64,000 bases of DNA from Convolutriloba macropyga (GCF_964194025.1 NC_134470.1:47492001-47556000); one strand, 5' to 3'. Positions 1 to 64,000 are shown, numbered from the stretch's first letter. Numbers and translations are program-made. The notes: generated by a model from the letters alone, not told the origin.

Positions 1-129
1 AGGCCTTGACTTTTTTGTCGCCTCTGAGTTCTCGTTTTTCACAATTATATCTATCAAGGCTTCGTGTTTTGCCGGTATAATGAGTGTAATCAATAACAAA
101 GATTTAGAACTAAATTTGTCTGCCCTTTA

Positions 130-3100
130 GTTTTAAGCAGATTACTTAATTTTGTCTTGACCGCAAAAAAAAACGTTTTCGTTCATATTCAGTGTGCACT
201 TTTGATCACCAATCACCAACGATGCCCCTGTCTTTGTATTATCCTTAGATAAAAACATTTTTTGTGGCCAAATTCTGTTGTAGTTAATCTGATTTCTGAA
301 AATCCGCATTCTTTTGAAAAATTCGTGTCAACTAGTTGAGTTCAAAAATCAAAAAAGAAATTCAGCTCGAAGAGTTTTTATTACAATTTAAATTCAACAA
401 AAGTGAGAAGTAGGAAAGGGAACCACCGAATTGAGTCTCACAGCTATTATGAACTGTGATGTTCAAATTTTATCCGTTTGGCCCCCAGTGTTATCTTTAT
501 TTGCTTTTACCAAGATAACTTGGTCCCAGTGACCTTGCTCTGTTTTTTTCCCAAACACAGTATTTGGTCCCAACGAAAACGTTGTACAACATAATTATTC
601 TCTGACATGATTTCAGTTCTGATGTTTGAACCATAAATTTTTATGAGTGCTTAAAAGTACGGTCACATAAATATTGAGCCTTAGCTTCCGCCTAAAATAA
701 TTCGTCAATTTGTTCAGAAGAATTTTGAGGCTCGCTACTGATCTCATTGACACAATTGTTTTTTTTGCGGAAAGTGTCAAAAAGCTCTTTTCCGACCACT
801 TCAATAGCTTATCCAGATCGTTTTTCAATATTTGGGTCTTCTGATTTATTGATCTGTGAAAAAACTTCGGCGAATAGGTACAGCATCGTCGGCGAATAGG
901 TGAAGCACTGAGGAGAATGTTCGCGACATTGAGTTGATGCAGACGATGAACAAAACAGGCCCTAGCACCAAAACTTGCGGAAATCCGCTTACTACATTTG
1001 TGTTGTTCGAACAAGATTCACAAGACTCAATAATGTTAAGTCGTTGTTGTCTATCCAGTAATCCAGTAGGAAACTTAAAATTCCTTTCAACGTGTTGCCA
1101 GCAACTCCTATCTAGTTAAGTAGCTGTAAAAGTCTTTGGTGAGACACTGTATTGAATAATTTTCTGAACTCGAAAAAAATTGACTGACCTGCCTTCCTCA
1201 GCTGCGAGTATCATCTCGTCAATAATTTTATGAATATAAACAGCAGTATATCTTCTGGGCAAACAACGAAATTGCCTGTGGTTGATTTTATTATTACTGT
1301 TTATGTGTTTTATTAAGTGGCATCGCACAAATTTCGCCAATAATTTGGAACAATTTGATTTTAAGCTGACTGCTCGGTAGTTGTTGACATCTATTTTGGT
1401 CCCATCTTTATGTATTACTAAAATGTTGGCTTTTTTAAAATCTGATAGTAGGCCAAGAGTTTTTCATGCTTCTTCAAAATTTTCCCTCAGAAATTAATTT
1501 TTTTCGAAACTACATTTCTTATGGAAAATTGCTGGTTTTCCTTGTACTCAAGTAGCCTTCGAGGCTTCCAATTCTGAAAATGCTTCGCACACCTCTTGTC
1601 TTCTCTGCTCGATCTGAGAGAGAGGTTATCTGAGAGGTAGGTAGTTATTTACCTTTCCATAGAATATGTCCCTAGAGGCTCATTCGTGAATCCTGAAGCA
1701 AGAAACAATCTAGCACATCTTTGACTCAATGTTTTTCAAATTCTTAAAGTCTCTTTCTAGTCTATTCTCGCACTGCATTCCTGTACATTCTGTACTCCTT
1801 GTATCCGTTTTAAGTTTTATCTTTGCAGTATAGTTTCCAGGCAGTATTTTTTTCTGGTTGCATTTACAGTCTCAGTTTTCAACGCACTTCTGGTTTTTCC
1901 AGTTTGTTTCGATGCTTTAACATTTGCCATAAAGACTTCCTGTTTCAAGCACTGGCAGAAGTTTCTAAAGTCATAAATTTTAAAACTTGGGCTGTATTTT
2001 TTCGGTAAATATTCAGTTTCGATTGGGAGCTCAGTTTTTGAAATCCAGGGTCACTTTTGCCCACAGGCTCTCCTATTTCAATTTCTATTGGTTCAATTGA
2101 GCAATCAGTGAAAAGATTTAGCAATGAACTTCCCCGGTGTCTATTTGTTTTGATTCCCAGACGCATTTTTATAGAAAAGTTTCATTGACACCTTCCAAAA
2201 AAAATAATTTTCAAATTTTTGCCTGAAAGCGTTGTTTTGGGCAATTAAAAACAATGTTGAACGTGATGGAGGTTCCAATAGATTTTTAGTTATTATTGAG
2301 TGCTCGATCGGTTTCCTCGTTTGATTTGGTGCTCTGTACTCCGAAGTGAGATGTACAATTTTTCCAGTAAGTCTTATTTCAAGGTGCTGCATATCATCAA
2401 ATATATTGTGATTGTGATGGTTTACATATTAAAGGGTATCACAAACGTAAATCATCAGTCCACGTCCGGTGGAATTCGGACTAATTTATTTCGCTATCAA
2501 GCTTCATTCTTCCAGTTGGTGCCACATTAGATTCGATTCGCAGATAGAGTTTTATGTTTTGCTTGAGTAACTGCAAAATTGTCAAGTTAGCCCCCCGCTG
2601 TTGCATAATTCTGTTATCTGTTATCATCTCATCAAACTTCTTGAGGACAAATGTCTCTGCATTTGTAAACCAGAATAGAAACTTCTTCATTAGGAGCTCT
2701 TTTGCTTCTTATCACTTTCATTTGTTTTCTCTTACTATGTGTATGTAGTGTCCGTTGCCTTTGTTCGCTTTTGAGACCAATGTTTTCGCAACTTCACGAT
2801 ATTTAAGACATCTGTCTGGAGAAAACCGCAATTTTTGCAGATTTTTGTCTGCATGTTTTGTTTTATTTACGTTTCTGAACACTGACGCAACATCTGTGTC
2901 CGACAGAAACGAAAAAAGCATTGGTCGGTCGTTCTCGGGTTGTTCATTACCACTGCTTCTGTATTATTTTTTTGTAATGTTTGTATGGTCACACTCACAC
3001 TCCATAGCATTCAAGAATTATTGCACAATTTCTTTGTCTCCCTCCTCGGCTTCAGCTAATTCTTCATTATTCTTTTTCTCCTCATCGGCCCGGATCCTCT

Positions 3101-3500
3101 TAGCTCTTCTTCCTCATATTTTTGCTCTCATGTTGCCTTAAAATTTTTTTCCTTTGGCAATCAATTTTTTTTGGGTTCGTTTTCCAGACTCCCATTTCCT
3201 TCGCATAATTTTCATTATAATTGTCTATTTGAGCTTTTGCTTTTCCTCCACCAATAAAGCAATAGAAATTGTCCATGAGATTTTTCACGAAAAATATTGT
3301 TTTATCTAGGTCACATCGTATCTCTGCTATCCCGTTTTAGTCATGGATCATCAGTGACACTTCTCAGCAATTGGAACACAAATTTCACAACACCACAAAA
3401 CTTAAGGCCTCGTCATGTCATAAACTGCTGCCGACATGAGGCACTTGCAACAAAGTATTTATTGCATCTGCCACATTCCGTTACCTTGCCATAAAGTTTT
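130..3500 (-). mobile_element. Decayed LINE (CR1/L2/Jockey-group-like): ORF2 (APE endonuclease + reverse transcriptase) remnant at ~130-2600, preceded by an ORF1 remnant
   Basis: Minus-strand fragments broken by stops and frameshifts occur in LINE order: endonuclease YRAPN (~2330) and RGSSLLNLF...EPVGKSD (~2050-2140); RT NNYRAVSLKSNCSKLLAKFVR...HRQF (~1270-1390), SGFPQVLVLGPVLF (~950-990), LFADD (885-899) and NDLDKLLKWSEK (~790-820). A Cys-rich ECGRCNKY...WCCEIC (PHD-like) stretch at ~3380-3480 suggests ORF1. Confidence 0.8.
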
Positions 3501-3929
3501 TTACTTTTCTCACAGTACTATTGTCACTCTCCAGTGCCCCGCTTGTTGAATTTAGTGCTTTTCCACAGCTTTAGTGCATCTTGACGGAAATGTAAAAAAA
3601 ACGAACAACGTAGGCCGCAACAGAAAAACCAAATTTCCGGTTGAGCTGTTCAGGATTACATTTCAAAACACTTGAAGATCATGGTCACTAGATGATTAAC
3701 AAGAAGTTGTATCAGTTTTATTTTTTTTTGGTTCTTGTTCTACTGCGGTCTTTTCGGGTGTTTGGCTTCCTCGTTTCCTTTCTTTGATGGGTTTTCGTGG
3801 CCTTCGGTTTTTCTGACCGCCTTCTTTGTGGCAAGGTTTCAGATTACTCTTTTCTCTATGTACACTTCAGAAGACCAGCAGTTGGAGGGCGTTTGATGGG
3901 TGGGTTTTCAACAAATCTGCACTGTTCTT

Positions 3930-5690
3930 CAGCGTTTCTTGTTGAGAACAGTTCTGATTCAACATCTACTACTGTTTTTGGAAGTCCTAGCAGCTCATCC
4001 TAGCTGCTCCTCCTGCTTTTTGAGTAACACAATCGAGATACTACTGGATGAGTTTTCACGAAGCCAACCAATGAGCTTAAGAACAGGATAGTCTGTGTCG
4101 TTGATTTTCTTTCTTCATTTATCGATATGCTGATGACGTTGTGGTGGATAATTACTTCCCCTGCTCCGCTCAGTTCTCCCCAGAGAACAATTGTTGGAGA
4201 TTCTTGAATGGATTTTTGATTGCAGGACTGAGACTCAATCCGCTCTATCCACCTCTATATAAGTTCCTCTAGAGCTGTTTTCTGAATTTCTCTTGATCAC
4301 CTTCTTCTTGGCCGGAGCCTTTGGTATTTAGTCATCAGACATTTATATGAATGAGTTCCAGGCCTCGAAGACCAAAACATTGGTGCCAAGACAATCTGGG
4401 GTCTAGATTTTTGAGGAGTAGTGTCTCGTGATTCTCAAGTCTCCTTAAAACCATCTTTCAGGACATATCAGAACATGTGTTGTATGAACCAAACATGCCG
4501 TGTAGCCACTCTATTTATTAGCTTTGAGATCACAGTTGCAACAGTACTCTGTGATTAAATTTCTGTGACTTTTCGCATACGTCTGGTTCGCCCCAAACTT
4601 ACACAGTGTGTGCTACTGAGAAACTTTCATTACAGATAATAATTGTGCTCAGGGATCACACACAGTTTTCTTCAAGTAATCATCAACTTTAGGTTAACAC
4701 AGTGTAGCATTAATCCCAAACTTCCTCGCATCTCCATCGCGCTAACCCTGCTTGAGTTGCCCACTACCATGGGTTTCAGGCCAATTAGAGTTTGCAAGAG
4801 ACTTTAGTTGGAGTATAGCCAAATCAGTACTGACCAACTAAATTTCATCTACTGATCTCGATTTCACATCCGTCACTTTTCCATTTTCAAGCCAGTAAAG
4901 CTATCTTTCGTTCATTGGAGACATTTTCAACAGGCGGAAAACCGGTAACGTGACTTCAAAAAACACTTTTTTTCAGTAGGGCCTTACGGACAACCACCAT
5001 TTCTCCCTCCTTTCAAGGGCGCTTTTCAAAACTCCGTCTCAACTCCTTCATCTCAGATTTTTGCCAGCTTTCATGGGTATCGGAATGTTAGGAGTTCCAA
5101 GCAAAATTTGTTCTGAGTCCATGAGTCCAGGGTAAGTTGCTCAGGGGACACTCTTCAGACTAAACTAACTACCGACAACTGTACTGGTGGCAGTTAATCA
5201 GAACACCGCGTGGAGGTTGCGGATCAGGTCTACGCCGTGGTTTACTTAACCTGCTATAAACATGTTTGTCTCAGCAATGTGCTTCCGTGTCCACAATTTC
5301 CAGAACGGGTGGCGTTGGGCTTTCAATATTTCTGAACTGTTTTTTTCCTGCCGTTTCTAGTTGAGAACAGCCTCGACTTAACGTCAACTAGTGCTATTGG
5401 AAGTCTGGTTAACTTCTCATCCCACTTCTCTCATCCCCTCAACCACTCATCCCACTGAAAAAAAAACAATTTTCTGGATGAAATTTCACCAAGCCAAACC
5501 AAGGAGCGTAACAATAGGACATGTTGTGTTGTTCTCGCTTTTGTGAGCAGATGTCAAATTGCTGATGACCCCGCAGTAGATATATACTTCTGCTGCTCCG
5601 ATTTTGGTTTCAATATTAATACTAAACCCGCCTATTCCACCTCTATATTTGTTCCTTTAGAACTGTTTTCTGAATTTTCCTCTTGTTAGC
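3930..5690. repeat. Pair of diverged ~350-bp direct repeats (~3930-4300 and ~5350-5690)
   Basis: Both copies share collinear blocks: GTTGAGAACAG...TTGGAAGTC, CTGGATGA..TTTCAC.AAGCCAA, and CCACCTCTATA....TTCCT.TAGA.CTGTTTTCTGAATTT. Confidence 0.7.
4330..5330 (-). mobile_element. Possible highly degenerate Ty3/Gypsy pol fragment (end of RNase H to integrase zinc finger)
   Basis: Minus-strand pieces AG*VNHGVDLIR (resembles PGK.N..ADALSR), CVIPE, and HTLCKFGANQTYAK...ITEYCCNCD (resembles integrase H-G-KT...Y-C-C). The similarity is weak and broken. Confidence 0.3.
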
Positions 5691-6994
5691 TTAAAGACAC
5701 GAGTTAAACAACTGGCTCCGTTAAGTGTCACCACAAGTTGAATAGAATAAACCGCTTCACACAAAAATGATAGAGGTTGGGGGCTTAAAAGATGATTTGT
5801 TCCTGTACTCTAGCGCATTTAATTTCGAATCACACAATTCGAAAAGGATTTGGCTGTTTAATAAGTATATCATAACAATTACTGTTCACTTCAGTCAAAA
5901 ATTTTTGTTTTTATCGCTGACTCTTGCTGCCATACTCGGTATACAGAAGGCAGCCATCTAGCTTTCAATTATTTCTTTTTCATAACACATCCTTACACAG
6001 TACTCGAGATCTCTTAGAGTTAGGTTCTTTGAGCACTTTAATTTCTTGGAGGTAAGTTCGGGTGCGAAGACTATATTTTATGGAAAAACAAATGTTCTTT
6101 AGCTTCCAAAATAAATATTCAGTACGTGAAAAAAATTGAAGAGGCTTTTGGTTGCTGGATTGGACTCAATCTGCTTATTCCACATCTATGAATGTTCATC
6201 GCGAGATGTTTTCTTATTTTCTTTCTGTTAATGAGATTATGGGATAAAGCAATAGCACCATTGAATGGTACCGTAAGATGGATAGAATAGAATAGCTTCC
6301 GCCTCAATTGCTAGAAGCTGTGGGAGTTTAAATAGAATTTGATTCAGTCCTCCGGCACGTTCAATGTGAAAACACAAGTTAAAAAAGGGAAATTGCTGTT
6401 TTATAGGTTTGTCCTAACTATTAACTGGGCCGAGTTTGTCAAATTTATGGAAGATCAGCAGTAACTAACGTTAACAAGTCGGAAATTCCAACGCAATTTT
6501 GTTACAAAATTTTGGGTAGCATGCGTTGAATTTAGCGTAGATCTTACATGTTTTGCGGTGAATTTAGCGTAGATCTTACAAGTTTTGCGTTGAATTTAGC
6601 GCAGATCTTACATATTTTGTTTTAATTTAGCGGTGATCTTACATATTTTGCGTTGAATTTAGCGTAGATTTCACAAAAACATTCATTGCCGAAAACTCTG
6701 GGTGTGGGAGTCGAAGCACTGACCTCATGCTTACTTGTCGCCTCTTTTACCACTATGCCACAGATCGTTACTTTTCTTAGGATCCGCACTCTTTTCAAAT
6801 CGGACTGTAACATCACTTTTCACATAATTTTGGCGTTTCTATGCGTAGATCTTACATATTTTTGCCTGACTTCAGCTTAGAACTGATTCGATATTTTTTC
6901 AAGTTTTGCTCTAATTTTCTGTCTTTTCAACACTGTCCAGTTTTTATTGTACGCAACCGGTTTCTGATTTTTTGAAAAAAAATCTCAAAAAAAT

Positions 6995-7292
6995 CCCCCC
7001 AACCCCAAGTACCCCCCTCACCACACGTACCCCCAAACGCGTACCCTAACCTAACCCCTCAATATACCCCGCCCAATTCACACCCCCCCTCACGTGCCCC
7101 CGCGTACTCCATCCCCCCTCACCACACGTACACCCCCACACAGCCCCCCCCCCCCCCCGCCTCGTACCCCCCCCCCACCACCTGACCCCCCTCGTACCCC
7201 CTCCCACACGTACTCCTCTAGACTGCGCACTCCCCCTCATGACGTAGCCCCACTTCTCCCCCTCCCTCCACGTACGCCACCCCCACCACACA
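6995..7292. repeat. C-rich low-complexity tract (recurring CGTACCCC motif; G-rich on the minus strand)
   Basis: Long C runs of up to ~16 nt with recurring CACGTAC/CGTACC. This tract is the source of the spurious Pro/Gly-rich ORFs 7046-7381. Confidence 0.85.
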
Positions 7293-7332
7293 AAAATCGA
7301 AAAGAAAAATTTTGTAGTGTCAACGGTATATT

Positions 7333-9775
7333 CAATGCAAAATATGTAAGATCTACGCTAAATTCAACGCAAAATAAGTGAGATCAACGCTAAATTCAAC
7401 GCTAAAGATGTAAGCTCTACGCTAAACTGAACGCAAATATTTAAGATTGGCCTTGAATGCGTTGACAAAATGTGAGATCTACGTTTAACTCAACAAAAAT
7501 ATTTAAGATCTGCGCTAAATTCAACGCAAAATATTTAAGATCTACGCTAAATTCAACGCAAAATATGTAAGATTGGCGTTGACTGCGTTGAATTTTTGTA
7601 AGATCTATGCTAAATTCAATGCAAAATATGTAAGATCTACGTTAAATTCAACGCAAAATATATAAGATTTACGCTAAATTCAACGCGAAATATGTAGGAC
7701 TGGCAATGAATGCGTTCAATTTATGTCAGGTCTACGCTAAATTCAATGCAAAATATGTAAGATCTAAGCTAAATTCAACGCAAAATATGTAAGATTGGCG
7801 TTGACTGCGTTGAATTTTTGTAAGATCTATGCTAAATTCAATGCAAAATATGTAAGATCTACGTTAAATTCAACGCAAAATATATAAGATTTACGCTAAA
7901 TTCAACGCGAAATATGTAGGACTGGCAATGAATGCGTTCAATTTATGTCAGGTCTACGCTAAATTCAATGCAAAATATGTAAGATCTAAGCTAAATTCAA
8001 CGCTAAATATGTAAGATCTACGCTAAATTCAACGGAAAACATGTGAGATTGGCGTTGATTGCGTTGAAAATATGTGAGATCTACGCTTAATTCAATGCAA
8101 AATATACAAGATTTAGGCTAAATTCAACCCAAAATATGTGGAATTGGCGTTGAATGCGTTCAAACTATGTAGGATCTACGCTAAATTCAACTCAAAAAAA
8201 TATAAAATCTACGCTAAATTCAACATAAAAAATGTAAGATCTACGCTAAATTCAACGCTAAATAGAAAAGCTCTACTTTGAATTCAAGGCAATATATGTA
8301 AGATCTACGCTAAATTCAACGCAAAACATGTAGGATTGGCGTTGAATGCGTTCAATTTATGTAAGATCTACGCTAAACTCAGTGAAAAATATGTGAGATC
8401 CACGCTAAATTCAACGCAAAATATATAAGATCTACGCTAAATTCAACGCAAAATATACAAGATTTACACCAAATTCAACGCAAAATATATAAGATTTACG
8501 CTAAATTCAACGCAAAATATCTAGATTTGGCGTTGAATGCGTTCAACTATTGTAAGATCTACGCTAAATTCAATGAAAAATATGTAGGACTGGCATTGAA
8601 TGCGTTCAATTTATGTCAGGTCTACGCTAAATTCAATGAAAAATATGTAAGATCTAAGCTAAATTCCACGCAAAATATATAAGATCTACGCTGAATTCAA
8701 CGCTAAATATGTAAGATATACTCTAAATTCAACGCAAAACATGTGAGATTGGCGTTGATTGCAGTGAAAATATGTGAGATCTACGCTTAATTCAACGCAC
8801 AATACACAAGATTTAGTCTAAATTCAACGCAAAATATGTGGAATTGGCGTTGAATGCGTTCAAATTTTGTAGGATCTACGCTAAATTCAATGAGAAATAT
8901 ATACGGTCTATGCTAAATTCAACGCACAATGTGTAAGATCTACGTTGAATTCAACGCTAAATATGTAAACTCTACTTCGAATTCAACGCAAAATATGTAA
9001 GATCTACGGTAAATTGAACTCGAAATGTGTAAGATCTACGCTAAATTGAACTCGAAATATGTGAGATTGGCGTTGATTGCGTTGAAAATATGTGAGATCT
9101 ACGCTTAATTCAACGAAAATATCTAAGATCTACGGTAAATTGAACGCAAAATATTTAAGATCTACGATAAATTGAACTCAAAATATGTAAGATTGGCGTT
9201 GAATGCGTTGAATTTATGTGAGATCTACGCTAAATTCAACGCAAAATATGTAAGTTCTACGCTAAATTCAACGCAAAATATTTAAGATCTACGCTAAATT
9301 GAATTCGAAATATTTAAGATGTACGCTAAATTGAACTCAAAATATGTGAGATTGGCGTTGATTGCGTTGAAAATATGTGAGATCTACGCTAAATTCAACG
9401 CAAAATATGTAAGTTCTACGCTAAATTCAACGCAAAATATGTAAGATTTACGCTAAATTGAACGCAAAATATTTAAGATCTACGTTAAATTGAACTCAAA
9501 ATATGTGAGATTGGCGTTGATTGCGTCGAAAATATGTGAGATCTACGCTTAATTCAACGAAAATATATAAGATCTACGGTAAATTGAACGCAAAATATTT
9601 AAGATCTACGCTAAATTGAACTCAAAATATGTAAGATTGGCGTTGAATGCGTTGAATTTATATGAGATCTACGCTAAATTCAACGCAAAATATGTAAGAT
9701 TTACGCTAAGTTCAACGCAAAATATGTAAGATTAGCGTTCAATGCGTTGAATTTATTTAAGATCAACGCTTGAGC
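7333..9775 (+). repeat. Minisatellite of 32-bp A units (AAGATCTACGCTAAATTCAACGCAAAATATGT) and 31-bp B units (AAGATTGGCGTTGAATGCGTTGAATTTATGT), roughly 75-78 units estimated from length
   Basis: Tandem units are directly visible. A 222-bp higher-order block (5A+2B) starts at 7571 and recurs at 7793. Confidence 0.95.
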
Positions 9776-10383
9776 GTATATCTCACATGAATTCAACAGT
9801 TTCAACGCCAATGTTACTTAATTTTGCGTTTTTTAGCGTTGAAACCCCAGCCCGGTTAGGTTGTTAGTCTCAGATCAATTTGTTTATCACAAGTTTTGAT
9901 CCCGTCAGAAGGAAAATTCTGTTGTTCTCGCTGACTGTTGCTGCCAATCTGCGTAGACAGATGGCAACCTTCTAGATTTCAATTATTTCTTTTTCATGTT
10001 TCGTCCATGCACAGTTCTCCTTTTCCCTTACGGTTGGTTCTCTATAAGCACTTCATCACTTTAGTTCTCTCAAGGAAAGTTTGTGCCTGATGAATATATT
10101 CTATAGAAAAACAAAGGTTCTTTAGCGTCCAAAATAAATCAGTACTTGAAATAAAAGAAAAAACGATTAGGTTATGAGAGGCCGATGGTAAGCTGAATTA
10201 TAACCATCAAGGAATTATTGATGTCTCTTCGTTTTTTTCCTAAAAACGGTAGTTGTATCGTTGTTTTTTGCCCATTATCTGTTATTGGTTTGAAAAATTC
10301 AATTAAACAGTTCGTTTGTGTCTACCGAATGCGTCTCTCTTGGTAAAATGCGTATCAAAGAACTGATAGCTAGTTCACTGCTT

Positions 10384-10943
10384 CCCAGGCTGAGGTCGCA
10401 GACCGAAACCAGATATGTCCAGACCGAAATGAACGCACGAAGGGGGTGTCGTGCGTTCAAAATTAAACGGTCTGGAAACACGTATGAACGCACGATGGTT
10501 TGGACATGAACGCACTATGGTTTGGACATGAACGCACTATGGTTTTGACATGAACGCACGATGGTTTGGACATGAACGCACTATGGTTTGGACATGAACG
10601 CACTATGGTTTGGACATGAACGCACTATGGTTTGGACATGAACGCACTATGGTTTGGACATGAACGCACTATGGTTTGGACATGAACGCACTATGGTTTG
10701 GACATGAACGCACTATGGTTTGGACATGAACGCACGATGGTTTGGACATGAACGCACTATGGTTTGGACATGAACGCACGATGGTTTGGACATGAACGCA
10801 CTATGGTTTGGACATGAACGCACTATGGTTTGGACATGAACGCACTGTGGTTTGGACATGAACGCACTATGGTTTGGACATGAACGCACTATGGTTTGGA
10901 CATGAACGCACTATGGTTTGGACATGAACGCACGATGGTCTGG
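10384..10943. mobile_element. Terminus of a CCCAG-ended EnSpm/CACTA-like element followed by an expanded 22-bp array
   Basis: It starts CCCAGGCTGAGGTCGCAGACCGAAA...ATGTCCAGACCGAAATGAACGCAC and matches the reverse complement of the end at 12578 over ~100 bp. Confidence 0.7.
10485..10943 (+). repeat. 22-bp tandem array TGAACGCACTATGGTTTGGACA, 20 full copies plus one partial
   Basis: Near-perfect head-to-tail units from 10485; the last (partial) unit starts at 10925. No spacers. Confidence 0.97.
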
Positions 10944-11456
10944 TGACCGCACCAATTGACAAATCCCAAGATCATTTATTCCTTAAAGTATCCATTCTAG
11001 GTCGTTTTTTTTGACGTTTTCCGTCATTTTTGAGAATCTTTTCTCTTTTAAAAGTCTCGTAAAAGAGAAATATAAAATAAAAATTAAAATTCGAAAATTA
11101 AAATTATTGTGCATTAAAATTAAAAATAAAAGTAAAACATCACAAAATAAAACTAGTTTGTAATAGGCGAGCCTGTCATACAATTTTAAGCGAGGAATAC
11201 TACACTGCCTCCGTCGTATAAATTTAAAGGTTTTCCCTTCACTCACGTATTTTTTGGTTCGTTTACTTATGGCTCCTGTTTGAGTTAATTGCCCTCTAAT
11301 TTTTTTTCCATTTGATTTCAAACTTTTTCCACAGGTAAGAGCTCTTACATGTCACATAATTGATCTCTTCAAACAAATATTCATGATCATCTTTATTCTG
11401 ATGACGTAGAAAAGATACGGTTTAGAATTGCTCATGTTTTATACCTGTTGGGTCCT

Positions 11457-12578
11457 CCCAGGTTGAGGTGCCAGACTGAAAGTCGATATGTCCAGACCGT
11501 CCGAGACGGAAAGTGTCTATGTCCAGACCCTACCAGACGGAAAGTGCCTATGTCCAGACTTTCGTGCGTTCAAAATTTTTCGTGCGTTCATCGTGCGTTC
11601 AAAACTCCCTATGTCCAGACTTTCGTGCGTTCAAAATCTTATATGACCAGACTTTAGTGCGTTCCAAATTAAAATTCGTGCGCTCATTTGTGCGTTCAAA
11701 AACACCTATGTCCAGACTTTCGTGCGTTCAAACGTGCTTATGTCCAGACTTTCGCGCGTTCAAAATCTTATATGACCAGAGTTTAGTGCGTTCTAAATGA
11801 AAAATCGTGCGCTCATTTGTGCGTTCATGTCCAGACTATCGTGCGTTCAAGAACACCTATGTCCAGACTTTCGTGCGTTCAAAAATGCGTATGTCCAGAC
11901 TTTCTTGCGTTCATGTTCAGATAACGTTTTTATAATGTATTCGTTTCAAATATAGATACGTTAGGGTGATGGTTGTGATGAAGTGCCCAAGCAGTTCCTA
12001 CATTTTGTTTAATAAAAGATGTTCGATGAAAGCATTGGCTGAAGGGGCTGCCAGCGACCTAGTTATTAAAGTATGATTTGCTTTGCAACTTCAGCAAGGG
12101 TTTATAATTCTAGGTAGGAAATTGTTTTAAACAAAGCAAAATGTTGGATGCGAGTTTTCCTGCGTTCGATGTTTTGTAACTTTTGAACTCAAGTTAGTTG
12201 AGGTTTTCTTGGTAGAAAGCTTTCACTTGAGTGAGCACTCTATTAAGAGTGTTTAGTCAAACATGGACTCATTAGTTTTTGGCATTCTTGTTTCCATTCA
12301 AAAAATTTTCGTGCGCTCCGAGTCACAATGTCCAGACTTTCGTGCGTTCAAAATTGCGTATGTCCAGACTATCGTGCGTTCACAATTGCATATGTCCAGA
12401 CTATCGTGCGTTCAAAATTGCATATGTCCAGACTATCGTGCGTTCAAAATTGCATATGTCCAGACTATCGTGCGTTCATTTTCTTTTCCAGACCGTGTAA
12501 TTTTGAACGCACGACGCCACCTTGTGCGTTCATTTCGGTCTGGACATATCGACTTTCGGTCTGGGACCTCAACCTGGG
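11457..12578. mobile_element. Non-autonomous EnSpm/CACTA(CMC)-like element with ~32-bp subterminal repeats
   Basis: TIRs CCCAGGTTGAGGT...ACCTCAACCTGGG with a 2-bp direct flank CT/CT. Repeated TGTCCAGACT(A/T)TCGTGCGTTCAAAA units at ~11510-11915 and ~12330-12480. CCC ends, a 2-3-bp TSD and subterminal repeat arrays are typical of CMC/EnSpm. Confidence 0.7.
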
Positions 12579-13629
12579 CTTTGAAGAAGTAAAAGAAAAA
12601 GCTCGTACAAATTGGGTAGTTGAACGGGCTCCTGCGCTTATTGTCTCCTTGTCTAATTTGATCACTATTTTGTATTTATTCCGCCATGACTTAGCCTTTT
12701 ATTTTCTCATTTCTTCCTCTACCTCTCCGATATAATTAGTACCTAACTTCTGCTAGGGTGATACACTTTACCCTTTCCATCCGCAAACTTTGGTTGTTTC
12801 ATCCCATTTATCAACATTTCCGCCTACGTTTTGCAGGATTTCCGAAAACTTGCAGCTCTTACAGGGAATCATTTTGTTTCCTGTATCGATTGTGATTGAT
12901 CAGCCGTTGGAGTCCCACCTTTAACTGCCGAATTTCCTACTCAAACCGAGCCCAGCATTTCGCTGTTCTCATTTTGTCTACATTTATCCTATAGGATTTA
13001 GTAGTCACTCATTTCTATCAAGTCTAGAGGCCTTGGCAAGAGCGTTTTGGATCTGTTGTTGCACCTAATCAATTGCACAGGTATTCACATCTATTTAACG
13101 TGTTCTATGTAAACTGCACGTATCATGTTTTACAGTTGCAGGTAGATTTACCTAGACATTTTTTAGAGTGGAGTTAGTAGGAATTGACTCCAACATTCCG
13201 ATATATTTGATGACAGACCACTAACCTGACCTCATAAAATTATCGCATATGGTGACAGCAAAAACCGTTTTCGGGTTCACATATCTATGTAGACCAGAAA
13301 TGAAGGATTGGTCCGACGACGTAATCAACATCTGTTATACGAAATGGAGATTTATCTGTTGTTGCCTTTTGCAACATTAGTCGTTTTTTCCTCGAAGTGC
13401 GTTCTATGGAGCGTTGCTTTAGATAATGAAAACAACTGAACTCCCTCATAAGGTTAATGTTTTGCAGTTCAACTACAGGATTTCTACAAATGAGTAGAAA
13501 AACGATTGAAGGAATAATTCAAACAATACCGAAGACGATTTTTGATCCACAGAATAACATTCAAATTTATGATTAATTGTGAGGACTCAAGTTAGTGGCT
13601 TTTACTCGACTCTCTGTGTGTGTTCATGA

Positions 13630-16600
13630 AATCCGATTTTGTGTCATTTGTGATTGTATGATTAGTCAATTTTGAAACACTGTTATGTTTAATTCTCATA
13701 AAAAATTTCCAATTCCGAGAAGACATCTCTATCTGTTCGTTTTTTGTACGTCCTAAGTTTTGGGCAGCCTTGCTTTGTTAAAGGTCATCAGTGTTATTCA
13801 GTCCTCAACTGTCTCAGAGGTGGAATTAAAAACCGTCGTCGGTTCTTTGATCAGGAAAAACTATAGGCTTATCAATGACCTCAAATCTTTATACATATGT
13901 GAACCATGACTCAATTTGCAACTCAATTTGGTTTGTATTCGTGAAATTGAAAATCGTTAGTGCAAATTTGTTCGAGAATCCTGTTGAGTTTCTGGCGTCC
14001 AAGTGTCTTATCCCAACTGAGCTATTGTCAGAAAATACACGAAATGGCACCCACTTGGAACTAAATGAGTTTTCTACGAGACACACGAAAACCTGCGCAA
14101 CCTTTAGTAAAAAAAACACATCCTGCTCTCATTGCATGTGTTCCCCGAGCGCTCCGCTGATTCAATGAAATTTAGTGCTAATGACTCTTTTTTTCAGTTA
14201 TGTTCATTGCTCTTTACAATTTTTCTAAATTGAACTGCAAAAAATCGCTTTACTGTTAACTTTTGAACATCCCATAGAAAATCCTCACAAAAAGGGGATC
14301 TAAACCAGTGTTCTTGCATACAGGCTCAAATTTCTCGGTTCATGAGAACTTTTGGTCTGTTCTGCTATTTGTTTCCCGCGTAAACTTTTGGATATTTTCT
14401 AAAATTTGGACATTATCTGATTATGTTTTGTTTCAATCGATTAACCAAACTTCTTTTCTTCTAATTTTTCCAGCATCAATCACTTTTGTGGGTCTAACAA
14501 AAAACCCAGCTATCCTACATATAATTACCTTCTCTTCTGGATCAATTAAATAGTGCACTGAACCTTATCTGATAAAATTCCCTTGATACAATACTCTAAG
14601 CTCTTAGTCCAAAAGATTATTAGATGTTAACTGTTTTCTCTCGGTAGTTTTTCTCTTTTTGAGAACAAAAAACGTCAGAAAAATGTACCATTCTTTATGA
14701 TGCTGCCCTTTTGTAGTTCACCATTTAGATATATTTATTCCTTTGTGTCATTTTTCGGCTTCCTTTAAATTATGACTTTTAAACTGCTTTGCATCCATCT
14801 AATAGACAAGTCCCTTAGGTGTTCTAAATGAAAAATTACTCTCCCGTCAACTGGGTGTCTATAAACTTGGGGACTTGATTCCCTGCCACATCTTTGCCAG
14901 CCTGATTCCCTCTTAGGATAGAAACTAGGAATCATTTGACATTCATCATTGAATTTGGTCCATTGTGTCACGTCAACCTTCAGTCCGTTGTGTCAATTAA
15001 GTCTATGTGATAGTGAAATAATTTATAAATCATAACCCTACATCTAACCCGATTGTGAAAAACTTGATTTTTAATTAAGAGCAATAGTCTTCAGCCAAGT
15101 TTAGCATTTTCTTTCTGCATTTTGTCGAATGGCCATTAAAAGAAACACAATAACATCAGATTTTTTATGGGTTGCTTTCTTGTACCAGAAAATAATTTTC
15201 AGTTAAGACGCACTTATTGTTAAGTATGTTTCTTCTTTGATGTTCTGCTAAGAATAAGTTTCGCTACAAATACTAGTCTTCTTCACTATTTTCGACATTA
15301 TCTCACCTCGCAGTGTTTCAAATTATTCTGCTTCTCACTTATGTTTCCTTTTTCTTTCGCATTTTCATCACTTCTAGTAATATTCTGGCTTGTATCTTCT
15401 TTTTTAGCATCCACCGAATAACAATAAAAGTTATTGCTTCTTCCGAAGAGTTTGGTTTTTAATTGACTCTCTGCGTATTTCCATAAAATCCAATTTCGTG
15501 TCAATTTTGATTGTATATCTAGTCAAAGTTGAAATATTGCAATATTTTATTCTCACAAGAAATATTTTCTGGTAAGAAAATACCCGGAAGACATCTCTAT
15601 CCGTTCATATTTTTTGAATATACTAAGTTTTGGGCAGCCTTGCTTTGTTAAAGGCCATCAGTGATATTCAGTACCTCAACTGTCTCAGAGGTTGAAAAAC
15701 TGTCGTCAGTTCTTTGACTAGGAAAACTATAGGCTTATGAAAGACCTCAAAAATTCAAGGATATGTGAACCATTGACCATTTTGCAACTCAATTGCGTTT
15801 GTATTCATAAAATTGAAAATCATTAATGCAAAAATGTTCCAGAATCGTAGATGTTCAAAAAGCAGATCTAAACCTGTGTCCCTGAAACTAAGCTAAAAAA
15901 ATTCTTGGTTCATTAGCACTTTTGGTCTGTTCAGTTAGTTTGGTCTCTTCTGCGCAAAATTTAAATTTCCTTTTGGATTTTTCCTAAGTTTAGACATTAT
16001 GTGATTCTATTTTGCTTCAACCGAAAAACCAAACTTCTTTTCTCACTCAGTTTGCTCATCTGGCATCTATTTTTTCCAGCATCAATATTTTTTGGGGGTT
16101 TAACAAGAAAAAAATCAGCTATCGTAAATATATTTGCATTTTTCACTTATCTGATAAAAATTCCTTCATAAAAATCCCTTAGTCCAAAGTACCATTAAAA
16201 GTTAAACATTTTCTCTTGCTAACTTTTCTCTTTTAGAGAAGGAAAAACGTCAGAAAATTTATCATTATTCATCATATTGCCCTGTTGTAGCTCACCATAT
16301 CGATCTATCTAGTACCTTATGTCATTTTTTGGATTCCTTTAAATTATGACTTTTATACTGTTCCGCATTGATGCAGCCTGCATCCATCTAATGGACAAGT
16401 TCTTTCGGTGTTTTAAACGAAAAATTACCCACTCCAAGCAACTGCGGGTCTAACAACTTTGGGACTTGTTTCCCTGCCACATCTAAGCCAGCCTGATTCC
16501 CTCTTAGGACAAAAACTAGGAACCATTTGACATTCACCATTGAATTTTGTCCATTGTGTCACGTCTACCTTCAGTCCGTTGTGTAAAGTGAGTCCATGTA

Positions 16601-16873
16601 AGTGTACAATATTTTAAAAGTCACAACCAAAAATCTATCTCACGTGAAAAACATGATTTTTGATTAAGAGCAATCGCCTTCAGCTCACCTGGATCTTCAG
16701 TTTACCTGGATTTATTAATTCTGACGCACGTGTAAAGAACACGTTCTGCTGAGAGTACTAGTCGCTTTTGCTCATTTTTTCATTATCTCACCTCGCGGTG
16801 TTTCAAACTAATCTCCTTCTCACTTCTATTTCTTATTTTTTTCGCTTTTCGTCTCTTCATGGACTATTCAGGC
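13630..16873. repeat. Diverged tandem segmental duplication (copy 1 ~13630-15390, copy 2 ~15487-16873; copy 2 lacks ~290 bp)
   Basis: Collinear blocks occur in both copies: CTAAGTTTTGGGCAGCCTTGCTTTGTTAAAGG, GCCAGCCTGATTCCCTCTTAGGA, GTCCATTGTGTCACGTC and CATTATCTCACCTCGC. Confidence 0.9.
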
Positions 16874-19800
16874 GAAACGAGAATTTGTAACAAACAAAAC
16901 GATCAAGAAGTCTTGATTGATGCTAATAGCTGGCTATGGAAAAAATGGAAGTTACGCTGGGCCATAAATTCAAAAAAATTGGTGAAAATTGTCAACAACT
17001 TTTAGAAATATCTAACGACTTGATTGGAAATTTTTTGAGGCTTTTCAGCCTCATAAAAAACAAAAACCTTTAAATAATTAGCAAGATCGAGGTTGAAGTT
17101 TTGAGAAGTAAAGTTCTCATATATTACAGGAGAATTACGAATGAAATCAATGAGGAAAAAATCTGAGCAGCAAAATATTTATGTAAAAGCCTTGAGAGTT
17201 TTTTCTGAAACCTGAGCAGCAAAATAACCTGATAAAAAAAAACTTGAGCAGCAAAATCAAATTGTAAAAGCCTTGAGAATAGTTTTGAAACCTAGATTGG
17301 TTGGTTAATTGGATGAGTTAAATTTGCTGCCTGTGCGATCCCGGATCTTGCAAACTTTTAAGTTTCAAGTCGTTGCGCAATAACAAACGAACAAGGAGAA
17401 TGGGATGCGTTGCAAATTTATGCAGTAATGTGACAAACATGAATTGTTTTCTGAGAAACGGAGGATCTTCTACAACATCAAACAAGAAAAAATACCTGTG
17501 AGGATAAAAATATACTATTTGTTACCGTTTCCTACCGGAACAAAAAAGCTGCTTCAGCGGTAGTTGGCACAATTTAACACAAAGCAGCTGGTACGGCAGA
17601 ACATTCGCTCGCTAAAGCAAAACATTGGGGGTAAAAAATCGATCTACAGCAAAGGCGAAATGAGAGCATGTAACAAACAGAACAAAGACGAAATCTTGCT
17701 AGCTGCTAATCACTGGCTATGGAAAAAATAGGAAGTTGCGCTGGGGCATAAATTCAAATAAATTGGTGAAATATGTCAACAACTTTTAGACATATCTAAC
17801 GATTTGATTGGAAAGTTTTCGCCACTTTTCAGCCCCATAGAAAACAAAAACCGTGAAATAATTAGCAATAATAAAGTTGAAGATTTGAAAAAGTAAAGTT
17901 CTCAAATACTACAGGAGAAATACGAATGAAATCAATGAGGAAAAAATCTGAGCAGCAAAAATTATTTGTGAAAGACTTGAGAATAGTTTCTGAAACCTGA
18001 GCAGCAAAATAACTTGAGCAGAAAACTCTTAGCAGCGAAATATGTTTGTAAAAGCCTTGAGAATTGTTTCCGAAACCTGGATTGGTAGTTTAATTGGATG
18101 AGTTAGATTTGGCTGCCTTTCTGATCCTGGATTTTTATAAAATTTTAGGTTGCAATTCGTTGCGCAATAACAAAAGAACAAGGAGAATGGGATGCGTTGC
18201 AAATTTACGCAGTAATGTGATAAATTTGAGTTGTTTTCTGAGAAATGGAGGATTTTCTGCAACATCAAACAATAAAAATTACGTGTGAGGATAAAAATAT
18301 ATTTTTTGTTACCATTTCTTACAGGACGAAAAAAAGGTGCTTCAGCGGTAGTTCGCACAATTTGACGCAAAGCAGCTTGTACGCAGAACATTCACTCGCT
18401 AAAGCCAAAACATTGATTTTCAAAAAAACCAACTACATTAGCAGCAAAAGTAAAATTCTCAAATATTACAAGAGAAATACGAATGAAATCAATGAGGATA
18501 AAATTAGAGCAGCAAAATAAATTTGTAAAAGCCTTGAGAATAGTTTCTTAAGCCTGAGCAGCGAAATAATCTGAGAGGATAAAAATAAACTGGGAGGATC
18601 TTACAAACTTTTAAGTTTCAGTTCGTAGCGCAATAACAAACAAACAAGGAGAATGGGATGCGTTGCAAGTTTCTGCAGTAATGCGATAAATATGAATTGT
18701 TTTCTGAGAAACGGAGGATCTTCTACAACATCAAACAACAAAATTTTCCTGTTAGGATAAAAATTTACTATTTGTTACCGTTTCCTACAGGAACAAAAAA
18801 GCTGCTTCTGCGGTAGTTGGCACAATTTAACACAAAGCAGCTAGTACGGCAGAACCATCGCTTGCTAAAGCAAAACATTGGGGGTAAAAAATCTATCTTC
18901 AGCTAAGGCGAAATGAGAGCATGTAACAAACAGAGCAAAGAAGAAATCTTGCTAGTTGCTAATCACTGGCTATGGAAAAAATAGGAAGTTGCGCTGGGCC
19001 ATAAATTCAAATAAATTGGTGAAATATTTCAACAACTTTTAGACATATCTAACGATTTGATTGGAAAATTTTCGCCACTTTTCAGCCTCATAGAAAACAA
19101 AAACCGTTAAATAATTAGCAATGTTAGAGTTGAAGTTTTGAAAAAGTAAAGTTCTCAAATACTACAGGAAAAATACGAATGAAATCAATGAGTAAAAATC
19201 TGAGCAGCAAAATATTTTTGTAAAAGCCTTGATAATAGTTTCTGAAACCTGAGCAGCAAAAAAACTTGAGCAGAAAAATCTGAGCAGCGAAGTATGTTTG
19301 TAAAAGCCTTGAGAAGTGTTTCTGAAACTTAGATTGGTTGGTTAATTGGATGAGTTAGATTTGGCTGCCTGTCTGATCCTGGATTTTACAAAATTTTAGG
19401 TTTCAATTCGTTGCGCAATAACAAACGAACAAGGAGAATGGGATGCGTTGCAAGTTTAAGCAGTAAGGTGATAAATATGAATTGTTTTCTGAGAAACAGA
19501 GGATCTTCTACAACATCAAACATCAAAGGAGCAGCGAACGTAAAGTTCTCAAATACTGCGAGAGAAATACGAATTAACTCAATGAGGAAAAAATCTGAGC
19601 AGCAAAATATTTTTGTAAAAGCCTTGAGAATTTTTTCTGAAACCTGAGCAGCAAAATAACCTGAGTAAAAAAAAACTTGAGCAGCAAAATCAAATTGTAA
19701 AAGCCTTGAGAATAGTTTTGAAACCTAGATTGGTTGGTTAATTGGATGAGTTAGATTTGGCTGCCTGTGCGATCCCGGATCTTGCAAACTTTTAAGTTTC

Positions 19801-22150
19801 AAGTCGTTGCGCAATAACAAACGAACAAGGAGAATGGGATGCGTTGCAAATTTATGCAGTAATGTGACAAACATGAATTGTTTTCTGAGAAACGGAGGAT
19901 CTTCTACAACATCAAACAAGAAAATTTTCCTGTTAGGATAAAAATTTACTATTTGTTACCGTTTCCTACAGGAACAAAAAAGCTGCTTCTGCCGTAGTTG
20001 GCACAATTTAACACAAAGCAGCTAGTACGGCAGAACATTCGCTTGCTAAAGCAAAACATTGGGGGTAAAAAATCTGTCTTCAGCAAAGGCGAAATGAGAG
20101 CATGTAACAAACAGAGCAAAGAAGAAATCTTGATAGTTGCTAATCACTGGCTATGGAAAAAATAGGAAGTTGCGCTGGGCCATAAATTCAAATAAATTGG
20201 TGAAATATGTCAACAACTTTTAGACATATCTAACGATTTGATTGGAAAGTTTTCGCCACTTTTCAGCCTCATAGAAAACAAAAACCGTTAAATAATTAGC
20301 AATATTAGAGTTGAAGTTTTGAAAAAGTAAAGTTCTCAAATACTACAGGAGAAATACGAATGAAATCAATGAGTAAAAATCTGAGCAGCAAAATATTTTT
20401 GTAAAAGCCTTGAGAATTTTTTCTGAAACCTGAGCAGCAAAATAACCTGAGTAAAAAAAACTTGAGCAGCAAAATCAAATTGTAAAAGCCTTGAGAATAG
20501 TTTTGAAACCTAGATTGGTTGGTTAATTGGATGAGTTAGATTTGGCTGCCTGTGCGATCCCGGATCTTGCAAACTCTTTGGTTTCAAGTCGTTGCGCAAT
20601 AACAAAACAACAAGTAGAATTGAATGCGTTGCAAATTTATGCAGTAATGTGACAAACATGAATTGATTTCTGAGAAACGGAGGATCTTCTACAACATCAA
20701 ACAAGAAAAAATACCTGTGAGGATAAAAATATATTTTTTGTTACCGTTTCTTACAGGACACAATAAAGCTGCTTCAGCTCTTTTTTAGACCTTTTTGGAG
20801 CAGTAGTTGGCTCAATTTAACACAAAGCAGCCATCCAAATATCTTTTAAATAGAAAATTTAATACTACATAATGACAAATAAAGAAGTAAGTAAACGATT
20901 GACCCCTTTACAACGACGTTCCGACCTATAAAATAAATGAAGAGGAAGCTACGAGAATTACTCCCAAACAAATTTTTGTAACAGCTTAGAGGGCCTTCTG
21001 ATATTAAAAGCAGCTAGTATTGGAGAACACTCGAAAATTAAAGCAAAATGTTAGTGGTGAAAAATTTTTCAACAGTGAAGGCGAAAAGAGAAGTTGGAGC
21101 AAACAGAACAAACAAGAAGTCTTTATTGATGCTAATCGCTAGCTATGGAAAAAAATGGAAGTGCCACAAATTCAATAAAATTGGTGAAATTTGACAAAAA
21201 CCTGAAAAATTATTAAAATATCTAACGAATTTTAATGAATTGATTTGAAAGTTCTTGCCTATTTTCATCCTCAAAGAAAACGAAAATCGTTAAATACTTA
21301 GCAAGATTAAAGTTTAAGTTTTGAGAAAAGTAAAGTTCTCAAATACTACAGGAAAAATACGAATGAAATCAATGAGGAAGAAATCTGGGCAGCAAAATAA
21401 ATTTTTAAAGCCTTGAGAGCAGTTTCTGAAACCTAATTTGGTTGGTTAATTGGATTAATTCGATTTGGCTGCCTGTGTGATCCCGGATGTTACAAATTTA
21501 TGCAGTAATGAGATAAATATGAGTTGTTTTCTGAGAAACGGAGGATCATCTGCAATCTCAAAAAAAATAATTTGCGAGGAGAAAACATCTTTTGTCATTT
21601 TTTCTTACAGGACCCAGAAAGCTGCGTCAGTACATTTTTGGACCATTTAAAGCGGTAGTTGGCTCAATTTAAAACAAAGCAGACACCCAACTATTTTGTA
21701 TATAGGAAGCTTAACATTGCATATTGACTAAAAACGAAGTTGACAGTAAACGGTTTACTCCCTTAATACAACGTTTTGATCTTAAAAAAAATGAAGAGGC
21801 AACATTCAGAATTACAACCAGAAAACTTCTTGTTGCGAATTCCGAGATTGGAGCAAACAAAACAAACAAGAAGTTTCGCTAGATGCTATAATCACTGGCT
21901 GTAGAAAAAAAATGTGGAAATTGCGCTGGCCATAAATTCAATACAATTGGTGAAAATTGACACCAAGTTGAGAAAAATTTATTTCGATTTGAAATTTTTT
22001 TGCCGATTTTCAGCCTCATAAAAAGTGAAAACCATTGGATAAATAGCTTTAATGTTGCAGTTTTGAATAAAGTAAACTTCTCAAATAGTACTGGATAAAT
22101 ACAAATGAAATCAATGAGAAAAATCTAAGAAGTAAAAAATGTTTGTAAAA
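16871..22150 (+). repeat. ~780-bp macrosatellite (about 8 full or truncated units), apparently derived from a LINE endonuclease region
   Basis: Unit starts GGCGAAA..AGA at 16871, 17654, 18907, 20088 and 21080, with truncated units at ~18445 and ~19540 and a diverged last unit at ~21840. The first period is 783 bp. The + frame reads NCKSLENSFET*IGWLIG*VRFGCLCDP...RTRRMGCVANL. Confidence 0.85.
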
Positions 22151-23750
22151 CTTTGTGCAGTGAAGCAAAAAGGCCAATGCTAAAGTGAAGTTGAACCACT
22201 CAAGCATTAATAACTGTAAAAAAATGTTATAGTGTGATCGACAAGTTCAATTGCTAAGTTGTTGAGATCAAAAATGGATTGTAATACAGCGGTTGTTTTC
22301 AATAAATACTTTACCACAATTGGAATACATTTTCAGAAATATTCGAAAAGTTTATTGCAATTGAACTCCATGCATTGACATCACATATGGAATGAAAAGC
22401 AGTCAGTAAAAGTTTTCAATGCTATTGGCAGCCTGAAAAAAAAGGCTGCCAAAAATTGGCAGCCTCAAAAAATTTTTGAACACAGTAACTTTAATCATCT
22501 GAGGAAACTAAATTTTGCCATTCTAGAATGAATTGCAACGCTAAAAAGTCAGATTTTTTCTGTCTGTTAAAATTCCTGAAATTCTAAAAAACAAGCAAAT
22601 AAATTCCTATGCACAAAACAAAAAAAAACACCGTTGACTTAAATACTATCGTCCAATTTCTTTGCTAACAACTGTTGGAGTGGTTTTTAAAAGTTTTGTT
22701 TTTCAAGAATCAGTGCGCAATTTCTAACTAAATACAATTTTTTAAACCCTAATCATTTTGGCTTCAAAGGCTAATGAAGTAGAATTGATATTATTTAATT
22801 AGTAACAGAGTGAAAGTGAACATTTGTATCAGAAAGAAACAGACCACAATGTACATTAATTGATCTAATCAAAGGCTTTGACGCTGTACATTGCAATATT
22901 TTGTTTGCTAAGTGTGATATTTACTGCTCGAGCATTTAGTTGGGAACTTTTTAGCTCTTTGTTGGAATCGGAAAGCAAATGGCTGTATTGAATGGTCAAA
23001 AACCTTCAATAGAATTAGAAGCACGGGGGTTTGACAGGGTAGTGTAATGGTTCTTCTCTTATTTCTCATCTGTTTTATCGACATAGGAGTAGATAAGATA
23101 GGCTCAAATTCAATTCTCGTCAATGACGATGGGAATTTAAACAAACGTAATGAAGATGGTAATCTGTAAAGTAAATGTTGGTTCAAAAATAACAAACTAA
23201 CACTAAATAGCCGTAAAACTGTTATAAATAATTTTTCAAACCATAAAATTGCAAATGACAGAAGTTCGCTGTCTGATACAATTGAGAAAAGTTGCAGACA
23301 TCTCGAAATTTGATAATGAAATGAATTTTGAAGAAGTATATGCTTGACCTTTCCATCAGCAGCCAGTTATACCTGGTTTATAAAACATACACTTAACCAT
23401 TTTATCAATATCGTGTAATAATTGGTTGCTCAGCAAACGAATCAGTTCTAATCAAAATTAAAAAGCAATAAATAAATTAATTGGGAGTTCTCTCAAGCTC
23501 AGAAAATATAAACGCCTTGCTTACATTTAGAAAAATATCAAAATATGCTATTTCAAGGAAATAGATACTTAGCAAGTGTTTGAGTCCTTGACAAAAAAAT
23601 ATGGGACTAAAATCGAAATGCCCTGATGTTAAAAACTTCATAACAGAAGAAGAAGAATGAGAATCAAAGTTGCTAGACATTACCAGTAGACTATAAATCT
23701 CTGAGAAACAGAGAAACAATAACATCAAATAATAAAAAACAAAAGCAGAA
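22150..23750 (+). mobile_element. Decayed LINE ORF2 reverse transcriptase, continuous with the last macrosatellite unit
   Basis: YRPISLL (22647-22667), NHFGFK (~22750), DLIKGFDAV (22862-22888), GV*QGSV (~23026-23046) and VNDD (~23120) occur in RT order with many stops and frameshifts. Confidence 0.8.
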
Positions 23751-24296
23751 CCGGGAACAATCCCTTTTCAAAAAAATGTCTTCAGTTGGACTTAAACATA
23801 TTGGTCATAAGCGTTCATAAAGTCCAGAAAAGAGGGGCTGGATAAATTTTTGCAATATTTTCGGGCTTTGCATATATGTGATAATGAACATCTCCTAAGT
23901 TTATTCTGGTAGCAGTTTTTTATCTTAGAAAATTCCAGGGCTTTGTTTTATGTTGATTGGGCCAAAATTAATGGGTTATAATTTTCAATTTTGCATAATT
24001 ATTAATGGAAAGAGTTTGATCAATTGTTTGCTCAGAAGACACCACTCTAAGGACTAAATGTCTCCATGGTGCACTCTCAAAAGTTTGCAAATTTTGTTGT
24101 TTTTTCAGCCATTTGAAAAATTCGTTTTTCATTTTCACTATTATTTATATAATCGGCGCTACGGAAGAAAGATTTTATGCGCCGACAGCTGAGATATTGG
24201 ATGAAAAACAGACATACAATCTATTTGTCTAAAAAGTATTATTTTAGATTTACACTGACTCGTAATACCTATTTCAAGACTGCTGATTTCAGCTGT

Positions 24297-24651
24297 TGTT
24301 TATGCTCTTCGGCCTAAGTCTTGCATACCAAGACAACTTTTCATTAAAATTTGTATTTCTGAAAGTCGCAACTATGGTATCAAATCAAGCTCTATAAATA
24401 CATCATAATTCGCGCCATTGGCACACAAGTTATGGTCAAAAACGGGAAATCCCTTACTATAAATAATATTGAAAGTGAACGTCAACCACTTCTGACTTCT
24501 TCAAATCAACATATAAAAAGCTTCAACGAAAATAGGTTGGGGGAATGAAAATCATGAAATGAAAGGGTTTTGGAGGACGAAAGTGTAGGTGGGGGGAGGA
24601 AAATGAGGGTGTGGGGGGAGATAAAATATAAAGGAACTTGGTTCCTTTACA
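24297..24651 (-). repeat. 3' LTR (355 bp)
   Basis: By eye it differs from 31606-31958 by one substitution and two G-run length differences. A short purine-rich GCCGGGAG precedes it on the minus strand. Confidence 0.97.
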
Positions 24652-24777
24652 CTCCCGGCAACAAAAGCAAGCATTTGATATGAAAATGTAAACACAATAA
24701 AGCAAAAAGTTTTCATTCCGACATTGAGTTTTGTGTGTGTGTGTGTGAGAGTGTGTGTGTGTTTCGATGAACTTGTT

Positions 24778-25830
24778 TCAGTGACCCTCCCGCGCACCTG
24801 ACGATTGTGGGAACACACGGCTTAGGGTTACTGCTGGTCTTTGTACCATTCCTGTAGCCGTCTGGATGTCGAAACTCCTGGCTATCCCGTCTGAACCTCT
24901 GTGTGCTTTCACAATCTTCCCAAGAGGCCAGATGCCTCTGGGTGTGAACTCCTTGAGCACCCACACAATGTCACCTTCATCCAGCTCATCATGTGATCTT
25001 TGCCACTTCGTTCTCTTGTTGAGCTCAGGAACATATTCCTTCAGCAACCTGCTCCAGTAGTGATCAAGTAGTGTCTGAGTCAACTTGAAGTCCTTAGTGG
25101 AGAACCGCTGGTTGCTGTTCACAAGAGGTTTCAAACACATGTGAGGTCGGCGAAGGAGGAAGTGATTCGGAGTAAGTGGTCCCTCATTTGAGATGCTGCA
25201 GCCCACATGAGTTAATGGCCTGGAGTTCAAAATTGCCTCGGCCTCTGCCACAACTGTCTGGAAAACTGAGAATGTTAGTTTCCGACTGCCCAGCACTATT
25301 AGTAGACTCCTCTTTGCGGTCTGTATCAGCCTCTCCCAGACTCCTCCGAAGTGTGGTGCCAATGGAGGGTTGAAAGTCCACTGAATGTTCTGTTGAGCCA
25401 ATTGCAGTCTGATGTACTCATTGTCTGGCTTGTAGCTTCTCTGGAACTTTAACTTAATTGCTTGGTTGGCTCCAATGAAGTTTTTGCCATTGTCACTCAC
25501 AATGAGGCCAGGGTATCCACGTCGTGAGACAAATCTGCGGATTGTCATGAGAAGACAATCAGTTGAGAGGTCATGGCATACTTCTAGGTGGACAGCTCTG
25601 GTGACCAGGCATGTGAACAAGCAGACGTAGTGCATCTGGGTGCCCTCTCTCTTGTCCTCAATGTAGAAAGGTCCAAACATGTCCATTGCTGTGTTGACGA
25701 AAGGGTACTGCTTGTTTGCATCTGGAAATCTGAATTCAGGAAGATCGGCCATCTTAGGTCTCACATTGTCTGCTCTCCATCGTCTGCAAATGAAACAGTA
25801 TTTCCCCAGACTTCGCAGCACTTTTCTCAT
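24778..25830 (-). CDS. Pao integrase (rve core plus C-terminal DUF5641-like region); frameshifted continuation of pol
   Basis: CFIC (end of the HHCC finger), DMFGP, VTRAVHLEV, VSDNGKNF, GGVWERLI, LNSRPLT, LTPNHFL and WPLGKIV. Confidence 0.93.
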   Translation of the reverse strand: MRKVLRSLGKYCFICRRWRADNVRPKMADLPEFRFPDANKQYPFVNTAMDMFGPFYIEDKREGTQMHYVCLFTCLVTRAVHLEVCHDLSTDCLLMTIRRFVSRRGYPGLIVSDNGKNFIGANQAIKLKFQRSYKPDNEYIRLQLAQQNIQWTFNPPLAPHFGGVWERLIQTAKRSLLIVLGSRKLTFSVFQTVVAEAEAILNSRPLTHVGCSISNEGPLTPNHFLLRRPHMCLKPLVNSNQRFSTKDFKLTQTLLDHYWSRLLKEYVPELNKRTKWQRSHDELDEGDIVWVLKEFTPRGIWPLGKIVKAHRGSDGIARSFDIQTATGMVQRPAVTLSRVFPQSSGAREGH

Positions 25831-28800
25831 CCAATCATCAAGAAAGTCTGTTGCAGGTGAGCCTTCACATGTTCCACACCCTGATGGCCACAGTCATGGT
25901 GCGCCTTTTCAATCAACAGTCTTGCAATTTTGCTCCTGCTATGGAGAAGAAGCGGATGTTTTGCATTGTAGGTTAGAGGTGCCTTGTTGAGTCTTCCTCC
26001 TACCCTCAAGAGTCCGTCTTCATCTAGAAAGGGTGTGAAGGGCATCAGCTTGTCTCCTTTCTCAAGATTGCCTCCCTTCAACAGTGCAGAAATTGTTCCT
26101 GAGAACAACTCGTTTTGGGACATTTTGATGAGGTAGTTCCTTGCACTGTTCTCATCTGATGCAAAAGTGTTAGTGTTGGATGTCTCAGGTGATTCGTTTT
26201 GTCTTCTAGTTCGAACTTTTGCCCTGAAGCGTCTTATTGCCTGGAACACCATTCTAGTAGAGTTGAGCAGTCGACTCCATGTTGAAAATTTGTCAACCTC
26301 AATGACCGGCGTCTGAAGTTGTGTCGCTTGTGTGGCGCATATGTGGGGATCACTGTCCTCGGCAAAATTCCAAGAGTCTTGAGGTTTGCTCAGAAAGTCC
26401 GGTGGTTGGAGCCACAGCTTTGGTATGTCTGATGGGGTGAGGCCTCGTGTTCCATGGTCAGCGGGATTCATCTTTCCAGGGATGTGTCTCCAATTCTCTT
26501 GGTTGGAATTCTCGTGAATTTTGGTTAATCTGTTGGCAATGTACATTTTCTGTCTTTGCTTGGATTGGATCCAACCAAGTGTAGCGGTGCTGTCTGTCCA
26601 AAAGTGTTTTGAACTTATTGTAGTTGTCATCTCGCTCTCACAGAACCCAGCTAGCTCTGCTCCAAGTGTTGCAGCTTCCAACTCCAGTTTTGGAATGCTC
26701 AACTGCTTGATCGGTGCCACTTTTGTTTTACTGATCACATATCGGGATGTGGAAGATCCATCGGCGTTCGTTGTCCTCACATAAACTATGGCAGCAATTG
26801 CACTCATTGAGGCATCAGTGAACGTGTGAAGTTGATGGGTTCCATTGGTGCTGGGAATCAAGCATCTGGGAATTTCAATTGGAGTCATGTTGTCGAACTC
26901 ATCCATCCACTCCTGTAGTTCCTGTTGGTAGCATTCTGACACAGGTTGATCCCAGTTTCTTCCCTCTTTAATGATTCTTTGGAGGCTGCATCTAATTCTA
27001 ATGGCAAAGGGTGATATCAGTCCGATTGGATCGAACAGAGAAGCTGCCATTGAAAGAACCTTTCTTTGGGTCATCTGTTGTCCTGTGTAGAGAAACTTCG
27101 GTTTTGCAAACATCAACTTGTCAGTTTTGGGGTCGCACGTCTGACCAAGGATTCTTTGGGCTTTCATTTCCACCTTGTCTTCTTCCAGTAGGTTTTCTAA
27201 TGCGGCTGGTCTGTTGCTCAAGAACTTCGTCAGATTGAATCCTCCTGTATGTAAAACAGTTTTGATCTCCTCTGCACTTCTGCGGGCCTCCTCTTCAGAA
27301 GGGTAGGTCTGCATGAAATCATCCATGTAGAACTGCTGCATGATTGATGCGTAGGCCTCTGGATGTTCTTGTTTGTGGTCATTTGCACACTTCTGCAGAA
27401 CAAATATTGCACAAGAAGGTGAGCATGTGGCTCCAAAAATGAGTCGATTGTATTTGAAGATTTTTTCATTGCCATCCTCTGTCCAGAGAAAACGGAGATA
27501 GTCTTGGTCTTTTGGTTGGATGCCAATCTGCATGAACATTGCCTCGATGTCCGCTGTGATTGCCACTGAGTACTGTCTGAAGCGGAGAAGAAGGCCATGC
27601 AGTTTGCAGAGTAGATCCGGCCCTGTCAGCAATGCATCATTGAGTGAGAGTCCCTTATATTTGGAAGCAGCGTTTGTGACTCTGCGGATTTTGTCTGGTT
27701 TCTGTTTGTTGATCACTGGGTGATGGGGAAGGTACCAGACAGAGTGTCTGCAACTGGGGTCTGCAGTTGTGATGTAGTTTTTATCCAAATCTTTTTTGAT
27801 TGTTTCCTCATAGCGGTCTCTCAAGTTTGTGTCCCTCTCCAACCTCTGCTGCAGAGCGTGCCACTGAACTTTGGCCATGAAGTAGTTGTTAGGTAGTGTG
27901 ATGTCTTTCTCCCATGGAAGTCCAATCTGGTATCTGTCACCAATGTGTCTTATGGTATCATTGAGGATGGAAACCGCCTCCTTGTCATCTGAAGACTGTC
28001 CCTTTGAAGAACACTGATTGAAGTTCACTCCTTCAATTGTCCAGAAGAGCTGGAGAAGATCTTCATCTGGATCGTCTTGCCGTCTCTTGATATGATTGAA
28101 AAGTGTTATGTTTGTGCTGTTTGACTGTCCGACCCTCTTCTGTGTGTACCTCTGAGGAATGGGCCCTGTCAGTGTCCAGCCAAGCAGAGTGTTGACTCCG
28201 TATGGTGTACCAGTGGGTCCCGTTGTGAACTGTCTGGGAACTGTTGCTGTGAATGCGTCTGCTCCAATCAATATTCCGATCCGGTTGTCCCTGATTGTTG
28301 GAAATCTTATGCTCTGGAGGTGAGAATGGTCTCTGCAGATCTCATTCAACATTTCAATTTGAACTCTTGGCATGCGAAACTCGTCCATTGCTGTTGCGTA
28401 CACAGGGATTCTGATCACAGGACAACTGCTGTACAAAGCTCCTATGCCGATCATGACATCTGCTGTTTTGACTGAGTGTTCACCATGAAGTGAAGCTAGT
28501 GGTAGGGTTATGTCTTTTGGTTGTTGAACTTGAAGTGCATCAGCAACCTTCTGTGTTATTTGAGTATTGTCACTGCCACTGTCCAGCAATGCGTAGGTTT
28601 CAATGCAAAGGCAAAGATCTCTGTTGAAAAGTGTTACTGGTATTGCCTGCAACTGAATCTGCGGTCTGATCCAAGAAGTCTCCTGCTGGTTGCTGCAGGT
28701 GTAGTTTTGTTGCGGAGTAGTTGCCTGCTGCTGAGCCACAGTGCGTTGATTGCTACTCTGCTGTCTGTTGTTGTTGTCGTTCTGCGTGTTCATCGGCTGA

Positions 28801-29255
28801 GGGTGAAAACCATTTTTGTTCCAGTTGCCCCTGTGTGAAGTACTGCTGTTAGATCCACCATGTCTGTTTTGAGTTCCACTCTGTTGGTTGTAGTTTGAAC
28901 TCGTCTGCTGCCTTTGGTTTTCATTGTTAAAGTTACGTCCATAGTTTGACTGGTTTTGGTTGGTTTGGGGTCTGAAGTTATTTTGTGAGTTTTGGTTCCA
29001 GTTCCCATTTGGTTGTGCATATTGTTGCATCTGCCTTGCATCTGTCCTATGGAGTGTTGAGTGATGGAAGCCATTGCATCTGTCCACAAGGCACCTTGTT
29101 TTTGATTGACAGAGACCCTTTTCATGACCTCTTAGACAGTTAGGGCAGAGATTGAACCTTCTCACACAACACTGTCGGTCATACACTGTTTTTTTCCAAG
29201 TATTCGGGACATCGACCAAGGTTGTGGTTTTGTGAGCAGAGTTGACATGACACAT
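25827..29255 (-). CDS. Pao gag-pol middle: zinc knuckles, aspartic protease, RT, RNase H (Peptidase_A17-type) and integrase N-terminus
   Basis: CPNCLRGHEKGLC, CNGFHHSTLH, ALLDSGS, WYLPHHPV, GPDLL, ADIEAMF, FYMDD, LHTFTDAS, IPKLELEAA, FWTDS, NPADHGTRG, GLLRVGGRL and HHDCGHQG. Confidence 0.95.
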   Translation of the reverse strand: MCHVNSAHKTTTLVDVPNTWKKTVYDRQCCVRRFNLCPNCLRGHEKGLCQSKTRCLVDRCNGFHHSTLHRTDARQMQQYAQPNGNWNQNSQNNFRPQTNQNQSNYGRNFNNENQRQQTSSNYNQQSGTQNRHGGSNSSTSHRGNWNKNGFHPQPMNTQNDNNNRQQSSNQRTVAQQQATTPQQNYTCSNQQETSWIRPQIQLQAIPVTLFNRDLCLCIETYALLDSGSDNTQITQKVADALQVQQPKDITLPLASLHGEHSVKTADVMIGIGALYSSCPVIRIPVYATAMDEFRMPRVQIEMLNEICRDHSHLQSIRFPTIRDNRIGILIGADAFTATVPRQFTTGPTGTPYGVNTLLGWTLTGPIPQRYTQKRVGQSNSTNITLFNHIKRRQDDPDEDLLQLFWTIEGVNFNQCSSKGQSSDDKEAVSILNDTIRHIGDRYQIGLPWEKDITLPNNYFMAKVQWHALQQRLERDTNLRDRYEETIKKDLDKNYITTADPSCRHSVWYLPHHPVINKQKPDKIRRVTNAASKYKGLSLNDALLTGPDLLCKLHGLLLRFRQYSVAITADIEAMFMQIGIQPKDQDYLRFLWTEDGNEKIFKYNRLIFGATCSPSCAIFVLQKCANDHKQEHPEAYASIMQQFYMDDFMQTYPSEEEARRSAEEIKTVLHTGGFNLTKFLSNRPAALENLLEEDKVEMKAQRILGQTCDPKTDKLMFAKPKFLYTGQQMTQRKVLSMAASLFDPIGLISPFAIRIRCSLQRIIKEGRNWDQPVSECYQQELQEWMDEFDNMTPIEIPRCLIPSTNGTHQLHTFTDASMSAIAAIVYVRTTNADGSSTSRYVISKTKVAPIKQLSIPKLELEAATLGAELAGFCESEMTTTISSKHFWTDSTATLGWIQSKQRQKMYIANRLTKIHENSNQENWRHIPGKMNPADHGTRGLTPSDIPKLWLQPPDFLSKPQDSWNFAEDSDPHICATQATQLQTPVIEVDKFSTWSRLLNSTRMVFQAIRRFRAKVRTRRQNESPETSNTNTFASDENSARNYLIKMSQNELFSGTISALLKGGNLEKGDKLMPFTPFLDEDGLLRVGGRLNKAPLTYNAKHPLLLHSRSKIARLLIEKAHHDCGHQGVEHVKAHLQQTFLMIG

Positions 29256-30714
29256 CTGGTGGCCCCCTTCTAGAAGAACTGTTCACTCTGGTTCTCTGGT
29301 TCCGTTGTGGGGAGATGTCCTCACACGCCTCTGCGTAGGAGTCAATCCAATCAGCAAAGTGGGTAAGGTTAGGTTGCAGCAAGGCTTGGCTTCTTGTGTG
29401 TTGATTCCATCTGATTATCATGGTAGCGTTCAGTTTGTCTCTGGCCATTCTCAGGACGGCTGAAGACTTGAGGTCAGCTTCAAATTTGTGAAGCCTGAAT
29501 GTTTGTACCAGTCTCCTCAAGAAGGATGAAAAGCTCACAAAAGTGTTTGGTTCGTCCAGTCTGGGTTTCGGCCACTTCTCCAATTGATCTAGGTATGCAG
29601 CGACAATATGCTGTGGTTTGCCAAACTTTCTGGTCAGTTCAGCGATAGCTTCATGGTAGTAGTCCCCATTGTATGAGTATCCACTTATGGAATCTCTTGC
29701 CTTATGTGTTACAGAGTTTTGGAGGTATGTCATTTTTTGAGCGTCTGAGAGGCCACTGTTGTTGTGAATGGTCGCTTTGAAGAAGCTGAACCACTGGTGC
29801 CATTTCAAAGGATCACCTGTGAAATTATCAATTGATATCTTGGGCAAACTCATTGTGTTCTGTATCATCAGTGCCTGGTGTTGCATCCAGTCTGGTGGAG
29901 AACTCGGGAAACTCGGGAAGCCATTGTATAGGTTGTTGTTAGAGCCGTTGTTATAGTGTATTTCATGCCCGGTACAACTGTTCAGTGGTTGTTGATTTTG
30001 TGGTGTGTACCTATGGCTCATGGTAGGACCAGCTTGGCTATTGATGTGAAAAGAAAGTGGTTGTTGCAAATGCCCAGCTCTATCCTCACTCTCATGTTGG
30101 TTCTGTCCTCGAACATGCTTCTCTTCTCTCGATCGAATTGAATTTTGCCAGCCCTCATCTATTCTCAAGGCCCCTGTGAGAAATTCTCTGTTCCTTCCTC
30201 TCTCTTCAATGTTAAAAACGGGTTGAAAATTATCAGGGTCTTCTGAGTCGGACGAGTCAGCTTTGTTTGTTTCCTGATTGTTGCGGCTTGCCAACTGATG
30301 TTTCATTTGTTTCATTGCTCTATTGCGTAAAGGGTACTGTTTTTTCAGTAGATTAGGGGAAGGCGCTGCTGATGTGTTGAAAGCAGATTCAGTGTCACTT
30401 GCATCCGTTCTGTGTGCTTTTGCTCTCTGTTTGCATTTCAGCATGGTTATGTTTCTTTCAGCAGATTCATTAGCAAGTGTTGTCAACTCTTCACTTGTTA
30501 GCTGTAGCTTCATGAGTTCATTGCAACTTCTGTCCAACTGCTCTTTTTGAGACCTCAAAAGTTCCAAAGTTTCACGTAGTATGCTTAGACCTTCGTTACT
30601 ATTGCTTTGTTCTTCGAAGAGGTCTTTTACTGCGTTCCACTCTATCACTTTCAGCTGAAGTTGTTGCTTGAGGCTGTTCTTTGCTGTTGATGATGCTTTG
30701 GACTTGTTTGGCAT
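29179..30714 (-). CDS. Pao gag N-terminal part (DUF1759-like region plus first zinc knuckle)
   Basis: LPKISIDNFTGDPLKWHQWFSFF, LSDAQKMTYL, LTRKFG and CQLCSQNHNLGRC. Confidence 0.92.
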   Translation of the reverse strand: MPNKSKASSTAKNSLKQQLQLKVIEWNAVKDLFEEQSNSNEGLSILRETLELLRSQKEQLDRSCNELMKLQLTSEELTTLANESAERNITMLKCKQRAKAHRTDASDTESAFNTSAAPSPNLLKKQYPLRNRAMKQMKHQLASRNNQETNKADSSDSEDPDNFQPVFNIEERGRNREFLTGALRIDEGWQNSIRSREEKHVRGQNQHESEDRAGHLQQPLSFHINSQAGPTMSHRYTPQNQQPLNSCTGHEIHYNNGSNNNLYNGFPSFPSSPPDWMQHQALMIQNTMSLPKISIDNFTGDPLKWHQWFSFFKATIHNNSGLSDAQKMTYLQNSVTHKARDSISGYSYNGDYYHEAIAELTRKFGKPQHIVAAYLDQLEKWPKPRLDEPNTFVSFSSFLRRLVQTFRLHKFEADLKSSAVLRMARDKLNATMIIRWNQHTRSQALLQPNLTHFADWIDSYAEACEDISPQRNQRTRVNSSSRRGPPDVSCQLCSQNHNLGRCPEYLEKNSV

Positions 30715-31585
30715 GTTGATTGTGTTAGAAGACTTTTCTTATTTTACAAAGTTTATACTGCACTGTTACTGCACTATGTTTCCTTGTAACAGCCCTATTC
30801 TAGTTTTTGTTATGTTAAACCTACTATTTAAATGAGGCTGTTGCTTACTGTGCTTAGCTAATGCTTTTGTTTAATGTTTGATTGCTATGTTTATGCTTGT
30901 CGCTATAACTAAGTGATGTTTGATACAGATATGATGCTAATCAGAAGTTGCATAGAGTTAAACTTTTCCACTAATCAGTGAAATTCTTACAAACTTAGAT
31001 AAATTAGATGTTTGTCTGGTTGCCTATTTGATTCTCGAGCGCGACAGAAGGAACCCTAACCTGTGGTGGTTAACTTTCGACTATTGTGTGTGTCTACTGA
31101 CACTGGTGGGGGGATAACTTCACGTTCCTATAAACCTTAAGGTAGCAAGGGCATACCAGGCCTTGCAACTAATCCTAAGTTAATGTGTGTGTTGGTGGTG
31201 CTTTAAATTTTACCTAGAGGAGGACCTACTCCTTTCAAAACTAATGCGGAAAGACACTATATTGATCCAACGATAACTAGTCGCCTATTAAAATCCAGCC
31301 TTTGAAATGAAGACATTCAAATCCGCAAGCAAGACCAGCCCATCTGTCGTGAATAGGCATCCCACGCAAGCATCCTTTTCAGGAGAACTCTCATCTCAGT
31401 CTTCACTTCTAGGGCCAGATTAAAAATCAGTTGGATCATTTGTGATTGTGATGTTTTTGATTAAAAAGTGTGAAGTTATCAAAACCAGAGTTTAAAATGT
31501 GCTAAGTGTCAAATGTCTAAGTTCCCCCCTATAAAATCAAAAATTCCCCAGTCTGCGTCGAGCAAGTTTCAAAGGTCCTTTTTTG

Positions 31586-31601
31586 ACCCTAGGATACGCC
31601 A
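31586..31601 (-). promoter_or_regulatory. Primer-binding-site-like sequence TGGCGTATCC...
   Basis: It starts with TGG 4 nt inside the 5' LTR boundary on the minus strand. The primer tRNA was not determined. Confidence 0.55.
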
Positions 31602-31605
31602 GAAA

Positions 31606-31958
31606 TGTTTATGCTCTTCGGCCTAAGTCTTGCATACCAAGACAACTTTTCATTAATATTTGTATTTCTGAAAGTCGCAACTATGGTATCAAATCAAGCT
31701 CTATAAATACATCATAATTCGCGCCATTGGCACACAAGTTATGGTCAAAAACGGGAAATCCCTTACTATAAATAATATTGAAAGTGAACGTCAACCACTT
31801 CTGACTTCTTCAAATCAACATATAAAAAGCTTCAACGAAAATAGGTTGGGGAATGAAAATCATGAAATGAAAGGGTTTTGGAGGACGAAAGTGTAGGTGG
31901 GGGAGGAAAATGAGGGTGTGGGGGGAGATAAAATATAAAGGAACTTGGTTCCTTTACA
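31606..31958 (-). repeat. 5' LTR (353 bp)
   Basis: Near-identical to 24297-24651; followed on the minus strand by a PBS-like site and a ~890-bp leader. Confidence 0.97.
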
Positions 31959-32374
31959 GCTGTTTTTCGTCTATAGTCTTCAGCTTCATTTTATAAGATG
32001 TCTAGAAATAGACCGCATGGGACAAGAGACATTATTAGTCCAATCAAGTTAGATTATAGAAGTTCACTGGTTGGAGTCCTCATGCGGAGAGAATGTAGCT
32101 TTATTTTAAATTATCAGAGAATTTATCGCGAATTGCCGAATTTGCCAAAAAAACCAATGCAAATAACCAATTGACGCTGTAGTTTTTATTTCATTGCTAT
32201 TCCCACGTGCCACTGAGGTATGGCCAATGGGGTAATTACAAATTTTATGCAATAAATCATCTTGCTTATTTACAATTAACCTAGCAGTCTTTCTGATAAA
32301 CGTAACAACAGGGTAAGATAGTTGGTACATTTTGGGTACTTTTGGCACAATGGGTATTCATGCAGACACTGCTG

Positions 32375-32933
32375 TTATTGCTGAAATTCGTTGAGTATTG
32401 TTAAAGAGCAGAGGATAAATACAAGCCATTTATACGCATCGGCGATTGAGCTGTTGCTGGTCAGAAAGCCGGGGTCATTTTCGTCCATTTTTTCTCCTAT
32501 CCATGATTCAAACTTCTTCACCAAACCAATTTCGACATCTTTAGATTTATCTGTGAGTGATGTTATATATCCAATCAAACAAGGCGTCACGCTGTTGTTC
32601 ACAAGTTCGCTTGCAAAGATAGGATTTCCAATGTCGCCTGCACAAAAGCGTTCCCTTCTATCAATTAAAATACAAGTTTCTTTTGTGAAGTCAGACGATG
32701 ATTTTGGTAGACATTTGAGCTGTGATAATAGTGACTTGTTAACTGAGTTATAACTTGGAGGGTTAACTTTGAGTCCAAAGGTGTCGAGGTCTTTCAAACG
32801 AGAACATTGGTATGAGATGGAATCCGAGAGTTCTCTGTGTACAGATTGATCATCGCATTTGCCATTTACTGTTCTCATGCAGGGTTTTATAGTTACCATT
32901 GCGATATGATATTTGTCAGGGTTTTGTATAAAA
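32375..32933 (-). CDS. Last coding exon of a trypsin-family (S1) serine protease homolog; non-catalytic, with a hydrophobic C-terminal tail
   Basis: FCAGDIGNPIF (cf. CQGDSGGPL), CLIGYITS (cf. LVGIVSW) and LVKKFESWI (cf. RVSSYLDWI), then NSSIADAYKWLVFILCSLTIL. Phase-2 TTTCAG acceptors give exon starts at 32933 or 32969. AATAAA on the minus strand at 32100-32105. Confidence 0.7.
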
Positions 32934-33038
32934 CTGAAACATAAAAATTGCCGGGACACAATTGCCATGCTGAAAATTTATCCGCGGCCCCTTAAGATCT
33001 TTAGTTCCGGCAATGCCTTTTATGCTCTTACATAACTT

Positions 33039-33321
33039 CCCCAGTTGAGAGGTCGACTTTGTGACAAGACTTATAAAGTTGACCGGGGTTATTTCCCTAC
33101 CTTAAATACACGGTCGACCTCCTAGTAAGGGTCGACCTAAAGTCTTCATAAATAGACCAACGGTCTTTCCATAAAATCAACCTTGACAAATAACGTCGAC
33201 CTAGGGTCGACCATGACCATTAAGGTCGATCTCAAGTCTGATCATATCGGTCGACCACTGTCTTTTCATACTCGATATCGGTCGACCACAGTCTTTTCAT
33301 AAGTCGAATTCTCAACTGGCG
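33039..33321. mobile_element. ~280-bp CCCAG-ended MITE with GTCGAC repeats (EnSpm-like)
   Basis: TIRs CCCAGTTGAGAGGTCGACTT / AAGTCGAATTCTCAACTGGC, TT on both flanks, and several internal GTCGAC(C) motifs. Confidence 0.65.
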
Positions 33322-33654
33322 TTTTGACCCTATGTGTATTGTGATCTTTGTTATTCATATAACTTAAAAACTTGTTGGTTGTTATTTAATCTGTACGACT
33401 TGGCATCTCTTAACATCTGATGGTATTCTGTCTTGGTTATCTTCATATCTAGAACCTTTGATCTACGTGGCCACTTAACATCGTTGAAGAGGCTATTACA
33501 GTTTCTATTTTCTCGTTTAAAATTTTTTTATATCGAAATTTCACGCCTATAGAGAGCTCAGGTTCGTATAACGTGTCAGTAAAGCTACAACGTTTGCTCT
33601 ATCCATTTTTTCTTTAAAAAACATGTGAAATGGTTGCGAGGAGAACAGAAGTTG

Positions 33655-34038
33655 GGTGGCCGCCGCATTGGCCGACAGGGCGTTTAGCCGACAACCAAAA
33701 ATTGAGAAATTTAACCGACAATTTAAGTAAAATGAGCAATAAAACTTATTCTAAAGCTGTGATTGGCCAATTTAAAACACTATTTCGTAAGCGGACAAAT
33801 ATACCGCAGTTTTTTCATCAACTACTGTAACGAAGGTCTATCCGTGGTCGGACCGTATTTAACCGCATCTGGCCATGCCTCAGCGGCCCGTGGGACTTGA
33901 TATGGATCTATCACAACCGAACTACTGATTTATGGACCAGTTATGATCTTCTATTACCAATTATGAAAAAACTGTCGGCTAAGTTTCTCATTTTTTCCTT
34001 GTCGGCTAAACGCCCTGTCGGCCAATTTTCCTAGTACC
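33655..34038. mobile_element. GG-ended MITE with ~70-bp TIRs and a 9-bp TSD (Mutator/Merlin-like)
   Basis: ATTGGCCGACAGGGCGTTTAGCCGACAA and its reverse complement at the other end. TSD CAGAAGTTG at 33646-33654 and 34039-34047. Confidence 0.85.
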
Positions 34039-34277
34039 CAGAAGTTGATATCACATATAACATATGGTTAATGGGCACAACAAAACTTACATATTATTAA
34101 ATATCAGAGTAATTACTCCAGGATAATAGCTGGCGTGTGAGTTTTTGAAAAGCTGACTGTAACTCTAATTTCAAAATTTCGTAACTGTCCTTCTCCGGTC
34201 CATTTGATTTCAGTTGATTCAACTTCATACGAACTGCTTAGCATTTGTGTTTCGTTAATGCATTGTGTAGTTGAGTA

Positions 34278-35133
34278 GGATCTTTTCAACTATTGCCCCC
34301 CTTTGGTACCTAGCAGAGAATCACCACTCCTTTTGTGCTATACTTTACCACAATATTAGTTGGCCTACAGTTTAGATAGCCGAATATCAGTTTAGGCGCA
34401 ATTGTGGACCGCTGTTCACGGCCATGCCTCTCATGCGCTACAGGATGTAATCCGGCAATCGCGGGTCAGTTATCGCGGCGAAGCCGCGACGAAGCGCGCC
34501 CACCGAAACCAGTCGGAAATTCTTTTCGCTTTGTATTCCATTTCGGCTAATTGTCCTAGCATGGCGCATTTTATTCTATCCAGTTTAACAGAGTATGAGC
34601 ATACACGGAAAATTATTAGTCGTCTCTGATTGGGTTCTACTTCATTTCACCTCTATTCATTTAACCCCCTATCATTTAACCCCGATTTATTCACCCCTCT
34701 ATCATTTAACCCCTCTATCATTTCACCCCTCTATCATTTCATCCCGCTAATTAGCAGTCGACATTAAAAGCATGTTTTGTCATAATTAAGTGGATAGATT
34801 AATCCCACGTTCGGTTGTGATAGTTTCATATCAAGTCCCACGGGCCGCTGAGGCATGGCCATGGCCCGAGAGGCATGGCCAAATAATTTTATTGCTAATT
34901 TAATAATCCTTATTTTATAGGGATTAAAATCGGGATGAAATGATAGTGGGGTTAAAAGATAGAGGGGTTAAATGATACAGGGGTGAATAAATCGGGGTTA
35001 AATGATAGGGGGTTAAATGAATAGGGGTGAAAAAATGGGACACCTCTGATTGGTTATTAAATAGCTCGTTTAAAATCTATTCAAGAATAGCCCCCCCTTT
35101 TACAAAAAGGGGGGGCAATTGTTGAAACGATCC
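34278..35133. mobile_element. GGATC-ended MITE, copy 1 (8-bp TSD), interrupted by a nested MITE
   Basis: TIR GGATCTTTTCAACWATTGCCCCCCTTT. TSD GTTGAGTA at 34270-34277 and 35134-35141. It aligns with 35377-35809 once the insert is removed. Confidence 0.9.
34633..35044. mobile_element. Nested GG-ended MITE with long TIRs made of 15-17-bp CTATCATTT(A/C)ACCCC repeats
   Basis: About 115-bp inverted arms and a TSD TCTGATTG (8-10 bp depending on boundary). The empty site GTCGTCTCTGATTGGTTA is visible in the sister copy at ~35716-35733. Confidence 0.9.
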
Positions 35134-35376
35134 GTTGAGTACTTTGAGGTTTATAGGGCAAATTTATTAATTACGCTAATATACATTACCGATATATCTC
35201 AACCATTTTGGATCTCTCGGTGATTTTCACTAAATTATTGGGGTCGTGGTAATTTTGTGCACTTGTATCGCAGCACTTAAATAGATACATTCGGTCCCAA
35301 ATAAGTTGAAGATAAAAAATATTTGCGGATTAGGTTTTGTGGCAACAACCAAAATATTGAACAACAAAATTGGCTG

Positions 35377-35809
35377 GGATCTTTTCAACAATTGCCCCCC
35401 TTTGGTACCTAGTAGAGAATCGCCACCCCTTTTGTGCTATACTTTACCACAATATTAGTTGGCCTACAGTTTAGATAGCCGAATATCAGTTTAAGTGCAA
35501 TTGCGGACCGCTGTTCACGGCCATGCCTCTCACGCGCTGTGGGATGTAATCCGGAAATCGTGGGTTGGTTATCGCGGCGAAGCCGCGACGAAGCGCGCCC
35601 ACCGAAACCAGTCGGGAATTCTTTTCGCTTTGTATTCCATTTCGGCTAATTGTCCTAGCATGGTGCATTTTATTCTATCCAGTTTAACACAGTATGATCA
35701 TACACGGAAAGTTTAGTCGTCTCTGATTGGTTAATAAATCGCTCGCTTAAATTCTATTCAAGAATAGGCCCCCTTTTGCAAAAGGGGGGGGAAATTGTTG
35801 AAAAGATCC
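35377..35809. mobile_element. GGATC-ended MITE, copy 2 (433 bp, 9-bp TSD)
   Basis: Same TIR as copy 1. TSD AATTGGCTG at 35368-35376 and 35810-35818. Confidence 0.9.
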
Positions 35810-36490
35810 AATTGGCTGTTTGGTATGTTATTTCTGAGGAAAGGTTAAGTAAAAAAATTATCCATCATGCTTCCAACAAATTCTTTCCAACTGTTTTCCT
35901 TCGAGATTTCGGAAGGACCCTGTTATTATCATAAAACCTTCCAGTGCAATATTTTTTATTTTGCATTGGAAGGGTTCATGATAATTACAGGGTTTCAAAA
36001 CGATTGTTCTAAAAGCAGCAAGAGTTTGAATTTAAAGACAAATTGGTTTTGTGGAAATTTTTTGATCTTTTTATTAGTCAGTAATAAGGGATATCACCCG
36101 GCTTTGTCTGAAATTATTCAAACTCTGAGATGTTTGTGCACTTGAGCAACTAAAAATTGTATGTGTGTGTGTGTTTGTAGTGTGTTGTACGAGTGGATTT
36201 TGAAGTGGCTCTTTCGTTTTTAGTTAAAAGCTTTGTTTAATAACTAACAATGTTTTGGGCGTAATTTTTACAAACTCAATTAAAAGTTTTGTTTTTCTTT
36301 CAAAGGAACTGATCCATATGATGGACTATTTGATTGGGAAACTCCATTGATAGATAAAGCACTCTAAATTAATCCGTTGGCTGTGAAAAAAACACCCATA
36401 TTAGTTGCAGTATTTAATGTACATGCAAATATTCGTGTACTCTAGTTACATTTTGAACGTTAGTAATATAAGACGACTAAATGTACTCAC

Positions 36491-36646
36491 CAAAATTGGC
36501 CCCGCAGGAAAATTAAGCCCATATCACAATGAATATGTGCGAAACAGATATGAAATAGTTAAAATGTAGTTCACACACTTTTATGTGTTCTTCACAGCCC
36601 CCGTAGAGCGCTTAATGAGCCGTGTGGATCGATGTTGTCAAGTAGA
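36491..36646 (-). pseudogene. Probable middle exon of the protease homolog, disrupted as assembled
   Basis: Strong acceptor TTTTTTCCTTACAG and donor G|GTGAGT. The 3' end reads HCDMGLIFLRGQF (cf. NDIALLKL) in phase 2. The 156-nt segment has stops in all three frames and cannot join phase 1 to phase 2 without an indel. Confidence 0.5.
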
Positions 36647-37327
36647 CTGTAAGGAAAAAATTGAAAAAGTATCAAAAAAATACTCTAAAAAATTTCTGTC
36701 TAAACTTTTACTTAATAGGGATACAAAGAAGATTATGTAATTCATCTCTGAAAACTGAAGAGAACTGTTGCACTATTACAAGAACGGAGATTTTTAAAGT
36801 TGTATTTATTTTTTAATAAGCGATTTTTACCAAGTTATCGGTTCTAATTCTTGCATATGCTAGTGTCATGGGTCTGTTATGAGATTTCTGTACTCAAGGT
36901 CACCCGGAATATATATACCACCGCATTTCTTGCAAAATTATGTGCTAAAACATTACTGACAAATCGACACGGGAAAAATGTATGTATAGTGCTTTCTGAT
37001 TTTTTTCAACTTTTATGAAATCAATTGTGAATAAATGTGAACCTACTTTTCGTGCAATCGAAAGCTGGAAATCGAAGCAATTTGGAGTTCATAATTCTGT
37101 CCAGTCATTTTATAAGTCACCCTCGCATCTGAAATAATCAGACAAAGTTATTTTAAATTAATCGTTTAATTCGTGTTTTTTCAAGACTGACGCTTGCGTT
37201 TGATGAAATTCAAATGCCCAGAATTTTTTTGCTAAAACCCAACCTATACGCAAATTTTTTTACCCTTACAACTAACTATTTGTTGACAACGGAAGGTGCT
37301 TCGGTCAAGTTAAAATACGAAACGTAC

Positions 37328-37574
37328 TTTTCCACGAAGTCTCGTCGATTGTTTGGTTGCTCTTCTGCTTCAGAAAACAACTCGCTGACGTTACAAATTT
37401 GTTCACGCTGACAAAGGAACCTCCGCAGTGTCTAGTCACGTAATTATCCATCGGAATCTCCATAAAAGCGAAAAACGAAGGAAAGGGGGAGTAAAATTTG
37501 GATTTCTCCTGCATTGCATGTTGGCTATTTCCATTACAGATTGTAAACAGGAGCACAAATATATGGTTAAGCAT
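37328..37574 (-). CDS. First coding exon of the protease homolog (signal peptide plus N-terminal trypsin motifs)
   Basis: MLNHIFVLLFTICNG is signal-peptide-like; then FPSFFAFM (cf. FPWMVSL) and HCGGSFVSVNKFVTSASCF (cf. CGGSLI..WVLTAAHC). Donor A|GTACGT at 37327, phase 1. Confidence 0.7.
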
Positions 37575-38475
37575 GCAGAATATAAAGTTTAGACTACAAT
37601 TAGAGACAAATTTATTGATGGGCTCTGATACAGGTAGACTTATTCGCATATATCACTTTGACGTCATAGCATCAATTCAACAGATAAAGTATTTGATATC
37701 TGTAGATTCACATATTTCATAATTTATACCTGCACTTTTAGGCCAGAGAAAATACTGACATATTAAGAAATTCTCGGCGAAGACGACTTGATTTTAAATC
37801 AACGATTCTGCTCAAATCAATTTAGATCCCTCCCATTTTGATTAGAATCTCTAACAAAACTAAGCAATTGATGAAGCGTAAAAATGAAAAATGACAGCGA
37901 TCAAAATTCATTTTTTGGTAATAGAGTTAGCCAAAAGTTGCCGCCTGAAAACCGGCATTCTCGACTTAAAAACTTATTTCTGACTCAGTGCAATAGTCTT
38001 CACACAGCATTTCAGGCTTCTTTATTATTTCCCTTTTTGTCTCAAAGCCCAAATATACAAAAAATTAGTCACATTAAACAAAAATAGGGGTTTTAAGCAG
38101 TGAAACCAATTAGTTTTTGTATGAGATACGGCTTTTATACATAGTCACTACTGTTTGGTAATAAAGTACAAAAATATTATCCCCTGTTGAGTCTTTATGC
38201 GAACAAGCAGGCTCAGTAATGTGCGTTCGCACATGAAGATCCGACCCCGCTCAACTGCATTTTTCACTTAATTGTTTACTAACTGAGGGAGAGATTGAAA
38301 AATTAAAATATCGTTCAAAAACCACTAAATGAACAAAACAATATACCTGAGAGGGCTGATGAGACCTGTCATTAATGTGACTACGAGAAAAGACAGCGAA
38401 AAAATCAAATAACACAAATATTAGTTAGTTTATATTCGTTGTCCATTCTTTTAAAAACATTAATTACCAAATCGA

Positions 38476-38606
38476 NNNNNNNNNNNNNNNNNNNNNNNNN
38501 NNNNNNNNNNNNNNNNNNNNNNNNNNNNNNNNNNNNNNNNNNNNNNNNNNNNNNNNNNNNNNNNNNNNNNNNNNNNNNNNNNNNNNNNNNNNNNNNNNNN
38601 NNNNNN
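38476..38606. other. Assembly gap (131 N)
   Basis: Run of N characters. Confidence 1.
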
Positions 38607-40739
38607 CATGAGAAAAAAATATTGGACTTCTCCTCAATGTGACTTGATAACAAGTTAACAAAAAAAGAACAAAAGAGCAAAGTTTAAAAAAACGTTGCAT
38701 AATTTTGAAAAAAAATTGTCAAACTAATCAGAAACATTAACTATCAACAGAAATCACTGAGAGATTTATTTATACCTCCATAGAAAGTGAGTGAGACCAT
38801 TCGTTATCCACTTACGACTACAACAAGTAAAAACAGGCAAAAAATCAAAACTTGCACGAAAACGGTGTCCCAGCCAATTAAACATTAATGTTCACTGAGA
38901 ACAATAACATTTGTAATTGCATATTTTTTTTTCAAAATGGAAACAGAACTCCATTATTTTAATGGCGTGAAAAGAAAACAAAAGTCGAAAAAAAAATTCA
39001 AATGTGCAAGAATCACGAATAGTTTATGAAAAGACGTAGTACCAAGAACAAGACCATTTGTAGAAAGCAAAACATTTATGAAGAGCAAATTGTAGCTCAC
39101 TAGAAAGTGGATGTGATTTGATCTCTGCAGAGAAACTAACCGATAAGTTAACAGATATAAGAATGGAAAAGCTAAAAAAATCTATTGTGTTTTTCTAAAA
39201 ACAAATATTTATAAAATGTTGAACAACAGTCTTGAAACCATTGAGTAAATAAGATAATAAAATGCGAGAAAACCAAATCTTAATTTGCCTCTCCATTGAC
39301 CATCGTAAATCTTTTTTGACAAGGACTATCTCAAAATTACAATAAAAAGAACAACAAGCATCGAAACGAAAAGTATCTCAAGCTCTTAACAAATTCCTCA
39401 GAAAAATATTGATTGAGCCCTTAAGACCTAAATCAAAACGTCTAACGAACAGAGAATTTAAAGTTGGGTTCAAAAAAATAACGAGATCTTCCAATAATGA
39501 GGCTAAGTCATAAAATTGTTACGAAACTGTGGAACACGAAAAAGTGACGAAAAACCAGAATAAAAACGGAAAAGTTGAAGAGCATTTCATTTTTGTAGAC
39601 TTTAGTTTTTAAAATCACTAAAACCATCAGCTAGATATCGATATCAGCTGTTGAACTTATTTATATATTAACTGTTAGTCGTTGAGAACTTTTATTACCC
39701 AATATATGGCGTACAACATCAAAAAGTAACAAGGAAAACAGGACAAAGGAGAAACTACCAATTTCTGCAAGAGACCAGTGCTGCAGCCATTAAAAACATA
39801 AGTTATAAAAACAATAAATGTACTGGATTGCGTTCTTTAAGCGTTTTCGGTTTGCATTTTCAGTAACGTTGCAATTAACCACAGAAACAAACAATGGGCA
39901 ATTATGCACAAACAACACAGAATTTTGTATGAAAACTTGTAGTACGGGAAACAAAAAGTCGTTATTTAAAATAACCAACACAACGATTAGATTGTGTCTT
40001 ATATAAAAGAAAGTTAGACCTGTTTTTACTGAGATTAAGCTAAAAGTTGACAGAGAAGATATTAGAAATTGTTAACTTCAAAAAGTCACTGAAATTCTCT
40101 TAAAATAATTATGTTCAGTTTTCATAAGACATGCTTTGTATCAGTTCCTTTACACCTCCTGAAGAAGCTATTTTAATCAGTTGGAATCAGAAATCAGACT
40201 GTAAAAAGAATAAAAAATGAAGGCGAAACACAAGAATTCATTTTAAGTATACTAAAACTCTTCGTCAAAGCAGTAATAACCATTAGGTTTTCTCTGAAAC
40301 AAACTATATCTACTTTCGGCCAAATTTTCACTTAATTTAGAGCTGTCACTATTAGAGCAGCGAATTGAGAATTTTGTCAGTAATTAACATTAAAAAACTA
40401 TGAAGTCAGAACTTTTTGAAAAATAAAGGCAGCGGCCAAATAATAATTTCTGATTGGAAGAATCATAATGAGATCGAACCTATCTTTGATCTTTCCACGC
40501 GTCCAGAACACCACCTAATTGTTCCAAATACTTGCGAATTAGATCACTCGTTATATTAACTATTTCAGAAATAAAAAAAAAACAATGATGCATTTTGAAT
40601 AATTATTGAGTTAAATTTTAATTCTAGAGACCTTTATAGGGCGCCGAAAGTCAACTAGCTCTCTTTCGGTGCTTCAAAAGATTGTTTCGGTGGTTTTGAG
40701 TTGTCTAATTTTGACAAACATACTCAAACAAGGACCGGA

Positions 40740-41170
40740 AAATGAATTTTTGTGCCCTTTTGATAATAAAAGTGCCAATTTTGAAAATTTTGTCAAAAAT
40801 TTTAGCCAAAAAAAGTCTTCAATCGAACAATTCAGCAACGCTCTTCTATCTTGATTAACACTATCATTAGAAATTGTAACATGCTTTTTTTTATATTAGC
40901 AAAAGTGGGCCAAATTTCAGCGAAAATTACAGAAAATTTGAATAAAACTGTCGAATATTCACAAAACTTTAAACTTCGATAACGCCCTGTAAAAAAACAA
41001 AATTCGAAAAGAAAAATCTTTTCAACTTCATATTTTAGGATGTACGTGCTTTTTAATGATACCACTCGTATTTCTGTACGACGAATATTTCGATTGGCCA
41101 AAATTGTCTGAACAAAAAACCCAGTTGAGTATATAGTTCCTCCCTGAAGGGTGGTCGGAACAAAAAAAGT
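40740..41170 (+). mobile_element. Dispersed repeat ending in a hairpin (Helitron/Helentron-like), copy 1
   Basis: Homologous to ~60690-61120 and, inverted, to ~61861-62060: AATGATACC...CAAAATTGTCTGAACAAAAAA.CCAGTTGAGTATATAGTTCCTCCC...GGTCGGAAC. Confidence 0.5.
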
Positions 41171-41394
41171 ACTGAGAAGAACTGTTTTTCTGCTGCCTTT
41201 TCGAAAAAAAACTCTCACGGCTACAAAGTCTTTCGAGATGTATGATATTTTTTGACCGCTTTTAAACGTAGGAATGTTGTAGGAGGATTTTAAAACGTTT
41301 TCTAGTGATTTCTAGAAAAGAATGATTTCTGTAGACAATCAAAAATAAGGATTCAAACTGGTTATTTTCTTGAAGGGTTTTGCCAAATCAAGAG

Positions 41395-41596
41395 AAGATA
41401 AGCGGTGAAATTACATATTTTAGCGGTGAATTGTGGTGAATTTTTGTAAGATCGCCGCTTACTCTAGCGGTGAACTTACATAATTTCACCGCATTCACCG
41501 CATTTCACCGCAAAATTATGTTCGAAATTTGCGGTAAAAAAAATGACTTTTCACCGCTTATCTTACCAAATTTTTCCAATTTTTTCTCGACCCGGG
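41395..41596. mobile_element. Short relative of the 6424-9856 element using the TTCACCGC motif variant
   Basis: The reverse complement of its right end (CCGGGTCGAG...AAGATAAGCGGTGAAAAGTC...ACCGCAAATTT...ATGCGGTGAAT) aligns with the left end at 6424-6530. Confidence 0.6.
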
Positions 41597-41631
41597 AGGG
41601 ATTGTATGTTTTGGCAGGCAGTAATGTCTCA

Positions 41632-41690
41632 CCCAGTTTAAGGTCCCAGAACCAAGCCTACTCTGACCAGACCATTTCGGTCGCAAGGAG
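41632..41690 (+). mobile_element. Solo terminus of a third CCCAG-ended subfamily
   Basis: CCCAGTTTAAGGTCCCAGAACCAAGCCTACTCTGACCAGACCATTTCGGTCGCA is collinear with the ends at 10384 and 55145. Confidence 0.55.
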
Positions 41691-41773
41691 AAGCCCAATC
41701 AACAAAAACCATAACATCGCCCGATAGTGTAGAAATTGGACAAGAATGGGCCACTGTGGCGACATAGCTCCAC

Positions 41774-41923
41774 TGTAAGTGCGCTGAAGATGCGCTGAAA
41801 TTTGAATTTTCAGCGTATTTTTAAAGTTTCTGCGCATTCAGCGCATTTCTTACATAATTTGGGCGCATTCAGTGCATTTCTTAAAAAAATGCGCTGAAAC
41901 GGCTCTGATATCTCGACCTTGGT
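41774..41923. mobile_element. Fragment of the same lineage as 6424-9856 using the TTCAGCGC motif variant
   Basis: The 31-bp unit ACATAATTTGGGCGCATTCAGYGCATTTCTT aligns to the reverse complement of the B unit. It ends CTCGACCTTGGT, similar to the CTCGACCCGGG end at 41596. Confidence 0.55.
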
Positions 41924-42784
41924 GGGAACTCAAGCATATATTTTCATTGTAAAAATTGTGGGATGTAAAAGTCTTTTCAAAACATGGCATCTAAATAAAA
42001 TTTCCTGAAACTTGCAATAAAAATGTTAGAACAAACTGGATAACTCCACAATCCCCCATGTTGCCCCCTCCTTTGTTATCTCTTATTCTTAGTAGACACG
42101 AATAAATACACAAGAATAAAACATAGAGTAGATAAACTTTCCTAGTTCTTTGAATAACTTCTTTTAAGGTCCCCATCGTGGAGTGTTCTTATTTCACTTA
42201 TGAGCAGACAAAATTTTTCAAACATAAGTTTTATAGAAGACAAAACAATACAACGTTGTCAGAGAGACTTCAACACTAAATTTATGAGATGACATGGAGA
42301 ACTCCGGCAAATTATTTGACTAAAGAATCTTATTGTTCCCTAGTCGAGGCTGGAAGGTAATAATGCAAGATCTACAAGATTCTTGTAAAAAAGTTATCTT
42401 CATCAATCTGGCAAGAAAAGACAGCAGTAAAAAACAAGAATTGCTAGAAAAAAGGCTACCGTGCAAGATCTTACAAGAGATAAAGCTATCTTGCAAGAAA
42501 TTTCATCCCGGTCACGCTCTGTTCTTATTGGTTGAATATTTGCGGATATTCTATCAGTTCCTCAATTTGAATGACACGTAAATTGACTTAAATTTACAAA
42601 ACAAAAAACACATAGCCGGCATATTGCCGAAATAGCTACAAAAGACTTGCGTGCCACAAAATACAGATAGAGAAAGATACAGAAATCAGTTGAAATAAGT
42701 TATCACTGCCGCCTAAAAACATACGATTATTTTAAAGGCGTTGTACCAAAATTGATAAAATTTTTGGGTAAAAAAGCTAAAACA

Positions 42785-42853
42785 ATGGAGAGGTTCGAAC
42801 CCCCGTTCTCTCGCCTAAAAAGCGCAAGGAATTTTCACTCCGCTACCAGACTC
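42785..42853 (-). pseudogene. tRNA-derived remnant (tRNA pseudogene or SINE head)
   Basis: Minus strand has an A-box-like TAGCGGAGTGA and a B-box GGTTCGAACC at tRNA-like spacing. The acceptor stem does not pair. Confidence 0.45.
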
Positions 42854-43134
42854 TTGTGGTGCATTATCTTGCAATCAACATTGTTTTAGCAGCCCAAATC
42901 ATTTCTGAATAAGAGTAAAGTACGTCACGCAAAAAGCAAGAAAAGAAATCAAGAGTGAAAAAGCCGCTTAAGAAATAAAGTGAAAACATTTTCAAGAACA
43001 AAAAAGAACGCCAGAAGATGAAACAAAAACAAAGCCGGTGGAATACAGGAAACGACTCAAAGAGTTGTGCAAAAAAAAACGTTTGACTCATCCCTCCTAT
43101 TTGGTAATTATAAAAAAAGAAATATTTTAACAAA

Positions 43135-44920
43135 GCAATCTATAGTTGGAAACAACCAAATTTTTTGAAATTATGGGTACCTTTGGAAGGGATTGGTGCA
43201 GGTAAATGAAGAAAGCAAGTAGGACTTAAAAGCTTAAGTAGGTGTAGAGGTCGGTGGAGTGTATGTTGGAGGGAGCTAAGTCGGTGGGAAAATTACAGTA
43301 GGTATGACGTGTAGGCGCGGAATACATGCGTTCACCGGGGTTTGTGTAGGTAGCGGGATGTATGGAGGTACAGGTACAGGGGTTAAAGTGGGGGTAGAGG
43401 TGATTGTTGGTGGGTGGGTAGGCAGGGGGTTTGATAGTTAGGTGTTTGCTCTATAGCTTGGATAGGTAGGATGAATTCATATGGGACCAGGAGTTTTCAA
43501 CACATTTTACCATTAATATTATCAACATTTCATTGATTGCTATACATGCAGATAAAAGCAACTGTTAATGTCCAATAATCAATAACAGATCTAAATTTTC
43601 AAAAACAGAGATAAGTGTTCGAAAAAAGGTCGAAATTCAAGTCATAAATAAAATTTATCCAATTAAAACATCGTAGCGGGTACAATACTGGAAACGATAC
43701 AATGAGTCATGCAATAACTTACGCTTCCTATTTCTTATTCTTCGAAAAAGAGAAAAACAACAAAAGCAGTATCTTTGGAAACCAAAAATGTTTAATTAGG
43801 ATTGTTGATAAGTGTCTGGAGGTGGGTTAAGAAGTTGGGCGAGGGCTTCATTGGTAGAATTTTGGGGTTAAGGACAATAAACAGAAACATATAAAAGATT
43901 CGTGCAATAAAAATTTTAACTTACTCTTACTATTTCAAAAATATCAAAATAAGCTGTCTATAGTTGCATAAAACCAAATTTTATCTGGGAATTTGTTGGA
44001 TGGGGAATGGCGTAGTTTGGATTAGCAGGGCGGAGTAGGTTGGACTGAAGGAGCCAGGTAGGTGTAGGGGTAGCTGGAGAGTATGTATATAGAGGGGCTA
44101 AGTTGGTGGGGCTTTGTAAAGTAGGTAAGAGGTGTAGACGCGTGGTAGGTGAATAGGTGCCCCAGGGAGAATGTAGGTAGGAAGTAGTTATGAACGGATA
44201 AGTATAGTAGGGTTTTAGGGGCAGTGGATCGATAAGCGGTGGGAAGCGGGCTGGGGGTTTGATAGGTAGGTGGTTGGTCTATGGCTTAGATAGTTATGAG
44301 AAACTCATATGTGATCAAAAATTCTGAAATTTATTTATTCAAGTTGTATATTACCAGCAGCTCTTAATTACTATACATTACAGACTTTCTATTCTTAAAG
44401 TTCAATGTTCGCAAACCGAAGTAAATATCGACAAAGACGCTGGTGTTCCAAGAGAAAAAAGTCAAAATTCAAGTCATGAACAATCTTGCTTCAGCTGCCA
44501 AAAACATTCAATAAAGTACCGGAAACGACACGAAGAGTCATGCAGTAAAAAATTTTAATCTAAACCGACTTTTTCAAATTTATTAACAAAGAAATCGGAA
44601 CAAAGCAATATAAAGATGGAAACCACTAATTTCTATTGAGAAAGTGGATAGATGTTTGAGAAGGGGTACGAGTTGGTGCGGGGGAGGGTTGGGTAGTAAA
44701 TTGGGGGTTTAGGTATGTGTAGTGGTTTTGTGGTGAAGGTATTGAGGGGTTAGGTTGGAGAAGGTGAAGTTTTCACCTTGAATATACCATCATTTCTTTA
44801 TTACCATAGATTAAAAACTATGCTACTGTTCAACTTCAATGTTCGCAATTGGAAGTCATTGTTCATAGGCAGAGGTAATTGTTTCAAATGAACGAAGGCG
44901 AAATTCATGTCATGAAAAAA
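43135..44920. repeat. Old tandem duplication with ~820-bp period and G-rich + strand (two copies plus a partial third)
   Basis: TCTATAGTTG...AACCAAATTTT at ~43139 and ~43957; GCTAAGT.GGTGGG; GGGGGTTTGATAG.TAGGTG; AAATTCA.GTCAT at ~43633, ~44465 and ~44902. Confidence 0.75.
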
Positions 44921-46076
44921 CATTCTTTTTCTAGAAAAAAATCTGTGAACTCAATCCAATACTGTTCTTCGTCTCTAAAACTTGCCTAATACCAATGCTC
45001 ATCTCCAAGTTTTAAAAACTATGAGCTCCACAATACATCTATGCTCGGCTGCAGCTCATTTTTGTGTGTCTAATGTAATTTATGTTTATTATGGCACATT
45101 TTTTCAGGGTCTAGTTTTTAGTTTTCGTATTGTTTTTCATTCAAAATTATTGCAACCTTCTTATGCTGATCGTGTGCAAGCGCTTTTATTTTCATACCAT
45201 AATTTGGAGGAAAAAAATATCCTACAAAATTCTGCCAATTTCTAGCATAATCTTGCAAGACATACGGTTTTCTGAACTAGGAACGACACTAAAAGCCTCC
45301 TCCGGTCTCCAAAAGAAAAAAGAAAGAGGCTGAGATTTTCAAACCAATTGACAGTATTATTTATAAAATTGTAGTCCACTATTATTATTATGTTCTACGA
45401 TACAGAAAATTGAATAGTGAGTAAGCATCCATTCGGTAACTGTAGAGAAGTCAATGAACAGAAAAACCTGAAACTATTTTGTTCATTCTCTCTTAATATG
45501 GTATGAAATGCTCATCTTTATATTTTAGAAATTTATTTCCAATTCAGAGCACTAAGTTTTCAAAAAATGTTCTTGTTTTGACGTGCAAATAAAAACATAC
45601 ACCAATCTTATTTTTTATATTGCATTAAATCTAACAGCAAGTTTTCAAACTATGAAGTTTAGATCCCGGAGACATGATAAGGTCGGGAAGTTTTTATATC
45701 GGAATACTTTAATTATTGACTCCCAATAAAAGAGGTGTGACTTTATCACTAACGTTAAGCTCGAAATATAAATTAATAGAACTATCTACTATTACTTAAA
45801 CTCATGTGTGTATACTTTATTGTAATATTTTTTCGGAATGTTAAGATCGATAGATGAGAAAGATATGTGCCTAAGCGAAACTTCTAGCCCTCAAAATGGA
45901 GCATTCATATCAACGCCACTCCTTTGAAAATCTACAGAAAATCCCTGAAAACAGTCTCATTTTAAGATAAAAATTTACATGTTTAATAAGCAAGATGAAT
46001 TTTAAACGGACGTCACATCAAAATCTGTACAAAATGAAGAAAATATAGTTTCTGTCTCACAAGTATAATATTAATA

Positions 46077-47609
46077 CTACAATCCACTTTCTGTTTTTCC
46101 TTGATCTTTATTCCTGTCATTTTCACAAGATTGATGATCTTGCTTATTAGCATATTTGGTTCCAAAATTGTTTCCATCTTCTAACGAGTTCGGCAACTTC
46201 TGGCCTTTCGATTCGGGCAAAAATAAACTTAAAATGGAAACCGTGAATGCTAAAGTGCAGTAAAAGAGCATTGGTACCGATCGTCCGTACTTTTCGAGAC
46301 TGCCTACAAAAGGCAAAGCCAATCCGGTAATTCGGGCCAATGATGAGGCTACTCCCATTCCCGAAGTTCGAATGACAGTCGGCATCAAATCCGAAGTCCA
46401 TAAGTAACATATTAGGAAGAACAACTCCAAGCTCACTTTAGCAGAAGACGTAATTAGCAGAATAACAGTGGATTCGGAGAGTGGTATAAAAATACAAGCT
46501 ATATAGCAAATGCCAGCGAATACTAGAGTTGAAACCGAGATGTATTTTCGGCCAATGAAGTTTAGCATGAAAAAGCCGAGAACACTGCCGATTACACCCG
46601 CTATGCCTTGAGTCATCACAAATATGTAGACATTTTGATCAAACATTTCAGCACCGAAAGACAAACCGTAATACATGGTATTCGCACATACCCAATGCAT
46701 TGCTAGTATCATGAGACGAAAACTTAATCGATGATATCCAAAGATATCGATTATCGAGTAGGTCTTTTCGACGTTCTCAGTTAGTTTCTCCTCTTTGAGA
46801 TCAATTTCGCGTTTGTTGTTATTCAAATTACTTTCATAGTGACCGTTTTGCGTTGCTTCCCTGACCCCTTTTTGGTCAACTGTTTCACGTGCGCTTGAAA
46901 TTCCGACAACTAGTTTTGCGTCTTTTATATTTCTCCTTAAAAAGGAAAGTTTGCGCAGACCTTTCGGTATTAACTCATCAAACGTTTCCCTCGTTTCTTC
47001 GGGAAGAGCTTGGCCACTTAGTTTGTACGCTTTTTCCAAAAGGATGAAAACTTCTTCATAACGTTTTTGCGACCATAACCAGCGAACGCTCTCATCAATT
47101 TGAAACGACACCAGAAAGCATAGAAACATCATAACCGAAATTGCCATTACTAAATGACGCCAATTTGGAAACGCGTACGCCAACGGCGCGCATAATGGAA
47201 GCGATATTGAGAATATTACGCTGACAATAGCTGCAATAATATGTCTATAGTTGGCTGGGACTTGTTCTGCGCTCAAAGCGAATAGACCGACCATTGAGCT
47301 CATAAGAATGGCACTAATAGTACACCAGGTAACTAAATGCACAGTTAATGATGTTGTCAGTGCCATTATCATCTCGCAACTTGACGCGAGTAGAGTCGCA
47401 ATTCTGAACCACTTAGCTCTGCCAATCCTGTCGCTCAAGTAGCCGCCGATCACTGAGCCGAAACACAGTCCAAGGAAATACAAGCTTCCATGCAGCTTTA
47501 GGAATATTTCGTCATCGCAGACCAGATTGAATGATTCCTGCATTGATGTCTCCCGATCATGTTCGGAGTAGTCGAAAGTCCATTTTTGGCAACCAGCATT
47601 GCAGGCTTC
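46077..47609 (-). CDS. SLC22-family (organic cation/anion transporter-like, MFS) gene, large terminal coding exon
   Basis: Acceptor TTTTTAG|GAA (phase 0) extends the 488-aa ORF by EACNAGCQKWTFD. Motifs FNLVC, GYLSDRIGR, DESVRWL, YYGLS, NFIGRK, DLMPTVIRTSGMG and LPESKG; multiple hydrophobic helices. Confidence 0.93.
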   Translation of the reverse strand, partial: EACNAGCQKWTFDYSEHDRETSMQESFNLVCDDEIFLKLHGSLYFLGLCFGSVIGGYLSDRIGRAKWFRIATLLASSCEMIMALTTSLTVHLVTWCTISAILMSSMVGLFALSAEQVPANYRHIIAAIVSVIFSISLPLCAPLAYAFPNWRHLVMAISVMMFLCFLVSFQIDESVRWLWSQKRYEEVFILLEKAYKLSGQALPEETRETFDELIPKGLRKLSFLRRNIKDAKLVVGISSARETVDQKGVREATQNGHYESNLNNNKREIDLKEEKLTENVEKTYSIIDIFGYHRLSFRLMILAMHWVCANTMYYGLSFGAEMFDQNVYIFVMTQGIAGVIGSVLGFFMLNFIGRKYISVSTLVFAGICYIACIFIPLSESTVILLITSSAKVSLELFFLICYLWTSDLMPTVIRTSGMGVASSLARITGLALPFVGSLEKYGRSVPMLFYCTLAFTVSILSLFLPESKGQKLPNSLEDGNNFGTKYANKQDHQSCENDRNKDQGKTESGL

Positions 47610-49549
47610 CTAAAAATTCAATTTGCTGCGTCGGAGATCTTTATTCTAATAGACCGGGGGGGTTTCAAACTAATATGTGTATAGCAATAACTGCATATAA
47701 TGTAAATATCAACCAAAAACTTGGAAAATATCCGCTGCGGCTTTACTTTCAGAAAGATTGGGTATTAAAAACTGCTGTGCTTTGTATCAGCTTTTGGTTA
47801 CAATTCTTTTCGAAATACGTGACTGAAAAAGATCAAAACATTTTGGAGCTAGATGTTGAAAATGAAGATAGGAACAAAACCAAAAAGAAAAGAATTGAAC
47901 TTAGACAATTCTGAGTTGAAATCCGGGCTTATCAGCTGATTGGCTGTTTGTCAAGCGTGACAAAGAAGAGTCAGGATAGATTGCACTGATTATAGTAAAA
48001 TTTACTTGAGTATTTCCTTAGTCCAAACTAATGCAAGGTGAGCATATTTAGAGTGAGCGTGTTGCAAAAAATTTTTCATCCTAAATTATTTCATTTTCAT
48101 TAAAAAGAAAGTATCAGAGAGCTTCTTTGTAAAAGTATCCCAACCTGTTCTTTTTTCGCTTTGCTCAAGTTGCTTTTACTTATACAAGAACGGACCGGAC
48201 AGCATAGGATCTGTCAACTAAAACTGCTATCATGTAGGAATTTAAGATCTTACAATACGAAGAGCTATTTTGCAAACCTTGGATAACGAAGAGTTTGACG
48301 CAAATCTCTTAAACGTTTGTTTCAGTTCAACCTCACTGGCATTGATTTTTTGGGCAATCATTTTTCATTAAATACCGACATCAAAGAGAATAGATAAAAT
48401 TATGATGCTATCATTTAAAAAATTACGCTACGTACCATGTAAAAAATCTGGTTAAAAGAAAAGATAAAACTCTAACGGAAAATTGTTAATAAAAAGAAAA
48501 AAATCTTTAAAAGAAAAACATGGCGATCACGTTTCAACGTACAAAAAATTTGCATAAAACTTTTGCGAAATAACAAATACTACACAACCAATTATTGTTC
48601 TAAGGTTATTTCAAAATGAGGGAATATAGATACGAGGCTGGCTATCCTTTTTCTTAGCTCTAAGAATCTAGTTTGGATCTATACGGAAAAATTGTTTTCC
48701 AGCATTTTGAAGAAGTGGGAACTTAAAAATTTTGAAGAGAAAAGGAAAAAAAAATTTGGGGGTGGCATGGCTAAAAACAAAAAAATAGTTTATATTTTCA
48801 AGATTATTTTATAGCAGTTTCCAGCCAAAAGCTTACGGTGTTTGACAAAAATACTTGGAAAAAAAGTTTTTTTTGACAAATTTTTGTAAAGTGAACCAAT
48901 GTCTTTCCGTATCTTAAAATTTTGTTAGGAGAACAGAAAACATTCAGGAATTCAGAGCTCTCAAAGTATCAAAGTCTTCTTTTCCAAAATCCAGAGTTGT
49001 TTTCGAGATAACTCCTCGTATTTCATAAGAATTAACCATTCATTCGGTTTCAAAATCGTGGACGTATAAAAATAGGTTCCATGAAGAAAAAAGTCAAAAA
49101 ATTGTTATAGAACAGAAAATTTTGAAGCACCTTTTTTATTCCTGAATTTGTCAAAGAAGATCGTTCCAATTAAACTGCTGTATAATACAATACCATAAAG
49201 ACTTCTTCGCGAAGTAGAGTGTTAGCGGATCGCCAGATTCAAAAACTAAATACAAAAGTTACTTTTTTCGAAAATATGAAATTTAATTTTTGACGCCTTA
49301 AATTTGAAGTTGCACTTCGACCTGATGTTATCTTGTCTGCGGTAGATTCTGTCAAGGGAAAATTTACAATTTTTGTTGATCGTATCGCTGCCCAAGTGTA
49401 AAAGCGAGAGTTGTAAAAAATAAAAATCAGGGGGTTCTTTTTTCAGTTTAGAGTTACTGAAGTTTTCCATTTCTTTAAAAGCGGAATTCAAAGAGTTAAA
49501 GGACCGAAATACAAAATTTAATGGAAAAAAATTATTCAAAAAAATAGTA

Positions 49550-49980
49550 AACTACCCAATGGTCCGATACAACCGTTCCTTTCAATGTTAGGAACAAATA
49601 GACGCAGAGTCTAAAAATGTCGGAAATATTACAAAAAAAAATAATTAATATATCCTACAGTTTACGGTTCTTAAAAACTTTTGAGCGCAAAGTTGATTTC
49701 AACTAAATCCAGCTGGTATTTCTTTGAAAATAGAATCCAAAGAATGAAAGCGCGCAAACAATAATTTAGTGAACAGTGATTTCTCCTGCTTTACTAAATA
49801 ACTAGTCATTGGGCCAACACAACCGTTCCTTTACATGTTAGAGACAAATAAAGCCAGAGTCAATAAAAAGTTTACAAAAACTCTTACAATGTTAGAAAAG
49901 TTACTTAATATTTGCTACAGATTGCGGTTTTAAACAAGGTTTAAGAACAAAATGATATTAATCAAAGCAAGCTGGTAACC
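49550..49980. repeat. Intronic diverged tandem pair with ~250-bp period
   Basis: ACAACCGTTCCTTT..ATGTTAG..ACAAATA at ~49569 and ~49818; CTACAG.TT.CGGTT...AGCTGGT occurs in both. Confidence 0.7.
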
Positions 49981-52929
49981 CGTATGCGATATTTTGAAAA
50001 AATTGTATTGGGCAACCAAGCTCTTGAAGCATCAAAAACGACAATTTTATGAAAAATTTGTCAAAAATTTAGTGTCAAAGTTTACGATAACCGATGCAAG
50101 TTTTTCCTCAAAAAATTTGCACCTCCTTTTCTAAAAGAAAACGCGAAAGAATTGAATGGATTGTGACGAAACTTGCGTTCATACATTTTAGCACAAAACG
50201 TTTTTTTGTGTGGGGAGCTGGTGTTTATGTTTGTGTGAGTGTGTGTGTTTGTGTGTAATGTTTTGGGCGTGTGTTTGTATCGCTTTGCGCAAAAATTCTT
50301 TTGTCTGAAAAAATGGATTGAATATGGTTTTAGTTCAAATAATAATATGGTTACGTATAACAAATAATTTTCTCCAATTGATAAATGTTGCATTCACATA
50401 CTACCATAAATCTAACTGGAAAATTTAGTTAATTTATGGTCTCTTCTAGAGGTATTTTGAATTCTTGTTGTCAAACTAATAGCAAAAATTCACAAATTAA
50501 CTATTTGCAGTAGAAGGTTTGCAGTTTTTAGTTCAAGTTATCATTTAGTGAAAAGTAAGGAACATGTTACGACTTTTCAAAATTTTTCATATAAAACTTA
50601 CAGAATCCAGGAACAAGAAGAATTGGAGACATTAATAGTCAAGACAGACTCTCTTATTTAGTACAAATTGTCAAATATTTTAGACCGGTGGCTTCCACTT
50701 ACATAAAAAGCACAAGTATCCCTCTCCCTTAAATGAGATTAATTTATGTAGTCAAGGGCGACTATTTCTATTTTCGATCAAATTAGTTCAAAAACTTGAG
50801 TGCGATTAACCTAAATTTAGCAATATTTGGACTCGGAGCAGAATTTGGCTACCTAAGACTTGATTTAAGAAAGGAAATAAAATCAACTTCAATTAGCACT
50901 TTTTAAAAAACTATTAATTAAAAATACAATTATGCACGAATTAAAAGCTTGTTTGTGGGGGAATTTTGAAATTAAAATTAAGATGTTTTCGCTAGTTTTA
51001 AATCTTATCATTTCAGCTATTATTTGAAAATCTCAGTAAAAACTGAGAAAAAACATTTCTCCAAAACCTGAAACCAATCTTTTCAAATGCTGGAGCTTCG
51101 TGAAATTATTTACTTCTTCTTTTATATGAAAAAAAGGGGAATTTCTGCATTTGTTAATTGCTCAAATTTCTCCCAATTCTGTCAATTTTGTTTGACAAAT
51201 CTAACTGGATTCAACTCTAAACCAAAACTGCGACAATACTTTTCTCAGAAACCCGCAACCTTTTTAAAAATTAGGGGAAATTTGTGAAATTACAATTACT
51301 TCTGTGACTTTCGGAAAATTCTGAAATTTCTGCAATTAATTAATTGCGTAAATTCTCTCCAAAACACTTTTCCAAGAAAAAAACACTCAATTGTCCTGCA
51401 TTTGATTATGCGCAATGAAAAACTGTGGTTATATACCACAGTATGTACAAAAATAGCACCTAGGCTCGTGCAGATGGGGGGTCAATGTTATATGAACACC
51501 AAGCTTGTTGCGAGAAGGCAGGTGGAAACAGAGTAGATTTGCGTAACGACATCCCTATACTGTGGAAAGTAATTATGCAAATTGTGGATTCTAATTACGC
51601 AGTTTGTGAAATCATATTATGCAAGTCGCACACTTCAATGATTCCAATTGCGAAATCTAATTACTCGAATAGTCAAATTTCCTAACATTTGCCTTTGAAA
51701 ACACTTACACTAAACCATCAGTGTTTTCACTAATACGCGTTTATGGACAAGACTGACTTAATCCCTTCAAAAGATTTCAATCCAAGCCTATTAAGTGAAC
51801 ATAAGTACTTTCCACGGATTTGAAGTATTAAAATTGCAAGTGGATTAATTATGCACAAATTGGTTAATTATGCCAAATTTTGGGGTCTGCACTGATCAGA
51901 AATGGAAAAGAGAAAAAAAAGAAATACGAAAAGTCTCAGCTATCTTAAAACCGTGTTGTAGCATTGGTACATACAATACAAAACTCAATCGCTTTTAGTG
52001 CTATCTGATGCAATCCTACTGTGCTATTGCGGTAGTTTATGTTGTCATGGTGAATCAACCAATCAGACTATGCCAGCTGGCAAAAAGTATAAACCACCAC
52101 TATAAAAAGCAATAAAATTGTAGTAGAAGCACTTTTTCCCAAGTCTGCGAGGATGCAATCCACTGGCTGGCGATTCAAGCCCCGCAGCAGAGGAAAAACT
52201 GCCAATAACAACATGCTCAGCTGAGTGCGGCTGATAAATGCTCAGCGATATAGCTCGAGCAGTAAGAGCTAATGCTTAGCTTATTTCCTCACATTAATAG
52301 TATATACAATTAAGCGCTGTATTAGATAGTGATGACTGTAACAAAAGACTTCGTTCCAATACATGACGAAAATCTCTGTGAAAGTGCCTAGTCAAAAAGT
52401 GCGTATAACTAAGAAAAAAACAGGAACTGTAAAGATCTAAAAGAAAATTCCCTCAATAGTCTTGAATGCCATCACGGCTTTAAACAACAGACACTGTCGG
52501 CATCCATTACACGTCAATTTACAAATTTCCTTTGAAAAGGATAACCATTTGATAACACAAATAGCGAGAGACTCAAAAATTTTAACCAAGCTAGATTACA
52601 GCGAAAAACTTTTAAAAATCAATTAGACAAATGCACCTTTAAAAAACAGTAATTCTGTAATGGCAACAGTCTGATGTAATCCAAGAGTTTCACAACATTT
52701 TGCAAACGCACGGTGAGTTTTGACACCAAAGTGACCTTGATTAGGCCATGTCCAACGCTATACTGCTGAAATTACATAGGCAGGAAAAAGTTCAGCCGTT
52801 CAAAATTCTAGGAAATAGGCTGGAAATGGTTCGGTTATTGGTTATTTTGGTCTGTTACGGTCTGATCAGTGTTCATTTTGGTTTGACACCAACCATGGAA
52901 TAATTCCAGAAAGACCTTCAATTTTTTAC

Positions 52930-53136
52930 CTCTGCGCTCAGGGTTTGGTTCTCTGAACAGTAATAAGGCACACTGAATCTGTAAAATTCTGGTGAAATGA
53001 CGAAGCATCCCGAATACAAAGCAGCCAATGTACATAATGCCACCATTAAAAACTGCCATCTTGCCGCAAATTTCTGCTCCAGAAACAAAGCGTCAATTGA
53101 GGGCGCCGCTTTCGATTCGGTTCCGGGTGACTCCAT
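52930..53136 (-). CDS. SLC22-like gene, first coding exon (N-terminus, TM1 and start of the extracellular loop)
   Basis: MESPG...IDALFLEQKFAARWQFLMVALCTLAALYSGCFVISPEFYRFSVPYYCSENQTLSAE, with an in-frame TAA just before the ATG. Donor GAG|GTAAAA (phase 0) matches the phase-0 acceptor at 47610. An upstream acceptor TTCTACAG at ~53171 implies a 5' UTR exon or trans-splice site. Confidence 0.85.
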
Positions 53137-55144
53137 TTATTTTTGCCCTCGTGTCTTTCTAAAGACTTGCCTGTAGAATTGTAAGTAGAATTATAGTACA
53201 CAAGTTCTACGTTGTTTAAGATTGCTTCATTGGTGAGATCACTCTAAGATGGCTTGATTCTTTGTGAAACTAAAATGACAATCTTTCACTAGAGTAATTA
53301 AAGTATAAGTATAATCCTCCTGATTTAAGGATAGCTTTATATAATTAATATTCAGTTATTTCGACTAATGTGGTCGTTGAAGATTTTTGACGGCTGAAAT
53401 ATAATGTCTTGTTTAATTAAAAGTCTAAATACACAGTAAAGGTGAGCGTGGTTTAATTATCAATATGAACTCAAGGTTGATATCAAAATATCAAAAATTT
53501 GATCAAATCACAATTTCGATAATGTTTGAACATCAATGTAATCCAATAATAAGTGAACAGAATTTATCGGTGACAATTATATTTAGCAAATTTGATTATT
53601 TAAATTGTATTAAAATGACTCTCAAATTGAAGCGAAACATGAACTCATACTTGTAACGAAATCTATGTATTCGGTATAGATATGTGTATATATGTGTGTA
53701 GGTGTATGTAGGCCATGAGTGGATTTCTTGGTACCGAAAAGAGCAAACCAGCTCGTAAATGACGGAGACTGATCAATCAGTCAGTTTGTTCAATCTCCGC
53801 TATCTTTCGTAGTTGAACTTAAATTCGTTCACACAAACGACAGCTTTGCTGTACTCAATTTACACGACAAATTGGATGTTCTCAAAGATAGAATGCATTA
53901 TAGTTTTTTTTCTGAAATAATAAAACAATCATTATAAAAGAGGTCATGCAGTTGCTCATTGCCTGTTGGTCGATGAAAAGAGAACTTTCAAGTTTAAAAA
54001 AATCAATATTTTACACCATACTGTGACTTTTAAAGGCTTGTAATTAGAAAATTTCCTTCTGTGAACTAAACTTGAAATAAAATCATAGTTTTGGTGACAA
54101 CCTACAATTCATAATTTAATTCAAATTGTTAACCAGGCCTCCAATTTGCGTAGACATAAGGTCGAAATTCAATTTTTCTAATTGGATATTTTAAAAGTCA
54201 TCTTGGTCCTGCTGAACAACGTGATGTGATAGACAGAATTAGTATAACTTTAAAAAAATATAGCCTTTAATCGCATGCATTTTATCATTGATGTTAAAAT
54301 GACCGAACATGATTGATACAATAAACATGTTCACGACGTTTTCTTCCAACTAAACTTTCGTCCGACAGAAACTGGGGTCAACACAGGTTACGCAAGTGTC
54401 CAGTTCAAAGATAACGTTGGCAAATTTGCTCAAAGGATTGCTAATGGTATGTCAATGTCAGGGGCTAATTCAGCCAAATGCATCCTTTAATAGAACAGTC
54501 AATCGTGCAAATGATAGATCTGAAACTTAGATAATCTCGCATACTGCCAACACCATTAGCTATTTCTTTCCTTCTAATCATTGGGCAAATTGTTTCATTT
54601 TAGGTAATAGCTGCCATTTTTAGCCAAATAAGTGCTTAACGCTAAAAACTTTTCTCCAAATTCATTGCCTGATTGGTCAGCTCATTAAAAAACAAAAAAA
54701 ATCGATCTATAATTTTAGTCATAAAATTGCCTTCATGCTTCATCATAACAATATTATAGAACAAGTTGAAAGTGATCAAAGATAACTATTTTACAGGTTA
54801 CTAAGTGACAGGACGGGACAGATTCATTTCACGGAATCAAATCTGTAATCAAATCCATCAAAGTTAAATCACAGTTGTCGAATCATTCACATGAAACTCT
54901 GGGCATAGCATAATTCAGGCGTATGAAGGTCTGTTTCACCAATGAGTTCAGAGATATGAAAATCTGATCAGAGATAAATTCATATCTATGAAACAGAGAT
55001 GCTCAATTTAGTGACCTCATCTGAACACAAAAAGTAAAGGAAGAGATTTTATGGCAAGTTTCTATGAATGTGCTAATTTTGTACTAATAACAAAAAAAAT
55101 GTGGTTTCAAATGCTATAAAAATTAACACTTGAATGCTTGCCTT

Positions 55145-56895
55145 CCCAGGTTGAGGTCCAGACCCAAATTGAGTTATGATCAGACCCAGTCGAGCGCATA
55201 CCCGTGTGTTCCCAGACCGAAATTACAGGGTCTTTTCGGAAGTTCGAGCGCACTACGGTCTGGGCCATGGTCTGGAGATGGTCTGATCAGAGGTCATTTT
55301 GGTCTGAAAAGTTTGATCATAGGCGGATTCGAGCGCACTTGGGTCTGATCAGAGGCGACTTCGAGCGCAATTGGGTCTGAACATAACCTCTTTGAGCGCA
55401 CTTTTGTCTGATCACAGGCGAATTCGAGCGCAATTGGGTCTGATCATAACCTCTTCGAGCGCACTTTTGTCTGATCAGAGGCGACTTCGAGCGCAACTGG
55501 ATCTGATCATAACCTCTTCGAGCGCATTTTTGTCTGATCAGAGGCGACTTCGAGCGCAATTGGGTCTGATCATAACCTCATCGAGCGCACTTGGGTCTAA
55601 TCAGAAATGCTTTTGAACGCAATTGGGTCTGATCAGGGACCATTTCTTCGAGCGCATTTTTTTCCATTTTTTGTTTTTTTTTTAATGAGAGATGTTGGAT
55701 CTGCCAGGAGGCAGCCATAAAGCAGCGTTCTGATCGGAGACTCATCTAAAGTCCGATAGCTCTGATCAGAAAACAGGAGTCCAGCTGATAACGGAGGCCG
55801 GTCCCCTTCAGAAAAAACTTTGATCAACTGGAGACCACGATGTTTCTTATGGAAAGCTGTCTAAACTCTTCCATTGAGTCATAAATATACACTAAAAGGT
55901 ACACTGAATAAAATTTTTTCTCAACAGTTGGGTTTCGTTTTCTTTAGCAAAACTTTTATAATTGATTTTTCCTTAGAATAATTAAATACTGCAAACATCA
56001 GTTTTTTGAAATGAATATATTATAGCAAAATTAGAAGATTTTTTCATAAGTAAAATCTTTCTCTGATCAGACTATTTCGAGCGCACTTGGGTCTGATCAG
56101 AGGCAATTTCGAGCGCAATTGGGTCTGATCATAGGCGGATTCGAGCTCAATTGGGTCTGATCATAATCTTTTCGAGCGCACTTGGGTCTGATCAGATGCG
56201 ACTTCGAGCGCAATTGGGTCTGATTAGAGGCGACTTCGAGCGCACTTGAGTCTGATCAGAGGTCGAATATTTTTATTCAAATTCATTGCAAATCTTTTAT
56301 TTTATAGCTAATTTTGCAGTAAAATCTCAACCAACGTGTGTGTAAGTTTTGTGTGTGCGTTTATGGGGTAACCGGTTTGTCTGTGTCTGTTTGTCTGTGT
56401 CTGTGTGTGTTTGTGTGTTTGTGTGTGTTGTGGGTGGGGGTCAAGCGATGGGGTTAGGGTTGAGAAGAAGGCTGATGAGAGGGGAGTTCAACTCGATATG
56501 GGGAGGAGAATGGACAATTTAAGTGTTGTGGTTAATGGACGGGAGGGCTGACGATGGAGATTTTGAGTGTTTTTGATCAGAGTGGTCAGCTGGGTCTCGA
56601 CTGACTCTGATCAGAGGCTACTTGGGTCTGAAATTGGGTCTAATCATAGTCTGATTAAGGTCTGGGCAATGGTCTGAATTTGAGTCTGGACCATGGTCTG
56701 GAGATGGTCTGATCAGAGCTCCTTCGGTCTGGAAAGTCTGATCAGAACTCATTCAGTCTACAAAGTCTGATCAGAGATAATTTGGGTCTGGAAAGTCTGA
56801 TCAGAGGTAATTTCGGTCTGGAAAGTCTGATCAGAGATAATTTTGGTCTGGAAAGTCTGATCAGAAGCAAATTTGGGTCTGGACCTCAACCTGGG
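55145..56895. mobile_element. Non-autonomous EnSpm/CACTA-like element with 30-32-bp subterminal arrays
   Basis: TIRs CCCAGGTTGAGGTCCAGACCCAAATT / AATTTGGGTCTGGACCTCAACCTGGG with a 2-bp TSD TT. Alternating 32/31-bp TCGAGCGCA...GTCTGATCA units at ~55310-55660 and ~56060-56260, 30-bp units at ~56710-56870, and an internal TG-rich tract. Confidence 0.8.
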
Positions 56896-59800
56896 TTGAC
56901 AAAAGTTAATAGCTGTACCTGAAAATATTTCAGCTTAACCAGACCAAAGTGCTGATGGAGCTCCTCGGATTAAAGTATATCCAACTTAGACAACCATCAT
57001 ACAGAAGTCATTCACTCTTTGGTGTAAGTCTTGCATACCAAAAAGAATAACGTTTTTTTTCTGAAGTTCACAAATTCGGGTTGCAAAAAAAAACAATAAA
57101 CTTTAATGCAGAGTCATTCGTACCATTTGAGGTGCACTAGTTGAACAAGATGCTAAATAATTCACCCAATTATCAAACAAAACTGCTTTGAAAACGGAAA
57201 TTCCAAACTATTGATGATATGGGACTGTCAAAATCGAACACCGGTTGACTTAAAGGAATGAATCTAGTGACACTAGAGACTACTGGATAAAAAAGAGAAA
57301 TGATTAAGTTCCGGGGGAATGAAGAAAGTGAGTTTCCTTAGGCTCCCGGACGAAAAAGTTGGCAATTGCGATGTTGGCAAGAAAAACACAACACAAAACG
57401 AAGAGCAATGACGTCTATGTTAAAATCAATATTAAAAACGACAGATTCAGGCAATTTTCATGTGTTTCAGAATTTTTGTGAGTGGCCCCGTCTTGGATAT
57501 TTCTGCCCAAATGAGTTAGTGGCTTTTCCAGCAAGGTCGTCTCCCTCTGCAATATTGGTCAAGAATCGTAAGATGTAATTTTCCGTAATTGTACAGAAGC
57601 TGGTTCATCTCACGAAAAACATACAAAGAAAAGGTTTTCAAGCAAATACCACATAGTTTAAAGAGACTAAGATATGGAACGTCTAACAAAAATCAACGGT
57701 TTTTGTTTCCAGTAAAACAAATAAATGCAATCAAAATTTTGAACAGAACTGAATTTTAAAAATAGGAGAAATTTGGAGCAAATTAGTTGGTACCGTCTTA
57801 TTTTTATGTCTAGTTGACCTTCAGAGATTTCACCAAGTTCCAAGTGCGAGTGAATATATCGACTAAACATCATTAATCGCGAAAATAATTGCTCCAGCTG
57901 GATTCACTGTTTTTATTTTTTTCCTTTATTTTCAATTACTTGTTTCTACGTTATACTGCTGCATTTCAGATTCGTGAAACGGGAATCGTGAGCCAGATTT
58001 CAGATTCGGGAATCGTGAGCCACGCAAATTTTTTTCCCAATCTTTTCCCCATTTATTTTTCAAATGATATGACAGTGATTTCGTTAGACGATATGCTGTT
58101 ATTGAATTGATTCTGCTAGTATGTAGATCAGAACTGCCATTAGCACACACTCTCAGCTGAAGTAATCAATGTGCGTTAATTTTCAGTGAAGCACTGGATT
58201 TCTTGCGAACCGTGTGCATCCCCCATTGGCTTCTGAATGATTGTGATTTCGCATCTGGCTTATCGTGGTTTTTGGAGAAGACACCGCAATAAAAATGCTT
58301 TCTAAAATCGGCAACTGGCCGTTTGTAACCCACCTCAGAATTGAGTTTGATTTTGTCTGCAAAATTAGGTTTGATTTTTTCTGTTGCGTGTTGATTATCC
58401 AGTAGACAGAGCTTAACGTTAACATTTCGAATGCATCTTTCTCTATATATAGAACTGTTTTGGTAACTGACGAGAGAAAAAAAGTCTAAGAAATTTCAGA
58501 TTCTGCTGATAACTAAACATGCGTTTCGCAGCATTAAGATGCTCAACAATCGGCTGTCGTATCTTTGATGGAGCTTGAAAGCACATTTGTTGTGCAATAA
58601 TATCTGGTCTTTATTCCAATTGGTCAAGCTAGAGTTTTTTCTCTGCTGGAGTTGTGCTAGATTTACATTCGGGCATTTCAAATTGAGGACACCAAACAAA
58701 ATCAAGAGTTCATTTTAGACTCTTTTGAGAAAGCGCAAAACAAGGAGGCTCGAAAATCTGCGTTCGCACATAAAATTCCAACCCCGCTCAACCGTATTTT
58801 TGGCATAAATGTCTACCAAATGAGGAACAGATAGAAAAACCCCAAAAACTGAAGTAATTTTCAAAAAAGTGTGTATGAACAAACAGATTGCCTCCAACGC
58901 AAATAACTCAGTGCAGTAAAAAAGATGCAGACTAGATTGCTGAGATCAGCCATTATCAAGAAAGCAAGTCAAGACAAACAAACTCAAACAAAAATGACAA
59001 CAAAAATTCAATTCTCTCCAAAATTTTACGTCCATTTTTTTTAAAAAAAAAATTATTAGCAAAATCAAAATAGCGTCAGATAAAACAGAAACTAAAAAAA
59101 CAACTTGTACTTCACAAGAAAAGATATGGGACTTGCACTCTATAATAAGGCTCCGTAACAAATAGACAGAAAAGAACAAAAAACAGCAAAATTAAAAAAA
59201 ATGGAACAAGTTTTTAAAAACAAATAATTTCAACGTAATGAATATCATCAGATAGCAATTGAAAACATCCAACGAGTTTATGATCATATACGCCTCTAAA
59301 AGAGGGTATTAAAACCTGTCTTCATTAATTTTTTAGGTCTGTCTTCAATTTTTATGCGGTTGCAAAAAAACAGAGACCTGTAATTAATCGGAATATGTCT
59401 TACGTCTACAAAAAGAACGTCAAATTTAGACAAAAATCACAAAATTAAAAATTAGAGTACTTTTTTTGCGAATAACCTGTGTCGAAGCCAGTAATTTCAT
59501 AACAAAATCCTCATAGACATTAGATTGATTACACTTGCACCTTCCCCCGACGACAAAAATGTCATATGTGACCTGCAATAAATGAAACTGGGTAAAAAAT
59601 AGACAAAGAAAGAACAAAATTTTAAAAAAATGTTTTTTTTTATTTTTGAAAACAGTTGTTTTCAAAATCAAGAAAGCCATCAGCTATCTAATCAGATCAC
59701 AACATAGCCTCATCCAGTCTTCCATAAATAGCCAATGAAATCAGCCAAAATCCAGGAAAATTCGAAACAGTAAAAAGACAAAGTAAAAACGACAGTTACA

Positions 59801-60689
59801 GACAAATGTAAAAAATTCAATTAAATTCTTCGAGAAAGGACCGCCTAAGCCGTTAAAACCATAATCCATGCCTTTAGAGGTTTTATATGTTCGATTATTT
59901 TTTATTTGGAACGCCAACAATGTAATAAGTGAACATTCAATAATGCGATAGTGCGACAAAATGAGAACAAAAAACGAAAAATGAGCCCAAGCCAGAAATA
60001 AAATTTTTTTTTTGAAATATAGTAGTATCAAAGCCAGAAAACCATAACTTAATGCACAAAAAAGTTTAATTTTAATTCAGTAGAAACATGAGGAAGAAGA
60101 ATTATTCTTTTTTGCTGACACTCAGCTACCATTTGACCACTTTAAGAGAAATTGTATGGCAAAGTTCAATAAGCCAATGTTCATTTAAAAATCAAACAAT
60201 TTTAGAAGTCAAAATTGCCAAAATCGTCTCAGTAAAAAAATTAGATACATTAATTTGGAAATACTTATGAAGCCCATTGGACCTATCAACACTGAGCTTT
60301 GATTTGAATTGTTTTTTCCTTAATTAACATAAAAAGGTCAAATGTTTTTTTAAAAAAAGACCGACTGATATAATCCGAATTACTTTTTGATTTAAACAAT
60401 CCAATATTGGACCAAAACCAGCCCCTGCTATTGTTGCTTATCCATTAAGAACACTCAATTATATCGAATGTTATAGATCAAATTAAATTGTTAGTTAAAC
60501 GATCAAAGAGAACGCTACCTTTTTGATATTCATAGAGTAAAGTTAGATGAAGGCGGCAAAACTTTAATTCCAGAATGCTCTCAATGGAAGTGGAAGTAGG
60601 ACTAACTACCCTTGTAGTTTACAAAGGTTGTGTGAGTTGTTTTCGGGTGTGTACTTCCGGTAAATTTAATCATAGTGAATTAAAGAAAC

Positions 60690-61120
60690 ATATTCCGGTC
60701 ATTTTTTGATGAAAAAGGCTCAATTTTGAAATATTTAGCCAAAATTGCAGCCAAAAACTTTAAATCAAAACAGTCAGCAATACTTTTTGTCTTTAAAAAT
60801 TAGATCAACAGTACTATTGTTAACAGTTTTTACACATTTTAGCAAAATTGACGAAATTTTATGAAAAAATCCCGGAAAATGTGAATATAAATAACGCAAA
60901 TTGGTCTAATGTTCACAAAAATTAAACCACGTTAACTCGTTCTAGAAAACGAACATAAAAAAATTAATTCCATTTTCTACGCTGGACAGGCTTTTAAATG
61001 ATACCAATGACAACTCTCCACGATGAATATATCGATCGGTCAAAATTGTCTGAACAAAAAAAAAACCAGTTGAGTATATAGTTCCTCCCCCCCCCCCCTC
61101 AAGAGGGGTCGGAACAGAAT
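60690..61120 (+). mobile_element. Hairpin-ended repeat (Helitron/Helentron-like), copy 2
   Basis: Collinear with 40740-41170; ends GTTCCT(C)nTCAAGAGGGGTCGGAAC. Confidence 0.5.
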
Positions 61121-61860
61121 ATAAGAAGTGATGCAGACATTTTAATTTTGACGAGTAGGAGCACATTTTCAGTTTCAAATGTTCATATGTGTTTAAAATT
61201 GTCGGAAACCTGAATCAGTATTGTTCTGAAGCAAAAATTATGCGGGAAAATTTAGTGTGAAATTTCTCCTGCGAGAAACAACTATTTCATTGTTATAAAT
61301 TGATTTTTAAACCAAAATGCATTTCTTTTGAAATTAAAGCTTAGTTTCGTTGGCTTAGAATTGATCATTGTACGGTCGTATTTTGATGACCGAAGGAACT
61401 ACATAGATATTGTTGTTTAACTATAAAACTTTTAATTCTCAAATGAGCGAAATTGGAAAATGGCAGAATGAGAGACGAAATGGTAAAATTCAAATGAAAT
61501 AGCCTACTCTCGCCGGGTTTTTGGCTCACTAACAATGTCATAGTTAAATTTGTCCTAAAACACCTGTTTTTCTTTGCAGTTAGTTGGCTCAATTTTCATC
61601 AGGCCTTAAGATATTACTTATCAAGACCATTGTTAATGTATTTCCTGATCAACGCTTCTCGACAGCACGTAACCATAGGTCGGAAAAAAATGAACCGAAG
61701 AATGTCAAACGGTGGTTTGGAACTTTATCAGAGTAAGCAATAATTACTTTATTTCAAAATCTTAGCATGCGGTTGCTAAATAATTAAAACTTTCAATGTT
61801 TTTTTTCATTAAGAAGACGCTGTGGTCAACTTAAATCCATTTTTTTAAATTAGCTGCGAT

Positions 61861-62060
61861 GTGCCACCCACTTTTGTGTGGAGGAACTACATACTCCAAT
61901 GATTTTTTTGTTCAGACAATTTTGGCCAATCGATATATTCGTCGTAGAGAAATGTGAGTGGTATCATTAAAAAGCTCGTGCAGCGTAAAGTTCGGATTTA
62001 AAAAGATTTTTTTTATTTTCGTGTTTTTCGAGGAGTTATCGAGGTTTAAATATTTGTGTG
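61861..62060 (-). mobile_element. Hairpin-ended repeat (Helitron/Helentron-like), copy 3, inverted relative to copy 2
   Basis: GAGGAACTACATACTC...TTGTTCAGACAATTTTGGCCAATCGATATATTCGTCGTA...GGTATCATTAAAA is the reverse complement of the copy 1/2 end. Confidence 0.5.
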
Positions 62061-64000
62061 GACAGGTGATATTTGGCATGATTTTGTTCAGTTTTTTGTT
62101 CAAATTAAGATTTTTTCTAAAGAAATAACAATTCAAAATTACATTTCATGCTACAAATGAAACAATATTATGTTTCTAAGAGATGAAAGGCCATAAAAAG
62201 GGTAGGTTTTGTCTCGTAGGGAAGTTTACTGTCAAAAAAATTCAATTTCTATTTGAGAGGTGATATTTTAAAAACAATTTTGTATTTTTTAAACATTTTT
62301 TCACGTCACTTAGAGACTTCTCACTTTTCAAATCCAGGTTCTGTTTATGAACAGTCTCATTTAATGTCAAATGATGCCCAATGAACAAATAATTTGTTCT
62401 TAAGTAATCGCTCATTTTTTGGCTCCGACTCTGAGTTTTCGTAATTTTTATTGAAATTTTGATTTTCTTTTTAAGATTTTAATAAAATTTTGTGATATTA
62501 TTACATAGACTCGTTGACAAAAAGTGCCTTAGGTTTCCCAGTGAGCAGTAATTGAACCTATGTATTGATTGGAAAGGACAGCTAATGGCTGTTAAGACAT
62601 CAAAAATAATTTTTGAAAAAAAAATTTATTTGAACATTAACTGATCTTAAATTTGTTTCTATAAATTGTAAGTCAGTCTTAATGTTGACAAGAGCCCCTT
62701 CCTTTTTTCTTCAAACAAAAAAATTAATCTGAACAGCGGTTTCATTTTATAGCTATTGTCTTTATGACTTGGATGCGGCGAGTTTTCTTTTTTATATATA
62801 TTTAGTTAATTTTCCCCAATTTTTTAGATCTTTTTGAAAACGTATCACATTATCCTATGATTGCCAGTTCCCATTGGCATAGCGAAGACTTTCAATATAT
62901 TTTAGATAAAGTTCGCAGAGAAAAACGTATGGTTTTAATGGCTTCGACAATGTCATCTCGCATTTTTCTCCTGATTTTTATATTTTTGACTGGAATTGTT
63001 GTCGTTTTCATATTAATACGATTTGCTGTAGTGACCTATTGGTGATTTAGAAATGACTGAAAATACTGCCTTCTCATCGAAGCATAAATTATTGAAACCC
63101 ATAATTTTTTGATTTCCCTCGAAAGCTATTGAAATTAATGCATTTGATACTACGGGTTTTCTCAAAAGTTTCTTGGTTTTAATATAATTAATCATATTTG
63201 TTGGTTTTTAGAAGTCATATTGTTACAGAAAAAAAATCCCTTGTTGTTAAAAATTTTTTGAAAATGAAAAGTCTTCAATGAATAAACATTTTTTAATGGT
63301 TTCAACATTTTTCTCGTAATTTTTTTTGAGTTTTCTGTTTTTGCCTGTATTTTTTTTTTCATTTTATGTAGTCGTAAAGATTTAAGAGGTCTAATAAGTC
63401 TTTAACGGAGTATTTATTTATTGAGTTTTTTCAAGGCATTAAATTTATAGCAAATAGCCTGAAACTTTACGATACTATTTTGTTTGAAAACGTTTTTTAA
63501 ACTTTTTAATTTTTGTTATATTTGTGAAATTTTATCTTAATCTCATCAATGAGAGGCCCCATCCACTTGCCTGTAGTTCAAGTATTAACGTGGCTACTGA
63601 TATTACGTCGTAACTGATGTTTTGTTTGTTGAACAATGTGCGTGTTGAAAAACAGATCCCAATGTTTTTCAAATGAGACCCAAGTGAACATACTTAGCCT
63701 TCGAACCTTTTTTAAACTGAAAAAGTTTACTTAACATTTGAAATGTAAAACAAAGCATTCAGATAACAGCGAAAAATTTTATTGGCTTCAATAATTTGTT
63801 TTTTCGCAAATTGTTTTTTTGCCGGTTTTTCTTCATCTTTAGTCCGTTTCTGTGGCTTATTCTATTGGTTTTGTAATGACGTTTTAGAAATTTTATCAAG
63901 AATTCCTTTTTTAATTAAAAGCTAATGGTTTTTAAAACATTTATAAATGATTGGTTTAAAAAACTTTGATTGACTTCGGAATTTTGCCTCACTGTTGGTA

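Follow-up and report, generated by a model that had tools for sequence, protein, structure and literature searches.

Short motifs that recur many times, in both orientations, within a transposon's ends, separate from a short terminal inverted repeat (TIR) and bound by an element-encoded protein, are known from En/Spm and Ac/Ds. Tetris/DAIBAM elements of Drosophila virilis, which have been assigned to Mutator, have target site duplications (TSDs) of 8 to 10 bp and repeat units of 220 bp (PMC4079207). TSDs measure 2 to 5 bp in the CMCT clade (PMC12730594), while subterminal repeats are typical of the Mirage/CMC clade, whose termini are mostly 5'-CA...TG-3', or CAC...GTG in Chapaev (PMC12730594, PMC4079192). 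ISL2EU elements of the PHIS superfamily duplicate AT within an AATT target and have TIRs that usually begin with GG (PMC4482050). Here we compare these systems with repeats found in a 64,000-nucleotide stretch of the genome of Convolutriloba macropyga (the window), in which sites with a central A, C, or G represent three related families of one non-autonomous, foldback-type, cut-and-paste DNA transposon lineage. The lineage is characterized by 11-bp TIRs (CCCGGGYCGAG), a 2-bp TSD of any sequence, arms built of hairpin units that carry the 8-mer TTCANCGC in both orientations, and an A/B-box module.

The 8-mer TTCANCGC matches the window 62 times, compared to 5.67 ± 2.47 matches expected from shuffled sequences. 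The preliminary description of this DNA had proposed three aligned strings that differ in their central letter, and all of them were recovered: the B unit in reverse complement, AAGATTGGCGTTGAATGCGTTGAATTTATGT, occupies 9189-9219, with five more copies at three or fewer mismatches, while ACATAATTTCACCGCATTCACCGCATTTC occurs at 41478 and ACATAATTTGGGCGCATTCAGTGCATTTCTT at 41853. The near uniformity of the central base at each site, in both orientations, was likewise borne out. Motifs within 6424-9856 have 49 A and a single C (at 6555) as the central base, 7/7 motifs at 41402-41557 have C, and 4/4 motifs at 41781-41898 have G, with CpG-decayed copies such as TTCAGTGC occurring alongside. Plus- and minus-oriented motifs are present at each of the three sites. 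The assembly is interrupted at 38476-38606 by a gap that falls within unrelated AT-rich DNA, 2.8 kb from the nearest element, and the finding is independent of continuity across it.

Three elements had been proposed, of which the A-type is complete and the C- and G-types are terminal fragments. The A-family element is non-autonomous, spans 3,433 bp (6424-9856, minus strand in the family orientation), and is flanked by a TA TSD that can be read directly at 6422-6423 and 9857-9858. Its termini are degenerate: the left TIR (ACTGGGCCGAG, 6424-6434, plus strand) is CpG decayed, with two mismatches to CCCGGGYCGAG, and the right TIR (CCCAGCCCGGT, 9846-9856, plus strand) is decayed relative to CTCGRCCCGGG. 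Inside the left end, a short minus-strand arm at 6522-6669 consists of 4.7 copies of a 32-bp unit, inverted with respect to the main array, and holds the sole TTCACCGC, at 6555. It is followed by a tRNA-type A/B-box module on the minus strand (6706-6762), in which the A box is the reverse complement of 6750-6762 (TGTGGCATAGTGG) and the B box that of 6706-6717 (GCTTCGACTCCC), and by a spacer at 6990-7290 that reads as C-rich and of low complexity. The main array (7323-9732, plus strand) comprises 76 units of the 32-bp repeat ACGCTAAATTCAACGCAAAATATGTAAGATCT, with inverted double-motif B units scattered among them and higher-order periods of 95, 127, and 222. Most of the A motifs therefore sit in tandem copies and are not independent of one another. 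The left junction of the element was spanned by contigs from three samples, and no empty-site joint that skips the element was found among the joints listed.

The C-family fragment (41399-41596, plus strand) represents about 196 bp of the 3' end of an 896-bp family and terminates in an exact CTCGACCCGGG at 41586-41596; no 5' end of a C element was found upstream of it. The G-family fragment (41777-41922, minus strand) is a terminal piece of about 146 bp, and its terminus is a mutated copy, CTCGACCTTGG (41912-41922), of the CTCGACCCGGG found in most other genomic copies listed. Genome-wide, more than 2,500 candidates were found for the C family, 622 for the G family, and 78 for the A terminus. 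G copies are 262 to 1,061 bp long and carry 8 to 28 motifs. Full-family consensus sequences are not entirely pure, as the C consensus has 23 C centers, one A, and one G.

Termini of the form CCCGGGYCGAG...CTCGRCCCGGG, 11 bp at each end, are shared by the C and G families and by two further families in the window, and occur in decayed form in the A element, in keeping with the shared ends first proposed. The window holds a complete 1,122-bp element (11457-12578, plus strand) with ends CCCAGGTTGAGGT...ACCTCAACCTGGG, the TSD CT, and its own array, TGTCCAGACTTTCGTGCGTTCAAAA, and a complete 1,751-bp element (55145-56895, plus strand) with the same termini, the TSD TT, and the array GGTCTGATCAGAGGCGACTTCGAGCGCAATTGG. 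A partial element at 10384-10945 (plus strand) likewise has this terminus, as CCCAGGCTGAGGT, together with a different array of 22-bp units, GAACGCACTATGGTTTGGACAT. Intact termini number 10,574 in the genome, compared to 71 for a control pattern. Matching 2-bp TSDs were found at 38 elements from the window and examined loci, including 16/16 full C copies examined, and represent many dinucleotides: TA in 13/38, AT in 1/38, and dinucleotides other than TA (TT, TG, AA, GT, CG, CA, and others) in 25/38, such that TA is a preference rather than a rule. A, C, and G families share a common layout, consisting of an end, a motif array that flips from minus to plus, the A/B-box module, a right arm, and the other end. 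Their terminal regions align collinearly, with 80% identity between C and G and 71 to 74% between C and A, and the single lineage envisaged in the preliminary description is thus upheld by termini, TSD length, order of parts, and alignment alike.

Elements of this lineage are multicopy, are built of repeats, range from 206 to 3,433 bp, and have no coding capacity; with inverted termini and a fixed 2-bp TSD, they have the attributes of non-autonomous, MITE-like class II TIR elements. Their inverted repeat arms fold back as in foldback elements, but the 8- to 10-bp Mutator-like TSD is lacking. Like Drosophila FB and Tetris/DAIBAM, they are noncoding, modular, and found in many rearranged sizes, their tandem-repeat arms can expand into satellite-like arrays of kilobase size, only the terminal-most part of the ends is common between elements, and an autonomous partner has not been found (PMC4079207). 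Unlike Tetris, with its 8- to 10-bp TSDs and 220-bp units (PMC4079207), they have a 2-bp TSD, CCCGGGYCGAG ends, and hairpin units of 9 to 32 bp, together with single-letter family variants of the 8-mer and an internal A/B-box module. The short motif repeated in both orientations inside the ends, apart from the TIR, recalls En/Spm (CACTA) and Ac/Ds, whereas the non-CACTA termini and 2-bp TSD set the lineage apart from En/Spm. It also differs from the genome's own CACTA elements, giant elements with a SET-transposase that have other arrays and start with CACTACAAGG in the one 5' end read. The 2-bp TSD falls within the 2- to 5-bp range of CMC elements (PMC12730594), but the termini are CCC...GGG rather than CA...TG or the CAC...GTG of Chapaev, and the DUF1258/Transposase_21 open reading frames (ORFs) examined in this genome sit in CACTA-ended elements. 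ISL2EU likewise has a 2-bp TSD (PMC4482050), but the TSD in the present lineage is AT in a single case, and the TIRs begin with CCC. Stowaway/Tc1-mariner MITEs share the 2-bp TSD, with TA as the commonest dinucleotide here too, yet nearly two-thirds of the present TSDs are not TA.

Homologs of the module in the A element occur in the C and G families. Judged by eye, all three families match the A box TRGCNNAGTGG exactly, and their B boxes depart from GGTTCGANNCC by one mismatch at most. Neither ARAGORN nor Rfam called a tRNA in the module, and Rfam returned only subthreshold hairpin matches to plant microRNA families, which reflect hairpin shape only. The tRNA-like module upstream had suggested that the C family might be a tRNA-derived SINE; this reading was dropped when a 5' TIR and a 2-bp TSD were found. 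Retroposition would leave the head at the start of the element, a 3' tail, and TSDs of varying length, whereas here the module is internal, the ends are TIRs, and the TSD is fixed at 2 bp.

Autonomous partners sharing the termini, which the preliminary description had recommended seeking, were not found among the PF13359 matches, the PF02992 candidates examined, the flanks of loci, or the ORFs of the window. As a Harbinger/ISL2EU partner, which would combine a DDE/THAP transposase and a YqaJ ORF with the same ends, we could consider just four PF13359 matches, on small contigs of 54% GC that are probably foreign to the animal and have neither the termini nor the motifs. PF02992 yielded 726 candidates, with ORFs of ~1,000 amino acids combining SET, DUF1258, and Transposase_21. 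The best of these families, a giant element, contains an array of 147-bp units that extends over 5 kb and has the 5' end CACTACAAGG noted above. A CMC/Mirage partner was rejected on the basis of this best family and four related loci, around which 77 kb of a public assembly lacked CCCGGG-type termini as well as flanking TIR/TSD pairs. Flanks of 60 loci contained no transposase ORFs, and the ORFs of the window belong to a BEL/Pao retrotransposon and an MFS transporter.

The change of central base between families is concerted. In the collinear ends of C and G, 9/9 aligned motif centers differ, whereas other columns differ at 19.6%, and the chance of nine such differences is 0.196^9, or ~4e-7. 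Four of the nine lie in unique, nonrepeated context beside the ends. Within a family consensus, the center carries 1.6 to 2.0 bits of information and equals the fixed motif positions (2.0 bits by construction) in uniformity, while the flanks are almost random (0.1 to 1.2 bits). An element-wide change of this kind had been described as hard to obtain by drift. The concerted swap agrees with that view, but the difficulty of such a change is softened because the elements are nested palindromes that arose from direct and inverted duplication of modules.

Folded as single-stranded DNA, a C copy reaches -222 kcal/mol, compared to -94 for shuffled sequences (z = -27.9), and a G copy gives z = -9.1. 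Motif orientation flips from minus to plus inside each element, and the plus and minus motifs pair in near-perfect stems in the Rfam hairpin pseudo-matches. Inverted arms inside elements are 93% alike, and direct modules 80%. In two G copies that are only 81 to 86% like the G copy of the window, an 88- to 91-bp unit containing four G motifs is repeated 9.1 and 7.5 times, with 93 to 96% matches. Nested hairpins and array growth by module duplication can thus account for a uniform center in both orientations.

The explanation that we consider best, and to which we give about an even chance, combines a foldback lineage, a tolerated fifth base, and concerted evolution within elements. The 8-mer TTCANCGC would serve as a putative subterminal binding site for a transposase or accessory protein, with seven of its positions kept across families while spacers drift, and the binding protein may tolerate changes at the fifth base, which would be no strict code letter. 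Small deletion derivatives with few units could become founders of new families, whose arrays would regrow as modules of 32 to 91 bp are duplicated in direct orientation. Through inverted duplication and correction between the arms of the hairpin, a variant could reach neighboring sites and the opposite orientation, such that concerted evolution inside the element would yield a near-uniform center within each family. The four differing C/G centers in unique context are beyond the reach of simple array amplification and would require either short-patch correction or selection. Uniformity of the center amid near-random flanks is also expected under selection on the center.

Under the recognition code first suggested for these motifs, each family would have coevolved with its own transposase or accessory DNA-binding protein, which would read the fifth base, and cross-mobilization would thereby be limited. 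Precedents for recognition include the 12-bp motifs of TnpA in En/Spm, the AAACGG repeats of Ac, and mariner subfamilies that diverged through loss of transposase-end recognition. Concerted change at all nine orthologous sites, four of them in unique context, on an 80% identical background favors such a code, as does a center that, within a family consensus, is no more variable than the conserved motif positions. Families with the same terminus and quite different arrays would also fit a two-part system, with common ends for catalysis and private subterminal sites. On the other hand, many array types on one terminus would demand equally many private proteins, and neither an autonomous partner nor such a protein was found in the searches made. 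Mixed families, moreover, exist and have transposed. In a genome census based on pattern counts and the first 100 listed places on contig C1, double motifs numbered 16,830 (0 for a control pattern), of which 20.7% had mixed centers, and a mixed pair was present at 21/45 sampled loci. The same mixed pattern (C,T followed by G,A) recurs at similar offsets in two separate copies, and an element with intact ends at C1:7791082-7791750 contains three adjacent motifs with the centers C, G, and A. Mixing of centers is common genome-wide. Within the C family, the motif adjoining the 5' end (site 28) never had a C; old subfamilies have G there, whereas the young, most prolific subfamily has A. At site 151, C gave way to G in the subfamily that is 97 to 99.7% identical to the consensus; the most successful subfamily thus gained an A and a G motif. 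Between subfamilies, 2/34 centers and 31/627 spacer positions changed, which gives no sign of extra constraint on the center, although the power of this test is very low. The T-centered form TTCATCGC predicted by the preliminary description does not exist as a family; it accounts for 60 of the 16,830 double motifs, all scattered. We therefore retain from the original proposal the single lineage and the concerted swap, while mixed motifs, recurring mixed patterns, changed C-family centers, and the missing T form weigh against its code, which we regard as possible but unlikely. Spread of the center letter by copying of repeat units within elements is more likely than a proven protein recognition code.

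In its boldest form, which we consider doubtful, a recognition code would make the fifth base of TTCANCGC a true specificity letter in an undescribed superfamily with CCCGGGYCGAG ends and a 2-bp TSD of any sequence, in which common ends would serve cleavage, private arrays would be read by fast-evolving element-encoded proteins, and A, C, and G would be natural single-base recognition switches.

Alternatively, base pairing of DNA or RNA hairpins might be all that is maintained, with compensating changes in the arms giving the same center and no protein reading the base. The very strong folding described above, the pairing of plus and minus motifs in near-perfect stems, and the retention of Watson-Crick pairs by all three observed centers and the rare T form are consistent with this explanation. 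However, pairing couples partner sites alone, leaving unexplained why all stems of an element use the same pair and why drift at other stem positions spares seven motif positions in every family, and same-orientation tandem arrays such as 7323-9732 have no nearby partner. We consider structure by itself quite improbable. Explanations by chance likeness among short AT-rich repeats, by drift alone, or by faulty assembly have nothing but the shortness of the motif in their favor and can be virtually dismissed, given the 62 matches versus 5.7 expected, the 16,830 double motifs versus 0 in the control, the common termini and TSDs, the nine differing centers, and the left junction of element A, which is crossed by contigs of three independent samples.

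The lineage forms a branch within a large group of elements in this genome that have one terminus and a 2-bp TSD in common and fit none of the superfamilies checked. It is a source of satellite-like arrays, as in the 76 units of the 32-bp array, and offers a clear, countable example of a short motif evolving in concert across dispersed and inverted copies in a mobile element. If the center is a recognition letter, these families would constitute a natural series for the joint change in specificity of a protein and its many binding sites, and they would show escape from cross-mobilization.

Matches to the eight-letter motif TTCANCGC, whose central (fifth) base gives the A, C and G families of related nonautonomous elements their names, number 62 in the window against 5.67 ± 2.47 in dinucleotide-preserving shuffles. 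The three strings aligned in the preliminary description were all found exactly as given, as was the near uniformity of the motif centre that it reported for each piece: 49 of the 50 matches at 6424-9856 (the A element) have A and one, at 6555, has C, the centre is C in seven of seven matches at 41402-41557, and it is G in four of four at 41781-41898. Inside the A element lie a tandem array of 76 units of 32 bp (7323-9732), a short arm in which 4.7 units of the same repeat run in inverted orientation (6522-6669), and, between the main array and a box-bearing module (6706-6762), a C-rich degenerate stretch (6990-7290, CCCC..ACGTAC..) with a periodicity of ~18 to 21 bp that has no counterpart in the C or G families. 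An assembly gap (38476-38606) has AT-rich, unrelated surroundings, lies 2.8 kb from the elements, and has no effect on these findings.

With the C piece as query, the organism's 1.18-Gb assembly returned more than 2,500 candidates, and scored copies were 92 to 95% identical to the piece. Copies aligned with their flanks show that the piece in the window is only the last ~196 bp of an 896-bp element whose ends, CCCGGGYCGAG...CTCGACCCGGG, are sharply defined; 16 of 16 full copies are bordered by a 2-bp direct duplication of flanking sequence, in dinucleotides that vary (TT, AA, TA, TG, GA, AT, CA, and CG). Members of the G family (622 candidates, 80 to 86% identical to the window piece) are 262 to 1,061 bp long and likewise have a 2-bp target site duplication (TSD) and the ends of the C family, of which the G piece in the window carries a mutated version, CTCGACCTTGG. 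The ends of the A element are CpG-decayed (ACTGGGCCGAG at 6424 and CCCAGCCCGGT at 9856), with TA flanking both sides; its end region returned 78 candidates at 79 to 87% identity. The A double motif, a pair of 8-mers, forms arrays of 1 to 4 kb at many genomic loci, one of which (C1:8653219-8656099) has intact termini at its borders. Matching 2-bp TSDs were found for 38 elements in the window and 60 retrieved loci (13 TA, 6 TT, 4 TG, and ten other dinucleotides), and the genome contains 10,574 exact copies of the terminus, compared with 71 matches to a control pattern. The left junction of the A element is present in contigs from three samples, and no empty site was found among the joints listed in sample contigs, where the 32-bp unit is very abundant, an abundance that yields no copy number.

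The three families share one order of parts: an end, a motif array running from minus to plus, a box module, a right arm, and the other end. At the same relative position in each family (window 6706-6762, minus strand; L004:1430-1500; and ~400-460 of the element on the reverse strand of L059, the latter two being retrieved loci), the module holds an A box that matches TRGCNNAGTGG perfectly and a B box (GGTTCGANNCC) with at most one mismatch, with a T run soon after. Since neither ARAGORN nor Rfam called a tRNA there, we term the module only box-bearing; judged by its sequence, it may be a captured tRNA or SINE head, and the predicted Pol III boxes could turn the right arm into a Pol III transcript. 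The termini of the variants do align, as had been proposed: C and G consensus sequences are collinear over the terminal 110 and 150 bp, with 185 of 230 noncentre columns identical, and the collinear end regions of C and A are 71 to 74% identical. Against this background, C and G disagree at all nine aligned motif centres, in eight cases by a C/G swap, compared with disagreement at 19.6% of other columns (0.196^9, ~4e-7), and four of the nine lie in unique context adjoining the element ends. Within family consensus sequences, the centre carries 1.6 to 2.0 bits versus 0.1 to 1.2 bits in its flanks. The preliminary description was thus right that the change of centre is not drift; the swap between families is concerted.

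That description went on to read the centre as a family-specific recognition code, coevolving with a transposase or host DNA-binding protein, a possibility that we consider doubtful and do not accept as shown. A tendency toward one centre per element is real, but the strict rule fails: of 16,830 genomic occurrences of the double motif TTCANCGCATTCANCGC (none for a control pattern), 7,617 are AA, 5,399 CC, 271 GG, and 60 TT, leaving 3,483 (20.7%) mixed, and among matches listed in the first 8.65 Mb of contig C1, the 45 loci divide into 24 that are pure and 21 with at least one mixed pair, in a census of exact pattern counts and the first 100 listed places on that one contig rather than of full element sequences. 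Mixed patterns have, moreover, been inherited through transposition. Two separate copies, lying next to the termini at C1:1234879 and C1:7286987, each show a C,T pair at offset 87, followed by a G,A pair ~400 to 435 bp further on, and in the element C1:7791082-7791750, whose two ends are intact, three adjacent motifs read C, G, A. Centres have also changed in active C-family lineages: among five copies from older subfamilies, the motif adjoining the 5′ end reads TTCAGCGC in two and TTCAGCAG in three, and TTCAACGC takes its place in the young subfamily, so that none has the C form, and site 151 now has G instead of C in that young subfamily, whose copies are 97 to 99.7% identical to their consensus and which is therefore the most recently active. 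Comparison of the C subfamilies shows changes at 2 of 34 centres, at 5 of 204 positions elsewhere in the motif, and at 31 of 627 positions in the spacers; the counts are small but do not indicate tighter constraint at the centre. The T family that the preliminary description had predicted is absent from the genome; the 60 TT double motifs are scattered singly, a small number, in keeping with C-to-T mutation of CC copies. Finally, profile searches of the assembly and open reading frames (ORFs) in the window and in the flanks of 60 loci turned up no partner protein for the A, C, or G elements, including the autonomous partner with shared termini that had been suggested.

The build of the elements offers another route to uniform centres. 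They are nested palindromes, and as single-stranded DNA a C copy folds at -222 kcal/mol versus -94 ± 4.6 in shuffles (z = -27.9) and a G copy at z = -9.1. Plus and minus motifs pair in near-perfect stems and so have the identical letter in both orientations, via inverted duplication or pairing, although a constraint from pairing alone strikes us as an improbable source of the uniformity. Internal inverted arms of the C element are 93% alike and its direct modules 80% alike; in two G copies a four-motif module of 88 to 91 bp is repeated 9.1 and 7.5 times at 93 to 96% identity, motifs per G copy range from 8 to 28, and very small elements (~206 to 262 bp) bear the same ends. Head-to-head dimers of the C-family 3′ arm, with the reverse-complement arm preceding the arm at the joint GCTTAATATTAAGC (L007:1313-1697 in a retrieved locus and G000:C4:14246073-14246435 in the assembly), and short forms of ~198 bp beginning at TAAGCGGTGAA are added evidence for inverted arm duplication in the lineage. 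If elements repeatedly shrank to a few units and then regrew, the centre carried by those units would become fixed. By itself this leaves the four swapped sites in unique context unaccounted for; there, short-patch correction between arms, or selection, might be responsible. We give about an even chance to concerted evolution within the element, by duplication, regrowth, and arm correction or selection, as the source of uniform centres.

A 2-bp TSD of any sequence excludes a Stowaway-type TA element and also ISL2EU, whose duplication is AT and whose ends start with GG (PMC4482050). Foldback/Mutator elements such as Tetris are excluded by their duplications of 8 to 10 bp (PMC4079207). The CMC clade permits TSDs of 2 to 5 bp, compatible with those found here, but has CA...TG ends (PMC12730594, PMC4079192), unlike the CCC...GGG ends of this lineage. 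The many SET-DUF1258-Transposase_21 ORFs of the genome sit in giant elements, one of which begins CACTACAAGG, and four related loci (77 kb) contained no CCCGGG-type terminus. This giant CACTA element (L077-L085; G000:C882:3328-9726 and relatives) has a 1,043-aa ORF in which a SET domain is fused to DUF1258/Transposase_21, spliced-looking ORFs upstream, and a 5-kb array of 147-bp units downstream; its 5′ end, at position 5018 of L085, an ENA contig, reads TTTATA|CACTACAAGG and directly follows a (CA)n tract. Harbinger-type transposase matches (PF13359) in the assembly are confined to the small contigs C941, C1304, C4615, and C759 (L061-L064), which have 54% GC versus 36% in the window and probably belong to some other organism present in the sample, perhaps a symbiont. 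Elsewhere in the window are a BEL/Pao long terminal repeat retrotransposon (24778-30714, minus strand) with three long ORFs (DUF1759 gag-like; Peptidase_A17 with RVT_1; and rve with DUF5641) and a 488-aa ORF without introns that belongs to the major facilitator superfamily (46077-47543, minus strand; MFS_1, Sugar_tr).

The closest described architecture is that of Tetris/DAIBAM, nonautonomous foldback elements that have only their final ends in common, give rise to satellite-like arrays from tandem repeats, and are without a known partner (PMC4079207). Three more elements in the window share the terminus in a CpG-decayed form, CCCAGGYTGAGGT, with quite different internal arrays: one at 10384-10945 with a 22-bp GAACGCAC unit, and two complete elements with 2-bp TSDs at 11457-12578 (unit TGTCCAGAC...GTGCGTTCA) and 55145-56895 (unit GGTCTGATCAGAGG...TCGAGCGCA). 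These arrays are unrelated to that of the A/C/G lineage, which is a single branch of a much larger set of elements.
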